Below are positions 1 through 64,000 of a stretch of 64,000 bases of DNA, in pieces. The notes under the pieces are model-generated. The model was not told the DNA's origin and ran no database searches. It saw only the letters and a list, made by a program, of their open reading frames with translations. The position numbers were made by a program, and so were the translations under genes. The stretch lies in assembly GCA_021414115.1 (NCBI GenBank), contig JAIOPD010000004.1, forward strand, positions 4,982 to 68,981. Reading direction: 5' to 3'. This DNA is from Planctomycetia bacterium. Lineage in GTDB: Bacteria; Planctomycetota; Planctomycetia; Pirellulales; UBA1268. Within the stretch, counting starts at the first letter, position 1, and every line of letters starts with the position of its first letter.

Positions 1-737
1 GCCCAGGAGCGAGTGGATCGTCGTCGGATGGGCCGCGGCGATCGCATCGCGAACGGCCTGCGGCGCATTCTTCACCTCGTCGGGAGCGTTGTCGTCGTTG
101 AGCCGCTGCTGCAGGGCCTCGGCCATGCGGGCCGCGGCCTTGCCCGTGGGGGCGGCGAGGGCGATCCGCATCTGGGGATCCTCCCGCAGCAGGTCGACCA
201 GCCGAATCGCCACCTGCGTCGTCTTCCCGGTGCCCGGGCCACCTGCGTCGTCTTCCCGGTGCCCGGTCCGCCAAGCAGGATCTCGAGCCGGTCGCCGGAC
301 AAGTGCAAGAGCCGGGCAATCTCCTGTTCCTCCTGCAGTGAGCGGGCCAGGTAGAGCCGCGAGCCCTCGAGAATGAACGGGGCTCGCGCACCGGGGGAGC
401 CGACGAGCGGCCCGGCCGATGCAAGCGCCGTCCGCCACACCCCGACATCGCTTGTCCACCCGAGGCCACCGGCCGCCGCGGGGTCGAAGTCACCCCGCCA
501 GTCGTCGAGCGCGTCGAAGAACACGCAGGTGTGTCCGTCGCGGGGTGTCCGCAGCGCGAGGCACATCGCGAGCCACGCCCGCGCATCAGGGGCCACCGTG
601 GGATCGGCGCGGCGGGCGATGCCGACAAGCGTGGTGACGGCGGCGACGTCGGCCGCGGAGATCATGCCGGCTGCCACGGAGGCCGCGATCTCCGCCGGCA
701 CGGCGGGGGCAGAATCGATCGAAGCCGTGATGGTCAT
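1..737 (-). pseudogene. recD: Exodeoxyribonuclease V alpha subunit (RecD), 5' part. It runs off the window edge and is frameshifted by a 29-bp duplication at 209-266 (possibly an assembly artefact).
   Basis: ATG at 737 overlaps the recB stop (ATGA). Motifs LYLARS..EQEIA and Walker A GGPGTGKTT are present. After removing one 29-bp copy the frame continues ..RIALAAPTGKAAARMAEAL..PTTIHSLLG, which are RecD helicase motifs. Confidence 0.8.
209..266. repeat. Perfect 29-bp tandem duplication (GCCACCTGCGTCGTCTTCCCGGTGCCCGG x2) inside recD
   Basis: Copies read directly at 209-237 and 238-266. Confidence 0.95.
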
Positions 738-3700
738 GGCCGCACTCCCGTACGATCGCCAGACAGCAGGTCGCTCAGCCGCCGCCAGATCGTGGACGGC
801 GGCAGCCAGGTGAAGACGCCGTAGCGACGGCCCTCTGCGTCGATCGGAGTGCCGTCGCCCTTCATTCCACGCACGAACGTGTAGACGATGCCCGCGATGC
901 ACTCGCCCGGATCCCAGTCGGCCGGCTTCCGGGGGCCGAGCCGCCAGCGCAGCATCCGGAAGAGCGCGGTGCCGTAGACGAGAGCCTGCAGAGGGTAGTG
1001 GGCGTGGGCCATCTCCGCAGCCATGCCTGTCACCGAGTAGGCCGCCAGGGGCACCGCGTCGGCGGCTTCATGGAGCGTGTTGGTTTTGTAGTCCACGATG
1101 ACGAGCCGCGGATCGTCGTGCGGCCTGTCGGGCAGCCGGAGCACGGCGTCGATCTGGCCGTTGATCAGGCCGGCGAGCGGCACGTTGAACGAGTCTCCAG
1201 CGAGCAGCCGGGCGTAACCCCGCAAAGGATCGCCGTCGGTCAGGATCTTGTCGAGCACTCGGCCGATGTCGCTGACGAGCACGCCCTCAGCGATGCCCGC
1301 CATGCCCATTTCGAAGTCCATTTCGACGAGCCGGTGCTCCTTCGAGAAATCGACGAGCCGTGAATCTCGAAAGAGCGCCGTCGGCGGGCCACCGAAGGGC
1401 GTGTGCAGCGCGGCGACGATCAGGTCGGTGAGGAGGTCGTGCCGCTCTCGCAGCATCCGCGACGTGGCCAGCTGCTCGACCAGGCCACGGATGGCGGAGG
1501 TGACTTCTTCTCGAGGCTGCCCCGGTGCGAGGTCGAGACGCTCGAAGATGTCGTGGACCGTCGAGCCGAAGGCGGTGCCTCCCGGCAGATCAACAATTCG
1601 GAACGCCTCCACGCCGGCGGGGTGGACGGGCGGTAGCAGGGTTTTCGCGCCGGCGGCCGCCGCGGTGTGCGGATCGGAGAGCTCGATGGCGGCCGCCACC
1701 TCATCGGCAGCCGAGCCGGGAATCGCCTCGTCGCGGCCATGCCCGAGCGGAGTGTGGTGATCCTCGGCCATGCCGGCCGCGGAGTTGGTGATCGAACTGA
1801 ACGACGTGCGTCGGTAGGTCTGCTCCACCTGCGGAGGCAGGGGTGCGATGCCCGGCGATGACGGTTCTTCCGGCTGGTTCGCACCCCGCGGCGTCTCGGG
1901 TGGGCTCCAGTGCTTGACCGCCGGCAGTTCCGTCGCCTGCTTCACGGCGATGCGGTCGCGCTGGTCGGCTGGGATGTCGGCGGCGGTGGCCGGTCCGGCG
2001 GGCATCACGTTTTTCAGAAGCGATTCCTCCCACGCGGCAGATCTCAGCACGGTGATGTGGTGCCTGGGCCGGGTGACGGCGACGTAGAGCAGCCGGCAGA
2101 GTTCTTCGTTGTCGGCCGTGATGACCCGGACCTTCGCCTGCGCCGACGTCCTGATGTCGGAGAGCGCGAGCCCGACGTCGAGCCGGCGAGCGGTGCCCTC
2201 GTAAAACACGGCGGCGCCCCGCTGATCCTGCGGCCTCTTCGCCTTCCACGAGGCGGCGACGACGAGCGCCGGAAACTCGAGCCCCTTGGCCGCGTGCACC
2301 GTCATGATCCGCACCGCGTCCTCGTCGCTCTCGACCCGGCGGCTCACGATCTCGTTTGTGTTGTCCAGTTGCGCGAGGTCGGTGAAGTGCTCGAGCACCT
2401 CCCGGGCCGGGGTGCCGCGGCCGCTGCTCATGTCGTGCAGAAGTTCGACGATGTGGCCGAGATCGACGACGCGGCGCTCGCCCTCCCGTCCGGTCGCCAG
2501 GTTGTGTGCCACCTCCGTCTCGGCCAGCATGGCGCCGGCCATGGCGGCCACGCCCTTGCGCTGCAGGGCGGCATGCCACGTCGCGATTCGTTCCTGGATC
2601 GCCTGAAGATCCTCGTCCGAAAGCCGGGTGTCTTCCGTGAGTGGCTTGCCGAAGAACGTGGTGGCGGCCGCGCGGCGGGCCCGCCCGCTGTCGCTCGGCC
2701 GCTCCATCGCCTCGAGGAGCACCCGCAGATCCTCGGCCGCCTGGCCCTGCATCACGCTGGCCGTGCCCATGGTCACCGCGGGAATGGAAAACCGGCCGAG
2801 TCGCGCGGCGATCGCAGTTCCGTCGGCGTTGGTGCGGCAGAGAACGCAGATTTCCTTGGGCCGGAACGGCCGGGCCTCGCCGTCGAGAAAGCAGGGAGTG
2901 GTGAGCAGTTCGTGCACGCGGTTGACGGCGACGTCCTCGCGGCGGGCCTCGCCGACATCGATGAACTCGACGGGCCGCAGGCCCTGCACACGCGAGGCTG
3001 TGCGGCTCTTCTCGGGCCCCACGGCCTCGTAGGGGATGCCCGCGCCGAAGGTGGCGCCTGCCATGGCGGCGTTGAGCCCAAGGAGCAGGGGGCCGTCGGA
3101 ACGGTAGTTCACCCGCAGCGTGCGCGGCGGCGTTGAACCCTTCTTCGTGCCATCGCCCTGAGCAAAGTGGAGGTAGGCCGTGACATCCGCCCCACGGAAG
3201 CCGTAGATGGCCTGCTTCGGGTCGCCAACAGAAAGCAGGCGCCGATCGCCATCGGGTGGAAACAGCAGGTGGAGAAACTCCCACTGCAGGCGGCTCGTGT
3301 CCTGGGCCTCGTCCACGATCGCAAGCCGGTACTTGGCGTGGAGCGACTCCCGGAATGACTTCTGCTTCGGGTCGTCACCCTTGATCTCGTCACGTGCCAG
3401 TCGGAGCAGATCATCGAAGCTCGGCGTCGCCCGCAGGCGGTCCTGAACCCTCTCCACGCATTCCTTCACGACCCGGGCCGCCGCCTCGAGGGCCTCGATT
3501 TCGCCCGATGTGCGGCCCTCTGCGTCATACCACGGCTCGATGTACGGGTCGCCGAGGTGCTTCTCGACGAGCGTCCGCAGACCGTCTTCGCTCCAGTCGT
3601 GCTGCCGTGGCGGCTCCGCTTCCCCACCCGTTCGCGTGGTCATCGTCGCGGCGACGATCGCGTCGTTGACGACCTCGGCCACGACCTGCTGGCGGAGGTC

Positions 3701-4135
3701 TTCGCTGCCCGATTCGGAGGCCTGGCTGCCGGCCATCCGCAGAATAGCCGCGCAGATCGAGTGAACCGTGCCGATCGTCGCGGTGTCGAACTCGGCAAGC
3801 GCCCGCTCGAGTCGTCGGGCCTTGGCTGGCCGGTCGGCGGCGGGCATGAGCAGCCGGGCATCGAGCGGGTCGGCCGCGGGCCCGGCTGCGGCCGACTCAT
3901 CGCGGAGCAGCCTGGCGGTGGCCGCGATCCGCGTGCGGATCCGGTGCTTTAGCTCGGCGGCCGCGGACCGGGCGAATGTCGTGATGAGCACGTTGCCGAT
4001 CCGCAGCCCCGGATCTTCCGCGAGCGCGAGCGTGACGAGCGCAGCGACAGTGTAGGTCTTGCCCGTGCCGGCGCTCGCCTGAATCAGCGTGCCGTTGGGC
4101 GGGAGGTCGTCGGCGAGGTTGAACTCGGTCGTCAT
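734..4135 (-). CDS. recB: Exodeoxyribonuclease V beta subunit (UvrD-type helicase + C-terminal PD-(D/E)xK nuclease)
   Basis: 1133 aa. Motifs ASAGTGKT, VDEAQDT, VGDPKQAIYGFRGAD, MTVHAAKGLEF, LLYVAVTR and nuclease GQIDAV..IVDYKT..YPLQAL. Lies between recC and recD. Confidence 0.93.
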   Translation of the reverse strand: MTTEFNLADDLPPNGTLIQASAGTGKTYTVAALVTLALAEDPGLRIGNVLITTFARSAAAELKHRIRTRIAATARLLRDESAAAGPAADPLDARLLMPAADRPAKARRLERALAEFDTATIGTVHSICAAILRMAGSQASESGSEDLRQQVVAEVVNDAIVAATMTTRTGGEAEPPRQHDWSEDGLRTLVEKHLGDPYIEPWYDAEGRTSGEIEALEAAARVVKECVERVQDRLRATPSFDDLLRLARDEIKGDDPKQKSFRESLHAKYRLAIVDEAQDTSRLQWEFLHLLFPPDGDRRLLSVGDPKQAIYGFRGADVTAYLHFAQGDGTKKGSTPPRTLRVNYRSDGPLLLGLNAAMAGATFGAGIPYEAVGPEKSRTASRVQGLRPVEFIDVGEARREDVAVNRVHELLTTPCFLDGEARPFRPKEICVLCRTNADGTAIAARLGRFSIPAVTMGTASVMQGQAAEDLRVLLEAMERPSDSGRARRAAATTFFGKPLTEDTRLSDEDLQAIQERIATWHAALQRKGVAAMAGAMLAETEVAHNLATGREGERRVVDLGHIVELLHDMSSGRGTPAREVLEHFTDLAQLDNTNEIVSRRVESDEDAVRIMTVHAAKGLEFPALVVAASWKAKRPQDQRGAAVFYEGTARRLDVGLALSDIRTSAQAKVRVITADNEELCRLLYVAVTRPRHHITVLRSAAWEESLLKNVMPAGPATAADIPADQRDRIAVKQATELPAVKHWSPPETPRGANQPEEPSSPGIAPLPPQVEQTYRRTSFSSITNSAAGMAEDHHTPLGHGRDEAIPGSAADEVAAAIELSDPHTAAAAGAKTLLPPVHPAGVEAFRIVDLPGGTAFGSTVHDIFERLDLAPGQPREEVTSAIRGLVEQLATSRMLRERHDLLTDLIVAALHTPFGGPPTALFRDSRLVDFSKEHRLVEMDFEMGMAGIAEGVLVSDIGRVLDKILTDGDPLRGYARLLAGDSFNVPLAGLINGQIDAVLRLPDRPHDDPRLVIVDYKTNTLHEAADAVPLAAYSVTGMAAEMAHAHYPLQALVYGTALFRMLRWRLGPRKPADWDPGECIAGIVYTFVRGMKGDGTPIDAEGRRYGVFTWLPPSTIWRRLSDLLSGDRTGVRP

Positions 4136-7100
4136 GAGAGGCGATAGCCGACTGCGGCACTCACGTACGAGGGATCGATGAACTGCTGGAAGCCGTCGAG
4201 GAACTGAACACGCTCGGAACCGGGTGCGAACACGGCCTCGAACTCAGGAGCGTTGCCATAGACGGTGAACTCGGATGTGCTCGGATACCAGTCACTGGTC
4301 ACATGCTGGTCGAACTGGTCCGGCCGCGCCTCACGCTTGCAGGCGATCACGCCGCCGAATGCCGGCCGTGGAGCCGCGACCGCCTCCTTGATGAGCACGG
4401 CGATGTCGCACAGCCGACGTCTCGCGGCGTGAGGAGCCATCAGTTCATCGGCCAGTCGAACGATGCGAGCCTGCCAGACTTCCATGAGCCGATCCGGCTC
4501 TTTCTTCGTCGGACTCTTCTTGCCGGGTTTCCAGTTGTCACGACGGCTGATGATCGTGGCATGCGACACGTCGATGTCAGCCGCCCGCGCGGCGAGCAGC
4601 TTGATGGCGGCGGCGTGGATCGGCCGTCCGAAGGAGGCGGCCTTGATTTCCTTGGGACTGACGAAGAGAAGCTGCTTGCCTTTCGGCTCCACGTTTTCGA
4701 GATTGCCGACGAGACGGAAGTGCTCGAGATCGATCGCGCCGAGGGGTTCGGCGACCCGGGCGGCGTAGTTCAACTCATGGGCGGCGAGCCCATCTCTCAG
4801 CCCCTGGGCCAGAAGCACGATCTCCTCGAGCTGCCGGTCACCGTGCGGCCCGTGCGGGAGTCGCCCGCTGCGCACCATGGCCTCCTCCCATGCAGACTGG
4901 CCGTGGGGATCGGTGGCGAGCACGGTGAGCAGTTCGAGCGTCAGTTCGCGGACGGCCTTTTTTCCGAGCGCAAGCGGCAGCGTGGCGGGCGTCGCCATTT
5001 CGTCGGCTCGCCACGTGCTGACGCCGAACGCCTGCTCGAGATACAGCCCCAGCGGATCCCGCACGAACTGCTCGAGGAACGCCACGTCGATCTCGGGCTT
5101 CTCGGTGGAGGGTGCCTCCGCGCTCTCTGCGACCGCTGCCGGTGGCGGTATGCCGGGAGATCCGGAGGTCGTGCGACCGGCGGCTGCCACGGACGCACCC
5201 GGCCGCTCCCCGACCGCTCTGGCCACTTGTGCCGCGATCGGGTCGTGGCTCCAGATGACGCCGGGCTGCACCGACCCGGGGAGAAAGTTCTTCCTGCCGA
5301 GATGGTGTCGCGGCTGATCGATCTCGATCCCGCTTTGGCCTGTGATCTTCTCGCGAGCCACGCCGTGTCGCACGGCGAAGTCGGCCAGTTCCGCCAGCGG
5401 TGTGACCAGCGGGACGACCTCGTTGGTCTTCACGTCGCGGCCCGTGCAGGTGATCACCAGCCGCTCCTCTGCGGCCAGCAGGCAGTCGAGCAGGGCCCTG
5501 CGGCCTTCCGAACGCGGATCGACGTCGCCCACGAGCGGCATCTTCGCGACGAGGTCGTCCTTGGAAGGATCCGTCGCGCCGAATGCCTTGTCGTCGTAGC
5601 CGATGACACAGACGACGCGGAACGGCACGCCCCGCAACGGCACCATCGACGTCGCCGTGATCGCGCCGGTGCGAAGCGGCTGCCGGCCGGCCTGCTCCGC
5701 GAACCACTCGGCGAGCAGCGTGCGGATCTCCTCGAACGCGACGCGGCGGTCGGCCGCGGCGCCGGCCGCGGCCTCGCGGAGCCGGCGGAGCTCTGCGAGT
5801 GGCTCGGCCAACTGGCGGCACCGCTCGCCGCACAGGGCGACGAGCGCGAGTTCAATCGCATCGCACCACTCCGCAGCGGGCCTGGGTGTGGCCGACAGGC
5901 CGGCGAGGACGCCGACCACTTCGAGCACACGGATGAGCTTCGTGATCGAGGCGACGTCGGCCGGATCGAGGCCGGCCAGCGGCACGACGCCGCCGAGTTC
6001 GGGCTTCGGCGTGTCGTCGGGCAGCAGGGCCCCGAGCAGCATCTGTTCGAGCCCGGACTTCCAGGTGTGGATGTCACGCAGGCTCACGTCGCCGATCGAG
6101 AGGCCGCGACGCTCCCGATGGCCGTGATCGAGTCCCCACCGCACCTGCGTCTGCGCGAGGAGGTTTTCCCAGGCGGCGACCGTGTCGTCGTCGATCCCGA
6201 GATGCGGCCGCACGAGGGGATGGCCTGCGACGCCCAGCACGTCGTCCACCGAACACCGTGAGCCCGGCAACGCGAGGACCCGGGAGAGCAGGTCGATCGC
6301 CTCGCTGGTCTCGCGAAGACCACGGTCGGCCACCACGAGCGGCAGTGTGATCTTCCGCTCCTTGCCTTCGTGGTCGAGACCGACCACGGTCCGCTGGAAG
6401 ACCGCCTCGAGGTGCGGAGCCGCCTTGTCGAGGCAGGGGCTGACGATCACGACATCGTGGGGCTGAAGGCCTGCGAGGCCGTGGCGCTTTGGATCGGCGA
6501 AGGCGTGGAGGAGCGACTCGTGGAGCACCTCTGCCTGCCGGGAGAGACTGTGGCAGCGATGGATCGTGATCGAATGATCGACCGCGGGGTCGTGCTGCAC
6601 CGACTCCGGGTTGCGACCCGAGGCCACCGTACACTGCATCCGCTCGAGCAGGCTCGTCGGCGGCTCTCCCCCGGCCTCCGGCACGTCCACCACGGCGACG
6701 CCCTGCGACGTGATCAGGGTCTGGAGTTCTCGGGCCCCGCTCAGCCAGATGGCCGGCAGCGGATCGAAGTCCGCCGACAGGACGGGCTCATCGGCCTCGG
6801 CGGCTTCCGCCTCGCTCTTTCGGCTGTTCCGCCGCAGCGGCCGGCCGCGGAGTTTCTCCTCGAGCGGCTGGGGGCCTGTCTTTTGCCATTCGGCCCGCAG
6901 TCCGGGCGACGGATGGACGAGCAGCGCCTCCACGTCGCACGCCGTGGCCAGTTCTTCGAGGGCCTGAAGCTGGGGCCACGAAAGCGACTGGAGACCGGCC
7001 ACGAGGAGCGGGGAGTGCGGACCACGATGCGCGACGCTCGCCCGCGCTGGCGGCGACTTTCTCGCGATTCGCTGCCGCACGATTCTCCAGAGGTCGAACT

Positions 7101-7635
7101 GCCAACGGTCCTGGTCGGGGAGCAGGTCGGGAATCGGCTCGCCGTTTTGTTGCACGTCGTTGGCCGTGGGATTCATGTGCCGCGTGGGCGTGTCGCGATC
7201 CCACTCGAGGATCATTCCCGGCCGGCGAACGTGATATTCGTCGAACAGGCCCGCGATCCGCCGCGCGGTGAGGAGCGGCTCGCGGTGGACGTCGAACGGG
7301 ATGCCGAGCGCGTCGGCGTCTGGGCCCGTGATCACGTCGAGCACGGCGAACGTGAGCCGGTCGAACGACCACGGATCGGGCTCCCGGCTCCGCGGCGGCT
7401 GCAGCAGCGAGAGGAGCGTGCCGGGGTAGGAGATCTCGACGTTGGCGACGATGCCATCGCCGCCGCCGCCGGCCCCTAGCCTCGTCGCCAGTTCGCTCCA
7501 GAGCCAGGCTTTCGCACCGGCCGTCGGCACCACGATCCGGGGCTTCGCAAAGAGGTCGCGGTCGCGGGAAAGAAACTCCTCGGCCGGGTCGAGGATCTCT
7601 CGCAGACTCGAGACGTAGCGGATGGCGAGTGGCAT
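4132..7635 (-). CDS. recC: Exodeoxyribonuclease V gamma subunit
   Basis: Likely start MPLAIRYV at 7635 (the ORF track extends upstream to 8193). Motifs IHRCHSLSRQAEVLHE, VRWGLD, TWKSGLEQMLLG, MVPLRGVPFRVVCVIG. Stop overlaps the recB ATG. Confidence 0.9.
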   Translation of the reverse strand: MPLAIRYVSSLREILDPAEEFLSRDRDLFAKPRIVVPTAGAKAWLWSELATRLGAGGGGDGIVANVEISYPGTLLSLLQPPRSREPDPWSFDRLTFAVLDVITGPDADALGIPFDVHREPLLTARRIAGLFDEYHVRRPGMILEWDRDTPTRHMNPTANDVQQNGEPIPDLLPDQDRWQFDLWRIVRQRIARKSPPARASVAHRGPHSPLLVAGLQSLSWPQLQALEELATACDVEALLVHPSPGLRAEWQKTGPQPLEEKLRGRPLRRNSRKSEAEAAEADEPVLSADFDPLPAIWLSGARELQTLITSQGVAVVDVPEAGGEPPTSLLERMQCTVASGRNPESVQHDPAVDHSITIHRCHSLSRQAEVLHESLLHAFADPKRHGLAGLQPHDVVIVSPCLDKAAPHLEAVFQRTVVGLDHEGKERKITLPLVVADRGLRETSEAIDLLSRVLALPGSRCSVDDVLGVAGHPLVRPHLGIDDDTVAAWENLLAQTQVRWGLDHGHRERRGLSIGDVSLRDIHTWKSGLEQMLLGALLPDDTPKPELGGVVPLAGLDPADVASITKLIRVLEVVGVLAGLSATPRPAAEWCDAIELALVALCGERCRQLAEPLAELRRLREAAAGAAADRRVAFEEIRTLLAEWFAEQAGRQPLRTGAITATSMVPLRGVPFRVVCVIGYDDKAFGATDPSKDDLVAKMPLVGDVDPRSEGRRALLDCLLAAEERLVITCTGRDVKTNEVVPLVTPLAELADFAVRHGVAREKITGQSGIEIDQPRHHLGRKNFLPGSVQPGVIWSHDPIAAQVARAVGERPGASVAAAGRTTSGSPGIPPPAAVAESAEAPSTEKPEIDVAFLEQFVRDPLGLYLEQAFGVSTWRADEMATPATLPLALGKKAVRELTLELLTVLATDPHGQSAWEEAMVRSGRLPHGPHGDRQLEEIVLLAQGLRDGLAAHELNYAARVAEPLGAIDLEHFRLVGNLENVEPKGKQLLFVSPKEIKAASFGRPIHAAAIKLLAARAADIDVSHATIISRRDNWKPGKKSPTKKEPDRLMEVWQARIVRLADELMAPHAARRRLCDIAVLIKEAVAAPRPAFGGVIACKREARPDQFDQHVTSDWYPSTSEFTVYGNAPEFEAVFAPGSERVQFLDGFQQFIDPSYVSAAVGYRLS

Positions 7636-7762
7636 GAGGCGTCCTTGCGAAACGATACCGCATATCGTCTCCGGCCTGGGCGGGCGGGCGCTTCGCCGCC
7701 GACCACTTCGCCGAGCGGTCCTGGTTTGCCGACGCGCCGCACCACATCGACCGGAGACGATT

Positions 7763-9355
7763 TTAGGGCAACTCGCCCCGATTCTCGACGGCGAAGAGGT
7801 GCTTCTGGGAGGCCACAAACAGCGTGCCGTTGGCGGCCGTCGGCACCGACCAGACCGCCGAACCGAGGCGGACGTCGGCGAGATGTTTTCGCTCGCGTCC
7901 GGCCTGAAGCACCGTGAGGCCCCGCCGCGTTCCCACATAGACCTTGGCGTCGGCCACGACGGTGGATGACCAGATCTCCTCGCGGGTGTCATAGACCCAC
8001 TCGCGTGTGCCGGTCGCGGCGTCGAGGCAATGGATCTTCCCCGTGTGTTCGGCCGCGTACACGAGCCCATCGGCAATGGACACGGTCGAGAGCGAACGAC
8101 CGATGTCGAGATACCGCCAGACGACGCCCGACAGGCTGACGTCGCCCGAGCCGTCAGCCCGCAGGCACGTGATCGCTCCGCGACCAGCTCCATGGAGCGG
8201 GTCCTGGCCGATGGTCACGTAGATGCGGCCGCCATGAAAGACCGGTGAGCCGATGATCTCACTCGGGCTCACGAGCATCCCGTCGCGGTCGAGTGTCCGA
8301 GGGCCGCCGCGGACCAGGGCCCAGTAGTCGATCGGCTTACCATCCTGGACGCGATAGCCCGGCGGATTGCAGTCGCACTTCCACGCCTGGCGGAGAACCG
8401 TCTCGCGACTACCTGCGGCCGACGCGAGTTCAAACCCGTAGCAGGTGCCATCGCCGCCGCCATAGACCACCAGGGGCCGCTCGGCTGTCGGCGCGAAGGT
8501 GGGCGATGACCACTGGCCGTGGAACGTGCCGCCGCTGATCGTGCCGTCATCTCTGGCGAGAAGCCGGCCGGTCCGCTTGTCGAGCGCCACCAGAGACGCC
8601 GCCGTGGGCAGCACCATCTTTCCGTCGTAGACGCCGTTGCCCGTGCCGACGTAGGCACAGTCGCCCACCACGAGAATCGAGCAGTTGGTGGCATCGTGCG
8701 GAAACACCGGAAGGTCGCGGAGCATGTCGAACCTCCAGACGACGTCAGCGTCGGAGGTCCCGAGGTCGATGGGCTTCGCCGTCGACGGCACCATGAACGA
8801 CGCTTCGTCGGTGAACGGGCCGTCGTTGCCATCGGCCATTCCGTCGGCGTCGAGGCAGAGCGCCTCGCAGCGGTTCGTCACCACGTAGACGCGGTCGTCA
8901 TCGACCGTCGCGGTCGAGCAGATGCCAAGCTTCATGGCGTCGAAGTCTTCGCTCACCTTCGAGCGGTCGATCTCGAGTTTTGGGACGACGAGTCGCCAGA
9001 GCAGCCGCCCGGACTTCTCGTCGAGGCACAGGAGCACGCCCCCTTCGGTCGTCTCGAAACGGGGATCGTCGATGTCCTCGTCGTTGGTGCCGACGTAGAC
9101 CCGGCCGCCGGCGACGACCGCGCTGGAGTAGTTCTCACCGCCGATCCTCACGACCCAGCGGACATTCTTCGAGGTCGTCGGGTCGAGACCAAGGCGGTCG
9201 CGGCGGCGCTTGCCGGGATGGAAACTCGCCGGGAGATCGCGTTCTTCAGCGGAGAGGTTGCGCGTGGCGCTGCCGCCCCATTGCGGCCAGTCACCGCCCC
9301 AGGCAGGCACGGCCGCGAGGAGGATCGTTCCGATCACGAGCGCGAATCGAGCCAT
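7763..9355 (-). CDS. Secreted PQQ-binding-like beta-propeller protein (BamB-like, planctomycete-expanded family)
   Basis: Signal peptide followed by DWPQWGG..RN. Repeated 'S(S/T)P/AxxdgrVY' and 'CLD..SG..W' blades. Confidence 0.85.
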   Translation of the reverse strand: MARFALVIGTILLAAVPAWGGDWPQWGGSATRNLSAEERDLPASFHPGKRRRDRLGLDPTTSKNVRWVVRIGGENYSSAVVAGGRVYVGTNDEDIDDPRFETTEGGVLLCLDEKSGRLLWRLVVPKLEIDRSKVSEDFDAMKLGICSTATVDDDRVYVVTNRCEALCLDADGMADGNDGPFTDEASFMVPSTAKPIDLGTSDADVVWRFDMLRDLPVFPHDATNCSILVVGDCAYVGTGNGVYDGKMVLPTAASLVALDKRTGRLLARDDGTISGGTFHGQWSSPTFAPTAERPLVVYGGGDGTCYGFELASAAGSRETVLRQAWKCDCNPPGYRVQDGKPIDYWALVRGGPRTLDRDGMLVSPSEIIGSPVFHGGRIYVTIGQDPLHGAGRGAITCLRADGSGDVSLSGVVWRYLDIGRSLSTVSIADGLVYAAEHTGKIHCLDAATGTREWVYDTREEIWSSTVVADAKVYVGTRRGLTVLQAGRERKHLADVRLGSAVWSVPTAANGTLFVASQKHLFAVENRGELP

Positions 9356-9475
9356 GGTGACTACCGTGCTCCAGGAGATGCCGGCGGATTGCGTTCGTCG
9401 ATTGCGAGAAGACGAATCGTAGGCACGCCTGGGCCGCCGATCCAATCACGGCCAGAAGCTACCGTGAATTTCCCG

Positions 9476-10522
9476 TCAGCGGGCTGGCGCGGCGGCCGGC
9501 TCGACCCGCTTCAGCAGCCGGAAGAAGTCGCTGTCGGTCGTGAGCACGACCGTGCTGTCGCTACCGAGCGTCTTCTTGTAGGTGTCGAGCGTCTGCACGA
9601 AGCCGTAAAAGTCAGCCGCCTGCGGGCTCGAGGCATAGGCCTTCGAGTAGACCTCCGAGGCCTGGGCATCGGCCGCACCCTTGATCTCCTGCACTTTCCG
9701 ATAGGCATCCGACTGGATCCGCTGGAGGTCCTTGTCGCGACGGCCCTCGATCTTGGCCGCCTCGCCCGCGCCCTCCGAACGGAACCGTTCGGCGATCTGC
9801 ATCCGCTCCGAAATCATCCGGTCGTAGATCTTCTCGATCACGCCCTCTTTGTAGTTCACCCGTTTCACGCGGACGTCGAGCAGTTCGATCCCCCAGAGCC
9901 CCATCTTCGGGGCCGCGGCCGCGAGGATCTCGCGCTCGAGTTCCTTGCGGCCGAAGCGGATCGGCGGCAGTGTGCCGACCGTCGCCGAGGCCTCGGCGAT
10001 CGTGGCATCCTGCTCGGGCTTGCGTGTTTTGTCGGAGCGCACGAGCTCGATGAGATCATGCCGCGCGACGACGTTGCGAGTCTCGCTGCCGATGATGTCG
10101 TCGATCCGCGAGAGGGCGCTGCGCTCGTCGCGCAGGCTCTGGAAGTAGACGAGCGGATCGACGATCCGCCAGCGGGCGAACGTATCGACCACCACGTAGA
10201 GCTTGTCGCGGGTCGTCATCTCGTTGGGGATGCCGTCCCATTCCAGGATCCGCTTGTCGAACCGGTTGGCCTGCTGGACGAAGGGCACCTTGAAATGGAG
10301 CCCGGCCCCGGCCCCGGCCCCGGAGTTCGAGTTGATCGGGCTGCCCACGGGCCGGCCAAACTGCGTGAGGACCACCTGCTCGGTCTGGTGGACCGTGTAG
10401 GCGCAGCCGAAGATCAGCACGGCGGCCGCGACTCCGGCGATGGCACCGAGCGGCGAGAAGAGCCAGTCGGTGAGCCGCCGGGCCCACTGCAGCAGAGGAT
10501 GGTTGATCGGAAGGGGACTCAT
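9476..10522 (-). CDS. hflC: Protease modulator HflC (SPFH domain)
   Basis: N-terminal TM. Motifs VLTQFGRP, GLHFKVPF, DTFARWRIVDP, IYDRMISERMQIAERFRSEG, FYGFVQTLDTY. Overlaps the hflK stop. Confidence 0.93.
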   Translation of the reverse strand: MSPLPINHPLLQWARRLTDWLFSPLGAIAGVAAAVLIFGCAYTVHQTEQVVLTQFGRPVGSPINSNSGAGAGAGLHFKVPFVQQANRFDKRILEWDGIPNEMTTRDKLYVVVDTFARWRIVDPLVYFQSLRDERSALSRIDDIIGSETRNVVARHDLIELVRSDKTRKPEQDATIAEASATVGTLPPIRFGRKELEREILAAAAPKMGLWGIELLDVRVKRVNYKEGVIEKIYDRMISERMQIAERFRSEGAGEAAKIEGRRDKDLQRIQSDAYRKVQEIKGAADAQASEVYSKAYASSPQAADFYGFVQTLDTYKKTLGSDSTVVLTTDSDFFRLLKRVEPAAAPAR

Positions 10523-11529
10523 TCGGCCACCGCCTTTCCCTGGCCAGGTCGTGGTGCGGGCAGATTCATCAGCGGCAGAAACTGCTTGGCATCCTCGTCG
10601 AGGATGATCTTGCCGCCGAGTTTCGGGATCACCTCGGCCATCGTCTCCAGATACAGCCGCTGTCGCGTCACCGCGGGGGCCTTCTCGTACTGTTCGAGGA
10701 GAGCCTTGAACCGGGCCACGTCTCCCTCCGCCTCGTTCACCCGCTTGAGGGCATAGCCTTCGGATTCGCGGAGCTTCCGCTCGGCCTCGCCGCTGGCCCG
10801 GGGGACGACCTTGTTGTATTCCCCGTTGGCCTGGTTGATCATCTGCTCGCGTTCCTGCTGAGCACGGTTGACCTCGTCGAAGGACCGCTGCACCGCCGTG
10901 GGCGGATGGACGTTCTTGAGCTGCACCTGCTGCACCCGCAGACCCATCTCCAACTCCTGGACGAGCCCCGTGAGCTTGGCGATGGCGTCGGTCTCGATGC
11001 CCTGGCGTCCGATCGTGAGCACCTCGTCGACCGTGCGGTCGCCCACCACCTCCCGCATCACGCTCTCGGCGAGGTCGCGGAGCGTGGGGCCAGGCTCACG
11101 CATGTTGAAGAGATAGGCCTCGGGATCGGCGATCTCGTATTGCACCACCCACTCCACGTGCGCGGCGTTGAGATCGCCCGTCACCATGTCGCTCTCCCGC
11201 GACTGCTCGACCGACACTTGATCGGGATTCGAGGCCCCGGACGAGCCGAAACCGAACTCCATCTTGAGTTGTCGCTTCACCGGTAGGATCGTGACCGTGT
11301 CGATCCCGAACGGAACCTTGAACCGCAGGCCCGGACCGACCGTGCCCACGAACTTTCCGAACCGCTGGACGACGCCCACGCTCTCGGGGCCCACCGTATA
11401 GACGCCGCGGGCGAGGCCCGCGACGACGAGGGCCAGGATCGCGAGCGCCGCGGGGCCGCGGAAGTCGAAGCCGCCAGCGGGAAAGCCGCTGGGACGGCCG
11501 CCGAAGACGGGGTGACGGTTTTCAGCCAT
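10519..11529 (-). CDS. hflK: Protease modulator HflK (SPFH domain)
   Basis: Likely start MAENRH at 11529. Motifs GVVQRFGK, PGLRFKVPFGID, MVTGDLN, AEGDVARF, APAVTRQRLYLETM. Confidence 0.92.
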   Translation of the reverse strand: MAENRHPVFGGRPSGFPAGGFDFRGPAALAILALVVAGLARGVYTVGPESVGVVQRFGKFVGTVGPGLRFKVPFGIDTVTILPVKRQLKMEFGFGSSGASNPDQVSVEQSRESDMVTGDLNAAHVEWVVQYEIADPEAYLFNMREPGPTLRDLAESVMREVVGDRTVDEVLTIGRQGIETDAIAKLTGLVQELEMGLRVQQVQLKNVHPPTAVQRSFDEVNRAQQEREQMINQANGEYNKVVPRASGEAERKLRESEGYALKRVNEAEGDVARFKALLEQYEKAPAVTRQRLYLETMAEVIPKLGGKIILDEDAKQFLPLMNLPAPRPGQGKAVAE

Positions 11530-11771
11530 CGGGAATGAAGACCTCTTGGGGGCAGGGACAGGGTGGAAGATGTCAGTCTTACCCTCGCTGGGGGCATGAG
11601 TCGAATCGCGGCGACTCAAAACGTCTGGCCTCCCGGCGCACACTGAGTACTCTATAGAGTGTCTGATTCCCGCTGATCGGTCGCGTTTGCAGACCCGCGT
11701 GCAGATTGTCCCGGTTGCCGGGTGATGCACGGCGATGCGGGTGTTTCCCAGAAACCTCTCGAAGGTGGACG

Positions 11772-14700
11772 ATGAAACACTGCGCCAAGGATGCGGCACG
11801 GGTTCGTGGCCCGGATTCCGGGCGTTCCGGGAGAGCCGCCTGGGCGGTGTCCGTGGTGGTCGCCTTCGCGGCGTCCACGGTCGGCGCCAGCCCTGACTTT
11901 GCCCGCGAGGTGCGGCCGATCCTCTCCAATCGCTGTTTCAAGTGCCACGGCCCCGATGCCGACCGCCAGGAGGCGGGTCTGCGGCTCGACATGCGGGAAG
12001 CGGCGACCGCTGAACTCGACAGCGGCACGCGGGCGATCGTCCCCGGCCATCCCGACGACAGTGAGATCGTCGCCCGCATCACGAGCACCGACCCCGATCT
12101 CGTGATGCCGCCTCCGCACACGAAGGTGTCGCTCACCGAGGATGAAAAACGGATCCTCACCGACTGGATCGCGGCGGGAGCCGAGTACAAAGACCACTGG
12201 GCATTCGTGAAGCCGACGAAGCCCTCCCCGCCCGCTACCGCGAACGCGACGTGGCCACGGAACGAGATCGATCGTTTCGTCCTCGCGCGGTTGGAGCAGG
12301 AGGGGATCGCCCCTGCGCCCGAGGCCGACAAGGCGACACTCTGCCGCCGGGTCTTCCTCGACCTTACGGGTCTGCCGCCGTCGCCGGCCGAACTCGACGC
12401 CTTCCTCGCCGACACATCGCCCGAAGCCTACGAGAAGCTCATCGACTGCCTGCTCGCCAGCCCGCGCTACGGCGAACGCTGGGCCCGCCGCTGGCTCGAT
12501 TTGGCTCGCTATGCCGACACCAACGGCTATGAAAAGGACCGTGAGCGATCGATGTGGCCCTGGCGCGACTGGGTAATCCGGGCCCTCAACGCCGACATGC
12601 CGTTCGATCAGTTCACGATCAGGCAGATCGCCGGCGACCTTCTCCCCGGAGCCACGACCGACGACATCATCGCGACCGGATTCCATCGCAACACGATGAT
12701 CAACGAGGAGGGGGGCATCGACCCGCTCGAGTTTCGATATCTGGCAATGGTCGATCGTGTGGGCACGACGGGCGCGACCTGGCTCGGGCTCACCACGGCC
12801 TGCGCCCAATGCCACACGCACAAGTTCGACCCGATCCTCCACACCGACTACTTCGGGCTGATGGCGCTGCTCAACAACGCCGACGAGCCGGAGTGGACAA
12901 TCCCGAGTCCGGAGCAGGCCCGGCGGCAGGCCGAGATCGTCCGGCGGATCGACGAGGCCTGGAAAAACCTGCCCGACAAATGGCCGGCGCCACGGGTTGC
13001 TCCTGCCGAACAGGTGGCCGGCTCGGGGGAGCCTGCTCCGTCGCCCGACGACACGCCGCGGGCTGCGGCCGACATGGCGGCCCGGTTCGCCACCTGGAAT
13101 CGCGACGAGACGCAGCGGGCGGTTGACTGGCGGATCTCGCGGCCCACCACCATGACCACGAACCTTCCGCACCTCGTGTTGCGCGACGACAGCACGGTGC
13201 TCGTCAGCGGCGACATCACCAAGAGCGACGTCTATGAACTCACGCTGCCGCTGTCCGCCACGCCGGTGCGGGCCGTGCGGCTCGAAGCGCTGCCCGACGC
13301 GAGTCTGCCGGGCCACGGTCCAGGTCTGACGGCCTATGAGGGACCAAAGGGCGATTTTTTCCTGTCGGAATTCGAGGTCACGGCGAACGGACACCGACTC
13401 GCGATCGCGAAGGCCACCGACTCCTTCCATGGCAAGGCGGCACACAGCACGTCGGAAAGCACCGCCGCCAAGGCCATCGACGGCGACATGTCGAGCGGGT
13501 GGAGCACCAACGGCGAGCAAGGCCGGGCTCACGCGGCGGTCTTTCAGTTTGCCGAGCCAGTGCCGGCGGGCGTGCCGCTGGTCGTGACGCTCCGCTGTGA
13601 GCGGCATTTCGCCTGTGGACTCGGATGTTTTCGGCTCGCGGTGACCGACAGCGATGCGGCGGAGGCGCGTGGCCGCACCGCCGACGTGGAAGCCGTGCTC
13701 GTGAAGCCTCCGGAGACCCGCACGTCTGCAGAGTCACGGCTCGTGGAACGCAGCTTTCTCGAGGCCATGCCGGAGCTGGCCGAACCGTTGAAGGCGATCC
13801 GCACACTGGAGGCCGATCTCCGTGGTGGCACCAAGACACTCGTGCTGCGGGAGCGGCCCGCCGACAATCCACGCAAGACCTTCCGGCACCATCGCGGTGA
13901 GTTCACGCAGCCCAAGGAGGAGGTCGCGCCGGCCACCCCCGCGTTTCTGCCGCAGTTGCCCGGAGATGCGCCTGCCGACCGGCTGGCGCTTGCACGCTGG
14001 CTCGTCTCGTCCGACAACCCGCTGACGGCTCGCGTCACCGTGAATCGCCACTGGCAGGCGTTCTTGGGCCGCGGCATCGTGCCGTCGCTCGAGGACTTCG
14101 GCTACCAGAGCGAGCCACCGTCGCACCCGCAGCTGCTCGACTGGCTCGCCGCCACGTTCATGCACGACCTGGGCTGGTCGGTGAAAAAACTCCAGCGGCT
14201 GATCGTCACCAGTGCCACGTATCGGCAGACCTCGATGGCCCCGCCGCAGCTCCTGGAACGCGATCCGCAGAACGTGCTCCTGGCCCGCGGACCGCGGGTG
14301 CGGCTCGAGGCCGAGGTCATCCGCGACTCGATGCTCAAGGCGGCGGGGATCCTCTCGGAGAAAATGAATGGTCCCGGTGTTCGTCCGCCGCAGCCGGAAG
14401 GGGTGACGGAGGTGGCCTACGGGAATCCGAAGTGGAGTCCCAGCGGCGGGGAGGACCGCTATCGCCGAAGCATCTATACGTTTCAAAAACGGACGGCCCC
14501 GTTTGCGATGACGACCACCTTCGACGGACCCACGGGCGAGGCCTGCGTGCCGCGACGAGAGGTTTCCAACTCGGCGTTGCAGGCGCTGACCCTCCTCAAC
14601 GATCCGATGTTCGTGGAGGTGGCCCAGGCCATGGGCCGCGCCGTGATGACGGCCGGCCCCGACGACGCGTCACGGCTCCGCGACCTCGCCCGACGGGTGC

Positions 14701-14897
14701 TCTCGCGGGAATTCGATGCCGATGAAGTCGCCACCATGAACCTCTATCTCGCGGCGCAGCGGCAGCGGCTGGCGGCTGGCGAACTCGACGCCCGGCCCCT
14801 CGCCGGCGGCGAGGAGGCCGATGCGGCCGAACGTGCAGCCTGGATGCTCGCCGCCCGCGCCGTCATGAATCTCGATGAGTCGATCGTCAAGAAGTAG
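11772..14897 (+). CDS. Planctomycete cytochrome c / DUF1549 (PSCyt2) / DUF1553 (PSD1) domain protein
   Basis: Motifs DFAREVRPILSNRCFKCHG (CxxCH), NEIDRFV..RRVFLDLTGLPP, YGERWARRWLDLARYAD, CAQCHTHKFDP, NPLTARVTVNR, PSHPQLLDWLA, QALTLLND. Start position approximate. Confidence 0.92.
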   Translation: MKHCAKDAARVRGPDSGRSGRAAWAVSVVVAFAASTVGASPDFAREVRPILSNRCFKCHGPDADRQEAGLRLDMREAATAELDSGTRAIVPGHPDDSEIVARITSTDPDLVMPPPHTKVSLTEDEKRILTDWIAAGAEYKDHWAFVKPTKPSPPATANATWPRNEIDRFVLARLEQEGIAPAPEADKATLCRRVFLDLTGLPPSPAELDAFLADTSPEAYEKLIDCLLASPRYGERWARRWLDLARYADTNGYEKDRERSMWPWRDWVIRALNADMPFDQFTIRQIAGDLLPGATTDDIIATGFHRNTMINEEGGIDPLEFRYLAMVDRVGTTGATWLGLTTACAQCHTHKFDPILHTDYFGLMALLNNADEPEWTIPSPEQARRQAEIVRRIDEAWKNLPDKWPAPRVAPAEQVAGSGEPAPSPDDTPRAAADMAARFATWNRDETQRAVDWRISRPTTMTTNLPHLVLRDDSTVLVSGDITKSDVYELTLPLSATPVRAVRLEALPDASLPGHGPGLTAYEGPKGDFFLSEFEVTANGHRLAIAKATDSFHGKAAHSTSESTAAKAIDGDMSSGWSTNGEQGRAHAAVFQFAEPVPAGVPLVVTLRCERHFACGLGCFRLAVTDSDAAEARGRTADVEAVLVKPPETRTSAESRLVERSFLEAMPELAEPLKAIRTLEADLRGGTKTLVLRERPADNPRKTFRHHRGEFTQPKEEVAPATPAFLPQLPGDAPADRLALARWLVSSDNPLTARVTVNRHWQAFLGRGIVPSLEDFGYQSEPPSHPQLLDWLAATFMHDLGWSVKKLQRLIVTSATYRQTSMAPPQLLERDPQNVLLARGPRVRLEAEVIRDSMLKAAGILSEKMNGPGVRPPQPEGVTEVAYGNPKWSPSGGEDRYRRSIYTFQKRTAPFAMTTTFDGPTGEACVPRREVSNSALQALTLLNDPMFVEVAQAMGRAVMTAGPDDASRLRDLARRVLSREFDADEVATMNLYLAAQRQRLAAGELDARPLAGGEEADAAERAAWMLAARAVMNLDESIVKK

Positions 14898-14906
14898 GAA
14901 GCCATC

Positions 14907-16337
14907 ATGCACCCCATGCTCGGCATCACGCGTCGCCACTTTTTCCAGGACTGCGGCATCGGCGTCGGCAAGATCGCCCTGGCGGGACTGCTCGCCGAGT
15001 CGCTACCGGCCGCCGCTCGCGCCGCGGCCGCGATACCCTCGCCGTTGAGCCCGAAGCCGGCGCATTTTCCCGGGCGGGCGAAGGCAGTCATTCAGCTCTT
15101 CATGGCCGGTGCGCCCAGCCAGCTCGACATGTTCGACTACAAACCGAAACTCGCGGCGATGGAAGGCAAGCCGATCCCTCCCGAGGTGATCGGCGGCCAG
15201 CGCTACGCGTTCATCCGCCCGGATGCCGCGGTGCTGGGGCCGCAATACAAATTCGCGAAGCATGGCCAGAGCGGGGCCGAGCTCTCCGAGGCACTGCCAC
15301 ACCTCGCGAAGGTGGTTGACGACATCGCGATCGTGAAGAGCTGCCGCACCGACCAGTTCAACCACGCCCCGGCGCAGATCTTCATGAACTGCGGCTTCGC
15401 CCAGCCGGGCCGACCGAGCATCGGCTCATGGGTGACCTATGGAATCGGCAGCGAGGGCCGCGACCTGCCGGCTTTCATCGTGATGAGCACGGGTTCAGGA
15501 ATCAGCGGCGGCGCGGCCAACTGGTCGAGTGGCTTCCTCCCGAGCATCCACACCGGCACGCGGTTTCGTAACGCCGGCTCACCAATCCTCAACGTCGATT
15601 CGCCGGAGGGGGCCGACATGCGGCTGGCCGCCGACACGCTCGACGTGGTCGCGGCCCTCAACCGCCGCCGGCTATCGCTCGATGGAGATCCGGAGATCGC
15701 CACACGGATCGCGAGCTACGAGATGGCGCATCGGCTCCAGACGTCGGCCCCGGAACTGATGAACCTGGCTGACGAGACGCCCGAGACACTCGCGCTGTAT
15801 GGCTGCAAGCCGGACGAGGCGAGTTTCGCGCGGGCCTGCCTGATCGCCCGCCGTCTGGTGGAGCGAGGGGTGCGGTTCGTGACGATCTATCACGAGGGCT
15901 GGGATGGCCACAGCGACGTGGCGGGCAACGTCAGGAACAACTGCGGGAAGACCGACCAGGCCAGCGCCGCGCTCGTGGCCGACCTCAAGCGCCACGGCAT
16001 GCTCGACAGCACGCTCGTCGTCTGGGGGGGTGAGTTTGGGCGGACGCCGATGGTGGAGGCGAGCGCCGTGCTGCAGCGATCCAAGGGACGTGACCACCAT
16101 CCCAACGCATTCACCATGTGGCTTGCTGGCGGCGGCATCCGGGGCGGTGTCACCTATGGCGAAACCGACGAGCTTGGTTTTCACATCGCCCGCGACGAGG
16201 TCCACGTGCACGACCTGCAGGCCACGATCATGCATTGTCTGGGCCTCGACCACGAGCGGCTCACCTACCGCTACCAGGGACGGGATTTCCGGCTGACCGA
16301 CGTGCATGGCCACGTGGTCACAGGGATCCTCGCCTGA
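14907..16337 (+). CDS. DUF1501 family protein with Tat-like signal
   Basis: TRRHFF twin-arginine motif, AKAVIQLFMAGAPSQLDMFDYKP, ARRLVERGVRFV, WGGEFGRTP, GRDHHP, FRLTDVHG. Directly follows the PSD1 gene, a typical planctomycete pairing. Confidence 0.92.
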   Translation: MHPMLGITRRHFFQDCGIGVGKIALAGLLAESLPAAARAAAAIPSPLSPKPAHFPGRAKAVIQLFMAGAPSQLDMFDYKPKLAAMEGKPIPPEVIGGQRYAFIRPDAAVLGPQYKFAKHGQSGAELSEALPHLAKVVDDIAIVKSCRTDQFNHAPAQIFMNCGFAQPGRPSIGSWVTYGIGSEGRDLPAFIVMSTGSGISGGAANWSSGFLPSIHTGTRFRNAGSPILNVDSPEGADMRLAADTLDVVAALNRRRLSLDGDPEIATRIASYEMAHRLQTSAPELMNLADETPETLALYGCKPDEASFARACLIARRLVERGVRFVTIYHEGWDGHSDVAGNVRNNCGKTDQASAALVADLKRHGMLDSTLVVWGGEFGRTPMVEASAVLQRSKGRDHHPNAFTMWLAGGGIRGGVTYGETDELGFHIARDEVHVHDLQATIMHCLGLDHERLTYRYQGRDFRLTDVHGHVVTGILA

Positions 16338-16419
16338 GTAAGATAGGCGTCTGGCCTGGTGGGCTCGGCCATGCCTCGCCCGAACAGAGTCCGAGATCCT
16401 CCCCGCTTTGGAGACCCGA

Positions 16420-17439
16420 ATGCGCACGCTGCTCTTGTCGCTCGTCCTGCTCGTGATCGCTGGTCCGGCCCCGGCCGCCGATCCGTGGCTCGTTTTTGAA
16501 GGGGGCGACGGCCTCGGTAAGGGCAAGCACGTCGTGCTGGTGAGCGGCGACGAGGAGTACCGCAGCGAGGAGGCGCTCACGCAACTCGCCAAGATTCTGG
16601 CCACGCGTCACGGGTTCACCTGCACCGTGCTCTACGCGATCGATCCGGCGACCGGCGAGATCAGCCCCAACAAGGGGGACAACATCCCGGGCCTCGAGGC
16701 CCTGCGGAAGGCCGACCTGATGGTGATCGCCACCCGGTTTCGCAACCTGCCCGACGAGCAGATGAAAGATGTCGACGACTATCTGCGGGCCGGCAAGCCC
16801 GTGATCGGCCTGCGGACGGCGACGCACGGCTTCAATATTCCCAAAGACAGGGCGTATGCCCACTATGGCAACGGCTACGGAGGCGAGAAGAAGGAATGGG
16901 CCGACGGCTTCGGTCGGGCCGTGCTCGGTGAAAAGTGGATCAGCCACCACGGCCACCATGGCCACGAGAGCACTCGCGGTCTGATCGCTCCCGGCGCGAA
17001 GGAGCATCCGATTCTTCGCGGCATCGCCGACGGCGACATCTGGGGGCCGACCGACGTCTACGGCGTGCGGCTGCCGCTCCCCGGCGACGCGCAGCCGCTC
17101 GTTCTCGGGCAGGTGCTCGAGGGCATGAAGCCCGACTCGCCAGTGGTGGAAGGGGCCGACGCCAAGAAGAACGATCCCATGATGCCGGTGGCGTGGGTGA
17201 AAACGTATGCCGTCGAGGGAGGTCCGAGCGGTCGCGTCTTCACCACCACGATGGGGGCGGCCACCGACCTGGCTTCGGAGGGCATGCGGCGGCTCCTGGT
17301 CAACGCCTGCTACTGGGCTACGGGGCTCGAGGAGAAGATTCCGGAGAAAACGGTCGTTGACGTCGTGGGGACGTTCGAGCCGACGGCATTCGGATTCAAC
17401 GGTGCCAAAAAAGGACTGAAGCCTGCCGACCTGCGGTGA
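16420..17439 (+). CDS. ThuA-like (class I glutamine amidotransferase-like) secreted protein
   Basis: Signal peptide. Motifs VLVSGDEEYRSEE, GKPVIGLRTATHGF, HPILRG, PVAW, RVFTTTMG, NACYWA. Confidence 0.8.
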   Translation: MRTLLLSLVLLVIAGPAPAADPWLVFEGGDGLGKGKHVVLVSGDEEYRSEEALTQLAKILATRHGFTCTVLYAIDPATGEISPNKGDNIPGLEALRKADLMVIATRFRNLPDEQMKDVDDYLRAGKPVIGLRTATHGFNIPKDRAYAHYGNGYGGEKKEWADGFGRAVLGEKWISHHGHHGHESTRGLIAPGAKEHPILRGIADGDIWGPTDVYGVRLPLPGDAQPLVLGQVLEGMKPDSPVVEGADAKKNDPMMPVAWVKTYAVEGGPSGRVFTTTMGAATDLASEGMRRLLVNACYWATGLEEKIPEKTVVDVVGTFEPTAFGFNGAKKGLKPADLR

Positions 17440-17469
17440 TCGAACCATCCTGTCGCCTGGAGACCAGCC

Positions 17470-18453
17470 ATGCTCGCCCCGCCCCAGGGTGATCGTAGTG
17501 ACGACCGGCTCACCGAGTTGGCCCGTTACCACGATTATCGCTACGCCTCCAACCCGCTCTCCGACGGCACGCTCGCCGGTGTGCCCGCCGCTCGCTGGGG
17601 TGCCGAGTTGCACGAGCGCGGCCCGACGCGGACGCTGCCGCTCGATTCGAGCGTGACGCTCGGCGTGGTCGGGCCGGCCACCACACCGAGCCTCTGCGCC
17701 AACTTTGTCCACATCGGCCCCGGCGAAGCCCATGTCACCGACGCCAATGCGACGAGCCAACTCTTCTTCGTGATGCGGGGGGCCGGATCGACGCGGCTCG
17801 GTGACGGCACGGAGTATGCGTGGCATGCCGGTGACCTGTTCACGCTGCCCGCCGGCAGTCGGGCGCTGCATGCGGCCGCCGAGGACGCGGCCCTCTACTG
17901 GGTGCATGACGGACCGCTGCTGCGGTATCTCGGCGTCGAGGCCCGCGAGCCGCAGTTCCCGCCGACAATCTATCGTCGGGCGGAGATCATGGAGGCGCTT
18001 GAGACGATCGTCCGCGATCCCTCCAGTGCGACGGCGAATCGCCTCAGCGTGCTGCTCGGCAGCCGGCTGTTTCCCCAGACAATGACGATCACGCACGTCA
18101 TGTGGGCGATGTTCGGCCTCCTGCCGGTGGGTGCCGTCCAGGCTCCCCACCGCCACCAGTCCGTCGCGGTCGATCTCGTCGTCGATGCGAAGCCGGGCTG
18201 CTACACGATGGTCGGCAGGTCGCTCGACAAGGAGGGCCGTGTCGCGGACGGCCAGCGATTCGACTGGCAGCCCCACTCCGTGTTCGTGACGCCCCCGGGG
18301 CTCTGGCACTCCCACCACAACGAGTCGGGCTTCCCGGCCCACATCCTCCCGATCCAGGACGCCGGCCTGCACACGTATCTCCGGACGCTCGACATCCGCT
18401 TCAGCCGTGCGAACCAAGGCGGGGGCAGCGACGTCACGGAACATGCCGGCTGA
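17470..18453 (+). CDS. Bicupin protein, gentisate 1,2-dioxygenase-like
   Basis: Two cupin modules (W..GDLFTLP; APHRHQS..FVTPPGLWHSHHN) and PIQDAGL. Confidence 0.75.
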   Translation: MLAPPQGDRSDDRLTELARYHDYRYASNPLSDGTLAGVPAARWGAELHERGPTRTLPLDSSVTLGVVGPATTPSLCANFVHIGPGEAHVTDANATSQLFFVMRGAGSTRLGDGTEYAWHAGDLFTLPAGSRALHAAAEDAALYWVHDGPLLRYLGVEAREPQFPPTIYRRAEIMEALETIVRDPSSATANRLSVLLGSRLFPQTMTITHVMWAMFGLLPVGAVQAPHRHQSVAVDLVVDAKPGCYTMVGRSLDKEGRVADGQRFDWQPHSVFVTPPGLWHSHHNESGFPAHILPIQDAGLHTYLRTLDIRFSRANQGGGSDVTEHAG

Positions 18454-18468
18454 AGACCGGCCGCCGCG

Positions 18469-19764
18469 CTACCAGCGGCCTTCGAGACCCAGGCTCACAC
18501 CCTGCACGAGCGTGCTGCCGTTGGCGTTGATCGAGCCCGTGGTCGGAGCGACGCCGCCGGCAGGCTGCGTGAGGACCTGACTGCTGAGCTGCTGCGTCGG
18601 CTGCACGAGGCCGGAGAGCCAAAGGCCGAAGTATCCGAAGCGGAAGTCGAGGCAGCTCGTGATCGGCACGACTCCGGTGAAGCCCAGCTCGCCCACGAAT
18701 GCACAGCCCACGGGAGACTGGTTGATCGTCACACCCTGGGAGACGAACGAGCCTGTCGCGTTCGACTGGGAGAGCGAACTCTGAACGCCGTTGTTGTAGT
18801 AGGCCCCCGCCTTGATCAGCGAATCGATTCGCATCCAGGGGAGCGTGAGGAGCAGGGCATCGAGGCCGATCTGGCCGCCGTAGAGGCTGTTGATGGAACT
18901 CGTGTTGTAATAGTCGGTCTGGGAGGGAATCACGCCATTGGCCGTGGTCGTGAGCGAGAAGTCTTCCTGCCACTCGACCCAGCGAAATCCGCCAAGAAAC
19001 CTCAGGTGCTCGCTCAGGCCCCAGTGCCGATTGAGTTCGTAACTCTGAAGAGACGCCCCGAGATTCGCATTCCCGACGTCGAAGTTTCCGGTGCCGGCGT
19101 TGCCGTAGATGCCGGGAGGGGCGAGTGCGTAGGCATCGCTCTGAGCGGAGAGCGGCCGCTGGCTCCGCCAGTTGGCGGCCCGCAGATAGGTGCTCTCCCA
19201 GCCGGTGCCATTGCAGGTATTGAAGCGGTACAGCGAGAACCGCGGCCCGGCGGCAGCCTCGCTGTCCATCCCGTTGGCGTTGAGAATCGGTCGGCCCGCC
19301 AGTCCGGTGTTGACCAGCGGCCGTGCCGGCGGTGCGTTTCGCCACAGGATGAGGGCGTCGGTGCGGGCGATCCAGCAGGCATTGCCCTTGTCGTGGAGCC
19401 CGCAGAACGGGTTTTGCGGAGCGCAACATCCAGTTGGATAGGCACCATCCACGCACGACAGGCAATCGACTGTGCATCCCTCGGCACCGCAGCCCTGCTG
19501 TCCGTATGGTGTGACTGCATACGCAGTGTCGTCGGCGGTCGTTACTCCTGCTTCGGCCGGCGCGACTTCCGAAAAGTCATGGGAGTCCACCAGCACCGAG
19601 TTGGGTGGATCGACATCCCAGGCGTCCTGCGCCAGGGTGAAGGTTCCAAAAGCGCTGGCGACGAGCGTCAGCAGGAGTCTGACGGTCAGTGAGGGGCTGG
19701 CGAACGTACCGTACATGCTGCCTTGTACCGCCATGGATGCTGTCTCCGTGAAAAAGTCCTGCAT
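18469..19764 (-). CDS. Putative outer-membrane beta-barrel protein (BBP7-like) with Cys-rich N-terminal segment
   Basis: Signal-like hydrophobic stretch, alternating beta-strand pattern (NSLYGGQIG, AFVGELG, FRFGY..LW) and C-terminal GVSLGLEGRW ending in an aromatic residue. Start codon uncertain. Confidence 0.65.
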   Translation of the reverse strand: MQDFFTETASMAVQGSMYGTFASPSLTVRLLLTLVASAFGTFTLAQDAWDVDPPNSVLVDSHDFSEVAPAEAGVTTADDTAYAVTPYGQQGCGAEGCTVDCLSCVDGAYPTGCCAPQNPFCGLHDKGNACWIARTDALILWRNAPPARPLVNTGLAGRPILNANGMDSEAAAGPRFSLYRFNTCNGTGWESTYLRAANWRSQRPLSAQSDAYALAPPGIYGNAGTGNFDVGNANLGASLQSYELNRHWGLSEHLRFLGGFRWVEWQEDFSLTTTANGVIPSQTDYYNTSSINSLYGGQIGLDALLLTLPWMRIDSLIKAGAYYNNGVQSSLSQSNATGSFVSQGVTINQSPVGCAFVGELGFTGVVPITSCLDFRFGYFGLWLSGLVQPTQQLSSQVLTQPAGGVAPTTGSINANGSTLVQGVSLGLEGRW

Positions 19765-19903
19765 GTCGGGTGGAATCGGTCGTGCCGGTCATTCCGCCGC
19801 ATGTAGCCGTTCATGCTTCCTGTCACGTGGGCTGGGCTGACCTTGCGGGCGATCCCCGGTCTGCCACCCTTCGCTACCCGACCCAGATTGCGGGCAACGG
19901 CGG

Positions 19904-22900
19904 CTATCGCGGCCGAGCGGTAGACCCAGGCACTTCAAACGCCCCGAAGGCGTCGAGGGCGTCACCGGTGTGGCTTCTCAGGAGCGGGTCGGCGGGAACT
20001 TTCCCCTGGGCGGAGGCGGCCTCTTGCTGCCGCCAGCGGCGGGCGTGGATCACGAGGTCTTCCGGCGGACCCTCGACGACGATGTGGCCGCCGCCGGCAC
20101 CCGCCTCGGGGCCCAGATCCAGCACCCAGTCGGCCGCCGAGATCACCTCGAGATTGTGCTCCACCACGAGCACCGTGTTGCCGGCGTCCACCAGCCGCTC
20201 GAGCACGTGCAGGAGCTTCTCGATGTCGGCGAAGTGGAGGCCCGTCGTCGGCTCGTCGAGGATGTAGAGCGTGCTCCCCGTGCCGGGCTTGGCAAGTTCG
20301 CGGGAGAGCTTGACCCGCTGGGCCTCGCCACCCGAGAGCTGCGGCGCGGGCTGGCCGAGCGTGACGTAGCCCAGGCCGACATCGACGAGCGTGTCGAGGA
20401 TCCGCGCGACGTGCGGCACCGTGTCGAAGAAGTTCGCCGCGTCGGCCGCGCTCATCTCCAGCACGTCGGCGATCGATTTGCCATGCCACTTCGCCTGCAG
20501 TGTCTCCGACGAATAGCGGCGGCCGCGACAGGCCTCGCACTCGACCCACACGTCGGGGAGGAAGTGCATCTCGACGCGGCGCTGCCCGAGCCCCTCGCAG
20601 GCCTCGCAGCGGCCGCCCGCGACGTTGAACGAGAACGTGCGGGGCGTGAAGCCGCGGGTTCGCGATTCCGGCACCTTCGCATAGAGCTGACGAATATGGT
20701 CGAAGACGCCGGTGTAGGTCGCCGGGGTCGAGCCGGGAGTCGAACCGATCGAGTCTTGATCGACCAGGATCACTTTGTCGATCTGGTCGAGCCCCTTGAG
20801 GGCGTCGAACTGACCCGGCTGTTCCCGGGCGGCATGGAGTCGCCGCGCCAGCGCCCGCCAGAGCACCTCCAGCACGAGCGAGGTTTTTCCCGAGCCGCTC
20901 GGGCCGGTGACGGCTGCCAGGACACCGAGCGGAAACCGCGCGTCGACGCCCTTGAGCGTGCGGTGACGAACCCCGCGGAGATCGAGCCAGCCCGTCGGCT
21001 CGCGACGGCCCTGCTTCGCCTTCCGCGCGAGCACCGCGTCGCAGGCCCGCCGCTTCGAGAGATACGGCCCCGTGACGCTCTCCGGCAACGTTTCGAGCTT
21101 CGCGGGCGCGGCGGACGCCACGATCCATCCCCCCTCGCGGCCGCTACCGGGGCCGAAGTCGAGGGCGTGGTCGGCCGTCGCGACCACGTCGCGGTCGTGC
21201 TCGACGACGACGATCGTGTTACCGAGGTCGCGGAGTTTTCCGAGGGCCGCGATCAGGCGGTGGGTGTCGCGGGGATGCAGCCCGATCGTGGGCTCGTCGA
21301 GCACGTAGAGCACGCCCGTCAGTCCGCTGCCCACCTGCGCGGCCAGACGGATTCGCTGCAACTCGCCCCCGGAGAGACTCCCGGCGGGCCGGCCCATGTC
21401 GAGGTAGTCGAGGCCGACGTCCACGAGAAACGACACCCGCGCCTTGAGCTCACGGAGGAGATCGCCGGCGATCTTGCGATCGGCGTCGGAGAGCGTGATC
21501 GTGGCAAGCTCATTGTGGAGACGTCCGAGTGGCATCCGGCCCCAGACGTCGAGCGTGCGGCCCCAGAGTGTGACGGCGCTGGCCACGTCGGCGAGCCGGC
21601 TGCCGCCGCATTCGCTGCACGGCACCTCGTCCATCACGGCATCGACCTTGCCGCGGAGGGCGACGACGAGGCGGGCCGCCTCCTCGCAGGCGGCTTCGAG
21701 GCCTTTGAAGCGGAAGGAGAACCAGGGGGCCTGACGGGTGGAGCGCGTATTCCCCGCGCTTGCGCTTGGGGCTTCCTCAGGACGGGAGGGCGAGGTGATG
21801 GGCCGCGTATTCCCCGCGCTTGCGCTTGGGGCTTCCTCGGAGGTGGCGGTAATGGCGGCCGCGGGTTGCCGGGAGCGAGGAAGGGGGACGTCGATCCACT
21901 TGTCGCCCGTGCCCTCGAAGAGCACTCGCTGCTGGAGGCCCGAGAGATCGGCGAGCGGCACGTTGATCGGCAGGCCGGTGGTCTTGCAGAGGGCCTCGAG
22001 CATCGCCCGCCCGATTCGCCTCCCCTGCGGTCCGTCGAGCATCGGCCAGAGGTCGAGCGCGCCCTCCCCGAGCGACAGCGACGGATCGCGGACGAGGGCC
22101 TTGCGGTCCACGCCCGTTCGCGTGCCGAGGCCGTCGCAACTCGGGCACCAGCCGAGCGGACTATTAAAGGAGAACTGCCGCGGCTCGAGCGGCTTGAAGC
22201 CGCGACCGCAGTCGGGGCAGGCCAGCCGGCGGCTCAACACCTCGACCGGCCAGTCGGGCTCGTCGAGCGGCGCGCCGTCGTGGTCGTCCACGCAGCGGGC
22301 CACGAGCATCGTGCCGCCGCCGGCATCGAAGGCCGCCTCGACGCTCTGCGCCAGGCGACTGCGGGCCGCAGGATCGGCGGCGACCCGGTCGATCACGATC
22401 TCGATTCGGCTCTTCCGCTTGCGATCGACCGTGGGCTTTTCATCGAGCCGCACCGTGCGGCCGTCGATCCTCACGCGGACATGGCCCGCGGCCAAGAGCG
22501 ACGCGAAGAGCGCCTCGGGAGTCTGGCCGACCTTGATCTCCACGGGGGCGAGCAGCAGGAGTTTCGTGCCCGCGGGATGGACGAGCAGCCGATCGACCGT
22601 CTGATCGACGCTTTGCGATCCCACCGGCGTGCTGCAGTCAGGGCAGTGCATCTGCCCGAGCCGTGCCGCAAGCACGCGGAAGTGGTCGTACATCTCGGTG
22701 AGCGTGCCGACGGTGGACCGCGGCGTGCTCCCCGTCGCCCGCTGCTCGATCGCCACCGCCGGTGACAGGCCCTCGATCTTCTCGAAGAGCGGCTTCGGCA
22801 CCTGGCCCACGAACTGCCGCGCATACGGGGAGAGGCTTTCGACATACCGCCGTTGTCCCTCCGCATAGAGCGTGTCGAAGGCGAGCGAGGTCTTGCCGCT

Positions 22901-25900
22901 GCCGCTGGGCCCGCAGCAGACGGTGGTCTGGCCGCGGGGAATGTCGGCGTCGACGTGCTTGAGGTTATGCAGCGCGGCGCCGCGGACGGTGATCGAAGGC
23001 GGCCCGGGATCGCGGGACTTCTTGCCGACCGTGGCCAGCATCGCCTGGATGGCCTTGGCGGGATCGGCCACCTTCTTGCGGCGCACGGCGGGCTTGCGGG
23101 GAGCCTTGGCCCGCGCCTTCGCCGCCGCGAGCAGCGGGGCAAGTGCCTGCCCCGTGTGCGAGGCTTTGACCTTCGCCACCTGCTCGGGGGTGCCCTCGGC
23201 GACGATGCGGCCGCCGCCGCCGCCCCCTTCCGGTCCGAGATCGATTACCCAGTCGGAACGCTTGACGACGTCGAGGTTGTGCTCCACGACGAGCACCGTG
23301 TTGCCCGCATCGACGAGTCGCTCGAGCACGGTGAGCAGCTGCCGCACGTCGGCCATGTGCAGGCCGGTCGTCGGCTCGTCGAGGATGTAGAGCGTTTTCC
23401 CGGTGGACCGCTTCGCCAGCTCTCGCGAGAGTTTCACCCGCTGGGCCTCGCCCCCCGAGAGCGTCGGCGAGGGCTGTCCGAGATGGAGGTAGTCGAGACC
23501 GACGTCGTGAAGCGTCTGCAGCTTGCGGGAGATGTCGGGGGCGTCGGCGAAGAGTTCGAGCGCCTCGCCGATCTCCATGTTCAAAAGATCTGCGACGCTC
23601 TTCCCTTTCCAGCGGACTTCGAGCGTGTCTTTGGCAAACCGGGCCCCGTCGCAGACGTCGCAGGTCACCCACACATCGGCCAGAAAATCCATGTCGAGGC
23701 GGACGGAGCCGTTGCCCTCGCAGGCCTCGCACCTCCCTCCCGATACGTTGAAGCTGAAGCGGCCCGCCTTCCAGCCCCGCTTCTTCGCGTCGGGCAGCAT
23801 CGTGAACAGGTTGCGGATGTCGTCCCAGACCTTCACATACGTCGCCGGATTGCTCCGCGGCGTGCGGCCGATCGGCGACTGGTCGATCACGATCACCTTG
23901 TCGAGCTGCTCGGCCCCGATGATCCGGTCGAACTCGCCCGGCTGGGCCACCTCGCTGCCGAGCAGCCGGCGGAGCTCCGGCTCGAGCACGTCGCCCACCA
24001 GCGAACTCTTGCCGCTGCCCGACACGCCCGTCACGCAGACGAGCAGGCCGAGCGGAATCTCGACGTCAACGCTCTTGAGGTTGTTATGCCGCACGCCTTC
24101 GAGCCGCAGGGACTTCCCGGTGGGTGGCCGTCGCTTCGCGGGCACCTCGATCGCGTCGCGACCCGAGAGAAAAGCGCCGGTGAGGCTGCGGTCGCTCTTG
24201 GCCACGTCGTCGGGCGTGCCCGCGGCCACCACCTCGCCCCCGCGCTTGCCGGGCCCGGGGCCAAAGTCGACCACCCAGTCGGCCGCCCGGATCGTGTCTT
24301 CGTCGTGCTCGACCACGACCACCGTGTTGCCCTTGTCACGCAGGGCCTCGAGCGCGCCCAGAAGCTTGACGTTGTCGCGGGCATGCAGGCCGATCGAGGG
24401 TTCGTCGAGCACATAGAGCACGCCCGAGAGCCCCGAGCCGATCTGGGCGGCCAGCCGGATCCGCTGGCTCTCGCCCCCCGAGAGCGTCGGAGCCTTGCGA
24501 TCGAGGGCGAGATAGCCGAGGCCGACGCGGTCGAGAAACTCGAGCCGGCTCGAGATCTCCTTCATGAGTTCCACGGCAATCACCCGCTGCGTGTCGTCGA
24601 GCACGAGCGCCGTGAGAAACTCCCGGGCCTCCGCGATCGGCAGGGCACAGAGCGCGTCGAGCGAGAGCTCCGCCTCGCGGCTGGTCGCGGCCCGCCACGC
24701 CTTCGAGGCCGTGCGAATCCGCACCGCGCGGGCCTGTGGCGAGAGCCGCGCCCCCTGACAGTCGTGGCAGGGGGTGATGCTCATCAGTTTTTCGAGCATC
24801 CGACGGAGGATGCTGCTCTTGGCGTTGCGCCAGCGGTTGGCGAGCAGGGCACAGAGGCCCTCGAACTTCGTCTTCGCGCCCCGCTCGGCGCGGCCCCGCT
24901 TCCACGAGAGCGTGACCTCGTCGATGCCGGTGCCGCTGAGCCAGATCTTCTTCTGCTGCGCGGTGAGATTCTTCCAGGGCGTGTCGAGGAGCGTGCCGGG
25001 ATCGAGTTTCTTCTTCGCCTCCGCATGCGCGGCCACGCCCGTGAGCAGCCGCCGCAGCCACCGCGGCATGTCGCGAAAACTGCCCAGCACGCCGATCGCC
25101 CCCTTGCGGAGCGTCTTGTCGGGGTCGGTGACGAGCTTCGCGGGATCGATGCCGTAGATGTCGCCGAGGCCTTCGCAGGTCGGGCAGGCTCCCTGCGGAC
25201 TATTGAAGCTGAAGAGCTGCGGCTCGGGCGTCGAGTAGCTCACGCCGCAGGTCACGCAGGCATAGCGGCTCGAAAGGACGAGGTCTGAAACCGGTGCCTG
25301 ACCCCGTTTCGGAGCGGCGCTTTTCTCGGCGTCGGCCGCCGCCGGCTCCACGGCCACGATCACCTGCCCACCGCCGGTCTTGAGCGCGAGTTCCACCGCC
25401 TCGGCCAGCCGGCTCCGCGTGGCCTCCGAGGGAATCAGCCGGTCGATCACGACGTCGATCGTGTGCTTGAGCAGCTTTTCGAGCGGCGGCGGGTCCTCGA
25501 CCCGGCAGACGCGGCCATCGACCCGTGCCCGCGTGAAGCCCTGCCGGACCAAGTCGGTGAAGAGGTCGCGGTGTTCCCCCTTTGCGTCGCGAACGAGCGG
25601 GGCGAGGAGCATCACCCGCTGGCCGTCACGGGCCGCGAGGATTCGCTCCACGATCTGGTCTCGCGGCTGCGCCTCGAGCACCGCGTCGCAGGCCGGGCAG
25701 TGGGCCGTGCCCACCCGCGCGTAGAGGACTCGCAGAAAGTCGTGGATCTCCGTCATCGTGGCGACGGTCGAGCGGGGATTCGTGCCTGCCGACTTCTGGG
25801 CGATCGAGATCGACGGCGAGAGGCCCGTCACGCTGTCGACATCGGGCCGGGGCAACTGCCCGAGGAACTGTCGGGCGAAGGTGGAAAGGCTTTCGACATA

Positions 25901-26062
25901 CCGCCGCTGCCCCTCGGCATAGAGGGTGTCGAAGGCGAGGCTCGACTTGCCCGAGCCGCTCACACCGGACAGGCAGACGAGCCGCCCTCGGGGCAGGCCA
26001 ACCGTGACATCGCGGAGGTTGTGCTCGCGGGCGCCCCGGACGACGATGGGAGGAACGTGCAT
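19904..26062 (-). CDS. uvrA: Excinuclease ABC subunit A, double-length (two fused UvrA units)
   Basis: 2052 aa. Four Walker A motifs (GVSGSGKSS x2, GPSGSGKTS x2), four LSGGE signatures, FDTLYAEGQRRYVESLS twice, and Zn-finger CxxC pairs. Confidence 0.96.
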   Translation of the reverse strand: MHVPPIVVRGAREHNLRDVTVGLPRGRLVCLSGVSGSGKSSLAFDTLYAEGQRRYVESLSTFARQFLGQLPRPDVDSVTGLSPSISIAQKSAGTNPRSTVATMTEIHDFLRVLYARVGTAHCPACDAVLEAQPRDQIVERILAARDGQRVMLLAPLVRDAKGEHRDLFTDLVRQGFTRARVDGRVCRVEDPPPLEKLLKHTIDVVIDRLIPSEATRSRLAEAVELALKTGGGQVIVAVEPAAADAEKSAAPKRGQAPVSDLVLSSRYACVTCGVSYSTPEPQLFSFNSPQGACPTCEGLGDIYGIDPAKLVTDPDKTLRKGAIGVLGSFRDMPRWLRRLLTGVAAHAEAKKKLDPGTLLDTPWKNLTAQQKKIWLSGTGIDEVTLSWKRGRAERGAKTKFEGLCALLANRWRNAKSSILRRMLEKLMSITPCHDCQGARLSPQARAVRIRTASKAWRAATSREAELSLDALCALPIAEAREFLTALVLDDTQRVIAVELMKEISSRLEFLDRVGLGYLALDRKAPTLSGGESQRIRLAAQIGSGLSGVLYVLDEPSIGLHARDNVKLLGALEALRDKGNTVVVVEHDEDTIRAADWVVDFGPGPGKRGGEVVAAGTPDDVAKSDRSLTGAFLSGRDAIEVPAKRRPPTGKSLRLEGVRHNNLKSVDVEIPLGLLVCVTGVSGSGKSSLVGDVLEPELRRLLGSEVAQPGEFDRIIGAEQLDKVIVIDQSPIGRTPRSNPATYVKVWDDIRNLFTMLPDAKKRGWKAGRFSFNVSGGRCEACEGNGSVRLDMDFLADVWVTCDVCDGARFAKDTLEVRWKGKSVADLLNMEIGEALELFADAPDISRKLQTLHDVGLDYLHLGQPSPTLSGGEAQRVKLSRELAKRSTGKTLYILDEPTTGLHMADVRQLLTVLERLVDAGNTVLVVEHNLDVVKRSDWVIDLGPEGGGGGGRIVAEGTPEQVAKVKASHTGQALAPLLAAAKARAKAPRKPAVRRKKVADPAKAIQAMLATVGKKSRDPGPPSITVRGAALHNLKHVDADIPRGQTTVCCGPSGSGKTSLAFDTLYAEGQRRYVESLSPYARQFVGQVPKPLFEKIEGLSPAVAIEQRATGSTPRSTVGTLTEMYDHFRVLAARLGQMHCPDCSTPVGSQSVDQTVDRLLVHPAGTKLLLLAPVEIKVGQTPEALFASLLAAGHVRVRIDGRTVRLDEKPTVDRKRKSRIEIVIDRVAADPAARSRLAQSVEAAFDAGGGTMLVARCVDDHDGAPLDEPDWPVEVLSRRLACPDCGRGFKPLEPRQFSFNSPLGWCPSCDGLGTRTGVDRKALVRDPSLSLGEGALDLWPMLDGPQGRRIGRAMLEALCKTTGLPINVPLADLSGLQQRVLFEGTGDKWIDVPLPRSRQPAAAITATSEEAPSASAGNTRPITSPSRPEEAPSASAGNTRSTRQAPWFSFRFKGLEAACEEAARLVVALRGKVDAVMDEVPCSECGGSRLADVASAVTLWGRTLDVWGRMPLGRLHNELATITLSDADRKIAGDLLRELKARVSFLVDVGLDYLDMGRPAGSLSGGELQRIRLAAQVGSGLTGVLYVLDEPTIGLHPRDTHRLIAALGKLRDLGNTIVVVEHDRDVVATADHALDFGPGSGREGGWIVASAAPAKLETLPESVTGPYLSKRRACDAVLARKAKQGRREPTGWLDLRGVRHRTLKGVDARFPLGVLAAVTGPSGSGKTSLVLEVLWRALARRLHAAREQPGQFDALKGLDQIDKVILVDQDSIGSTPGSTPATYTGVFDHIRQLYAKVPESRTRGFTPRTFSFNVAGGRCEACEGLGQRRVEMHFLPDVWVECEACRGRRYSSETLQAKWHGKSIADVLEMSAADAANFFDTVPHVARILDTLVDVGLGYVTLGQPAPQLSGGEAQRVKLSRELAKPGTGSTLYILDEPTTGLHFADIEKLLHVLERLVDAGNTVLVVEHNLEVISAADWVLDLGPEAGAGGGHIVVEGPPEDLVIHARRWRQQEAASAQGKVPADPLLRSHTGDALDAFGAFEVPGSTARPR
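21744..21838 (-). repeat. Two in-frame direct copies (35 bp, 60-bp period) of REP-like unit B2 inside uvrA
   Basis: CGCGTATTCCCCGCGCTTGCGCTTGGGGCTTCCTC at 21744-21778 and 21804-21838, each encoding EEAPSASAGNTR. The core matches the intergenic unit at 38149-38174. Confidence 0.95.
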
Positions 26063-26188
26063 AGAGGTGGGGAAAACGCGTGATGCGGGGAGGACGGCCC
26101 GACCATTGTAGCGCTGGACAGCGCCCGCGGCGTGCCGTACGATCGAGGTTTCCCACGGGAAATCGGCCGCTCAGGCTGTTTCCCGGCC

Positions 26189-26261
26189 GGGGCGGTAGCT
26201 CAACTGGGAGAGCGCGGCGTTCGCAATGCCGAGGTTGGGAGTTCGATCCTCCTCCGCTCCA
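26189..26261 (+). tRNA. tRNA-Ala (anticodon CGC), CCA not encoded
   Basis: Acceptor stem GGGGCGG/CCGCTCC with G3:U70, D-arm TAGCTCAACTGGGAGAGC, anticodon arm CGGCG-TT CGC AA-TGCCG, T-arm GTTCGATC, discriminator A. Confidence 0.95.
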
Positions 26262-26264
26262 TTA

Positions 26265-26301
26265 CAAGGCTGCACGGCCATCCATGGCCCGTGCAGCCTT
26301 G
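26265..26301 (+). terminator. 13-bp stem hairpin directly after the tRNA (terminator-like or processing signal; no U-tract)
   Basis: CAAGGCTGCACGG (26265-77) pairs with CCGTGCAGCCTTG (26289-301). Confidence 0.5.
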
Positions 26302-26379
26302 GAAGTCGATCGGCCCTCCGGGCCTTGTGCGTGGGTTGTGGATGGTGGTTGCGCCCGTGCAGCCTTGGGGTGCGTCAGC

Positions 26380-27012
26380 ATGGCCACGGATTCCAGGGTG
26401 ATGCCCCGTAGCACGGTGGCGAGCGACCCGTCGACCGCGCTCATGTTGCGGGTGCGAGATGGTGACGCCGAGGCGTTTGCCGAACTGGTGGTGCTGTGGC
26501 GTGACCGGCTCGTCACGCTCTTCCTCCACCATACGGGCGACTACTCCACGGCCGAGGATCTGGCCCAGGAAGTGTTTCTCCGGGTCTACCGGTCGCGGGC
26601 CACCTATCAGCCGACGGCGAAGTTCACCACCTGGGTCCACACGATCGCCAACAACGTGGCGAGTGATCTGCGGCAGCGGGCCTACCGACGGCTCGAGCGG
26701 GGTGTGCCGGCGACCACCTCGGCCTCGTCGACGGCGATCGGTCTCGATCAGCTTGCCGTGGCGGCCAGCGGCCTCTTGCCGGCGCGGCTCGCCGACCGCA
26801 CGGAACTCCGGGCGGTGGTCCAGGATGCGATTGCCGGGCTCAACGAACGGCAGCGGATGGCCGTGCTCCTCGCGAAGTTTGAGCAGTGTTCCTACGAGGA
26901 GATCGCGGCGGCGATGCAGCTCACGGTGCCCGCCGTGAAATCGCTGCTCTTTCGGGCACGCGATCAGCTCCGCGAGGCGCTCGAGCCGTATCTCCAAGAG
27001 GATGATCGATGA
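26380..27012 (+). CDS. ECF-type RNA polymerase sigma-70 factor
   Basis: Region 2 (GDAEAFAELV, AEDLAQEVFLRVY, FTTWVHTIANN) and region 4 (YEEIAAAM..VPAVKSLLFRAR). Start at 26380 or 26401. Confidence 0.92.
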   Translation: MATDSRVMPRSTVASDPSTALMLRVRDGDAEAFAELVVLWRDRLVTLFLHHTGDYSTAEDLAQEVFLRVYRSRATYQPTAKFTTWVHTIANNVASDLRQRAYRRLERGVPATTSASSTAIGLDQLAVAASGLLPARLADRTELRAVVQDAIAGLNERQRMAVLLAKFEQCSYEEIAAAMQLTVPAVKSLLFRARDQLREALEPYLQEDDR

Positions 27013-28037
27013 CCGCCGAGCGCAGGGAGACTCGAACGGATACGGCGGCCGCGGCCACGGTGCATGACCTGCCAGCCCGCGATCTCGCCGGTCTCTGGAA
27101 CGTGCTCGATGTGCTGCCGCGGGCCTCGTCGTCGATCGACATGGCGGCCACGACCGTCGATATGGTGGCGGTGGCGGCCGCCGCGCCGCCTCGCGGAACA
27201 GGCAGCCGTTCGAGGTGGCTCCTGCCGGTGGTCGCCGTGGGCGTGAGCCTCGTGGCCGGTGCGATTGCGGGCCGCATGACGGCGGCCGATCCTGATGGGC
27301 GGGTCCTCGAATACCTTCCGCTGATCCGCCATCTCGAAACCCTTCAGGAGGCGGGAACGACGAACTTTCTCAAGTCGCTTGCCGACCGGCCGCTGCCGCA
27401 GCCGTTACGCCTGCCCCCGGATACCGCCCGGGAGGAAATGCGCGAGTTCGACGAGACGCTGCGCGATCTCGAAGCCGACCATGTCTGGGGCAGTGCGGCA
27501 CGCACGCTCTTGACGGACCGTCGCGCCGCCATCGACACGCTCACGGCGGACGAGCGCGATGCCCTGGAACGTGCGGCGGTGGCGTTTCAACAACTCTCGA
27601 CGGCAGCGCGGCGCGATCTCGCCGCCGTGGCGGCGGTGCTCGCCGAACCCAAGCGTCAGGATCTGCGGGATGCGGCTCGGGCATGGCATCTGCTGATCGC
27701 CGCCAGTGATCCTCCTGACCGCAGGAACATCGTCGCACTTGACGAGAAGAGCCGGCTCGAATGGATCGACCGCCGGTCGCGGCTCCGCGACTGGGACCGC
27801 GGTGACCGCCGCGGACCGCCGCCGCCGAGCGAGGGCGGCCCGCCGCGTCCGCCGGGGCCTGGTGGACCGCCTGGCGAAGGGCGGCCGCGATGGCAGGGGC
27901 CGCGCGGCGAACGCGGCGGACCACGCCCCGGCGAACTCAGGCCCGGGGACTCCCGTCCCGGCGGCCCACGCCCCAATGAACCCCCGCGCGATGGTTTGCC
28001 GCCCAATCCCTCCATCGAGCAGCCGCACGACGGGTAG
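27009..28037 (+). CDS. Probable single-TM anti-sigma factor with Pro/Gly/Arg-rich C-terminal tail
   Basis: ATGA overlap with the ECF gene. Short N-terminal cytoplasmic part (LWNVLDVLP), one hydrophobic helix (WLLPVVAVGVSLVAGAIAG), helical periplasmic part and a low-complexity tail. Confidence 0.6.
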   Translation: MTAERRETRTDTAAAATVHDLPARDLAGLWNVLDVLPRASSSIDMAATTVDMVAVAAAAPPRGTGSRSRWLLPVVAVGVSLVAGAIAGRMTAADPDGRVLEYLPLIRHLETLQEAGTTNFLKSLADRPLPQPLRLPPDTAREEMREFDETLRDLEADHVWGSAARTLLTDRRAAIDTLTADERDALERAAVAFQQLSTAARRDLAAVAAVLAEPKRQDLRDAARAWHLLIAASDPPDRRNIVALDEKSRLEWIDRRSRLRDWDRGDRRGPPPPSEGGPPRPPGPGGPPGEGRPRWQGPRGERGGPRPGELRPGDSRPGGPRPNEPPRDGLPPNPSIEQPHDG

Positions 28038-28084
28038 GGTGACGATCGTCATGGGCGATCCGTGAGGCGTGGTATGGCGTGGCC

Positions 28085-28193
28085 GGGAAGCCCGGAGCGC
28101 GAGCGACGGGAAAGCGGGTGGCTCTCCGTGAGGGTTCCGCCGAGCGGGACGAGGCGGAGGGCGTATTCCCCGCGCTGGCGCTTGGGGCTTCCC
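28085..28193. repeat. REP-like doublet B1>-57 bp-<B2
   Basis: GGGAAGCCCGGAGCGCGAGCGACGGG at 28085-28110 and inverted B2 at 28168-28193, between convergent genes. Confidence 0.9.
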
Positions 28194-28280
28194 GAGACAG
28201 ACAGCATGCCAGCCGCTGGCAACGAGTGCGGTCTTGTTCTCTTCGCGAGTGCTTCAGCCAAAACGCTCCGTTGCCGCCCC

Positions 28281-29108
28281 TTATCCCCGGATCTTCTCGC
28301 CGAGAAACTCGAGCAGCGCCGCGTTGAAGACTTCGGGGGCCTCGAGCGGCGTCAGGTGACCGGCCCGAGGTACGATTAGGAGTCGCGCGTCGGGAATGAT
28401 CTCCTCCGCGGCCGCGAGGCACTCAGGCGGGGTGAGTAGGTCATCGGCTCCCACGACGAGGAGCGTGGGCATGCGAACATGCCGCATTGTGTCGGTCATG
28501 TCGGGACGATCGCCGAGCGCCGCGAGTGCCGCCTGGATGGTGCCCACCCGCTGCTCGACGATCATCCGCCGCAGCGCCGCCTCGTTGTCGCGGTGCCGCG
28601 CCACTGTCATCGTGTCGGCGTTGGCCGGCATCGGCGCGAGCAGCCGGGGGATCATCGCGTCGGCGAGGATCGACAGCCCCAAGCGGCCGACCTTCGCGGC
28701 CAGATCGACGCGGACTGCACGGGCCTCGGGTGTGTCGGCCTCGAGTCTGGTGTCGACGAGTACCAGCGACGCGACGCGGTCGGGATGGCGGGCCGCGACA
28801 TGCTGGGCGACATAGCCTCCCATCGACACGCCGCACACCACCGCCGGCCGGGTGACGTGCAGGCTGTCGAGGAGGGCGACCGCGTCATCCGCCATCTGGG
28901 CGATGCTCTCCGGTCCGGCTCCGTCGCTCGCCCCGAAGCCCCGGAGATCGGGAGCGATGATCCGCAGGTGATCGGCAAGCGGCGCCTGCAGGTCCCACAT
29001 GGAATGGTCGAGAGGAAAGGCGTGCAGCAGCAGGAGCGGGAGGCCGCTGCCGGCGGAATGCACCGCCAGCCGCGTGTCGCGGAGCGTGACGTGATGAATC
29101 GGCATCAT
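28281..29108 (-). CDS. Alpha/beta-fold hydrolase
   Basis: Motifs LLLHAFP, PDLRGFG, nucleophile GVSMGG, PTLLVVG.DD, AGHLTPLEAP. Confidence 0.9.
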   Translation of the reverse strand: MMPIHHVTLRDTRLAVHSAGSGLPLLLLHAFPLDHSMWDLQAPLADHLRIIAPDLRGFGASDGAGPESIAQMADDAVALLDSLHVTRPAVVCGVSMGGYVAQHVAARHPDRVASLVLVDTRLEADTPEARAVRVDLAAKVGRLGLSILADAMIPRLLAPMPANADTMTVARHRDNEAALRRMIVEQRVGTIQAALAALGDRPDMTDTMRHVRMPTLLVVGADDLLTPPECLAAAEEIIPDARLLIVPRAGHLTPLEAPEVFNAALLEFLGEKIRG

Positions 29109-30916
29109 GGATCGGTCATGGCCTTCTTGAACTGGTCGAGGTTACGGCGAATCGCGGGGTTGTGGGGTTCTTGCCGGACGGCGAGCAACTGCGTGCGGAT
29201 CGCTCCCCGCAGGTCGCCCGCGGCGGCACGGCAGTGCGACAGCGTATCGAGATAGCTCGCCGTGTCGAACGATTGCTCCAGCGACCGCTTCGAATAACGG
29301 GTGGCCTTGCGAACGTCGCCCTCCGTATTGGCGACGAGCCAGGCGTATTCGTTGTAGCCGTTGGCGTCGTCGGGCAGCGCCTGAATCTCCTCGTCGATCT
29401 GCTCGAGCGCACGGGCGACCCGCGCCTTGGCGTCGGCGCGTCTCTCCGCCGAGCCGGCCGAGAGACGGTAGCAGGCGATCAGCGAGTCGACGTCCTTGCC
29501 GTAGGCCCGCAACGATTCCTCGAGCATCCGGCGTTCCTCGACGGTGTCGCCGCTGACGGCCTGCGCGCGGGAACCGAAAAAGAGCATCCGCGACCGGACT
29601 GACCGCGGATCACGTTCGAGTCGCATCAGGATCTGGTCCATATCTTCCCCTTCGCGGCCGTCGAGCACGCGGCGGAGCATCGCGGCCGCCTCGGCATGGC
29701 GTTGCCGCTCGTGCAGAAACTCGGCGCAGAGGATGCCGGCGAGGGCGAACTCGCCCACCGAAGTCTCCGGCTGGTCGATGAGCGCCGCGTATTCCCGGAG
29801 CGACCAGTCGTCCGCCCCCCAGCGGGCCAGGAGCATCGCGGCCTGAAGCCGCCCGGTCGTGTCGGCCGCTTCGTCGCTGAACCGAGCATGGGCTCGGCCG
29901 GCGAGGGCCGCCGCCTTCGCCTCGTCGCCTCGGCGGCGCCAGGCCACGGCGGCGGCGTAGCCGACAAGCGGCTCGAAATCCGCGTCGTCCACAGCGAGTC
30001 GATCCGCCATCAGATCGACCGCCTCCGGGAGGTCGTGATCGGTAAGCCAGATGAGCTCGGCGGCAACGAGTTCCGGTTCGGAGGGTGATCCAGCACAGGC
30101 CGCGAACAGCCGGCCGGCCTCCGCTACGGCTTCGGTCCGTCTGCCCGCCGCGACGAGCATCTGCACCAGGCAGCGGCGAAAGATCCGCAGCGTCTTTGCC
30201 CGGCCGAGCGAGGCATCGGTCGGATCTTCCGCCGCGGGCATGTCGGCGGCGGCTTCGGACTCTGGCCGGTCGAGCGCCGCGACCGTGGCGACGGCCACAT
30301 CGATCGCCGGCACGGCCGCCGGGGGAGAGTTTGCGAGGGAGGCGTCGATGATGGCGCGGAGCAGCTGCGCGGGCGGCCGCCCGCTCGGGCCGAGACCGGC
30401 TGCGATCCGGTCGCGGAGGCCCGGCCAGGCAGAATCATCTGGCTGCCACTCCCGGGCCAGGAGTGCCGCGGCGATCCGCGAGCCCGTCTCGGTTCGCTCC
30501 AGCCGCACGATCCGGGCGAGCGGCTCGATGCCCGTGTCGTCGTCGAGCCGCAGCAGCCGGTGCATGATCTGCACGCGGTCGTCGAAGTCGCTGCGGGTGA
30601 AGCGGTCGAGGAGAGCGGCAACCTCGGGCGGATCGTCGGCCAACGTGAGAGGCAGCGACTCGACGAGCCAGCGCGCCCGCAGCGCCACCTCCAGGTCGGC
30701 GTTTGACTCGGCGGCCGCGAGGAGCGCGTCGGAGGCCTCGGCCCCGAGCGCCGCGAGCCTCGTGGAGGCCGTTTCACGGACGGCGAAGTCGGCGTCGCCG
30801 AGTTGCGTGATCAGTGCGGCAATCTCCGCATCGACGGGGACGGCGGCATTGGCGGTGAGGACCGTGGCGACCCCGGCCACCATCATCCAGAGCATTACCT
30901 TCGGAGTCGGCCGCAT
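29105..30916 (-). CDS. Secreted helical-repeat (HEAT/TPR-like) protein
   Basis: Signal peptide, LITQLG..DFAVRE.A..L HEAT-like start, and C-terminal YNEYAWL..YLDTL TPR-like repeats. Start estimated. Confidence 0.7.
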   Translation of the reverse strand: MRPTPKVMLWMMVAGVATVLTANAAVPVDAEIAALITQLGDADFAVRETASTRLAALGAEASDALLAAAESNADLEVALRARWLVESLPLTLADDPPEVAALLDRFTRSDFDDRVQIMHRLLRLDDDTGIEPLARIVRLERTETGSRIAAALLAREWQPDDSAWPGLRDRIAAGLGPSGRPPAQLLRAIIDASLANSPPAAVPAIDVAVATVAALDRPESEAAADMPAAEDPTDASLGRAKTLRIFRRCLVQMLVAAGRRTEAVAEAGRLFAACAGSPSEPELVAAELIWLTDHDLPEAVDLMADRLAVDDADFEPLVGYAAAVAWRRRGDEAKAAALAGRAHARFSDEAADTTGRLQAAMLLARWGADDWSLREYAALIDQPETSVGEFALAGILCAEFLHERQRHAEAAAMLRRVLDGREGEDMDQILMRLERDPRSVRSRMLFFGSRAQAVSGDTVEERRMLEESLRAYGKDVDSLIACYRLSAGSAERRADAKARVARALEQIDEEIQALPDDANGYNEYAWLVANTEGDVRKATRYSKRSLEQSFDTASYLDTLSHCRAAAGDLRGAIRTQLLAVRQEPHNPAIRRNLDQFKKAMTDP

Positions 30917-31006
30917 GCGGCAGCAATCCTTGGAATCGTCGGTCGGCACGGCCTTCGCCACGGCAAGCAAGCCTAAGCCCGCATCGAGGGCGGGGGCAAG
31001 CAATCG

Positions 31007-31585
31007 TCAGGTGGCGTCGGGTTCGATGCCGAGATCGCGGATCGTGACGAGCGACTCGAGCGGAATGCCGCGGGCGGCCAACGCCTCGTGGGCCCCGGCC
31101 AGCCGGTCGATGACGGCCACCAGTCGCTCCACGACGAGCCCAAACTCCTCGGCCCGATCGATGGCCAGAAGCGACGAACCGCCGGTCGTGACCACGTCTT
31201 CCACGATCACCACCCGCTGCCCGGGCTCGACGGGGCCCTCGATGTATTTCTGGAGGCCGTGTCCCTTGGCTTCCTTGCGGACCATGAACCCCTTGAGCGG
31301 CACCCCCTCGACGCCCGCCATGGTGACGACGGCCCCGGTGACGGGATCGGCACCGATCGACATGCCGCCGACGGCGTGGGGTAGCGGACCGAACGACCGG
31401 AGCCGTTCGAGAATCGCCCGCCCCACGAGCATGGCGCCCTGCGAATCGAGGACGACCTGTTTGGCGTCCAGATAGAAGCTCGCATCGCGGCCCGAGGCGA
31501 GCCGGAAGGTGCCCCGCTTCAAGGCTCGTGTGCCGACGAGATCGACGAGTTGCCGTGTGACCGGCGTGCTGGGAGTGGTGCTCAT
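31007..31585 (-). CDS. pyrE: Orotate phosphoribosyltransferase
   Basis: Motifs FRLASGR..FYLD, VRKEAKGHG and the PRPP-binding VIVEDVVTTGGS. Confidence 0.95.
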   Translation of the reverse strand: MSTTPSTPVTRQLVDLVGTRALKRGTFRLASGRDASFYLDAKQVVLDSQGAMLVGRAILERLRSFGPLPHAVGGMSIGADPVTGAVVTMAGVEGVPLKGFMVRKEAKGHGLQKYIEGPVEPGQRVVIVEDVVTTGGSSLLAIDRAEEFGLVVERLVAVIDRLAGAHEALAARGIPLESLVTIRDLGIEPDAT

Positions 31586-31676
31586 GGCGGGCAGTATAAG
31601 GCGGAGCGACCGTTTTTTTGACTCCTGCGGCAGGCGACTTAGAATTTGGCGTTCGTGTGCAAGCCGGAGTGAACTC

Positions 31677-33794
31677 ATGCGGCTCGGTTCCGCCTTCTGC
31701 CGGCTCTCGAGCCTCGTCGCCGCGTGGGCCGTCGTTCTGGCCGTGCCGCCGGCTGTCGCCGCTCCGACGGTCGTGATCCCCGTCCGCCTGCCGATCACCG
31801 GCACCCGCGACACGCAGGTTGAGGCCGCCGTCGTGCGTCACCTCGCGCGACTCCGCGGGGCAGCGGAGGAGCGAGGCACGCTGGTGCTGCAATTCGACGC
31901 GACCGACGGCGAGGTGGCCGGTGGGAGTGATTTCGGGCGGTCGCTCGAGCTGGCGCGGTTTCTCACCGACCCCCGGCTCGCCGGCGTGAAGACGGTGGCC
32001 TGGCTGCCCCACGGGGCCACCGGCCACGCCGTGCTCGTGGCGCTGGCCTGTGACGAGATCGCGATGCCCCCGGACGCGGTGCTCGGTCCGGCCAACGTGG
32101 CCGAGCCGGTGGTGGACAACGCCATGCGGGCGGCCTACGCGGAGGTGGCGTCGCGGCGGCGGACCGTGCCTCCGGCGGTGGCGCTGGCGCTTGTCGATCC
32201 AGCGGCTCGCGTGGCCCGCGTCTCGACCGACGACGGCGAGCAGTTCGTCGAGGAGCGGGATCTTGCCGATCTCCGAAAGAAAGTGGCGGTGCTCGCGGTG
32301 GAGGAGCTGCGGCCGGTTCCTGTTTCGTTCGACGGCCGACGCGGCCGCGAGTTTGGATTCGTGCGGCTCCTCGCCCGCACGCCGGCGGAACTCGCCCGTG
32401 GGCTCGGGGTGCCCGAGCAGGCCGTGGCCGCCGATCCGTCGCTCACCGGTGGCTGGAAGCCGGCGCGGGTGGCTCTCACCGGAGCGGTCACGCCCGAGGC
32501 GGTGGCACGGCTCCGGAGTCGGATCGAACGGGCGATCGCCGACGGAGCCAACTTCATCTGGTTGCGGATCGACAGCGCCGGCGGCTCACCCGAGCAGAGC
32601 CTCGTGCTCGCCAACTGGCTGGCAGGCCTCGACCCGGGTGGCGTGCGGACCGTGGCCTACGTGCCGCGGGAGGCGCGGGGCGACGCGGCCCTCGTTGCGG
32701 CGGCCTGTGATGAACTTGTGATGCACCCCGGTGGCGTGATCGGCGGTGAGGGGGCGGCCACGATCGGCGGCCGCAAGGCGGAGTCGGTGGTGGCGGCCTG
32801 GCGCGGCGGGGTCGCAAAGCTTCGCGACCGCGGCTGGTCGCTTCCCGCGGCGCTCGTGGCCCCCGGACTGGTGGTACGCCGCGCCGTCGAGCAGGGCACG
32901 GGCCGGGTCGAGTATTTCACCGAGGATGAACTCGCGTCGCGGGACGACCGCGAGAGCTGGGAGCTCGGCCCGCAGATCGGCACCGGGCCTTTGCAACTCG
33001 ACGGACGCCGCGCCGAGGAACTCGGGCTCGTGGCCCATGTCGTGGACGATGCCGAGGGCGTGCGCAAGGCCTACGGGCTCGACGGCGAGATTGCCGTGGC
33101 CGAGCCGGGCTGGTCCGACAAACTGCTCGAGGCGCTCGCGAGCCCGAGCCTCGCCTGGCTGCTGCTCCTGATCGGCGGTGCCGGGCTGTACATCGAACTC
33201 AAGACCCCGGGCGTCGGCTTCGGCGGGTTCGTGTCGATGGTGGCGTTCATCATTTACTTCTGGAGCCAGTATCTCAACGGCACGTCGGGCTGGCTCGAGG
33301 TGATGCTGTTCATCGCGGGCGTCGTGTGCGTGGCCGCCGAGATCTTCGTGCTGCCCGGCTTCGGCGTGCTCGGCCTTGGCGGCGGCCTGCTGGTGATCGC
33401 GTCGATCGTGCTCGCCAGCCAGTCGTTCGTGCTGCCGGCCAACGACTATCAGATCCGCCAGATGCAGTGGTCGCTCCTGGGCATCCTCGGTGCGGCTGGG
33501 GGAGTGACGCTGCTGGGTGTCTTCGTGGGCCGCTGGCTGCCGGCGACACCGTTTTTGAAAAACGTGCTGCTCGAACCGCCAGCCGAGGAAGTCGCCGGCG
33601 ACGATCCCTGCGGAGACCTGGTCGGCGCGGCGGGTACGACGACGACCCGGCTCGCCCCGGCCGGCAAGGCGCGGATTGGGAACGCCATTCGTGACGTCGT
33701 CAGCGACGGAATCTTGATCGAGCCCGGGATGGCCGTCGAGGTCGTCGAAGTCCGCAATGGGCGTGTCTGGGTGAGGCCGGTGGCATCCGCATGA
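31677..33794 (+). CDS. Long NfeD-family membrane protein (ClpP-like domains + TM region + C-terminal OB fold)
   Basis: RIDSAGG, ALVAAACDELVM, YIELKTPGVGFGG, AAEIFVLPGFGVLGLGG, and C-terminal G.TTTRLAPAGKARIG. Confidence 0.85.
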   Translation: MRLGSAFCRLSSLVAAWAVVLAVPPAVAAPTVVIPVRLPITGTRDTQVEAAVVRHLARLRGAAEERGTLVLQFDATDGEVAGGSDFGRSLELARFLTDPRLAGVKTVAWLPHGATGHAVLVALACDEIAMPPDAVLGPANVAEPVVDNAMRAAYAEVASRRRTVPPAVALALVDPAARVARVSTDDGEQFVEERDLADLRKKVAVLAVEELRPVPVSFDGRRGREFGFVRLLARTPAELARGLGVPEQAVAADPSLTGGWKPARVALTGAVTPEAVARLRSRIERAIADGANFIWLRIDSAGGSPEQSLVLANWLAGLDPGGVRTVAYVPREARGDAALVAAACDELVMHPGGVIGGEGAATIGGRKAESVVAAWRGGVAKLRDRGWSLPAALVAPGLVVRRAVEQGTGRVEYFTEDELASRDDRESWELGPQIGTGPLQLDGRRAEELGLVAHVVDDAEGVRKAYGLDGEIAVAEPGWSDKLLEALASPSLAWLLLLIGGAGLYIELKTPGVGFGGFVSMVAFIIYFWSQYLNGTSGWLEVMLFIAGVVCVAAEIFVLPGFGVLGLGGGLLVIASIVLASQSFVLPANDYQIRQMQWSLLGILGAAGGVTLLGVFVGRWLPATPFLKNVLLEPPAEEVAGDDPCGDLVGAAGTTTTRLAPAGKARIGNAIRDVVSDGILIEPGMAVEVVEVRNGRVWVRPVASA

Positions 33795-34471
33795 CCGCCG
33801 TCGTCTGGATCATCGCGCTTTTGGCCGTCGGCCTGGGCATGCTGGTGCTCGAGGTGTTCGTGCCCTCGGGAGGCGTGCTCGGGTTTCTGAGCGTCGTGGC
33901 GCTCGGTGCCGGCGTCGCGACAGCCTTCGTGGAGCAGGGGCCGTGGATCGGCACCCTCACGCTCGCGGCGACGTGTGTGGCGGCGCCGCTGGCGTTGGCA
34001 CTGGCGTTTCGGTTGTTTCCCCAGACGCCGCTTGGCCGCCGGGTGTTGCCGCCTCCGCCGCGGCCGGACGAGGTGGTGCCCGATGCCGATCGGCGGGCGC
34101 TCCTCCGCGACCTCGTGGGCCGGTCCGGCCGGGCCACGAGCGATCTGCTGCCGTGGGGCAGCATCGAGATCGACGGCATCGAGCACACCGCCTTCAGCGA
34201 GAGCGGGCCGATCACGCGGGGCGAGTCGATCGAGGCCGTGGGCGTGCAGGCGACGGCACTCGTTGTCCGTGCCCGGGTCGCGCCGCCCCCCATCGCTCCG
34301 CGGTCGGACGGCCCCCCGGCCGAGCCGACTCCCGGGCCGCAGGCGGTGCCGCGGCACCTGGAGGAGGCGCTCGAGGCCTTCGACTTCGACGCGCTTGGGC
34401 GGGTGACCGCGGCTGGAAACTCGACTCCGGCTGTAAAACTTGACTCGGCCGCCCCGCTGAAACAGTCTTAA
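33791..34471 (+). CDS. Short NfeD-family protein
   Basis: LVLEVFVPSGGVLG TM region and LVGRSGRATSDLLPWGSIEIDG OB-fold. Translationally coupled to the previous gene. Confidence 0.8.
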   Translation: MTAVVWIIALLAVGLGMLVLEVFVPSGGVLGFLSVVALGAGVATAFVEQGPWIGTLTLAATCVAAPLALALAFRLFPQTPLGRRVLPPPPRPDEVVPDADRRALLRDLVGRSGRATSDLLPWGSIEIDGIEHTAFSESGPITRGESIEAVGVQATALVVRARVAPPPIAPRSDGPPAEPTPGPQAVPRHLEEALEAFDFDALGRVTAAGNSTPAVKLDSAAPLKQS

Positions 34472-34516
34472 GCGATGCGGCGTCGCGCCGCGTTCCCCAC
34501 GTTTCGGAGCCGACCG

Positions 34517-35542
34517 ATGCCTCTCGTGACCCTGATCGTCCTCGGGGCGGGCGTGTTCGCCCTGCTCGTCATGTTCGCCGTTCTGGCCCGGTATCTCCGG
34601 CTCTGGGTGCAGTCGGTCGCATCGGGGGCTGGGATCGGCCTCTTCGACCTGGTGGCGATGAGCTTCAAGAAGGTGAATCCGGCCGTCATTGTGCGGAGCA
34701 AGATCATGGCCGTGCAGGCGGGGCTCGGCGATTCCACCGGCCTGACGTCGCAGGCCCTCGAGTCGCACTATCTCGCCGGCGGTCGCGTGCCCCTGGTGGT
34801 GCAGGCGCTGATCGCGGCCAACAAGGCGAAGATCACCGAACTCGACTTCAAGCGGGCCGCCGCCATCGATCTCGCCGGGCGGAACGTCCGCGAAGCCGTG
34901 CAGACGAGCGTCTATCCCAAGGTGATCGACTGCCCCGGCAAGAACAGCGGCCGCGAGTCGCTCGACGCCGTGGCCAAGAACGGGATCCAACTCAAGGTCA
35001 AGGCCCGGGTCACCGTGCGGACCAACCTCTACCAACTCATCGGCGGCGCCACCGAAGAGACGATCATCGCCCGCGTCGGCGAGGGCATCGTCTCGGCGAT
35101 CGGCTCTGCCGAGCGTCACAGCGACGTGCTCGAAAACCCCGACGTGATCTCGAAGACGGTGCTCGCCCGCCGGCTCGACGCCAACACGGCGTTCGAGATC
35201 GTGTCGATCGACATCGCCGACATCGACGTGGGGGCCAACATCGGCGCCCGCCTGCAGGCCGATCAGGCCGAGGCCGACACCCGCGTGGCCCGCGCGAATG
35301 CCGAGGGCCGCCGGGCGATGGCCGTGGCGAAAGAGCAGGAGATGATCGCGAGCATCGAGGAGAGCCGGGCCGGGCTCGTACAGGCCGAGGCGGAGGTGCC
35401 CAAGGCCGTCGCCGAATCGCTCAGCTCGGGCCAGCTCGGCATTTTTGACTACTACAAGCTGCGGAATCTGCAGGCCGACACCGACATGCGGCGGACGATC
35501 GCCGGCGGCACGGCGACGCCGTCGATCGCCACGGCGCAGTAG
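34517..35542 (+). CDS. floA: Flotillin-like protein FloA (YqfA/UPF0365)
   Basis: Motifs [71 protein letters not shown]. Follows nfeD genes. Confidence 0.92.
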
Positions 35543-35560
35543 AACGGAATCGAGGGAGCG

Positions 35561-36199
35561 ATGTTGGACGCCGTCGCCATGCCGCTGTTTGCCGCCGGGA
35601 TCGACTGGCTCGAGGGGCTTCTGCCCCTGTTGTTCGTCGTGTTCTGGATCGTCTCGCAGATCGTCGGCGTGATCCGCAGAGTGGCCGGAGCGGGAAGGCC
35701 GAAGCAGCCGGAGCCGCTGCGGCCGGTCCCAAGACCGCTCGCCGACGGCGGGCCTGCCGCGGCTGGTGGCCCGAGATCCGAACTGGAGCGGCAGGTCGAG
35801 GAGTTTCTCAAGCGCTCCGGGGGCGGTCCGCCTCCGCGGCCGCGGCAGACCAAGCCCACGCCGCCCCGGCCCGTCGAGCGGCCTCGTCAGCGCGAGGTGA
35901 TGGTGCGCCGCGACACTGCGCCGGTGCCGGCCGCCCGCGAGAAGCCGGTGGCTGAGCGGCATCTCCGCAGCATCGCCGCCGACGGCGATGTCGCCAAACA
36001 CGTGCACGATGCGTTCGACCAGAAGATGGCACACCTTGAATCGCCTCTCGCCGCAGGCGAACTCGACGCCGACGGCAGGCCGGTGCTGCAATCCCCCGCA
36101 TCACCGGTCGAACTGACGAAGCTGCTGCGAAACCCGCTGGCCCTCCGCCAGTTGATCCTGCTCCGCGAAGTGCTTGACCGTCCTGTCGAGCGCTGGTGA
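35561..36199 (+). CDS. Hypothetical single-TM protein in the floA operon (YqfB-like position)
   Basis: GAGGGAG RBS, N-terminal hydrophobic helix, Pro/Arg-rich linker and C-terminal LRQLILLREVLDRP motif. Confidence 0.7.
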   Translation: MLDAVAMPLFAAGIDWLEGLLPLLFVVFWIVSQIVGVIRRVAGAGRPKQPEPLRPVPRPLADGGPAAAGGPRSELERQVEEFLKRSGGGPPPRPRQTKPTPPRPVERPRQREVMVRRDTAPVPAAREKPVAERHLRSIAADGDVAKHVHDAFDQKMAHLESPLAAGELDADGRPVLQSPASPVELTKLLRNPLALRQLILLREVLDRPVERW

Positions 36200-36372
36200 C
36201 CGCCGCCGATCGGGTGCTGGCATCCGGATGCTGGCGCCGTTCGGGGCGGCCCGCAGAGCCGACGCAGATTTCCCGGGCCGCTGCGCCGGCCGCGAAATCC
36301 CCAGCGGGAGGGGTATTTGCGGGGCCTGGGAGCGGCTCTTTGCGAGCGGAAACGCGGGGTCGAATTCAAGGC

Positions 36373-36401
36373 TTGAGCGTCCGCCCCGGCTGGTCTACAA
36401 G
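36373..36401 (+). promoter_or_regulatory. Candidate sigma70 promoter
   Basis: TTGAGC-N17-TACAAG, about 100 bp upstream of the SH3-domain gene. Confidence 0.4.
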
Positions 36402-36435
36402 GGGGTCGGCAGGGCGGCTTCGGCGGCCCGAACGC

Positions 36436-36480
36436 AGCGCGTAGACGAGGACGCCCAAGCCTCGTCTACGCGCTTTTTTT
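36436..36480 (+). terminator. Rho-independent terminator
   Basis: 15-bp perfect stem AGCGCGTAGACGAGG/CCTCGTCTACGCGCT, 9-nt loop, followed by a run of T. Confidence 0.85.
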
Positions 36481-36512
36481 GGTGGAGCCGATGTCCACGG
36501 ATGGATGCGGCG

Positions 36513-37973
36513 ATGACGCTCTTCTTCATAGCGACACGAGATCTTCGGGCCGTCTGCTGCGCACTCGTGGCCGCATTGCTCATGGCATGGTTCATGGGCG
36601 GCGACGCAGTGCGGGCCGCCGAGCCGGTGCGCTCATCGGCGCTGCTGCCGGTCACCGTGCCGGTCGCAGCCGACCATGTCTATCTTCGCTGCGGTCCGGG
36701 AGACGACTTCTATCCGACCGAGCGGCTCGTCGCCGGCACCGAGGTCGAGGTCTGGTCGATCGACGCTTCCGGCTACTGTGCCGTACGGCCAGTGAAGGGA
36801 AGCTTCAGCTGGGTGCTCACCCGCGACGTGCAGGGCGACGCGCAGGCGGATACGAAGACGGGCATCGTCGTCACCGACGCAACCGTGGCGCGGGTCGGGT
36901 CGCAGCTCAACGACCTGCGGCATGTCACGCAGGTGGCGCTCGAGGCCGGCGAGCGGGTCACGATCATCGAGCGGGTACGGATTGCCGAGGGCCGGCACGC
37001 CGGCGACTGGCTGCGGATCGAGCCGCCCGCGGGGGAGTTTCGTTGGGCGTGGGGCGGCGATCTCGCGCTGCCGCCGGAGCTCGCACCGGCGGCGACAGCG
37101 ACCGACCCGCTGTCGGGCGGTGGCCTGGCCGCCGCCGGCGAGGCGATCGAGGCGATCCGTGATGCGGGGAATGCCGTGACCCAGGCCGTCGCTGAGTTCG
37201 ATGCGGAGCACGCAGCCGCTCCGCCCGAGGAGAAGCAGGGCGGGATGAGCCGGCTCTTGGCCGGCTGGCTGCCGCGGGGCACCAACGTCTTCGATCGCGC
37301 AGCGCCCGCGACACCGCCGCCCGCCGTGAGCGCCGGGGCCGCCGCGGCATCGGGGGACGCACTGGCCGACATCGATCTGGCGCTCTCGCTCGCGGTCACC
37401 GGTCCCAGCGAGACCTGGAACCTGGCGCCGCTGCGGGAACGGCTACGGTTGGCATCGACCCGCGCGACGGCACAGAGCGACCGCACGCGAGCCCAGGCGA
37501 TCGACGCGCGGCTCTCACGATTCGAGGCCATCCAGGGCCGCCAACAGAGCCTCGCGGCGAATCCCGCAGCCGACGCCGAACCGCTGCGGCTGGGAGGCAT
37601 GTGGTCGAGCCTCTCGTCGCTCGGGCCGCGGCCCGTGCGGCCCGGGGTGTTGCCCGGCGGCAGGCCGGCGGGTGGCCAGCCGACATGGACGCCCCCCGAT
37701 CAGATGGAGGCCAGCGGCCGGCTTGCCACCGTGATCTCGCGCCGGCCCGACGCGCCGCGTTGGGCAGTCGTCGACGAGAGCAACACCGTGCTCGCCTTCG
37801 TCACGCCGCAGCCCGGCGTGAACCTCGGACCGCTCGTTGGCCAGCAGGTGTCGGTCCGCGGCGCTCGCGGCTACATGCCGGAATACAAGCGTCCGTATCT
37901 CGTCGCATCCGAGGCACGGGTGCGGATCGCGTCGGTGCCCACGCCCACCGTCCGCCCGGACTCCACCCAGTAG
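36513..37973 (+). CDS. Secreted SH3b-domain protein
   Basis: Signal peptide, VYLRCGPG..FYPT.RL..GTEVEV (SH3b-like), a second SH3-like unit (ARVGS..WLRIEPPAGEFRW) and a C-terminal OB-like domain. Start at 36501 or 36513. Confidence 0.7.
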   Translation: MTLFFIATRDLRAVCCALVAALLMAWFMGGDAVRAAEPVRSSALLPVTVPVAADHVYLRCGPGDDFYPTERLVAGTEVEVWSIDASGYCAVRPVKGSFSWVLTRDVQGDAQADTKTGIVVTDATVARVGSQLNDLRHVTQVALEAGERVTIIERVRIAEGRHAGDWLRIEPPAGEFRWAWGGDLALPPELAPAATATDPLSGGGLAAAGEAIEAIRDAGNAVTQAVAEFDAEHAAAPPEEKQGGMSRLLAGWLPRGTNVFDRAAPATPPPAVSAGAAAASGDALADIDLALSLAVTGPSETWNLAPLRERLRLASTRATAQSDRTRAQAIDARLSRFEAIQGRQQSLAANPAADAEPLRLGGMWSSLSSLGPRPVRPGVLPGGRPAGGQPTWTPPDQMEASGRLATVISRRPDAPRWAVVDESNTVLAFVTPQPGVNLGPLVGQQVSVRGARGYMPEYKRPYLVASEARVRIASVPTPTVRPDSTQ

Positions 37974-38012
37974 TCCGAGCAGGCTCGCCGGGGGTGGCAT
38001 GCTGTCCTCGTC

Positions 38013-38174
38013 GGGAAGCCCCAAGCGCGACCGCGGGGTATTCGACCTCCACCCCAACCCGCTCCGCGTGAGTGCTTCGGGCGGCCACCCGTCTACCCGT
38101 CGCTCGCGCTCCGGGCTTCCCAAGCACCGGATGCCGCGGCTCTTCGCCGGGAAGCCCCAAGCGCAAGCGCGGGG
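38013..38174. repeat. REP-like triplet B2>-57 bp-<B1 .. B2>
   Basis: Units at 38013-38038, 38096-38121 (inverted) and 38149-38174, between convergent genes. Confidence 0.9.
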
Positions 38175-38193
38175 AATACGCGATCCCCACCCA

Positions 38194-39126
38194 TCAGCGT
38201 CGCTGCATGGCGTCGAGCTGGTCGGCGTTCATCCAGCGGGCGGCGAGTTCCGCCTGCACATCGTCTTCAGCGAGCCTCTTGGATTGGGCCGGGAACGATT
38301 CGATGTTTCTGCCCGACGCGAGCGCCACGAGCGTGCGGCGATCCTGGGGTTCCGTCCGTGTCATGCGGTCTGCCAGGCGGGCCACGGCCGCCGGATTGCG
38401 GGCGGCGGCGGCGGAGAACTGCGACACGAAGAGGCTGATCTCGTGCAGGTTGGTCGCTGCCGATCGGACGATCAGCGGCTGGAGCGTGCGGGTCACGATC
38501 TCGAGGCCGAGACCGTCGACGTCGAGAAACGCGTCGATCTGCACCGTCTGCCGCGGCCGGCCCGCGGCTGCCGCCGGATCGGCGGAGTGCCGCACCACGA
38601 CGAGACACGAGCCGGTGAGTTGCTTGGGCGCGAGCGGACCCTCGTACGCGCCCCGGCCATGAAACACATAGAGGCCACCCCGGCCATCCCGTTCATGGTG
38701 CAATAGGCGGACAGTGCCCACCGTACCGTAGCCGTCGGAGAGCCGCCATCGGCCGGGGCCGGCCGGATCGAGCGCGAGCAGGCTGATGCCCAGCACACGC
38801 CACACGTCGACGAGCGTTTCAGGCTTCGTGAGCACGAAGTCGAGCAGCGCGGCGTCGCACGCGATGCTCGCCTGGGGAAGGTGCCGGTAGAGCGTGGTCT
38901 GTCGGATCGCCTGATCGGCGATCTGTCGTTCGACGGGCGCCATGCGATCGAGAGGCACCGCCTCGGTCGCGCGGCTTCGCGCTTCCCGGCTCGACGAGCC
39001 CGCGTCGGCGACCGTGGCCGCGAAGCTCGCGGAGAAACCGGAGTCGCCAGCTGCACGGGCCGCGATCTGGAGCCCGGGCACGAGCACAAACCCGAGGAAA
39101 AAAAGCGCGTGAAGGCGCAGAGCCAT
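38194..39126 (-). CDS. Hypothetical exported protein
   Basis: Start MALRLHAL with a signal peptide. Globular composition, divergent from the MMPL gene. Confidence 0.7.
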   Translation of the reverse strand: MALRLHALFFLGFVLVPGLQIAARAAGDSGFSASFAATVADAGSSSREARSRATEAVPLDRMAPVERQIADQAIRQTTLYRHLPQASIACDAALLDFVLTKPETLVDVWRVLGISLLALDPAGPGRWRLSDGYGTVGTVRLLHHERDGRGGLYVFHGRGAYEGPLAPKQLTGSCLVVVRHSADPAAAAGRPRQTVQIDAFLDVDGLGLEIVTRTLQPLIVRSAATNLHEISLFVSQFSAAAARNPAAVARLADRMTRTEPQDRRTLVALASGRNIESFPAQSKRLAEDDVQAELAARWMNADQLDAMQRR

Positions 39127-39368
39127 AGTCGACGTCCCCCCTGTCTCGACCTCGCCGACACCCGCGTGCGGTGCCGCCTGCGAAAGGTATTCGGTCTGCG
39201 GCACCGTTCCGGGCCAGATATTTCCGCGGCGGTTCCGGAGGGTTTGCCCGGCTTGCCTGCCCTGCCCGAACGGTCGCGATCGGGTCTTGGCCTGCTGCCG
39301 CAGGTTTCCTACGATCCCGCCCCGGTCCGGCGTCGAGTCCGCCCGGTGGACCGCCAGGACGTTTGCAG

Positions 39369-42143
39369 ATGCCCCACGACCGAGACCTCGAGGACGCCGG
39401 ACACGAACGGCGAAGCGACGTTCCCCGTCCACACCAGCCGGGGTTGCTGGGGCGGGCACTGGTGGCGTGGACGCGGGTCTGCCTGAGGCATCCGCTCACT
39501 GTGGTGATGCTCGCGATCCTCTCGGCGGTGGCCTCGGGAGCGTGGACCGCCCGCCATCTTGGCTACAAGGTCAGCCGCGTCGATCTGCTCGATCCCGAAA
39601 GCGAATACAACAAACTCTGGATCGACTACATCCGGGAGTTCGGCGAGGACGACGATGCCGTCGTGGTCGTGGAGGGGGAATCCCGCGAGGGCGTGATCGC
39701 GGTGCTCCAGGAGGTCTCCCGCGAGGTCGCGCGGGAGGAGTCACTGTTTCGCTCGGTGTTGCACGAGGTCGACCTTTCCAAGATCCGTTCCAAGGGTCTG
39801 CACTACCTGTCGCCCGCCGATCTCGCCGACATCGACCGTTTCATCGAGCGGACGCAGCCGATTCTCGACGGCGGCTGGTCGCAGCTGAAGGTGAGCACGA
39901 TGGTCGGCGGCCTCGCGGGGCAGATGGCGGCCGGCGCGACGCCGCAGGGGCCGCGGGACGAGCCCCCCGCCGCGGCCCTGGAACGCTACGTCGAGAGCCT
40001 CGTCGCCGGCATCGACACGCCGCAGTCCGGCGAGCCGCGCAGCCTCGACTACGTGTCGCCGTGGCCGAGCATGCCGGAGTCGCTCTCGACGCTGCGTGAC
40101 CTGTCCAGCGAACACCTTCTCGCCAAGGACGGGAAGCTCGGATTCGTGCTCCTGCGGCTGACGAAAGAGAAGGGCGGATTCGCCGGCGCCTCGAAGGCGA
40201 CCGACGAACTCCGGCGGATCATCGCCGGCGTGTCAGCGCGACACCCTGGAATTTCGACCGGCCTCACCGGCCTGCCGGTGATGGAAGATGACGAGATGCG
40301 GACCAGCCAGCAGTCGATGGTCTGGGCGAGCGGGCTGTCGATGGCGGCTGTCGTGGTCGTGATCATCGCCGGCTTCGGCGGTGTGCGGCACGCGCTGATG
40401 GCCAACGGGGTGCTCGCGATCGGCATGGCCTGGGCCTTCGCCTGGGCCACCGCCAGCGTCGGCCACCTCAATATCCTGAGCGTCACCTTCACGGTGACGA
40501 TGATCGGCGTCGGCATCGACTACGGCACCTACTACATCGGCCGCTACCTGGAGCAGCGGCGGCGCGGAATGGGCTGCGACGAGGCGCTCCTGGAGGCGAG
40601 CGGGAGCGTCGGGCCGGGGATTCTCACCGGTGCGATCACGACCGCGGTGGCCTTCTTCGCGGCGGCACTGACGAGTTTCGTGGGCGTGGCCGAACTGGGC
40701 ATGATCGCCGGCGGCGGCATCCTCCTCTGCTGCGTGGCCGAGCTGCTCGTCTTGCCCGCGGTCGTGGCCCTCGTCGACCGCAGTCGGCTGGGCCGGCGGA
40801 TTCCCGAGCCGGTGCCGGTGCATGCCTGGCTGCAGCCGGTCTTTCGGCATCCGCGAATCGTGATCCTCGCGGCGATCGCCTGCACGATGGCGCTGGCCGG
40901 CGGCCTCCACGAACTTCGTTACGACCACAACCTCCTCAACATGCAGGCCGAGGGCCTGGAGAGCGTCGCCGTGGAGAAGAAGCTGCTCGAGGAGTGCGAC
41001 CAGAGCGTCTGGTATGCCCTCTCGATCGCCGACTCGCGGGAGCAGCTGCTCGACCGCAAGGCACAGCTCATGCTGCTGCCGTGCGTCGAACGGGTCGACG
41101 AGATCGCGTCGCTCCTGCCCGCTGACGAGGAACTCAAACGGCCGCTCATCGAGCGGATCCGCGGCCGGCTGGCCACGCTCCCCGAGCGGCCGCCCGAGAT
41201 CCCGGTCGATCGACTCGACGCGCTCGGCGAGACGCTGGCCTGGGCCCAGGGCGAGTCGTCGAAGCGTCCGGGCGGCCTGCGGACGGCGTGGCACCTCGAA
41301 CGGGCCCGCGACAGCCTCAGGCGCAAGGGCCCCGAGGAGTGCTACCGCGCGATCGCCACGTTTCAGCAGCGGGCGGCGGGCGACCTGTTGACCCGGCTCC
41401 ATGCGCTCTCCGGCGTCGCCAATCCCGAGCCTCCCGCACTCGACGACCTGCCGCCGAGCCTCGTGGAACGATTCGTCGGCTCGAGTGGCCGCCATCTCCT
41501 CAAGATCTACGGCCGCGGCGACATCTGGAACTTCGAGTCGCTCGAAAAGTTCGTCCGCGAGGTGCGGAGCGTCGATCCCCGGGCCACGGGCAACCCGCTG
41601 CAGGCCTACGAGGCGTCGCTGGAGATGAAGCGGAGTTATGAACAGGCGGGCCTCTCCGCGCTGGTGGTGATCCTCGTCGTACTGTGGCTCGACTTCCGTT
41701 CGATCAAGCACGCGCTGCTGGCGGCACTGCCGCTGGCCATGGGGCTTTTGCAGACGCTCGGCCTCATGGGGCTCGGGGGCATCGACCTCAACCCCGCCAA
41801 CCTGATCGGCATTCCGCTCATCCTCGGGATCGCCGTCGACTACGGCGTGCACATCGTGCACGACGCCCTCGAACGGCCGGGCCCCTATCGGATCAGCGCC
41901 TCGACCGCCAACTCCGTGCTCGTCGACGCCCTGACGACGATCCTCGGCTTCGGCGCCCTGATGGTGGCGAGTCATCGCGGACTCGAGAGCCTGGGCCGGG
42001 TGCTCACGCTGGGCGTGACCACCTGCACGGTGACGTCGCTCGTGTTCCTGCCGGCGCTCCTGGCATTCCTCCAGCCGGGTGGCCGCGAGGGCGGGGAAGA
42101 CGCGCTGGATGCGGCCGACGAGGATGGCATCCTGGCTGCGTGA
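39369..42143 (+). CDS. MMPL/RND family lipid transporter (HpnN-like)
   Basis: Two RND halves: GLTGLPV..DE, IGVGIDYG, GAITTAVAF, ELGMIAGGG; then LILGIAVDYGVH, TTILGFGAL, GLESLG. Confidence 0.85.
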   Translation: MPHDRDLEDAGHERRSDVPRPHQPGLLGRALVAWTRVCLRHPLTVVMLAILSAVASGAWTARHLGYKVSRVDLLDPESEYNKLWIDYIREFGEDDDAVVVVEGESREGVIAVLQEVSREVAREESLFRSVLHEVDLSKIRSKGLHYLSPADLADIDRFIERTQPILDGGWSQLKVSTMVGGLAGQMAAGATPQGPRDEPPAAALERYVESLVAGIDTPQSGEPRSLDYVSPWPSMPESLSTLRDLSSEHLLAKDGKLGFVLLRLTKEKGGFAGASKATDELRRIIAGVSARHPGISTGLTGLPVMEDDEMRTSQQSMVWASGLSMAAVVVVIIAGFGGVRHALMANGVLAIGMAWAFAWATASVGHLNILSVTFTVTMIGVGIDYGTYYIGRYLEQRRRGMGCDEALLEASGSVGPGILTGAITTAVAFFAAALTSFVGVAELGMIAGGGILLCCVAELLVLPAVVALVDRSRLGRRIPEPVPVHAWLQPVFRHPRIVILAAIACTMALAGGLHELRYDHNLLNMQAEGLESVAVEKKLLEECDQSVWYALSIADSREQLLDRKAQLMLLPCVERVDEIASLLPADEELKRPLIERIRGRLATLPERPPEIPVDRLDALGETLAWAQGESSKRPGGLRTAWHLERARDSLRRKGPEECYRAIATFQQRAAGDLLTRLHALSGVANPEPPALDDLPPSLVERFVGSSGRHLLKIYGRGDIWNFESLEKFVREVRSVDPRATGNPLQAYEASLEMKRSYEQAGLSALVVILVVLWLDFRSIKHALLAALPLAMGLLQTLGLMGLGGIDLNPANLIGIPLILGIAVDYGVHIVHDALERPGPYRISASTANSVLVDALTTILGFGALMVASHRGLESLGRVLTLGVTTCTVTSLVFLPALLAFLQPGGREGGEDALDAADEDGILAA

Positions 42144-42229
42144 GCCGCTCCCTCCGGCGGATCGCGGTTGTGCTGCCCGGGGGCCGCGCGGTACTCACTC
42201 GCTGGTGGTTCCGTTCCCGAGGGCATGTC

Positions 42230-42865
42230 ATGACGATCTCCATCCGCCGGGTGTTCCTGCAACTCCTCTTGGCCGCCTGCGCGGCGCCGACCCTCGCGAG
42301 CAACGTGGACCGCGTGGTCAACATCGCGATGGAGGATCAGTTCAAGAACCGCCACGAGACGCTGCGGATGCAGGGGGATGTGGTCGTGCTGGTCTACGCG
42401 GAACGAAAAGGCGCCGAAGCGGCACTCGAACTGGGCCGGAAGCTGCACCTGCGATTTCATCCCACGTCTGGCCAGGCGGCGGCGCACGAGTGGTCTCGGC
42501 AGCCGGTGGTGGGGCTCGCGGGCTGGCCGGCGGGTCTCGCTCCGCCCGACGTGCACGTTATTCCCGTGGCCTGCCTGCCCGAGGTGCCCAAGGCCCTCGA
42601 AACCGTCGCGCGGTCACGGTTTCGCAAGGAGTCGCAGCACGTGTCGGTCTGGCTCGACTTCGAAGACACGATGCGGCAGCGATTCGGCATCGTGCCCGAC
42701 GAGCCCAACATCGCCCTCCTCGACACCCGCGGCTGCCCGCAGGGGGTGCTCTCCGGCCACGTCGACGAGAAGACGTTCGCGGAGGTGGTCGGCCTCATCG
42801 ACCAGCTGCGGCTCAAGTCGCTCCAGGACCGCACGGCCGCCCTGCCGGGCAACGCGATCCGCTAG
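42230..42865 (+). CDS. Hypothetical exported protein, possibly thioredoxin-like fold without CxxC
   Basis: Signal peptide. DQF..H..QGDVVVLVYA and VWLDF..FGI..PNIALLD..G resemble an AhpC/TSA-type layout. Confidence 0.55.
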   Translation: MTISIRRVFLQLLLAACAAPTLASNVDRVVNIAMEDQFKNRHETLRMQGDVVVLVYAERKGAEAALELGRKLHLRFHPTSGQAAAHEWSRQPVVGLAGWPAGLAPPDVHVIPVACLPEVPKALETVARSRFRKESQHVSVWLDFEDTMRQRFGIVPDEPNIALLDTRGCPQGVLSGHVDEKTFAEVVGLIDQLRLKSLQDRTAALPGNAIR

Positions 42866-42884
42866 GCCGCGTCCGACGTTGGAA

Positions 42885-43242
42885 CGCCTGACGGGGGCCC
42901 GAGTGGTGGGTCGGGGCTGCCCGTGCCCCGCGAGCCGGACGTTCTCTGCGCCCATCCGGCTGTCGCGCCGTCCGCCGCCGTCGGCTCGGGGCTGCCCGTG
43001 CCCCGAGAGCCGGACGTTCGCTGCGCCCATCCTGGGCTTCGCTCACTCGATGCTGCCTGCGCTGGCCAGCAACGCCGGCTCTCGGGGCACGGGCAGCCCC
43101 TCGCGGGTTCTCGATTGTGTTCGTTGCTGGGGAAGCCCGGAGCGCGAGCGACGGGTATACGGGTGGCGACCGTGTTGATGATGGGGAGCCGTCCGACGTG
43201 GATGACGTATTCCACGCGCTGGCGCTTGGGGCTTCCTGAAGG
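42885..43242. mobile_element. Composite non-autonomous repeat element (A>A>..<A + B1>..<B2), copy 1
   Basis: A units at 42912-42938, 42987-43013 and inverted 43075-43100; B1 at 43130-43155; inverted B2 at 43212-43236. Colinear with 56335-56635. Mobility is inferred. Confidence 0.7.
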
Positions 43243-43357
43243 GGACGCGACGAGCGTCGGCTCTTCGTGCCGCCGCGCGAATCCGCAGGACCGCGAAGCG
43301 GCGACTTTTGTCACCCCCGAGCCGGCGCGGCACCGCAGTCGAACCGGCTTGGAGAGA

Positions 43358-44287
43358 TCAGGACCGGTTGCGGTCCTTGAGCCGGCGGCTGGCGCGGGTG
43401 AGTGTGTCGCGCTCGCCGGCTGTGAGGCTCGCTTCGCCGGCGCGGCTGATCTTCTCGAGGATCCGATCGACCTCCTCGTCGAGGCGGGGGTCATCGCCTG
43501 GTCGTGCCGCCGGCCGGTCGGCGTGCGCGGTGTCGTCGTCCGGCCGCACGACCCGCATCCGCGGCCTGCGCCGCAGGAGCCGGGCGGGCAGGCCGGTGAG
43601 GTCCTCGAGGCTCCATCCCCGCCAGGCGTAGAGCAGCCCGAAGACGGCACCGCCGAGGTGGGCCACGTGGGCGACGTTGCCGCTTCCCCCGGCCGCGCCG
43701 CGGACGTCGGAGACGAGATACAAGAGGCCGAGCGCCCAGACGGGCACCGGAAGCACGCCGTAGATGAGCACCGTCTGCCGTGGAAAATGCCAGACGAACA
43801 CCGCGAGCACAGCCATCACGCCGCCCGAGGCGCCGACGAGCCGGCCCCCCATGCCGCCGAAGCCCTCGCCCACCACCCAGGCTCCACCGGCGAACACGAT
43901 CGCAGCGCAGTAGAACCGCAGAAACTCGGCCCGCCCCATCAGGTCTTCGAGCTCGCGGCCGAAGAACCAGAGCGTGAGCATGTTGAAGAGCAAATGCATC
44001 GGGGAGTATTGATTGTTGGGCTGCTCGAGACTCGGCCCATCGTGGAGGAAGCCGTAGGTGAGCAGGGACCAGAAGTTCCACGGGTGTTGCGGGAGGTCGG
44101 ACCGCAGGCAGAACAGGTCGTTGATCGAGAGCCGCAGCGAAAAGAGCTCGCGGAACAGGTCGCCCGTGAGGATGAAGTTGGCCAGCCAGACCGCCACGTT
44201 GAGGGCGATGAGGGCATTGACCGCGGTCCACTCCGACGCGAACGTGGAGCGGCGCTCACCGTAGTAACCGCGATCCTGAAAGCCCAT
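43358..44287 (-). CDS. Rhomboid family intramembrane serine protease with C-terminal soluble extension
   Basis: Motifs HLLFNMLTLWFFG, catalytic GASGG and AHVAHLGGA. C-terminal EVDRILEKISRAGEASLT. Confidence 0.92.
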   Translation of the reverse strand: MGFQDRGYYGERRSTFASEWTAVNALIALNVAVWLANFILTGDLFRELFSLRLSINDLFCLRSDLPQHPWNFWSLLTYGFLHDGPSLEQPNNQYSPMHLLFNMLTLWFFGRELEDLMGRAEFLRFYCAAIVFAGGAWVVGEGFGGMGGRLVGASGGVMAVLAVFVWHFPRQTVLIYGVLPVPVWALGLLYLVSDVRGAAGGSGNVAHVAHLGGAVFGLLYAWRGWSLEDLTGLPARLLRRRPRMRVVRPDDDTAHADRPAARPGDDPRLDEEVDRILEKISRAGEASLTAGERDTLTRASRRLKDRNRS

Positions 44288-44488
44288 TGCCGAACGCCGC
44301 CGGGCAGCGGTTCCACGAGACGGGGCGGAGCATCGCCCCTCGACCGGCATCCTATGCCCGGGCGGACGCGGCCCGCAACCGGCTCCCCGCTGCCGGCGCG
44401 GCCGCGCGTGTGTTACGCTTCGCCCCGGAGCCGCCCGAACGCGGCGCCGGCCCGAGCCGGCGGCAGGGCGACGAAACCACGTGAGGGG

Positions 44489-45691
44489 ATGGCGATGGCG
44501 ACCAATGACGCGCTCGGCAGGAAGTTACGGATGGGGATCGTGGGAGGCGGCCAGGGCTCCTTTATCGGCCGCGTGCACGTCACGGCCGCCGTGCTCGACA
44601 ATCGCGCGGCGCTCGTGGCCGGCGCGCTCTCGAGCGATCCCGCCCGGGCCAAGGCAAGCGCCGCCGACTACGACATCGATCCCGCCCGGGCCTACGGCTC
44701 CTACCAGGAGATGCTCGACCGGGAGCGGGCCCTGCCCGCCGACCGGCGGATCGACTTCGTGACGGTGGCCACGCCCAACCACATGCACTTTCCCGTGGCC
44801 AAGGCGATCGTCGAGGCGGGCTTCCACGTCGTCTGCGACAAGCCGCTCACGCTCACGCTCGCGGAAGCCGAGGAGCTCGCGAAGATCGTGGCGGGCTCGA
44901 AGTCGGTGTTCGTGGTCACGCACAACTACACCGGCTACCCGCTGGTGCGGCAGGCGCGGGAGATGATTCTCGCGGGCGAGCTTGGCGAGATCCAGGCGAT
45001 CCGCGTCGAATACATCCAGGGCTGGCTGCGGACCAGGCTCGAGACCGAGGGGCAGAAGCAGGCCGCCTGGCGAACCGATCCTACGAAGAGCGGGGCCGCC
45101 GGCTGCTTCGGCGACATCGGCACCCACGCCTACAACCTCGGTCGCTACATGACCGGACTGTTGCCCGAGAAGATCAGCGCGAACCTCAAGACCTTCGTGC
45201 CCGATCGGCCGCTCGACGACTACGGCCATGCCGTGATCCGTTACGAAAACGGGGCCCTGGGCACCGTGACCGCCTCGCAGATCAGCCACGGCCGCGAGAA
45301 CGACGTGCGGATCCAGATCGACGGCACCCTGGGGAGCCTCGAGTGGCACCAGGAGGAGCCCAACAAGATGATCGTCCGTCACAACGGCAAGCCGCACATG
45401 ATCTACACGCGGGATCCCAACGCCCCCTTCATGAACCAGTCGGGAAAGGCCGCCTGCCGGTTGCCCTCAGGGCACCCCGAGGCCTTCTTCGAGGCCTTCG
45501 CCAACGTCTACCGCGCGGGCTTCGACGCCATGGCCGCGGCGGCGACCGGAGCCGCCGTCGAGAAGAAGAACACCGTCTATCCCAACATCCACGACGGCGT
45601 GGAGGGGATGTATTTCATCGAGCAGTCCGTGGCGTCGAGCAAGGCCGACGGGGCTTGGCTGCCGCTGAAGCACCCGCTGGCGAGGCGTTGA
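44489..45691 (+). CDS. Gfo/Idh/MocA family oxidoreductase
   Basis: Motifs [43 protein letters not shown]. Start at 44489 or 44495. Confidence 0.92.
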
Positions 45692-45694
45692 ACC

Positions 45695-46507
45695 GTGGCA
45701 TCCGCCGATACGAAATACTTCGTCTTCGACATCGAGAGCGTGGCCGACGGCGCGCTGGTGTCGCGGCTCCGGTATCCGGGCGAAAAACTCGCGCCGGCCG
45801 AGGCGATCGCGAAGTATCGCGGCGAACTCATGGCCGAGAACGGCAAGGACTTCGTCCCCTACACGTTTCAACTGCCGATTTCGCTCGTCATCGCCAAGGT
45901 GGCCAAGGACCTGTCGCTCCAGGACCTGATCGCCCTCGACGAGAAGGAGTCGAGGCCCCACGAAATCGCGAGGCTCTTTTGGGAGGGCTGGCGGCGGTAC
46001 AACCGGCCCCGGCTCGTCTCCTTCAACGGCCGCGGCTTTGACATGCCGCTGCTCGAACTCTGCGCCTTCCGCTATGGGATCGCGATTCCCGACTGGTTTG
46101 CCGAGGACGCGCGAAACTTTGACCAGCCGCGGTATCGCTACAACACGGCGGCTCACTTCGACCTCTACGAATGGGTGACCAACAGCGGCGCGTCGCGGTT
46201 CACCGGCGGGCTATCGCTGGCGGCGAACCTCGTCGGCAAGCCGGGCAAGACCGAAGTGGCCGGCCACATGGTGCAGGATCTCTGGGATGCGGGGAAGGCC
46301 GCCGAGATCCACGACTACTGCCGCGGTGACGTGCTCGACACCTATTTCGTGTTCCTGCGGTCGCGGGTGCTCGCGGGCGACATCGACCTCAAGCGGGAGC
46401 ACGCGCTGATCGAGCACGCCAGGAAATGGATCGAGGCCAAGGCGGTCGACAGCCCCGGCCTCGCGAAGTACCTCGCCGCCTGGGGCGACTGGAAGAGTCC
46501 CTACTGA
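45695..46507 (+). CDS. Stand-alone DEDD 3'-5' exonuclease (PolB-proofreading-like)
   Basis: ExoI FDIES, ExoII SFNGRGFDMP, ExoIII YCRGDV. GTG start 4 bp after the upstream stop. Confidence 0.85.
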   Translation: MASADTKYFVFDIESVADGALVSRLRYPGEKLAPAEAIAKYRGELMAENGKDFVPYTFQLPISLVIAKVAKDLSLQDLIALDEKESRPHEIARLFWEGWRRYNRPRLVSFNGRGFDMPLLELCAFRYGIAIPDWFAEDARNFDQPRYRYNTAAHFDLYEWVTNSGASRFTGGLSLAANLVGKPGKTEVAGHMVQDLWDAGKAAEIHDYCRGDVLDTYFVFLRSRVLAGDIDLKREHALIEHARKWIEAKAVDSPGLAKYLAAWGDWKSPY

Positions 46508-46551
46508 CATCCGCTCGGCGGCTGGCCGCGGAGAGGGGTGGAGAGCGTCTT

Positions 46552-46731
46552 CCCCGCGCTCGCGCTTGGTGCTTCCCGACGACGAGGCATGGCGATCCGT
46601 GAGGCATTGCCTCGGGTGCCCGGAAAGCCCGGAGCGCAAGCGACGGGTAGACGGGTGGTGACCCGTGGCGGCGGTGTGGAGCGAGTCCGGGTGGAGGGCG
46701 TAGCCCCCGCGCACGCGTTTGGGGCTTTCCC
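46552..46731. repeat. REP-like triplet <B2 .. B1>-57 bp-<B2 (more degenerate)
   Basis: Units at 46552-46577 (inverted), 46622-46647 and 46705-46731 (inverted). Reverse-complement arrangement of 38013-38174. Confidence 0.85.
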
Positions 46732-46741
46732 GGTGGGATGC

Positions 46742-47488
46742 CTACGGACTCTCGGCCGCCGCCGCCGGCTCCTCGGCTTTTGGTTCGGCCGCCGCCGGTT
46801 CTTCAGTCTTGGGCTCTTCGCCGCCAAGCGGCGCCGCGGGCGATTCCTCGGCGACCGGTCCGGCAATGCCGGCGGCGACGCCCCGTGCCGCGGCCCGGCC
46901 GGTGTCGTCGAGCTTGCCTTTCGGCGCGCGGGCCTCGACCGTGTACATCCGGTTGGCGAACACGATCGCGACACAACTCCGTTCGATCGGTTGCTTCATT
47001 CCGCCCACCTTGGCGGTGCCCGGAGCCGTCCAGGCAACTCCGCGGTGTTCGCCAAGCGTCACCGCGGCCGGCTTCTTCGAGAGCGTGCTCTTGCCGTCAC
47101 GGGAAAACGTCGCCGCGAGCTGCTCGGTCACGGCCTCAACGAACTCCTTCTGGTTGTCGGCGGTGACCTCGGTGATCCCAGCGGGCGGATCGCCGGCCGT
47201 GACCACGATCGCCGGAAAGGTCTTCTGCGGACCGGGCGTGTAGCGGATGACGTAATCGTCGGATCGCGGGCCGCGTGCCCAGCCGGCCGGCGAACGGATG
47301 CTGATACGGCCGCCGTCGGTAGTGATCGCCGAATCGGCGTCGACCTCGCCGATCTTCACGGCCCCGCCCGATGACGACCGCTGCTTCGTGGTCTTGCCGG
47401 AGCAGCCGGCTGCCGCAAGAGCGAGGCCCAGGGCCATCAGCCCGAAGAGCTCGAGGCCCCGCATCGACATCGTGGTCATGGCTCGCAT
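46742..47488 (-). CDS. Hypothetical lipoprotein
   Basis: GAGGAGGGAG RBS before ATG 47488, lipobox LAAAGC, acidic EEP-repeat tail. The upstream part of the 726-aa track ORF is an antisense shadow of nadA. Confidence 0.75.
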   Translation of the reverse strand: MRAMTTMSMRGLELFGLMALGLALAAAGCSGKTTKQRSSSGGAVKIGEVDADSAITTDGGRISIRSPAGWARGPRSDDYVIRYTPGPQKTFPAIVVTAGDPPAGITEVTADNQKEFVEAVTEQLAATFSRDGKSTLSKKPAAVTLGEHRGVAWTAPGTAKVGGMKQPIERSCVAIVFANRMYTVEARAPKGKLDDTGRAAARGVAAGIAGPVAEESPAAPLGGEEPKTEEPAAAEPKAEEPAAAAESP

Positions 47489-47514
47489 CGCTCCCTCCTC
47501 CGACCGGGATCCCG

Positions 47515-47868
47515 CTACTCGGTGATCGGCTCCTTGATCAACTGCACGAAGTGATGCACTCGCGACGACGCGATCAACTCGGCCACCTTCTTGTCGGCGG
47601 CCTTCTTGTCGGCGTATTCGAAAAGTGCGAGCCGCTTCATGCCCTGATTGAACACGCCCCAGAAGGCCTTCATCCGCGCCTCCTTGGCGACCTTTTTCTT
47701 TCGTACGGCCTTCTTTTCGCCGACCTTCTTGGGCGCCTTGGCCTTCTTTTCCTTGGGGACCTTTTCCTTCGTGGCCTTCTCCTTGGCACCCGCCTTGGTC
47801 TTGCCACGGGCCTCCGCCGCATCCGCCTGGGCCCGCAGTTCCTTGCGATTTACGATTTTCCGCGCCAT
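47515..47868 (-). CDS. Small lysine-rich basic protein
   Basis: 117 aa, about 27 Lys by my count, with a KEK/KKA low-complexity core and a compact C-terminal domain (KAFWGVFN..FEY..HFVQLIKE). Confidence 0.85.
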   Translation of the reverse strand: MARKIVNRKELRAQADAAEARGKTKAGAKEKATKEKVPKEKKAKAPKKVGEKKAVRKKKVAKEARMKAFWGVFNQGMKRLALFEYADKKAADKKVAELIASSRVHHFVQLIKEPITE

Positions 47869-47971
47869 GTCGCAGTCGCCGTCCTTCCGTCAGAGGTTGA
47901 ATCTGGAATGAGTGGCCCGAAGTATAGCGTGTCGGCAACTCGCCGCACCGCCGGTTTATACTGACCGCATC

Positions 47972-49114
47972 ATGACCACGACCGCCACCGCCGTGCCGCT
48001 TGCCGCCCCGTTCGCCGCCTACCGGGGCCTCGAGGACGCCGTGCTCAACGACCGCATTTCGGCGGTGCGGCGGCGGATGGGTGCCAGGCTCGTGATCCTC
48101 GGCCACCATTATCAGCAGGACGGCGTGATCGCCCATGCCGACATCCAAGGGGACAGCTACCAGCTCTCGCGGTCGGCGGCGGAGCGGGCCGAGTGCGAGG
48201 CGATCGCTTTCTGCGGCGTCCACTTCATGGCCGAGACGGCCGACATCCTCGTCAACCGGCCGGACCTGGTCGCCGCCCGGGGCGGTCGGCGGGTGGCGGT
48301 CGTTCTGCCCGACATGGCCGCGGGCTGTTCGATGGCCGACATGGCCGGGATCGAGCAGGTGGAGGACGCCTGGGCCGACCTCGGCACCGTGCTCGACACC
48401 GCCGACATCACTCCCGTCACCTACATCAACTCGGCCGCGAGCCTCAAGGCCTTCTGCGGCCGCCACGGTGGCATCGTCTGCACGTCGAGCAACGCCCGGG
48501 CCGTGCTCGAGTGGGCCTTTGCCCGCACCAAGCGGGTGCTCTTCTTTCCCGACCAGCATCTCGGCCGCAACACCGCGCGGGCCATGGGCATTCCGCTCGA
48601 CGAGATGTCGCTCTGGAACCCGCACGATCCCGCCCTCGGTGGCAACACCCGCGGCCAGCTGGAGAAGAGCCGCGTGATCCTCTGGCAGGGCCACTGCAGC
48701 GTGCACGCGATGTTCAAGCCGGAGCATGTCGATGCCATGCGGGCGAACCTTCCCGGCGTGAAGATCCTCGTGCATCCGGAGTGCGCGATGGAGGTGGTCG
48801 ACAAGGCGGACCTCACGGGCTCGACGAGCTACATCCTCAAGCAGGTCGACGATGCCCCGCCGGGCACGCGGTGGGCGATCGGCACGGAACTGCACCTCGT
48901 CAAGCGGCTGGAGCAGACCCATCCCGAGCAGACGATCAAGTTTCTCTCACCGGTCGTGTGCATGTGCGCGACGATGTATCGCATCGATCTGGCGCACCTC
49001 TGCTGGAGCCTCGAGCACCTCGAGAAGGGCAAACCCGTCAACGTGATCCGTGTCGATGACGAGACGGCCGCGTGGGCGGTCACGTCGCTCGAACGCATGC
49101 TCGCGGTGAAGTGA
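47972..49114 (+). CDS. nadA: Quinolinate synthase A
   Basis: Motifs ILGHHYQ, GDSY, FCGVHFMAE, AGCSMAD, PVTYINS, GHCSVH, VHPEC and CMCATM (Fe-S cysteines). Confidence 0.96.
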   Translation: MTTTATAVPLAAPFAAYRGLEDAVLNDRISAVRRRMGARLVILGHHYQQDGVIAHADIQGDSYQLSRSAAERAECEAIAFCGVHFMAETADILVNRPDLVAARGGRRVAVVLPDMAAGCSMADMAGIEQVEDAWADLGTVLDTADITPVTYINSAASLKAFCGRHGGIVCTSSNARAVLEWAFARTKRVLFFPDQHLGRNTARAMGIPLDEMSLWNPHDPALGGNTRGQLEKSRVILWQGHCSVHAMFKPEHVDAMRANLPGVKILVHPECAMEVVDKADLTGSTSYILKQVDDAPPGTRWAIGTELHLVKRLEQTHPEQTIKFLSPVVCMCATMYRIDLAHLCWSLEHLEKGKPVNVIRVDDETAAWAVTSLERMLAVK

Positions 49115-49199
49115 TACGGCTCCCACTGAAGCCTCGCGCGTCAAGGCTCGACGTCCTACCGATTGTGGTTTCTCGTGGGGAACGCCAGCTGGCGAGGGT

Positions 49200-49430
49200 C
49201 GGGGCTGCCCGTGCCCCGACAGCCGGACGTTCGCGTCGGGCATCCTGCCCGCCGCTCACTGCATGTCCGCTGCGCTTCGGCATCCTGCCTTCGCTTGCTC
49301 CCATAGCCCGGCTCTCGGGGTACGGGCAGCCCCTCACACGAACAAAAGGCCTACGGGTCGCCTTTCGAGAGCGCTGCAGTGACTGGCACGCGCCGCCGCC
49401 GATCGGGAAGCCCCAAGCGCGAGCGCGGGG
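49200..49430. repeat. Repeat cluster A>..<A plus a single B2
   Basis: A at 49200-49226, inverted A at 49308-49333, B2 at 49405-49430. Internal GGCATCCTGCC twice. Between convergent nadA and the aminotransferase. Confidence 0.85.
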
Positions 49431-49554
49431 TATACGGGTCGCTTTGAGGGAGCGCTGGATTGGTAACACGCAGGGTTCAACGCTGCGCAGTTAAGGCACG
49501 AACTCAGCTCCTCGCCGCGCACGAGTGCAGCCCGCGGCGATCTTCACGGGGGCG

Positions 49555-50793
49555 TCAGCCGGCTTGGGCGTATTCGTCGAGGAGCGACTCGATGCGGGCG
49601 AAGACGTCGGCCATCTGGTCGGCGTCGGGCAGGAGGGTGACCCGGAAGTGGTCGCGGTAGGGAACGTTGAAGCTCGACCCCGGCGCGACGAGGACATGCT
49701 TCCGCTCGAGGAGGTCGAGGGCGAACTGCTGGTCGTCGAAGCCCGCGAGGCCGCCGGGCAGCCGCTCCGCGTGCACGCGGATGAACGCGTACATGGCCCC
49801 CTGCGGAGCCACGGCCGAGAGCCAGCGGCTGCCGGCCACAGCGCCGAGCATGGCGGCACGGGTGGCGTGGAGCCGGCCGCCGGGACGCGTCAGATCGAAG
49901 ATCGACTGGTGGCCGCCAAGCGCCGTCTGCACGGCGAACTGGCCCGGCACATTCGAGCACAGCCGCAGCGATGCGAGCAGTTCGACCGCCTGGATGTAGT
50001 CGCGGGCATGCTCCCGTTCACCGGAGAAGATCAGCCAGCCGACCCGGAGGCCGCAGGCCCGGTAGACCTTGCTGAGGCCGGCGAAGGTGAGGCACAGCGC
50101 CCGCTTGGCGAGCGTGGCGGTGGGCACGAACTCGGCGCCGTCGTAGAGCATCTCGTCGTAGATCTCGTCGGCGCAGAGCACGAGATGGTGCCGCTCCGCG
50201 ATCCCGGCGAGGGCCTCGAGCACCTCGCGTGGATAGACGGCACCCGTGGGATTGTTGGGATTGATGATGACGAGGGCCCGAGTGCGGTCGGTGACGAGCG
50301 CCTCGATCTCGGCGGGGTCGGGCACGAAGCCGCGTTCGGGGCGGCAGGGATAATGCACCGCCTTCGCGCCGTGGATCACGACCGAGGCCGTCCAGAGCGG
50401 GTAATCGGGGCTCGGTACGAGCACCTCGTCCCCCGGGTTCAAGAGTGCCCGCATCGCGAGCATGATGAGCTCCGACACGCCGTTGCCGATGAAGACGTCG
50501 TCGGCCGTGATGTCCATCACGCCGCGGTTCTGCTGCTGCATCACCACGGCCTCGCGGGCCGGGAAGATGCCCTTCTGGTGCGAATAAGGATCGGCCTGGT
50601 GGAGGTTTTCCACGACGGCCACCCGCATCGACCCGGGCATCCGAAACCCGAAGGCCCCCGGATTGCCGATGTTGAGCTTCACGATCTCGTGCCCCTCGCG
50701 CTCCAGTTGCTCGGCGCGGCGGGCAAGAGCGCCACGAATCTCGTAGCGGACCTCGTGGAGGTGTTCGGAGGCACGAAGCGGTTTCAGGCTCAT
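49555..50793 (-). CDS. alaA: PLP-dependent class I aminotransferase, AlaA/YfbQ type
   Basis: Motifs VRYEIRG, KLNIGNP, GNGVSELI, PDYPLWTA, INPNNPTGAVY, DEIYD, GLSKVYR. Confidence 0.88.
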   Translation of the reverse strand: MSLKPLRASEHLHEVRYEIRGALARRAEQLEREGHEIVKLNIGNPGAFGFRMPGSMRVAVVENLHQADPYSHQKGIFPAREAVVMQQQNRGVMDITADDVFIGNGVSELIMLAMRALLNPGDEVLVPSPDYPLWTASVVIHGAKAVHYPCRPERGFVPDPAEIEALVTDRTRALVIINPNNPTGAVYPREVLEALAGIAERHHLVLCADEIYDEMLYDGAEFVPTATLAKRALCLTFAGLSKVYRACGLRVGWLIFSGEREHARDYIQAVELLASLRLCSNVPGQFAVQTALGGHQSIFDLTRPGGRLHATRAAMLGAVAGSRWLSAVAPQGAMYAFIRVHAERLPGGLAGFDDQQFALDLLERKHVLVAPGSSFNVPYRDHFRVTLLPDADQMADVFARIESLLDEYAQAG

Positions 50794-50840
50794 GGGGTCG
50801 GGTTCCGGAGGAAGCATTGATCCTACCTCGGCCGCGGCCG

Positions 50841-53800
50841 TCAGTCGGCGAGCGCGGCGGCGAGCGATTCCCAGGGCATGGGCACCCAGGCCACGCACTC
50901 GGGCAGAGCCGTCGGCACGCGGGCCGCGCCGGCGGTTCGAGCCGGCGAGGCGTTGGCCCGGTCGATCGCGCGGTCCACGGCCGTGCCCAGTCGCTCGAGC
51001 CACTCGGGCACCTCGACGCCCGACCCGCTGGCCAGGCCGATGAACGACGTCGCCTTCGCCTCGAGCGCCGCCCCCGCCGCGGTCGATTGACCGGCGATGA
51101 GTTCGGCCACGGCGGGCTCGACCAATGCCTCGAGCTCGTCCTGCTCGAGCATCGCCGTGAACGGCCGCCGGACCCGGTCGCCGATACTGGCCAGCCGCAC
51201 GCTCCAGTGACCCTCGAGCTGGTCGAGCCTCCGCACGAGCCCCGCCGCGGTGTCACGGGTCTCGTCGCGGAGCCGTTCCCGCCAGGACTCCGCGGCCGCG
51301 GCCACGCCGCGGCCCGCGAGCACCCGATGGGCCATGTTGACCGGCCGCAGTGTCCAGGAGATGCGGTCGTGTTCGGCCTTCACCCGCAGGTAGTCGAGCA
51401 GGATGTAGAGGCATTCGCCCCGGTCGGACTGCGTGGTGGTCGAGTTCCAGTCACGATACTCGGCGTGATTCTCCGCGATGCTTTCCAGCACCAGCCGCAG
51501 GCGGGCCGCTGCCTGCTTCATCGGCAGCGCTCCCGAGGCGAGGTCCTCGATGAGCCGGGCGGGATGGCGACTGGCCGGTACGTCGGGCTCCCCGGCCTCC
51601 GCGGCCCGATCGAGCAGGTGTTCGAGCCAGTTCCGCACGCCGCCGCGCAGGATGCCGCGAAGCGAGGACGGCGCCAGGAGGTGCTGCGTGAACAGCCCCG
51701 AGCCATACCGCTCGACGAACTCGCGGGTGACGGCGAAGGCCTTGTCATCGCGGACGCGTTCGAGAACCGAGAGCCGCAGCTGTCGGGCATGCGTCATCCA
51801 GGTCTCGAGCAGTTTGGGGACGAGCAGCGACAGGCCGTCGAGGATTCGCGCCGTCTGCGTGGCGGCGTCAGCGTCGCCGTCGCGACTGCTCTCCACGATC
51901 CGTTCGACGAGCGCGGTCGTGCCCGCCTCGAAGACGCGGTCGAACTCGCTGACGCTCGCCCCGCCTGGAGGCCGGGTGCTCTCGAGCGCCTTGGCCAGTT
52001 GCACGACCATGATCGCCTGTCGGACGAGGCCCAGGCGGGGCAGGGACGCCGCCATCCGCTCGAGCAGCCGTTCGCGAGTCCGCGCCCGGACGATGCGGTC
52101 GGGGCGGCCGCCGCGGGACAAGGGGACGTAGAGCACGGGCTTGCCGACGAGACGTTCGCAGACGGCCTGGCTGCGATCAGCGGCCTCGATCGCATCACCA
52201 CGGATGAGCGCCGCGATCAGCCCGCCGACGGAGGCCTGCGAGGCCGGGCCGCTTGCCGACGGAGCGAGCCGCAGCCGGGCCGACAGCATCCAGAGCGTTT
52301 CGCCCGCCTGCACGGCGGCTTCGATCAGCCGTTCTGCCGCCGCGTCGCGCTGCCAGCGGAGCCGGTCAAACTCGGTCGGCGACATGCCGGGGGGCGGCTC
52401 CTGGTCGCGGGCGGCGACGAGCGTGGCCGCGCGGATCATCGTCCGCCGCAGCCGCCGCAGCGTGTGCCGCCAGCCGATGACGGAATCGAGTTCCTCGCGG
52501 GCCGGCTCCGCCCCGTCTGCTGCGTCAATGGCGCACCAGGCCGTAACCGCCTCACGAAACAGGCGAAAGACTCCTCTGAGGAACTCAGCGGCATCTTCCA
52601 CGGCCGCCAGGCTGCCGACCGACACCCCGCCGCCGTCGAGGTCGATCATGCCACCGTCCACGCCGTCGTCCGCGGAGTCGCGCCAGACCATCGACTCGTA
52701 GGCGGCGGCGACCCGCTCCTCGGCATCGGGCTGGTCCTCGTCGTCAGCCTCGCGCCGGCTCGGATCGTCTCCCGGCTCGCGGCCCACGGCCGCCGCCTCG
52801 ACGATATCGACGACGTCTCCGGTGTTGGCCTCGACGAGCTCGAGAAAGCGGCGCACCCGCGAACGTCCCTGAGGTGAACGGTCGAGGCACGCCTGGGCGA
52901 TCCACCGGCTCGCGGCCGCGAGCCAGACCGGGCCGCTCCGCTCGACGGCAGGGCCTTCGAGCAGCGACGCCCAGTGCACGAGCAGCCCCGCCGCGCCGTC
53001 GAGGTCGCCTTCGTCGAGCAGGGCGTCGGCCGCCTGTGCGTGGGTTTTGGGCGAGGAGAAGCCGGCCACTTCATGCCGCCAGAATCCTGACGGCGGCGGC
53101 TCCGACGCATGTTCGCGCCGGCGGGAGAGCGACTCGATCACCTCGCGGGCCGAGTCGAGGCACTCGCGACCCGAAAGATGCGGCACGCCCGAGACGGTGG
53201 TCGTGGCATAGCGGTCCCACCAGGTCGCGAGCTTGTCGATCGATGCCGCGGCGCGGGCGGCGGCGGGACTTGCCGTCGGAATACTGGCGTGCCGCCAGGC
53301 TGCGGCGTAGCCGTCGAGGATCGAGCCGGTGGCCATCACGAGGTCGTCTACCCGTGGATCGGGCAGGCTCTCACCCCCCGGCTCGTGCAGCGGGAACTGA
53401 CCGGAGAGGCCGAGAATATTCCAGGGATCGACCGCGGCGCCGCAGCCGACGGCGCGGAACAGCAGGTCGGTCGCGATATCGAGCTGATCGAGCGCCGCGG
53501 CGGCGTCGGCTCCACGCCACAGCTCCTGCTGCGCCGCCACGACATGGCTCGTGATCCGCGCGAACATCCGTGCGGAAGCGGCCGGCACGGCGGTCGCGAG
53601 CCGCTCGGCGACCTCCGCGCGGCCAAGCCGGGCGAGCACGACCGCGAGGGCCACGTTCTCGACCTGCCGGCCGCGACGGCCCGCAAGCATCGCGTTGATG
53701 TGCCGTCGCACGCCCCCGAACGGCTGCCGCACCCGATGGGCCTCCTCCTCGAGACGTTGGCGGTGGGCGGCCGGAAGGGTCGTCAGCAGCCGCCGGTAGA

Positions 53801-54818
53801 ATTCGTCGCGATAGGAGGCGATCCGCGGGAGGAGTTCGGCGAGTGGGAGCCCTGCCTGGATCGCGCCGGGGCCGTGGCCCGAGAGGCCGCTGGCCATCAG
53901 CATCACGCCGGCCAGCACCGCGGACGATTCCCAGCGGAGTTCGGCGGCGGTCGCCGCGGTCCGGTCTGGAATCTGCGCCGCGTCGGGCCATGACAGGATT
54001 CCGTCGAGCGTCGCCTGCTGGACGACCATTCGCCGATACAAGCCGCGTTCGTCGATCCGCGACGGATCCCAAAGACCGAAGAGATAGTTGGGCCTACTCG
54101 ACGCGGGGTGCAGGAAGTCGAAGGCCCGCGGATCGATCGCGAGCTCCTCCAACGCGTCGAGGTCGAAGTCGGCCTGACGGAGGAGCTCGACGGGCACTTC
54201 GCCCAGGATGCCGATCGCCCCGTTCACGAGCTGGCGATACCTGCCGTGCGCCGCTCCCGCGCCGGCGACGTAGAGGGGGATCGGCCGCACTCGCTCGTGC
54301 GGATAGGGTTCCGAGAGGCGGCCGTTCTCGAGCACGGCGAGCGGACGCCAGCCGACGTAATCGTCGAGACGGTCGATCGCCCGTGCCACGACGGCGTCAC
54401 GGTCGTCCTCGGGACCTCCCTCGGCGAGCAGCCCGCGCATCGCGGCCATGATGAAGAACGGCCGCTCGAGCGCCCCCGGCGGCTGGTGCTCGAGGAGATC
54501 TGCGTGGTATCGCCGATAGGCGGGCAGCAGCCCGTCGAACACGCCGTCGATCGCCCACCGCGCCTGGACGGCGTCGCGGAAAGCCGGTTCCGTAGCCTCG
54601 AGGCCCTGCAGTCTGGCCCGCAGCGCGGTCGCGACCTCGGTCGCGGTGTCGGCTCCTTCGGCGACCGAGCCGTCGGGGGAGGCTGGCTCGATCCCCGCGT
54701 AGAGGTCGTTGATGCCGCGCCACGCCGCCGCATCGAAGGCGCCCGACGAGAAGTTGAGATACCCGAGCACGATCGCCGCGGCATCCCTGGAACCCGGCGT
54801 CTTCACGGCATGCAGCAT
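50841..54818 (-). CDS. Large hypothetical protein (1325 aa), no recognised domain
   Basis: Long ORF filling the gap, with non-random motifs (LGYLNFSSG, DPRAFDFLHP..RPNYLFGLWDP, VDPWNILG, EYRDWNSTTTQSDRGE). Confidence 0.85.
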   Translation of the reverse strand: MLHAVKTPGSRDAAAIVLGYLNFSSGAFDAAAWRGINDLYAGIEPASPDGSVAEGADTATEVATALRARLQGLEATEPAFRDAVQARWAIDGVFDGLLPAYRRYHADLLEHQPPGALERPFFIMAAMRGLLAEGGPEDDRDAVVARAIDRLDDYVGWRPLAVLENGRLSEPYPHERVRPIPLYVAGAGAAHGRYRQLVNGAIGILGEVPVELLRQADFDLDALEELAIDPRAFDFLHPASSRPNYLFGLWDPSRIDERGLYRRMVVQQATLDGILSWPDAAQIPDRTAATAAELRWESSAVLAGVMLMASGLSGHGPGAIQAGLPLAELLPRIASYRDEFYRRLLTTLPAAHRQRLEEEAHRVRQPFGGVRRHINAMLAGRRGRQVENVALAVVLARLGRAEVAERLATAVPAASARMFARITSHVVAAQQELWRGADAAAALDQLDIATDLLFRAVGCGAAVDPWNILGLSGQFPLHEPGGESLPDPRVDDLVMATGSILDGYAAAWRHASIPTASPAAARAAASIDKLATWWDRYATTTVSGVPHLSGRECLDSAREVIESLSRRREHASEPPPSGFWRHEVAGFSSPKTHAQAADALLDEGDLDGAAGLLVHWASLLEGPAVERSGPVWLAAASRWIAQACLDRSPQGRSRVRRFLELVEANTGDVVDIVEAAAVGREPGDDPSRREADDEDQPDAEERVAAAYESMVWRDSADDGVDGGMIDLDGGGVSVGSLAAVEDAAEFLRGVFRLFREAVTAWCAIDAADGAEPAREELDSVIGWRHTLRRLRRTMIRAATLVAARDQEPPPGMSPTEFDRLRWQRDAAAERLIEAAVQAGETLWMLSARLRLAPSASGPASQASVGGLIAALIRGDAIEAADRSQAVCERLVGKPVLYVPLSRGGRPDRIVRARTRERLLERMAASLPRLGLVRQAIMVVQLAKALESTRPPGGASVSEFDRVFEAGTTALVERIVESSRDGDADAATQTARILDGLSLLVPKLLETWMTHARQLRLSVLERVRDDKAFAVTREFVERYGSGLFTQHLLAPSSLRGILRGGVRNWLEHLLDRAAEAGEPDVPASRHPARLIEDLASGALPMKQAAARLRLVLESIAENHAEYRDWNSTTTQSDRGECLYILLDYLRVKAEHDRISWTLRPVNMAHRVLAGRGVAAAAESWRERLRDETRDTAAGLVRRLDQLEGHWSVRLASIGDRVRRPFTAMLEQDELEALVEPAVAELIAGQSTAAGAALEAKATSFIGLASGSGVEVPEWLERLGTAVDRAIDRANASPARTAGAARVPTALPECVAWVPMPWESLAAALAD

Positions 54819-54966
54819 CGAAGGAGGGTTCGCGGGAGGGAGAGCGCAGCGGAAAAATCAGGACAACCGATGAAATCCTATCATTTTTGCCCCCTCGCGA
54901 GCACGAACTATCCTTGGCCTGACGTCGGGCCATGGGCCTGCGCGAACCGTCAGGATATCGGCTCTC

Positions 54967-56313
54967 ATGCATCGCATCATTTCTCCACTCGCCGGGTCCG
55001 TGCTGCTTTCGACGGTCGTGTGGATCGCCGGCGGGCTTTCGGCCATGGCGCAGTCGCTCCTCTGCGGTACGGCCGGCGATGAGCTCGTCGCGGCCCGGGC
55101 GGGCCTGACCCGCGAGTGGGTCGTGCAGATTCCGTTCGACTCGGCCGGCTGGCGGCTCGAGCACGTGTCGATCGGCGACGATCTCGTCGTCGCCTGTTCC
55201 GGCGACGGTGGCGTGCACGCCGTCCAGGCGTCGCCTGCGCGAACCGGCTCGCCCCGCGCGGGAAGCGTGCTCTGGTCGCAACGCGTGGGCACGCCCGGCG
55301 GACCGGTGGCGGCTGCGGGCATTGGCCCCAAGGTTGTGACGGTGGCGCGGGATCTCGATCTCTATGCCTTCGACAGTGCCGATGGCAGTCGCATGTGGCA
55401 CCGCTCCTTCGGCCGTCCGCCGTCCGCATCTGCCGTCTCGTCGGACGAATGGGTGTATGCTCCGTTGACGGCCAACGGTGTGATGCGACTGCCCGTGAAT
55501 CCCACCGCGCAGCCTCGGCTGCAGGACACCGCGAAGAAAGACGCCGCGGCTTCCCAGGATCGACCCGCCAAGCAGCCCAGCGAGAAGGTCGCCGGGACGT
55601 CCACCGATCCTCTGCTGCCGATCTCACTCGATGCGGGCGGCCGCGTGGAGTCAGGGCCGATTGCCTACAAGGATGGCGTGGTGTGGTGCACCGAGAGCGG
55701 GCTGCTCGTCGGCATCGTCCCATTCAGCCTCGGATGGAAACGGCTCGAGTTTGATCTCCGCTCGGGGCTGACCGGCCCGCCGGCGATTCGCGACGCTGCG
55801 CTCTTCGTGGCCACCGAGGAGGGCGACCTCGCCCGCATCGACGACACGGGCCAGGAAGACGCGCCTGATTTCGCCGCCGTGTGGCACGTCGTGCTCGTCG
55901 CTCGTCCGCAGGGCAGCCCGCTCGTCTCCGGCCAGACCGTCGTCGTCTCGCTGGGTGACGCGGGCATTCACGCCTTTTCGGCCACCACCGGCGACGAACT
56001 CTGGAGGAGTTGTGTGGTGGGGCGGCTCGTGGCCACGACGGGCAATCGCGTGTGGTGCGTCGACGAGGTTGGCCGGCTGGCGAGCCTCGACCTGGCCACC
56101 GGCATGCCGAGCGAATGGATGTGCCTCGGCAGCTTCACGCTGCCGCTCACCAACACCGTCACGGAGCGGCTGGTGCTTGCCTCGCCCGACGGCCTCATCG
56201 TCTCGCTCGCGCCGCGGCGCACGACGTCGAAGCTGCCGCCTCCGCCACCCAAGGACGAGAAGCAGCCGCCGGCCGCCGCTGAGCCCGTCGCCGAGGAGCG
56301 GACGGAGACCTAG
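54967..56313 (+). CDS. Secreted PQQ-like beta-propeller protein (BamB-like)
   Basis: Signal peptide and repeated YAFD...G...W / HAFS..TG..LW / LDL.TG blades. Confidence 0.75.
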   Translation: MHRIISPLAGSVLLSTVVWIAGGLSAMAQSLLCGTAGDELVAARAGLTREWVVQIPFDSAGWRLEHVSIGDDLVVACSGDGGVHAVQASPARTGSPRAGSVLWSQRVGTPGGPVAAAGIGPKVVTVARDLDLYAFDSADGSRMWHRSFGRPPSASAVSSDEWVYAPLTANGVMRLPVNPTAQPRLQDTAKKDAAASQDRPAKQPSEKVAGTSTDPLLPISLDAGGRVESGPIAYKDGVVWCTESGLLVGIVPFSLGWKRLEFDLRSGLTGPPAIRDAALFVATEEGDLARIDDTGQEDAPDFAAVWHVVLVARPQGSPLVSGQTVVVSLGDAGIHAFSATTGDELWRSCVVGRLVATTGNRVWCVDEVGRLASLDLATGMPSEWMCLGSFTLPLTNTVTERLVLASPDGLIVSLAPRRTTSKLPPPPPKDEKQPPAAAEPVAEERTET

Positions 56314-56334
56314 ACCGCTTGCGACTTGGTGTCT

Positions 56335-56635
56335 CGCCTGACGGGGCCTGAGTGGTGGGTCGGGGCTGCCCGTGCCCCGCGAGCCGGACGTTCGCTGCGC
56401 CCATCCTGGGCTGCGCTCACTCGATGCTGCCTGCGCTTCGGCATCCTGCCTGCGCTGGCCAGCAACGCCGGCTCTCGGGGCACGGGCAGCCCCTCGCGGG
56501 TACTCGATGGTGCCGGTTGCTGGGGAAGCCCGGAGCGCGAGCGACGGGAAGACGCGTGGCGACCGTGTTGATGGCGGGGAGCCGTCCGACGTGGTGGACG
56601 TTTTCCCCGCGCTGGCGCTTGGGGCTTCCTGAAGG
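56335..56635. mobile_element. Composite non-autonomous repeat element (A>..<A + B1>..<B2), copy 2
   Basis: A at 56361-56387, inverted A at 56468-56493, B1 at 56523-56548, inverted B2 at 56605-56629. Colinear with 42885-43242 including linkers. Confidence 0.7.
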
Positions 56636-56658
56636 CGAGCGCCAACGTCGAAGGAGCG

Positions 56659-57453
56659 CTAGCGGGTGGGGCTGATCGGCACGCGGGATTTCGGGTCCTG
56701 ACGCCAGACGACTCCGAGCAGGTCGTAGAGCGTGCGGTCGTGCCGCACGAGCCGGTGCGGGTCCTGGAAGAAACACTCGCTCGCCACCGCGAAGAACTCC
56801 GCGTCGCTCTCGGCCGCGTATTCGTCGAAGGCCGTCGAGCGGCCGTCGTCGAGCGCCTCCTCGAAGCGGGTTCGGCAGGCCGCCATGCCCGTGATCCAGG
56901 TCTGACGGTCGCCGGCAGGCAGCGGCGGGATGCCGTCGATGTCGCCGTCGAGTGCGTCGACGAGATGCGCGCACTCGTGGATCACCACGCTGCGCGGACC
57001 GTCACGAAGCCGGCCTCCGTCGAGCACGCCCGGCCACGAGAGCACCATGCTCCCCCCCGACCACGTCTCCCCGACCCTGGCCTCTCGCCACTCGAGTTCC
57101 CCGCCGCCCTCGAGCGGCGTCGATCGCGGCACGACGTAGTCGCCCGGATAGACGAGCACCGACTTGAGCGCGTCGAACCACTCGCCTTCGAGCCCCAGCG
57201 CAACCAGGCCCGCCTGGCCCGCGATCGTGACGCGGATTTCATCGGTGATCTCGAGGCCGCCGCAGCCCTCGAAGCGTTTCTCGGCGACGAATACCGCGAT
57301 CCATTGGCGGAGCCGATCGACTTCCGCCTCGTCGAGCCACTGCGCCTGCTTGACGCCGCGGCGGAGGACGTCGTGCCAGGCTCCGGGAAACGGCTGCTCG
57401 GCGATCGCACGACGGCGGCGGGCCCGCATCCACGAAAGCAGCATGGCATGCAC
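56659..57453 (-). CDS. Zinc-dependent peptidase, M90/MtfA family
   Basis: Motifs FVAEKRFEGCGGLEIT, SVLVYP, GETW..GSMVLSW, HECAH (HExxH), YAA...AEFFAVASECFF. Confidence 0.9.
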   Translation of the reverse strand: MHAMLLSWMRARRRRAIAEQPFPGAWHDVLRRGVKQAQWLDEAEVDRLRQWIAVFVAEKRFEGCGGLEITDEIRVTIAGQAGLVALGLEGEWFDALKSVLVYPGDYVVPRSTPLEGGGELEWREARVGETWSGGSMVLSWPGVLDGGRLRDGPRSVVIHECAHLVDALDGDIDGIPPLPAGDRQTWITGMAACRTRFEEALDDGRSTAFDEYAAESDAEFFAVASECFFQDPHRLVRHDRTLYDLLGVVWRQDPKSRVPISPTR

Positions 57454-57469
57454 ACCCGTGGCGGCGGGC

Positions 57470-57631
57470 CTACTGCGGCGGCACCGGGGAGATGGGCATC
57501 CGTCGCAGGAACAGATCCAGGGCCATGATCAGGCAGCCCACGGAGAGGGCGACGAACGAGAGCAGGAGCATCGCCGTATCGACGTTCATCGGGGATCGCC
57601 GCTGGGGCTGTTGCTGCGTGTCGTCGGCCAT
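57470..57631 (-). CDS. Small single-TM protein (53 aa)
   Basis: GGGAGG RBS, ATG at 57631, one hydrophobic helix. Fills the gap between co-oriented genes. Confidence 0.65.
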   Translation of the reverse strand: MADDTQQQPQRRSPMNVDTAMLLLSFVALSVGCLIMALDLFLRRMPISPVPPQ

Positions 57632-57660
57632 CGAAACCTCCCGTCGTTCCCGCGCCAAAC

Positions 57661-58521
57661 TCAGGCCTTGAGCCGCGTGGTCACCTTGTCACCGCGCTGC
57701 ACGATGCCGCGGGCGTAGGCCTTCACGAGTTCCGCCACCGAGTGGTCGGGCATCACGCTCTTCACGATGGCCCGGCCGATGTATTCACCACCGCGGTAGA
57801 CCTCGAGCGTGTGGCCCACCTGCAGCCCGTCGTCGCTGCCGAGCGACACCTGGATCGATCCGGAGGCCACCGCCATCACGTCGCCGTCGAGCGTGGGCAC
57901 GCGGTCTTTCGCCGCGCTGTCGAGCGTCAGGCCGTTCTGCTGGAGCAGGATCCGGGCATTGGCGACCTGCTTCTCGAGCTGGGCTTTTCGTTCCGCCGCA
58001 ATCGTGAGTTGGGCCTGCACCTCGGCCAGCGAGGCGGAGAGCTTGGCCGAGCGATCGACCTGCGAGTCAACCTTTGCCTGTTGCTCGCTCACCTGAGCGG
58101 TGAGTTTCTCCACCTCTTCGGCAACGAGTTTCAGCTGCTCGCGGGCGTCCTTGAGTTCGTCGAGCGCCTTTTGCTGCGCCGCCTCGCGATCGGCCTTGGC
58201 GGTCTTGAGCTGCGAGAGTTCCTCGTCTTTCTTGACGATGGCCGACTGCAACCTGGCAACGACCTGGTCTCGCGACTGTTCCGACTCCGCCACCTTCCGC
58301 TGGAGTTCGGTGATGTCCCGGTCGAGTTTTTCGCGTTCGGCCGTCGCCTGCTTGAGGCGGTAGTCGTAGCCGGGGAGTTGACCCGGCAGGCAGTCTTTGG
58401 GATCCCGGTAGACCTCGTCTTTCCAGTTGACGTGCGACATGTAGATGACGCCGGCAAACGTCATCAGCATGAGGCTCATGACGAACACCGCGAACACGAA
58501 GATCTTGCCGATGACGTTCAT
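57661..58521 (-). CDS. Membrane-anchored coiled-coil protein with C-terminal small beta domain
   Basis: N-terminal TM, long heptad E/K/Q-rich region, and C-terminal VSLGSDDGLQVG..LEVYR..GDKV (FlgT-C-like pattern). Confidence 0.8.
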   Translation of the reverse strand: MNVIGKIFVFAVFVMSLMLMTFAGVIYMSHVNWKDEVYRDPKDCLPGQLPGYDYRLKQATAEREKLDRDITELQRKVAESEQSRDQVVARLQSAIVKKDEELSQLKTAKADREAAQQKALDELKDAREQLKLVAEEVEKLTAQVSEQQAKVDSQVDRSAKLSASLAEVQAQLTIAAERKAQLEKQVANARILLQQNGLTLDSAAKDRVPTLDGDVMAVASGSIQVSLGSDDGLQVGHTLEVYRGGEYIGRAIVKSVMPDHSVAELVKAYARGIVQRGDKVTTRLKA

Positions 58522-58653
58522 GGAATCCCTCGCCGTGAGGCTGCACCGCCGGTGGTCGCGACGTCGCCCGAACTATTGTCGGCGGCGGCGACCGGACCGG
58601 GCAAGGCTCCCCGGGCCGGGCCACGACCTCCGGAAGGGTGATCGGCAGACGGA

Positions 58654-60417
58654 TCACGGCGGCTCAAGCGACGATCGGGCAGCCCCTTCGGTCGATCCGC
58701 GGCCGGCACGCCGCCGCCCCGAAACGAGGGATTCGGCCGCTGCGGCCGCCATGATCGCCACACACAGCCCAATCGGCAGGGTTCCCACCACCAGCCATGG
58801 GCTCGTGCGGCCGTCGGGGCGGACGGTCACCCGGAGGGTCGCCGTGGCCCGGCGGGGCCCCCGGGCGAGCAGGCGGCCTGAGCCGTCGATGGAGGCGGAA
58901 AAGCCCGTGTTTGCCGCCACCACGACGGGCGTGCGGACCTCGACGGCCCGGAACACGGCCGCGACGAGGTGCATGTCGAGCTCGCTCGATCCCCAGAACC
59001 AGCCGTCGTTGGTCAGGTTGACGATCACGTCGGGACGCCGGCCCGCGGCGGCAAGACCGCGGACGAGTGAACGGAATGCCCCGGGGAGGGCGGTCTCGTA
59101 ACAGATCGTCGGCGCGACCGCGAAGCCGGCGACATCGACCACGACCGGCGCCTTCCCCGGGGTGAGACCGCCGGGAAGGGGCGTGAGCCGGTAGAGCACC
59201 GGGAACCGGTCGGCCAGCGGCACATACTCGCCGAACATCACGGGATGCATCTTGTCGTAGCACGCGAGGGCGACGCCCTGCGGGTCGAGAAAGACCGCGG
59301 CATTGAAGTTCTCGACGCCCGCGGGCACATGCGGTGTGACCACCTGCCGGTCGAGGCCGACGAGCCAGCAGGTGCTGTAACGCTTCGCGTAGACAGCCAG
59401 CGCGGCGAGTCGCTGCTGGCCGAGCATCGTACGGCAGCGGGCCTGCCGTTCCGCGCGGGCTGCTCCGTCGATGCCGGCCGGCTCGAGGCCGAGCATCTGC
59501 TCCACGACCGCGTCGTCGAGCGGCTCGTCGGGATGAATCTCGAGCAGACCCCACCGCCACATCGTCTCCGGCCAGACGATGAGGTCCGGCCGGCCCGCAT
59601 GCTCCGGCGTCGCCAGCGCCTCGATCGTGAGATCGTCGTAGTGGCGGGCCACGTCGGCCGCCGCATCGGGATCGTGTTTGAGCTCGGTATCGATCGAGCC
59701 CTGCACCAAGAGCACGTCGAGCTGCTTGTCCGTCGCGGCAGGCTCACTCGCGATCCGCCAGGAGCCGTAGCCGAGGGCCAACGCGAGCAGGCCCGCCGCG
59801 ACGGCCAGGTCGCCGATCGCCCCCCGAACACCGCGACGGATCACCGTCGCGAGCGCCGCCGCCACCGCCATCACGATCCCGCCGAGGCCGACGGCCCCGA
59901 GGGTGTCGGCGATCTGGAGGAGTGTGGTCCACCGCCACTGCGTGTGGCCGAGCATGGCGAACGTGAAGCCACCCAGGACCCAGCCCCGCAGCTGTTCGCA
60001 CGCCATCCACGCCACGGCGGCCGCCGGCACCAGCGGCCACCGCCAACGGTGAACGAGTCGCCGTGCCGTCCAGAGGAAGAGCGGCAGATAGACCGCGAGG
60101 TAGGCGGAGAGCGCCACCCAGCCGATCGACGTCGCGGGATGGGGCAGCCTGAGCCAGTGGATCGCGAGCAGCCAATAGAGAAGGCCGCTGGCCCAGAGAG
60201 CCCGCCACGGATGACGTCCTGGAAGCCGGTCGTCCTGCACGACCGCGAGCCAGGGCAGCGGCGCGAGCCAGGCGAACAGCCAGAGGTCGGCGGGGGGCTG
60301 CACGAGAAACATCGCGATCGCGCCCGAGATCGCCCGCAACCAGAGCCGCCGGCTGCCCGCCGCCACGGTCGCCGCGTCGTCGCCGGTCGGCGCCTCGTTG
60401 CGTGCGGCCTGGCTCAC
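58654..60417 (-). CDS. lnt: Apolipoprotein N-acyltransferase
   Basis: Multi-TM N-terminus, LVQGSI, catalytic WPE / YDKMHPVMFGE / ICYE, NLTNDGWF, RAVE.R, ANTGFS. GTG start overlaps the upstream stop. Confidence 0.93.
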   Translation of the reverse strand: MSQAARNEAPTGDDAATVAAGSRRLWLRAISGAIAMFLVQPPADLWLFAWLAPLPWLAVVQDDRLPGRHPWRALWASGLLYWLLAIHWLRLPHPATSIGWVALSAYLAVYLPLFLWTARRLVHRWRWPLVPAAAVAWMACEQLRGWVLGGFTFAMLGHTQWRWTTLLQIADTLGAVGLGGIVMAVAAALATVIRRGVRGAIGDLAVAAGLLALALGYGSWRIASEPAATDKQLDVLLVQGSIDTELKHDPDAAADVARHYDDLTIEALATPEHAGRPDLIVWPETMWRWGLLEIHPDEPLDDAVVEQMLGLEPAGIDGAARAERQARCRTMLGQQRLAALAVYAKRYSTCWLVGLDRQVVTPHVPAGVENFNAAVFLDPQGVALACYDKMHPVMFGEYVPLADRFPVLYRLTPLPGGLTPGKAPVVVDVAGFAVAPTICYETALPGAFRSLVRGLAAAGRRPDVIVNLTNDGWFWGSSELDMHLVAAVFRAVEVRTPVVVAANTGFSASIDGSGRLLARGPRRATATLRVTVRPDGRTSPWLVVGTLPIGLCVAIMAAAAAESLVSGRRRAGRGSTEGAARSSLEPP

Positions 60418-60677
60418 TCGTCCACCTCGAACTCCGCGATCGCCGCCCCGGCCGTGACGGCGTCGTCCTCGTCGGCGAACTGCGCGACGAGCCGCCCCGA
60501 GACGGGGGACTCGAGGTCGATCGTGGCGGCGCCGGCCACGAGTTCGACCACGCGGTCGCCCGCGAGGACCGTCGCCCCCGCAGGAACCAGCCACAGCGAC
60601 ACGGCCAGCGGCGCGCCGCCGAGCCCGAGATCGGGAACCAGCAGCCGTGCGCGCCGCCGCGGAAGAGGAGGAGTCAT
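60414..60677 (-). CDS. Stand-alone biotinyl/lipoyl-like domain protein lacking the acceptor lysine
   Basis: VPDLG..VSLWLV..G..V..GDRVVELVAGAATIDLESPVSGRL......D.V..G follows the lipoyl-domain pattern. Confidence 0.75.
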   Translation of the reverse strand: MTPPLPRRRARLLVPDLGLGGAPLAVSLWLVPAGATVLAGDRVVELVAGAATIDLESPVSGRLVAQFADEDDAVTAGAAIAEFEVDE

Positions 60678-60682
60678 CGGGG

Positions 60683-61627
60683 TCACCGCTGCCCGCGAAG
60701 CCATTCGAGCACCACGCTCCCCACCACCTCGAGAGACTCGGCCGCGCAGTTCGCGGGGATGTCTTGCGTGGTGTGCCACTGCGGATAGTCGAAGTCGATG
60801 ATGTCGCAGGTGGGGATGCCGCCGATCATTCGTAGCGGCACGTGGTCGTCCTCCACCGCGTATTTGGGTCGGGGAATGAACTGCCTTGCTCCGATCCGGG
60901 CGGCCGTCTCCCAGATCGCATCGACCACCTCGCGGGTGTCGGGCCAGTCGACACTGTGCTGTTCCTGCCAGATCGCCAGGTCGCGGTCGGCGACCATGTC
61001 GACGATCACGCCGCAGCGGTAGGCATGCTCGAGGCGATCGGCGCGGCGGTCGGCTGCGTACTGCCGGGCGAAGTAGTTCGACCCGAGGCAGTACGGATCG
61101 CGGGCCGCGACGACGTATTCTTCCGCGTCGAACAACACGAAGTCGACGCCGACGGGGCCGGGGAGCGTGGGCATCGCGGTGGCCAACTCCATGAGCAGGG
61201 CGACGCCGCTGGCGCCGTCGTTGGCGCCGATGAACCGGCCCTGAGGATCGACGGGATCGCGGTCGGGAAAGGGCCGCGTGTCGTAGTGGGCGCCGATGAG
61301 GATGCGATCGGTACGGTCCGGGTGCCAGGTCACGATCAGGTTCTCGACGTGCACGGGCCTGCCGGTGCGGCGGTCGCGGATTTGAAAAGCCTGGCCGGCA
61401 ACCGTGGCCCCGGCCTTGCGGAAGTGGTCGGCCAGTAGCGTGCGCTGCCGGTCCATCGCCGCCGAACCGCTGGGCCGCGGTCCCAGTTCGCAGATGGCCT
61501 CGAGATGGGCGAAGGCCCGGGCGCCCGAAAACGCCGGCGCGGCCGGGACGTCAGCGACGGCCACACCGGCGGCGACGAGGGCGATCGCCAGCGGGCCGAG
61601 GTGGTGCATGGCGGTCGGTGCAGGCAT
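60683..61627 (-). CDS. M28 family Zn peptidase / glutaminyl cyclase-like, exported
   Basis: Motifs GAHYDTRP, GANDGASG, FDAEE, DMVAD, EDDHVP, WHTTQD. Confidence 0.88.
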   Translation of the reverse strand: MPAPTAMHHLGPLAIALVAAGVAVADVPAAPAFSGARAFAHLEAICELGPRPSGSAAMDRQRTLLADHFRKAGATVAGQAFQIRDRRTGRPVHVENLIVTWHPDRTDRILIGAHYDTRPFPDRDPVDPQGRFIGANDGASGVALLMELATAMPTLPGPVGVDFVLFDAEEYVVAARDPYCLGSNYFARQYAADRRADRLEHAYRCGVIVDMVADRDLAIWQEQHSVDWPDTREVVDAIWETAARIGARQFIPRPKYAVEDDHVPLRMIGGIPTCDIIDFDYPQWHTTQDIPANCAAESLEVVGSVVLEWLRGQR

Positions 61628-61756
61628 GAGGCGGTGGCCCTCGCAGAAAGAAAAAGTCCCTCGGGCAGTCTACCCGTCGGCGGAGCGAGCCAGCCATGGT
61701 GATTCGCGCGCGTGGCGGCTGGGGTGGCACCCACCGAAGCCGGGAATCTTTGCGAC

Positions 61757-62407
61757 TCAGGCGATCAGTTCGAGCTCCGCCCATGTGGTCGGATCGCCTT
61801 CCCAGGGAAACTCAGGCGGGGCGAAGCAGGGCACCTTGCCGAGCCGGCGGTCGACGAGCGCGGCGAAAAACCCGAGCCGCGGGATCTCCGCGGGGTCCCA
61901 GCCGGGCAGGGCAGCGGCGGCGATCGAGGCGTCGATCTGCCAGCCGTCGGCCGAGAGTCTCGACGTCATCATGATCGAGCCCTCGGGGAGTTCCGCCGGC
62001 ACCTCGCTGGTGCGCGGAATCATCGCGGGCACGGCGACGGGCTTGTCGGCGAGCCGTCCGCCACCCGTCGGCAGGAGCGCGAGCCGCCGGCAGTAGCGGC
62101 CGGCGCGGTGGCTCTCACCCGTTGGTCGCGTCGCGATCCAGAGGTGCAGGCCATCGCTGTCTTCCGGCTTGGTGGGATGGCACCACCGCGTCGCGCCGAC
62201 GCCGCGGGCGACGCCCCGCACCGCGAGCCCCTGCAAACTCCACGCCATCCAGAGGTCGAGCACGTCGGGCACGCCCGCCACGTCGGCGAAGGATGGCAGC
62301 CGGCAGGTCTCGTCGAGTCCCCACGACGCGGGCGGCCAGAGCTTTTCCCGGCGCCGGCAGGGGAGCCGGAGCGTGAACAGGGCGGCCGGATTGACGAGGG
62401 GGCACAT
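61757..62407 (-). CDS. Hypothetical protein (CBM9/DOMON-like beta sandwich?)
   Basis: Pattern 'MAW..QGL.V..SDGLHLWI.TR..WQIDASI....L.GWDP..RLGF'. Divergent from glgA. Start uncertain (62407 or 62449). Confidence 0.55.
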   Translation of the reverse strand: MCPLVNPAALFTLRLPCRRREKLWPPASWGLDETCRLPSFADVAGVPDVLDLWMAWSLQGLAVRGVARGVGATRWCHPTKPEDSDGLHLWIATRPTGESHRAGRYCRRLALLPTGGGRLADKPVAVPAMIPRTSEVPAELPEGSIMMTSRLSADGWQIDASIAAAALPGWDPAEIPRLGFFAALVDRRLGKVPCFAPPEFPWEGDPTTWAELELIA

Positions 62408-62520
62408 ACGGTTGGAACTGCAAAACGTGAGGGTTTTGTTCGGCCGCACGGCGTCGGGGCGGTGCCAAACCGTGACCTATAGTATCAGTGCGTGGATGGT
62501 TCCATCGCCGCCCTCCGTGG

Positions 62521-64000
62521 ATGTCGTGCGTGCGCGTGCTCGAAATAGCCAGTGAGGCCGTCCCTTTCGCCAAGACCGGTGGCCTGGCCGACGTCGCGGG
62601 GGCGCTCCCTGAGGCGCTGGCCGGCTTCGGCTGTGATGTGTCGCTGGTGATGCCGGCCTACCGCGAGGTGTTTTCGAAGGGGCTGCCGATCGAGCCGACG
62701 GGCATCGAGTTCGAGGTGCCGATCGGGGCGCGAGCGCGGGCGGCCAAGATCCTCCGCTGCCGCCGTCCTGGCTCGCGGGTCGACGTCTATCTCGTCGCCA
62801 ACGACGAGCTCTTCGACCGGTCCACACTCTACGGCGGCAGTCACGACTACGCCGACAACGCCGAGCGATACATCTTCTTTTCGCGGGCGGCGGTCGAACT
62901 GGCCTGTCGGCTCGGTGGGCGGTGGGACATCCTCCACTGCCACGACTGGCAGACGGGACTCGTGCCGGCCTTCCAAAAGCTGATCTACGGATCGCACGCG
63001 GCCGTCGCCTCGGCACGGACGGTGCTGACGATCCACAACATGGCCTACCAGGGTCTGTTCTGGCACTGGGACATGCTCCTCACCGGCCTCGACTGGCGGT
63101 ATTTCAACTGGCGGCAGATGGAGTTTTACAGTCAGCTCAACCTGCTCAAAACCGGCATCGTGTTTGCCGACGCGATCAGCACGGTCAGCCCGACCTACGC
63201 TCGTGAGATCCAATCGGCGCCGGGTGGCTGCGGCCTCGAGGGCCTACTCTCGTCCCGCGGTGCCGCGCTCACCGGCATCGTCAACGGTATCGACACCACT
63301 GTCTGGGATCCGGCCGCCGATCCGCACGTCCCCAGGCCCTACGGCAGCGACGACGTCGACGTGGGCAAATACGCCGCCCGTGTGTCCCTCGCGGCGCGGC
63401 TGGGCCGCGCGGCGCCCGATTCGCGACCGCTCGTGGCCTTTGTCGGCAGGCTCGTCGAGCAGAAGGGGGTCGAGCTCGTCCTCGAGGTGCTCGGCCGCAT
63501 GGCAGGCGAGGGTCGGGCCCATTTCGTGATTCTCGGTACCGGCAGCGGCGAGTACGAGCGTCTGCTCGAGCGGGCTGCGGCCACGTTCCCCGGCACGGTC
63601 GACCTCATGCTCGGCTTCGACGAGGGGCTCGCCCATCTCGTGCAGGCCGCCGCCGACATCACCCTCGTACCGAGCCGGTTCGAGCCCTGCGGTCTGACGC
63701 AGCTCTACGCGCAGCGTTACGGCTCGATCCCCGTGGTCCGCGCGACCGGCGGCCTTGTGGATACGGTCGTCGACGTCACTCCCGAGACGCTCCGCGACGG
63801 CACGGCGACCGGATTCGTGTTCGAGGGCTTCGATGCGGCGGGGCTCGACTCCGCGCTGAGCCGCGCGATCGAGGCCCATGCCGACAAGCCGCTCTGGAAC
63901 AGGCTCGTGCGGAACGTCATGCGGCAGGATTGGTCGTGGCGGACGAGCGGCCGCGAATACGTGCGGCTCTTCGACCGTGCGCTCGCGAGCCCTGCCACGC
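62521..64000 (+). CDS. glgA: Glycogen synthase, truncated at the window edge and absent from the ORF track
   Basis: My translation: (MSC)[22 protein letters not shown].., [51 protein letters not shown]. Start ATG 62521 or GTG 62530. Confidence 0.95.

What the first reader, a model, noticed from the sequence alone, without database searches (positions are those of the whole stretch)
21744..21838. Intergenic REP-like unit inserted in frame, twice, in the UvrA coding sequence
Seen: two identical 35-bp copies at a 60-bp (20-codon) period encode EEAPSASAGNTR twice, and uvrA stays open. The DNA is the same B2 unit found between genes. Comparing the two UvrA halves, the first has GTGIDEVTLSWKRGRAERGAKTKFEGL and the second has GTGDKWIDV-[~60 aa]-FKGL, about 45 extra residues at the same position. 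Unlike the intergenic copies, these are direct repeats without B1. Known: palindromic elements translated within proteins exist (Rickettsia RPEs). Inference: the site is the exposed hairpin of the UvrA insertion domain, so the repeat may add protein loops or an mRNA structure that affects translation of a DNA-repair gene.
Basis: partly seen in the sequence, partly recalled or inferred. Interest (0 to 1): 0.75.

Follow-up and report, generated by a model that had tools for sequence, protein, structure and literature searches.

The report
Palindromic repeat units translated inside uvrA
Two copies of a short repeat that litters this planctomycete's genome between genes sit in frame in a flexible loop of its only UvrA DNA-repair protein, a kind of event already reported for uvrA genes in other bacteria.

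Summary
Two identical 35-bp units lie 60 bp apart at window 21744-21778 and 21804-21838. They are in frame in a 2052-aa fused double UvrA (19904-26062, minus strand) and encode EEAPSASAGNTR twice. The unit belongs to a repeat family of about 390 "B2" and 320 "B1" copies in this 4.35-Mb genome. Only the two uvrA copies lie inside a coding region. The insert sits at the tip of the insertion-domain beta-hairpin of the second UvrA module, and the model predicts it to be disordered. The same loop is 6-14 aa in most orthologues. In other species of the genus it holds that species' own repeat unit: G022/G064, G058, G021 and G006 carry four different families or variants. G064 has one copy, so a single insertion followed by a 60-bp tandem duplication is likelier than two insertions. 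No unusual mRNA structure is predicted. The best reading is a tolerated selfish or REP-like insertion in a relaxed surface loop. REPs inside uvrA were already reported by Di Nocera et al. 2013 (PMC3733652). I file this as a new member of a known kind; the recurrent use of this one loop appears to be new. Reads could not bridge the repeat, so support for the insert comes from independent assemblies.

The parts
19904..26062 (-). uvrA, a fused double UvrA of 2052 aa. It is the only uvrA found in this assembly.
   Evidence: ORF and translation. PDB UvrA matches at E = 1e-267. PF17760 and PF17755 occur in both halves. tblastn finds no other uvrA at E < 1e-10. Fusion of two uvrA genes in Planctomycetes is stated in PMC8567305 (passage).
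22961..26062 (-). UvrA module 1 (residues 1-1034). Its insertion-domain hairpin LSWKRGRAERGAKTKF is intact and conserved.
   Evidence: PF17755 matches its full length, profile 1-110/110. The hairpin columns are at least 90% conserved across the 64-sequence alignment.
19904..22960 (-). UvrA module 2 (residues 1035-2052), which carries the insert.
   Evidence: PF17755 matches only profile positions 1-70/110 and stops at residue 358 of the module, where the insert begins. Module 2 is 46.8% identical to module 1.
21716..21886 (-). The expanded hairpin loop, 57 aa: PLPRSRQPAAAITATSEEAPSASAGNTRPITSPSRPEEAPSASAGNTRSTRQAPWFS.
   Evidence: Loop delimited against orthologues. AlphaFold gives strands at 355-358 and 414-417 and pLDDT under 50 for 364-409 of module 2.
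21804..21838 (-). REP-like B2 unit, the first copy in gene order. It encodes EEAPSASAGNTR.
   Evidence: Exact 35-mer. Similarity to family copies covers 33 nt.
21736..21778 (-). REP-like B2 unit, the second copy in gene order, plus about 8 nt of the usual downstream spacer (CTCCACCC).
   Evidence: Exact 35-mer. About 150 genomic copies match over 42 nt.
38014..38182 (.). Intergenic example of the composite element: B2, spacer, B1 (an imperfect inverted copy), then B2.
   Evidence: Sequence. As single-stranded DNA, B2 pairs with B1 in a long hairpin of -35.5 kcal/mol, z = -2.19.

Best explanation
A unit of the genome's own interspersed palindromic (REP-like) repeat family entered the uvrA coding sequence. 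The unit is the B2 arm plus a few bases of its spacer. It landed at the tip of the insertion-domain beta-hairpin of the second UvrA module, in a frame without stop codons. A 60-bp (20-codon) tandem duplication then made two copies.

The insert is translated as a disordered Ala/Ser/Pro/Gly-rich loop of about 43 extra residues and is tolerated. In the fused double UvrA, module 1 keeps the conserved Arg/Lys-rich hairpin that canonical UvrA uses on damaged DNA. The module-2 hairpin tip is free to vary.

The same loop has been colonised repeatedly in related species by their own repeat families. No function of the insert is required. Its copy number (1, 2 or 3 in relatives) probably changes by slippage between the direct repeats.

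Shown: the identity of the units, their frame and position, their uniqueness among coding regions, and the lineage-specific inserts in relatives.
Inferred: the order of events, neutrality, and slippage.
For: Family membership and uniqueness:
- There are 387 B2 copies (25-mer, up to 3 mismatches) and 324 B1 copies.
- Only the 2 uvrA copies lie at least 240 nt inside an ORF with coding-like codon usage on both sides. Their scores are 0.20-0.31. The in-frame 5th percentile is 0.22 and the off-frame 95th percentile is 0.09.
- A profile search gave 746 hits at E up to 10. With looser criteria it again returned only the uvrA copies, plus one 17-nt hit at E = 2.4.

Position:
- PF17755 is cut at the insert in module 2 and whole in module 1.
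- The stretch left unaligned to M. tuberculosis UvrA corresponds to the ID beta-hairpin 363-377 (PMC11985968 passages; the chain offset of 21 is my inference).
- In the AlphaFold model, strands 355-358 and 414-417 flank residues 364-409, which have pLDDT under 50.

The insert is not ancestral:
- Of the 90 loops that a motif pattern could parse among 121 orthologue cluster representatives, 39 are 14 aa (PRPxGVxGKGPWF), 9 are 6 aa and 36 are 19 aa or longer.
- The 14-aa form is scattered over the tree.

Lineage-specific inserts:
- G022 has two copies and G064 one copy of the same unit. These genomes hold 450 and 304 family copies.
- G058 carries its own variant (CCCCGAGCGCnAGCGAGGG, 28 copies), read in a different frame as KPRAPARD.
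- G021 carries two copies of its own unit, which has 55 genomic copies.
- G006 carries a different palindrome family with 61 genomic sites.
- Of the 7 genus relatives with 6-14-aa loops, all 7 have 0 copies of the family.

Duplication: G000 and G022 share the 60-bp period.

Independent assemblies: G022 and G064 carry the insert, and the cluster of P0003 has 54 members on 6 contigs.
Against: Conservation of the cores. Between G000 and G022 the two REP cores are identical at 53 of 53 nt, while uvrA as a whole is 87.3% identical (72% at third positions). By my own post-hoc arithmetic this has a chance of about 7e-4. Pure neutral drift does not predict it. It hints at gene conversion from genomic copies or at a constraint at the DNA level. 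G064 differs at 2 of 27 core positions, both of which are polymorphic within the family.

Only uvrA is hit. Why uvrA is the only coding region hit out of about 700 units is not explained by tolerance alone.

Orphan units. In G010 and G009 the loop units have no other copy in their genomes. G010 is only 51% complete. Not every expanded loop can therefore be tied to a living family.

Reads. Logan contigs of the best-holding run break inside the repeat, so no read-level bridge was obtained.

Model quality. The AlphaFold model is of moderate quality (mean pLDDT 68.8).
Confidence: 0.7

Rival explanations
1. The loop is an active landing pad. Once a palindromic unit sits there, REP-type elements home to it, or genomic copies overwrite it by gene conversion. 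The in-gene units then track each genome's current family and stay at the family consensus.
For: At least four different families or variants occupy the same loop in different species, each matching that genome's own repeat. The cores are identical at 53/53 nt between G000 and G022 against an 87.3% background. In all A-like cases with DNA in hand (G000, G022, G064, G058, G021, G010, G009), the GAAGCC end is 5' on the coding strand.
Against: No transposase of the REP-associated type (PF01797) is found in G000, which is 95% complete. G010 and G009 units have no genomic partners. Two other loops of the same protein also collect repeat-derived peptides in relatives, which fits tolerance as well as targeting. 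Selection against hydrophobic or Cys/Trp-rich translations could explain the orientation bias.
Confidence: 0.2
2. The insert is adaptive. It changes how UvrA handles DNA, for example a longer flexible arm on the insertion domain, or reduced repair giving a mutator phenotype, as Di Nocera et al. speculated for REP-tagged repair genes.
For: In M. tuberculosis UvrA the ID beta-hairpin is needed for stable binding of damaged DNA (PMC11985968 passages). Repair genes are repeatedly the only REP-tagged coding sequences in a species (PMC3733652 passages). The same holds here. This is the only uvrA in the genome.
Against: The encoded peptides differ in sequence, charge, frame and length between species: EEAPSASAGNTR, KPRAPARD, EARGASR, PLPRGEG, SPERKRRD, and loops of 6 to 90 aa. 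No common protein feature is selected. The segment is predicted disordered. Module 1 keeps the conserved basic hairpin.
Confidence: 0.08
3. The units act in cis on the uvrA mRNA or DNA, through a translation pause, an RNase site or a protein-binding site.
For: The cores are conserved at the nucleotide level between G000 and G022. Intergenic REPs are thought to act as RNA elements (PMC3733652 abstract).
Against: The 181-nt RNA folds less well than shuffles (z = +2.34). A single unit folds at -4.9 kcal/mol with z = 0.2. The stable structure of intergenic elements needs the B1 arm (z = -2.19), which uvrA lacks. No Rfam family matches. Relatives do well with 6-aa loops.
Confidence: 0.05
4. Assembly artefact: repeat-induced misjoin or false duplication in a metagenome-assembled genome.
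For: The contig comes from a 144-contig assembly. Logan contigs of the best-holding run stop inside the repeat.
Against: The frame stays open through the insert. Two other species' assemblies carry the same unit at the same codon position, G022 twice with the same 60-bp period and G064 once. A 54-member protein cluster seen on 6 contigs carries it.
Confidence: 0.02

Closest known systems
Intragenic REPs in DNA-repair genes (Di Nocera, De Gregorio and Rocco 2013, BMC Genomics 14:522, PMC3733652; abstract and passages read)
   Same: Short, high-copy palindromic repeats that are mostly extragenic but translated in frame inside uvrA (both Opitutus terrae uvrA genes, Thioalkalivibrio uvrA), uvrB, polA, recBCD and dnaE2. 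They occur as single units, dimers or groups, and these genes are often the only REP-tagged coding sequences of a species. The CGTC-tagged class has no dedicated transposase, which matches the absence of PF01797 here.
   Different: A different phylum and a fused double UvrA. The units here are direct repeats of one arm only. The tag is CGTA in 76% of copies rather than CGTC or GTAG, and the stem is a 4+3-bp interrupted stem rather than 8-9 bp. The repeated use of one loop by different families across a genus is not described in the passages I read. Where the REPs sit in the published uvrA genes is in Additional file 3, which I could not open.
Rickettsia palindromic elements (RPE) in protein-coding genes (named in PMC3733652 passages; Ogata et al. 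2000 recalled, not read)
   Same: Selfish palindromic repeats inserted in frame and translated, apparently tolerated at surface positions.
   Different: RPE-1 elements are longer and occur in many genes of one genome. Here only one gene is hit, by a unit of 35-42 nt. Sequence relatedness was not tested.
E. coli BIME-type organisation of REPs (recalled, no call)
   Same: Two unit types in inverted orientation, separated by spacers and reiterated in arrays.
   Different: No sequence similarity was tested, and no RAYT gene is present.
UvrA insertion-domain beta-hairpin of M. tuberculosis UvrA (PMC11985968, passages)
   Same: The host site of the insert is the homologous hairpin, between GTGDKWIDV and WFSFRFKGL.
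   Different: In canonical UvrA the hairpin is Arg/Tyr-rich, conserved and required for damaged-DNA binding. In module 2 of the fused protein its tip is hypervariable, 6 to 90 aa.

Membership tests
REP (repetitive extragenic palindromic) elements | High copy number, interspersed, overwhelmingly extragenic | tested here: met
   There are 387 B2 and 324 B1 copies in 4.35 Mb, and only 2 lie inside a coding region.
REP (repetitive extragenic palindromic) elements | Short (20-40 bp) imperfect palindrome able to form a stem-loop | tested here: inconclusive
   The unit folds as a 4+3-bp stem with a 2-nt bulge at -4.9 kcal/mol, no better than shuffles (z = 0.2). The stable hairpin forms between B2 and B1 (z = -2.19).
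REP (repetitive extragenic palindromic) elements | Conserved terminal tetranucleotide tag, GTAG or CGTC (PMC3733652) | tested here: inconclusive
   CGT is 87-96% conserved next to the stem. The fourth base is A in 76% of copies. At least 60 of 386 copies read CGTC. B1 copies in the window and in example arrays read CGTCTA.
REP (repetitive extragenic palindromic) elements | Units paired in inverted orientation (dimers, BIME-like arrays) | tested here: met
   B2-spacer-B1 composites occur in arrays with periods of 127-155 bp.
REP (repetitive extragenic palindromic) elements | Associated RAYT (IS200/IS605-type Y1 transposase) in the genome | tested here: not met
   PF01797 gives 0 matches in G000 (95% complete), and the control genomes ring. 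The CGTC class is reported to lack one (PMC3733652).
CGTC-1 to CGTC-4 REP families of Di Nocera et al. | 8-9-bp stem starting with complementary A/T pairs, 4-5-nt loop, CCA-like tail | tested here: not met
   The stem here is CCCC/GGGG plus GCG/CGC with a bulge, and the tail is CTTCC. The family consensus sequences are in a figure that is not held, so the comparison rests on the text description only.
UvrA (fused double form of Planctomycetes) | Two complete UvrA units, each with two ABC ATPase sites, a UvrB-binding domain and an insertion domain | tested here: met
   Four SGSGK Walker A motifs and four LSGGE signature motifs. PF17760 and PF17755 occur in each half. PDB UvrA matches at E = 1e-267. 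Of the 2389 hits, the 120 listed are 1181-2149 aa, mostly about 2000 aa. The fusion is stated in PMC8567305.
MITE (miniature inverted-repeat transposable element) | Terminal inverted repeats flanked by target-site duplications | tested here: inconclusive
   The composite B2...B1 has imperfect inverted ends. Target-site duplications were not examined. The uvrA copies carry only one arm.
Rickettsia palindromic elements | Sequence relatedness to RPE families | not tested
   No RPE sequence was fetched. The resemblance is in behaviour only.

The most novel reading that the evidence does not exclude
The tip of the module-2 insertion-domain hairpin of planctomycete fused UvrA may be a true hotspot. 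Lineage-specific palindromic repeat families would repeatedly home to it, or overwrite it by gene conversion, so that the in-gene units are kept at family consensus while the rest of the loop drifts. That would make the sole nucleotide-excision sensor of these bacteria a standing interface between the repeat families and the repair machinery. It would also give a concrete, testable site for the unexplained link between REPs and repair genes raised in 2013.
Probability: 0.2. Interest if true: 0.65.

Novelty: new member of a known kind. Interest (0 to 1): 0.42.

Why it matters
In-frame REPs in uvrA and other repair genes were catalogued in 2013. The open question then was whether repair genes are hit by chance. 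This case adds a phylum and a fused UvrA architecture. It also adds a precise structural address, the tip of the insertion-domain beta-hairpin of module 2.

It shows that within one genus the same loop carries at least four different repeat families or variants, each matching its host genome. It shows too that uvrA is the only coding region hit among about 700 units here. The module-1 hairpin is conserved and the module-2 hairpin is hypervariable, which suggests that the two insertion domains of the fused protein have divided their labour.

None of this changes what is known about nucleotide excision repair. The insert is most likely neutral.

Tried and rejected
- Reads. All runs served were Logan contigs. 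In the best holder (X1, 0.78 of sampled words) one exact contig ends at 21773 inside the repeat and another starts at 21939. Nothing listed bridges the insert, so there is no read-level confirmation or refutation. Contigs of relatives in X2, X3 and X7 join across 21721-21729 to 21871-21903, and where the intervening letters are listed there are 12-30 of them. These are short-loop forms from other organisms.
- No RNA holder was listed.
- mRNA structure was rejected.
- A first GC3-based test for coding context was too noisy and was replaced by a codon log-odds score (then 28, 29).
- A B1 arm upstream of the uvrA units was considered on a weak resemblance by eye. blastn-short coverage there is 5 or less, so it was rejected.
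- The G010 and G009 loop units were not found elsewhere in their genomes.
- Rfam returned only a tRNA in the window.
- A possible relic of the unit at module-1 residues about 239-262 (window 25277-25348) was looked at by eye and judged too weak to claim.
- A database-wide search for the peptide in other proteins was considered and not run, because a 12-aa motif cannot reach significance.
Full report
**Observation.** The window holds a minus-strand ORF at 19904-26062 that is open for 2052 aa. It consists of two complete UvrA units in tandem.
- Each half carries PF17760 (UvrB-interaction domain) and PF17755 (DNA-binding or insertion domain).
- The second half matches solved UvrA structures at E = 1e-267.
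- The two halves are 46.8% identical, and no other uvrA is found in the 4.35-Mb, 95%-complete assembly.
[quoted passage not shown] Named relatives in the protein search are Planctomycetes.

Inside the second half, two identical 35-nt units lie at 21744-21778 and 21804-21838, 60 bp apart. They are read in frame as EEAPSASAGNTR twice.

**The repeat family.**
- The unit is one arm (B2) of a genome-wide family. There are 387 copies of a 25-mer at up to 3 mismatches, 246 of them exact.
- The consensus is GGAGnnCGTATnCCCCGCGCTCGCGCTTGGGGCTTCC.
- The partner arm B1 is an imperfect inverted copy with 324 copies.
- Between genes the arms form B2-spacer-B1 composites, often reiterated with periods of 127-155 bp.
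- As single strands, B2 pairs with B1 in a long hairpin of -35.5 kcal/mol (z = -2.19). A lone unit is not an unusual hairpin, with z between 0.0 and 0.2.
- No IS200/IS605-type transposase (PF01797) is found in the genome. No Rfam family matches the repeats in the window.

**Only uvrA is hit.** I trained a codon log-odds score on 389 long ORFs. On held-out ORFs the in-frame 5th percentile is 0.22 and the off-frame 95th percentile is 0.09.
- Of the 387 B2 copies, only the two uvrA copies lie at least 240 nt inside an ORF with coding-like flanks on both sides (scores 0.20-0.31). The next best locus scores 0.02-0.09.
- None of the 324 B1 copies qualifies.
- A profile search gave 746 hits at E up to 10. 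With looser criteria it returned the same two copies plus one 17-nt hit at E = 2.4.
- Copies that overlap gene ends were not counted.

**Where the insert sits in the protein.**
- In module 2, PF17755 matches only profile positions 1-70 of 110 and stops at residue 358 (...GTGDKWIDV). In module 1 it matches end to end.
- Against M. tuberculosis UvrA (3zqj), module-2 residues 2-353 and 435-970 align and residues 354-434 do not.
- I infer a 21-residue offset between chain and protein numbering from the position of the C-terminal zinc-finger hairpin. With that offset, the unaligned stretch corresponds to Mt residues about 361-398. That stretch contains the insertion-domain beta-hairpin 363-377.
- A 2025 cryo-EM study describes this hairpin as Arg/Tyr-rich and conserved. 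It reports that deleting Q361-E381 severely weakens binding of damaged DNA (PMC11985968, passages).
- An AlphaFold2 model of module 2 was built from 64 sequences and has mean pLDDT 68.8, so it is of moderate quality. It shows strands 355-358 and 414-417 flanking residues 364-409, which have pLDDT under 50 and no secondary structure.
- In module 1 the equivalent hairpin (LSWKRGRAERGAKTKF) is at least 90% conserved across the alignment.

**Relatives.** All 40 relatives searched, 24 of them in the same genus, have the fused gene. The loop between GTGxKWIxV and FxFKGL varies as follows.
- It is 6-14 aa in G003, G017, G012, G001, G008, G020 and G016. These genomes have 0 copies of the family.
- G022 is 91.9% identical to G000 in UvrA protein sequence. 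It carries the same unit twice with the same 60-bp period and has 450 family copies.
- G064 carries the unit once and has 304 family copies.
- G058 carries its own variant of the unit, with 28 genomic copies, read in a different frame as KPRAPARD.
- G021 carries two copies of a distinct unit that has 55 copies in its genome.
- G006 carries a different palindromic element of about 95 bp, with 61 sites in its genome, 1 in G000 and none in the three other genomes tested.
- In G010 (three tandem copies) and G009 (one copy) the units have no other copy in their genomes. G010 is 51% complete.

In the large protein collection, a motif pattern could delimit the loop in 90 of 121 cluster representatives.
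- 39 loops are 14 aa (PRPxGVxGKGPWF), 9 are 6 aa and 36 are 19-90 aa.
- Many of the long loops contain repeated peptides that are translations of such units in several frames and in both orientations: APSASAG, ARSASDG three times, SPERKRRD, GIPRLTPGA, EAQGRKARG, SPGRKPGD, PLPEGEG.
- On a tree of 127 proteins built from 1925 conserved columns, the 14-aa loop is scattered throughout and long loops appear in many separate places.
- These are 90%-identity clusters and kin, not independent events, so I give no test.
- Two other variable sites of the protein, near residues 239-257 and 456-468 of P0001, also hold repeat-derived peptides in relatives. One protein (P0007) carries them at three sites.

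**History of this insert.** The similarity to genomic copies covers 33 nt of one unit and 42 nt of the other. The latter runs into the usual start of the spacer. No B1 arm is present. A close relative has one copy, and G000 and G022 share the period. One insertion followed by a 60-bp tandem duplication is therefore the simplest history.

Between G000 and G022 the two cores are identical at 53 of 53 nt. The gene as a whole is 87.3% identical, with 72% at third positions, and the spacer between the units has diverged. By my own post-hoc arithmetic that is about 7e-4 under uniform divergence. It leaves room for gene conversion or a DNA-level constraint. G064 differs at two positions that are polymorphic in the family.

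**Function.** The 181-nt RNA around the insert folds less well than shuffles (z = +2.34), so an mRNA structure is not supported. The encoded peptides differ in sequence, charge, frame and length between species, which argues against a selected protein feature. The most likely reading is a tolerated insertion in a loop that lost its constraint after the fusion, while module 1 keeps the functional hairpin.

**Prior art.** Di Nocera et al. 2013 (PMC3733652; abstract and passages read) reported the following.
- REPs occur inside uvrA: both uvrA genes of Opitutus terrae, a member of the PVC superphylum as are the Planctomycetes, and the uvrA of Thioalkalivibrio.
- REPs also occur inside uvrB, polA, recBCD and dnaE2.
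- Such genes are often the only REP-tagged coding sequences of a species.
- CGTC-tagged REPs lack a dedicated transposase.
- The authors speculated about mutator effects.

The kind of event is therefore known. My literature searches turned up no description of this phenomenon in planctomycete UvrA, nor of a single recurrent loop. Whether the published cases sit in the same hairpin is in a supplement I could not open.

**Limits.**
- No read-level bridge was obtained. Logan contigs break in the repeat.
- Support for the assembly comes from independent assemblies of related species.
- Genomes other than G000 could only be queried by pattern.
- Gene calls were my own codon-score proxy.

Noticed in passing
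L025 (G006:C311) about 620-730: In relative G006, a second copy of its 95-bp palindromic element sits in module 1 of uvrA, after CHVCNGARLSPQARAVRITSRAKGW. There it carries an in-frame TGA, so the gene looks interrupted or split in that assembly. The contig is only 5 kb.
   Followed up: partly
P0001 residues about 239-257 and 456-468 (window about 25290-25348 and 24659-24697): Two further length-variable loops of the fused UvrA hold repeat-derived peptides in relatives, such as KSPGRKPGDS two or three times and LSPREREKG...PLPRGEAGRRPGEGA. G000 itself is short at both sites.
   Followed up: partly
window 26189-26261 (+): A tRNA gene (Rfam RF00005, 59 bits) lies about 130 bp beyond the uvrA start codon, on the opposite strand.
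   Followed up: no
L004/L026 (G010:C15:7367-7530): Three tandem 69-bp repeats in the same uvrA loop, built on a palindromic unit (GAAGCCCAGGGCCGTAAGGCCCGGGG). The unit has no other copy in that 2-Mb, 51%-complete genome.
   Followed up: yes
genome G000, e.g. C26:14868-15227 and C19:23993-24408: Intergenic arrays of up to three B2-spacer-B1 composites with conserved spacers, at periods of 127-155 bp. Of 310 B2 clusters, 239 are single, 65 double and 6 triple.
   Followed up: partly
L047 (G047:C216): The uvrA loop of this relative begins APPVARSRRDRE and then reads as a masked stretch of unknown residues. I left it as it is.
   Followed up: no
window 21716-21886 compared with G003 (L006): The ancestral 14-aa loop DNA is itself GC-rich and partly palindromic (CCGCGGCCGGCGGG). 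It shares GCCCAAGGGCG with the G009 unit's GCCCAGGGGCG. I could not tell whether this similarity guides insertion or is chance.
   Followed up: no

Follow-up and report, generated by a model that had tools for sequence, protein, structure and literature searches.

Two subtypes of REP-like hairpin units in strict inverted pairs, and their probable class 3 HuH-Y1 nuclease gene, in a planctomycete genome

A 64-kb stretch of DNA from a Planctomycetia bacterium, here called the window, carries a 26-bp unit in two subtypes, B1 and B2, and raises the question of what kind of repeat these units are and which gene is responsible for them. An earlier note had read them as a lineage-specific REP/BIME-like system, with a heterodoublet of about 109 bp as the replicating unit and a Y1 nuclease encoded elsewhere. 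In total 15 units (5 B1 and 10 B2) and five B1/B2 spacers of 56 or 57 nt were found in the window, all at the positions given earlier (Table 1). The chance expectation for such units in the window, determined with 100 dinucleotide shuffles, was 0.

Table 1. B1 and B2 units and neighbouring family-2 repeats in the 64-kb window.
Feature	Positions	Strand	Composition	Context and orthologous sites
Two B2, 60-nt tandem	21752-21837	-	B2 21752-21777 and B2 21812-21837	Inside an ORF
Heterodoublet	28085-28193	+	B1 28085-28110 (+), 57-nt interior, inverted B2 28168-28193 (-)	Between apparently convergent ORFs, adjoined by a hydrolase gene at 28281-29108 (-); ssDNA fold -38.7 kcal/mol, z -3.96
Alternating triplet	38013-38174	.	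B2 38013-38038 (+), 57 nt, B1 38096-38121 (-), 27 nt, B2 38149-38174 (+)	Arrangement with 30 occurrences genome-wide
Family-2 repeat (context, not a B unit)	42975-43115	+	About 140 nt, inverted arms	Joined to the doublet at 43130
Heterodoublet	43130-43237	+	B1 43130-43155 (+), 56-nt interior, B2 43212-43237 (-)	Directly 3' of a family-2 repeat; fold z -4.71; missing in the orthologous intergenic region of G085
Alternating triplet	46552-46730	.	B2 46552-46577 (-), 44 nt, B1 46622-46647 (+), 57 nt, B2 46705-46730 (-)	Most diverged unit copies in the window; orthologous site with 2 units in G085, a pair in opposite order in G065, none in G028 and G006
Family-2 repeat (context)	49190-49340	+		Upstream of the single B2 at 49405
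Single B2	49405-49430	+		64 nt downstream of a family-2 repeat; orthologous site with a B2-/B1+ pair in G085 and G022, none in G065
Family-2 repeat (context)	56357-56508	+		Joined to the doublet at 56523
Heterodoublet	56523-56630	+	B1 56523-56548 (+), 56-nt interior, B2 56605-56630 (-)	Directly 3' of a family-2 repeat, between convergent genes; fold z -4.01

When up to 4 mismatches were allowed, 711 units (340 B1 and 371 B2) were detected in the 4.35-Mb genome that contains the window (G000). The two subtypes differ at 5 of the 26 positions. Among neighbouring units, taken as those up to 300 bp apart, 224 of the 227 tail-to-tail pairs were B1/B2, three were B1/B1 and none was B2/B2 (binomial p 6e-63 against an expected 0.50). 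The spacers of the B1/B2 pairs measured 56 nt (83 pairs), 57 nt (113), 66 nt (16) or another length (12), with 212 of the 224 falling into the three main classes. Head-to-head pairs were also mostly heterotypic (77/83), with linkers ranging from 3 to 149 nt and a loose cluster at 26-29 and 42-47 nt. The commonest arrangement was the 108-109-bp B1/B2 doublet, and alternating arrays of up to 6 units and composites with a second repeat family (family-2) occurred as well. The near-absolute preference of B1 for B2 and the distance peak at 56-57 nt, both predicted from the window, were thereby confirmed genome-wide. The earlier statement that each B1 has a B2 opposite it is true of the window; genome-wide, however, 153 of the 389 loci contain a single unit (76 B1 and 77 B2). 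Unit orientation showed no bias relative to local GC skew in this 144-contig assembly (38/38/36/34).

Each unit has, in order, 5'-(TC)RGGAAG, a stem of 4 bp, a bulge or 2x2 internal loop, a second stem of 2-4 bp and a GNNA loop. The 5' foot of the hairpin reads GAAG here and CAAG or AAAG in relatives. On the opposite strand, 3' of the hairpin and immediately beyond the unit, C[C/T]GA is conserved (86% G at +1 and 81% A at +2). The earlier note had described each unit as an imperfect hairpin. The predicted folding of single units was weak (-5.1 and -4.8 kcal/mol) and no better than that of shuffles; however, the small hairpin is supported by its design, which turns up again in 10 genomes with other stem sequences. 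For the whole doublet the prediction is a long, imperfectly paired hairpin (z between -3.5 and -4.7 in five of six folds, -1.8 in the sixth), in which the arms pair and the 56-57-nt interior has no consistent fold.

Mean pairwise identity was 92-96% for the arms, 60-68% for the interiors and 29-31% for the far flanks, so that the spacer sequences, which the earlier note gave as different, are not unrelated. These homologous interiors, together with a link between spacer class and the outer base of B2 (p 6.5e-7), favour the heterodoublet as the replicating unit, whereas the single units, the alternating arrays and the family-2 composite do not conform to it. Only one pair of identical doublets was found among 210, with a median nearest-neighbour identity of 0.91, and this near-absence of identical copies indicates that the family is not visibly active now. 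The difference in identity between arms and interiors is not explained by simple copy-and-decay and points to constraint in place. It is conceivable, but in our judgement rather doubtful, that the arms are maintained in place and are not just decaying copies, with the interior length locked at 56, 57 or 66 nt. Such maintenance would be compatible with re-templating of the arms by the class 3 nuclease, in other words with a concerted evolution of REP ends, and equally with selection by the host on a pair of hairpins set at a distance of about 8 or 9 helical turns.

The Y1 nuclease gene flanked by units that had been expected outside the window has a good candidate at G000:C100:717-1240, although the Pfam Y1_Tnp model suggested for the search gave no match in the window's genome. 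The gene was traced via a weak match in a relative; intervals with a gene between two unit clusters numbered 86, which was too many to be useful alone. It is a single-copy gene for a protein of 174 aa, and it lies inside the repeats, between a left array B2'-B1-B2' and a right array B2'-B1-B2'-B1-B2' (8 units, 138-bp period). The protein contains the motifs QHVH (HVH), WWA (WWT in most homologues) and YVRECQ (Y....Q). In an alignment of 35 homologues, H95, V96, H97, W142, Y163 and Q168 are invariant, as is an N-terminal block at residues 18-34 (LTWT..G.WL.GD.RGW). The protein scored 14.1 bits against Pfam Y1_Tnp (cut-off 23) and 18.1 bits against NCBIfam REP_Tyr_transpos (cut-off 80), and a sequence-only search of solved structures returned one marginal match (2ec2, E 0.18). 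Its structure was modelled with a pLDDT of 83 and a pTM of 0.76. When the model was compared with solved structures using Foldseek, ranks 1-28 were all IS200, IS608, ISDra2 or RAYT chains (including the REP-associated tyrosine transposase 4er8), at E 3e-4 to 3e-3 and with TM-scores of 0.43-0.51 when normalised to the length of the query and 0.47-0.66 when normalised to that of the target. The JGI name 'REP element-mobilizing transposase RayT' is carried by 40 of the 120 homologues listed.

Classical RAYT-like Y1 genes, present in 17 of 36 genus genomes, were also considered as the source of the B-unit nuclease and were rejected, as they showed no association with B units. Seven genomes with classical Y1 genes have 0 B units (G003, G029, G019, G001, G012, G005 and G002), and 11 classical Y1 ORFs gave no match better than E 0.038 in tblastn against G000.

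Across the genus, a homologue of the candidate gene was found in 28 of 68 genomes, including every one of the 9 that carry 15 or more B units. No more than 8 units were counted in any of the 40 genomes that lack it. One of the relatives, G022, has 448 units and a gene match split over two frames. In another 19 genomes the homologue was present with fewer than 15 B-pattern units; cognate variants were found in three of the four checked among these, and neither tested variant was found in G010, a 51%-complete genome. The gene was flanked by hairpin units at all 12 genus loci inspected. The units were B1/B2 or close variants at six of these loci and of other types at the remaining six, where two subtypes were seen in five and one in the short G068 locus. 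These other unit types do not occur in G000 but are amplified in the genomes that carry them, with 205 copies in G025, 45 and 84 in G088, and 30 and 83 in G033. Sister species with diverged homologues thus have their own amplified two-subtype hairpins with the same architecture. The gene is syntenic in G000, G085 and G022. As anticipated, unit occupancy differs between species at orthologous sites. Exact insertion boundaries were not obtained from these loci, as G000, G022 and G085 have diverged too far in their intergenic DNA, and have too many other repeats there, for the junctions to be aligned.

Taken together, B1 and B2 are probably two subtypes of REP-like repeats in a BIME-like arrangement and the cognate repeats of this single-copy, divergent HuH-Y1 gene, a RAYT-like nuclease gene of the 'class 3' TnpA-Y1 type. 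The pairing, the spacing and the Y1-type gene inside the units support the REP/BIME-like reading made from the window. The motifs and predicted fold of the protein, and the way in which gene and repeat occur and vary together across the genus, speak for the same reading, as do the lack of target-site duplication, the differing occupancy and the frequent location of loci between convergent genes. The candidate gene most likely is what spreads the units. By analogy with TnpA-REP and IS608 TnpA, the enzyme would bind the GAAG-footed hairpin on single-stranded DNA and would cut the inverted partner via Y163, at its complementary CTTC foot or close by, with a metal presumably held by H95 and H97. 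Rejoining of the strands could then excise, insert or duplicate doublets without target duplication.

The units might instead mainly serve the host, as phased protein-binding sites, stabilisers of mRNA 3' ends or terminator-like elements selected locus by locus, with the nuclease only as their historical source. We consider this unlikely, though less so than the other alternatives. It would account for arms that stayed nearly identical while interiors drifted and yet kept their length. According to rough GC3-based gene calls covering 82% of the genome, units are also enriched after gene ends, with 124 of 295 intergenic loci (42%) lying between convergent genes as compared to 539 of 2973 (18%) of all intergenic regions. 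The centre-to-centre distance within doublets, by arithmetic from the spacers, is about 83 or 92 bp, or roughly 8 or 9 helical turns, and IHF, Pol I and gyrase bind E. coli BIMEs according to the accessible text of PMC3333891. However, no T-run follows the hairpins, doublets occur in both orientations to transcription (29 against 20), some units lie within coding sequence, and no binding protein is known. Occupancy moreover varies among sister species, and whole unit types have been replaced between species. A host-serving role overlaps with spread by the nuclease and does not exclude it.

Two further explanations take the doublet as a unit of another kind. An element of about 110 bp, in high copy and with inverted ends identical at 21 of 26 positions, resembles a MITE, in this case a deletion derivative of a DDE-type IS with imperfect terminal inverted repeats of 26-28 bp. 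We find this origin highly improbable: direct repeats flanking the doublet ends (k 2-8, 7 offsets) were no commoner than in shuffled pairings and revealed no target-site duplication, single units and alternating arrays are common, and the sole gene found bracketed by units is of the Y1 type. Just as little credence is given to doublets being genes for a structured non-coding RNA or a cis-regulatory RNA. Folding as a long hairpin (z about -4) and the position in transcribed 3' regions agree with an RNA; on the other hand, a search against Rfam gave no family at gathering score, orientation to genes is mixed, there are as many as 389 loci with some inside coding sequence, and changes within copies land on the loop base.

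IS200/IS605 transposons recognise small imperfect hairpins and make no target duplication. The B1/B2 system resembles members such as IS608 and ISDra2 in its predicted protein fold, its small imperfect hairpins and the lack of target duplication. It differs from them in that the gene is single copy and not itself repeated, the repeats vastly outnumber the gene, and no tnpB-like ORF was seen beside the gene on inspection of its 3-kb locus. REPINs have the same REP in both arms, and the whole element folds as a single hairpin, whereas the B1/B2 doublet has one arm of each fixed subtype and an interior that shows no consistent pairing. As in class 2 RAYT systems, a single-copy gene is bracketed by its repeats at the same locus in three species; the GT[AG]G tetranucleotide 5' of the hairpin was not found, and the thresholds of the curated models were not reached. 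In REPINs with RAYTs (Bertels and Rainey 2011, PMC3116915), the inverted REP doublet is the inherited unit, present in hundreds per genome and tied to a single-copy, vertically inherited Y1 gene. The inverted doublet, the hundreds of copies per genome and a syntenic single-copy Y1 gene are likewise seen here.

E. coli BIMEs combine y with z1 or z2 REPs in heterotypic inverted pairs, as reported in the accessible parts of Ton-Hoang et al. 2012 (PMC3333891). The same parts document further features shared with the B1/B2 system, namely discrete linker classes, pairs and tandem arrays with a minority of singles, a single-copy Y1 gene inside an array (the REPtron), and a hairpin with a non-complementary position next to the 5' tetranucleotide. 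Compared with the E. coli TnpA-REP system described there, the foot is GAAG in place of GTAG, linkers of 56, 57 or 66 nt are longer, and the enzyme, which does not reach the thresholds of the RAYT models, is of another Y1 class.

The closest description is that of class 3 HuH-Y1 systems with high-copy flanking hairpins, outlined by Quentin, Siguier, Chandler and Fichant 2018 (BMC Genomics 19:475, PMC6006769). In its accessible text, class 3 proteins have about 178 aa, NHVH, W[TA] and YV[VI]xEQ motifs, conservation extended into the N-terminus and a 5' foot CnGA, and the genes, also from Planctomycetes, are flanked by several 'atypical' hairpins that likewise occur in high copy. The candidate protein agrees with this outline in its length, its QHVH, WWA and YVRECQ motifs and the invariant block at residues 18-34, and differs from the Y-motif consensus at the third and fifth residues. 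Genes of this class are single or low copy, and the candidate is likewise a single-copy gene in a planctomycete, with 8 units at its flanks out of the 711 in the genome. The foot appears to differ, as the hairpin is preceded by a conserved (TC)RGGAAG and C[C/T]GA is confined to the complementary strand, 3' of the hairpin. Strict two-subtype pairing and fixed spacers, both present here, are not described in the accessible text of PMC6006769. In PMC3733652 Planctomycetes are mentioned for GTAG and CGTC repeats alone and GAAG does not occur, and the 15-mer cores of the units were not found in print in our literature search. The system is accordingly a well-documented new example of the kind outlined in 2018 and not a new kind; systems of this kind are already in print in the accessible parts of PMC6006769, as is BIME-type heterotypic pairing in those of PMC3333891.

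That survey is the sole paper on class 3 found in our literature search. The present case is clean and quantified, with one gene, about 700 units, a strict pairing rule, three spacer classes, and sister species in which the gene and the hairpins changed together. It offers a good substrate set for studying recognition and cutting by this enzyme class, and it bears on whether class 3 is transposase-like or domesticated and RAYT-like. The gene escapes standard Y1_Tnp searches, so REP families of Planctomycetes that look like 'orphans' may have a nuclease gene after all.

A related possibility, likewise rather doubtful, is that unit insertion by the enzyme takes place at a fixed offset of 24 or 15 nt to the 3' arm of a family-2 hairpin repeat, which would amount to site-specific targeting of one repeat family by another. 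Three family-2 tails have no unit and are candidate empty sites. The B2 tandem at the left of the window is translated in frame (…EEAPSASAGNTR… twice) within an ORF of 2052 aa that encodes a double UvrA. The linker of this UvrA is at least one orthologous site where each species has its own unit variant, which again would fit maintenance of the arms in place.

All 15 units claimed for the window in the earlier note (5 B1 and 10 B2) were recovered by pattern search with the same coordinates and strands, and none was expected from 100 dinucleotide-preserving shuffles. Each of the five B1 units stood opposite an inverted B2, tail-to-tail, with spacers of 57, 57, 56, 57 and 56 nt. The search was extended to the whole source genome (G000, with the window at C135:4982-68981; 4,346,575 bases in 144 contigs, 67% G+C, 95% complete) with up to 4 mismatches, and gave 711 units (340 B1 and 371 B2), counts that are lower bounds because B repeats evidently break short-read assemblies. 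Among neighbours at most 300 bp apart, 224 tail-to-tail pairs were B1/B2, three B1/B1 and none B2/B2, against an expected heterotypic share of 0.50 (binomial p 6e-63). The heterotypic tail-to-tail spacers measured 57 nt (n=113), 56 nt (n=83), 66 nt (n=16) or other lengths (n=12). Head-to-head pairs were heterotypic in 77 of 83 cases, with looser spacing than tail-to-tail pairs and clusters at about 26-29 and 42-47 nt. The distance peak and the B1/B2 preference described for the window were thus both present genome-wide. The units formed 389 loci, including 146 plain doublets, 153 lone units (76 B1, 77 B2) and alternating arrays, the longest of six units; 43 loci touched a contig end.

Conservation extended slightly past the 26-mers. 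TC was found directly 5' of B2, so that the opposite strand reads CTTCC[C/T]GA (G 86%, A 81%), and GC(T/C)C directly 5' of B1. Mean pairwise identity was 92-96% in the arms, 60-68% in the doublet interiors and 29-31% in the DNA 21-60 nt outside; the spacers are therefore homologous and far freer than the arms, with their length held. The spacer sequences that the earlier note gave as differing are related to each other. The outermost B2 base was associated with spacer class (p 6.5e-7), which fits inheritance of the doublet as one unit. Folded as single-stranded DNA, doublets formed a long imperfect arm-arm hairpin (z -3.5 to -4.7 in five of six, -1.8 in one), and single units folded weakly, no better than shuffles. 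Flanking direct repeats were not above control, and orientation was unbiased relative to the upstream gene (29 vs 20) and to local GC skew. Based on rough gene calls covering 82% of the genome, convergent-gene gaps held 124 of 295 intergenic B loci, compared with 539 of 2973 intergenic regions overall; 25 B loci lay in divergent-gene gaps and 51 overlapped a called ORF. An Rfam search of the window returned tRNA only.

A Pfam Y1_Tnp search of G000 gave no match at E <=0.001, and 17 of 36 sampled genomes of the genus had matches. Classical RAYT-like genes with strong Y1_Tnp matches were rejected as the partner: their genomes were without B units and they had no counterpart in G000. One B-rich relative, G006, carried one weak match (20.8 bits); in a 188-residue alignment, this ORF was 50.5% identical to G000:C100:666-1229 (E 2e-50). 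A candidate gene was thereby located outside the window, flanked by B units on both sides, as the earlier note had anticipated for a nuclease encoded elsewhere. A promoter-like TTGACA-N16-TACACT lies upstream. The protein reached none of the curated thresholds (Pfam Y1_Tnp 14.1 bits, NCBIfam REP_Tyr_transpos 18.1 bits) and had 561 relatives at E <=0.001; among 120 relatives listed, 40 bore the JGI name "REP element-mobilizing transposase RayT". Many public homologues lie on contigs of about 1 kb. HVH, W followed by T or A, Y163, Q168 and an N-terminal block were invariant in 35 aligned members. The AlphaFold model (pLDDT 83, pTM 0.76) matched the IS200, ISDra2 and IS608 transposases and the REP-associated tyrosine transposase 4er8, with no unrelated fold before rank 31 in the match list. 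The gene occupied the same locus in G000, G085 and G022 (L026, L027 and L028), where the products of syntenic neighbours were 91-94% identical and the nuclease only 67-72%. It lies downstream of a gene that looks folD-like by eye. The G022 homologue matched as two overlapping pieces in different frames; either a frameshift or a misassembly may account for this.

Across the genus, the B pattern was present in 23 of 68 genomes. Nine had at least 15 copies (G000 654, G022 448, G085 291, G006 203, G065 161, G028 67, G004 30, G024 22, G034 15), and all nine were among the 28 genomes with a nuclease homologue; the 40 genomes without one had at most 8 B units each. Hairpin units flanked the nuclease gene at all 12 inspected loci. 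At six (G000, G085, G022, G028, G006, G065) they were B1/B2 or close variants; at the other six (G025, G088, G064, G068, G021, G033) they were of other types; five of these loci showed two subtypes and the short G068 locus a single one. Such variant units were amplified at home (G025 205; G088 45 + 84; G033 30 + 83) and absent from G000; G010, which has a homologue and is 51% complete, contained neither of two variant units. All variants follow one plan, with differing stem sequences: [G/C/A]AAG, a first stem of 3-4 bp, 1-2 unpaired bases, and a second stem of 2-5 bp capped by a GNNA loop. This common design is the strongest evidence that the recognised object may be the small hairpin, beyond the long arm-arm duplex.

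The REP/BIME-like reading was right, and the B-unit observation is real and strong. E. coli BIMEs, as outlined in passages of PMC3333891, combine y with an inverted z1 or z2 over discrete linkers, as single pairs or tandem arrays; 84 of 584 REPs are single, and TnpA-REP, which binds the REP with the GTAG foot, cleaves in the linker as well as at the inverted partner. They offer a close precedent for the B1/B2 pairing rule. The passages on class 3 HuH-Y1 proteins in Quentin et al. 2018 (PMC6006769) define these by NHVH, W[TA], YV[VI]xEQ, a length of about 178 aa and a profile extended at the N-terminus, with hosts mainly in Planctomycetes and Acidobacteria. The G000 system fits all of these features. 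A CnGA 5' foot is also stated for the class, and in the G000 family this motif was found only on the complementary strand. The B1/B2 unit cores were not found printed in the literature searched. The system is a well-resolved new example of a kind already known and little studied.

Comparison of orthologous sites, as proposed in the earlier note, showed that occupancy differs between species at three intergenic sites; base-by-base alignment of the junctions was not achieved. Only one identical pair was found among 210 doublets (median nearest-neighbour identity 0.91), and the family shows no sign of current activity. A 2052-aa ORF whose two halves are both UvrA-like also carries two in-frame B2 units, in a variable linker set between conserved stretches of protein. 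In its orthologues there are two units (G022), a single unit (G085), one unit of that genome's own variant type (G065) and no recognisable unit (G006).

Coordinates of the candidate nuclease gene, compared B sites and family-2 copies (G000, source genome; other G numbers, genomes of the same genus)
Feature	Position	Content
Nuclease gene	G000:C100:717-1240	174 codons
Left bracket of nuclease gene		B2'-29-B1-57-B2'
Right bracket of nuclease gene		B2'-29-B1-57-B2'-29-B1-57-B2'
Nuclease locus L026	G000:C100:1-2738	
Split homologue (L028)	G022:C188:2748-3255	genome with 448 B units
Intergenic B site	window 43130	doublet G000; one unit G022; none G085, G065, G006, G028
Intergenic B site	window 46552-46730	three units G000; two G085; opposite-order pair G065; none G028, G006
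Intergenic B site	window 49405	one unit G000; two in G085 and G022; none G065
UvrA-like ORF	window 19904-26062 (-)	
B2 units in UvrA-like linker	window 21752-21837	two units
Family-2 copies	window 42975-43115, 49190-49340, 56357-56508	
Family-2, partial	window 42908-42960	

The genome also holds a second repeat family (family-2), physically coupled to the B units. Each repeat spans about 140 nt, its inverted arms enclosing a GGGGCACGGGCAGCCCC core. G000 has 130 family-2 loci no shorter than 100 nt, and the family also turned up in every one of the five relatives searched. A B unit lay within 100 bp of 76 of the 130 loci; controls averaged 4. The coupled unit was always 3' of family-2 with its GGAAG foot nearest (48 B1, 9 B2, no other arrangement), with offset peaks at 24 nt (n=41) and 15 nt (n=12). 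The same tail is also present on three family-2 arms that have no B unit; these may be empty sites. G000 further contains, at 18 places such as C16:200(-) and C78:95901(+), a third unit type in low copy. It has the same design as B (xAAG, CCGACCGGCC, GNNA loop, GGCCGCGG); several copies adjoin family-2 3' arms, and the units resemble those flanking the nuclease gene in G068.
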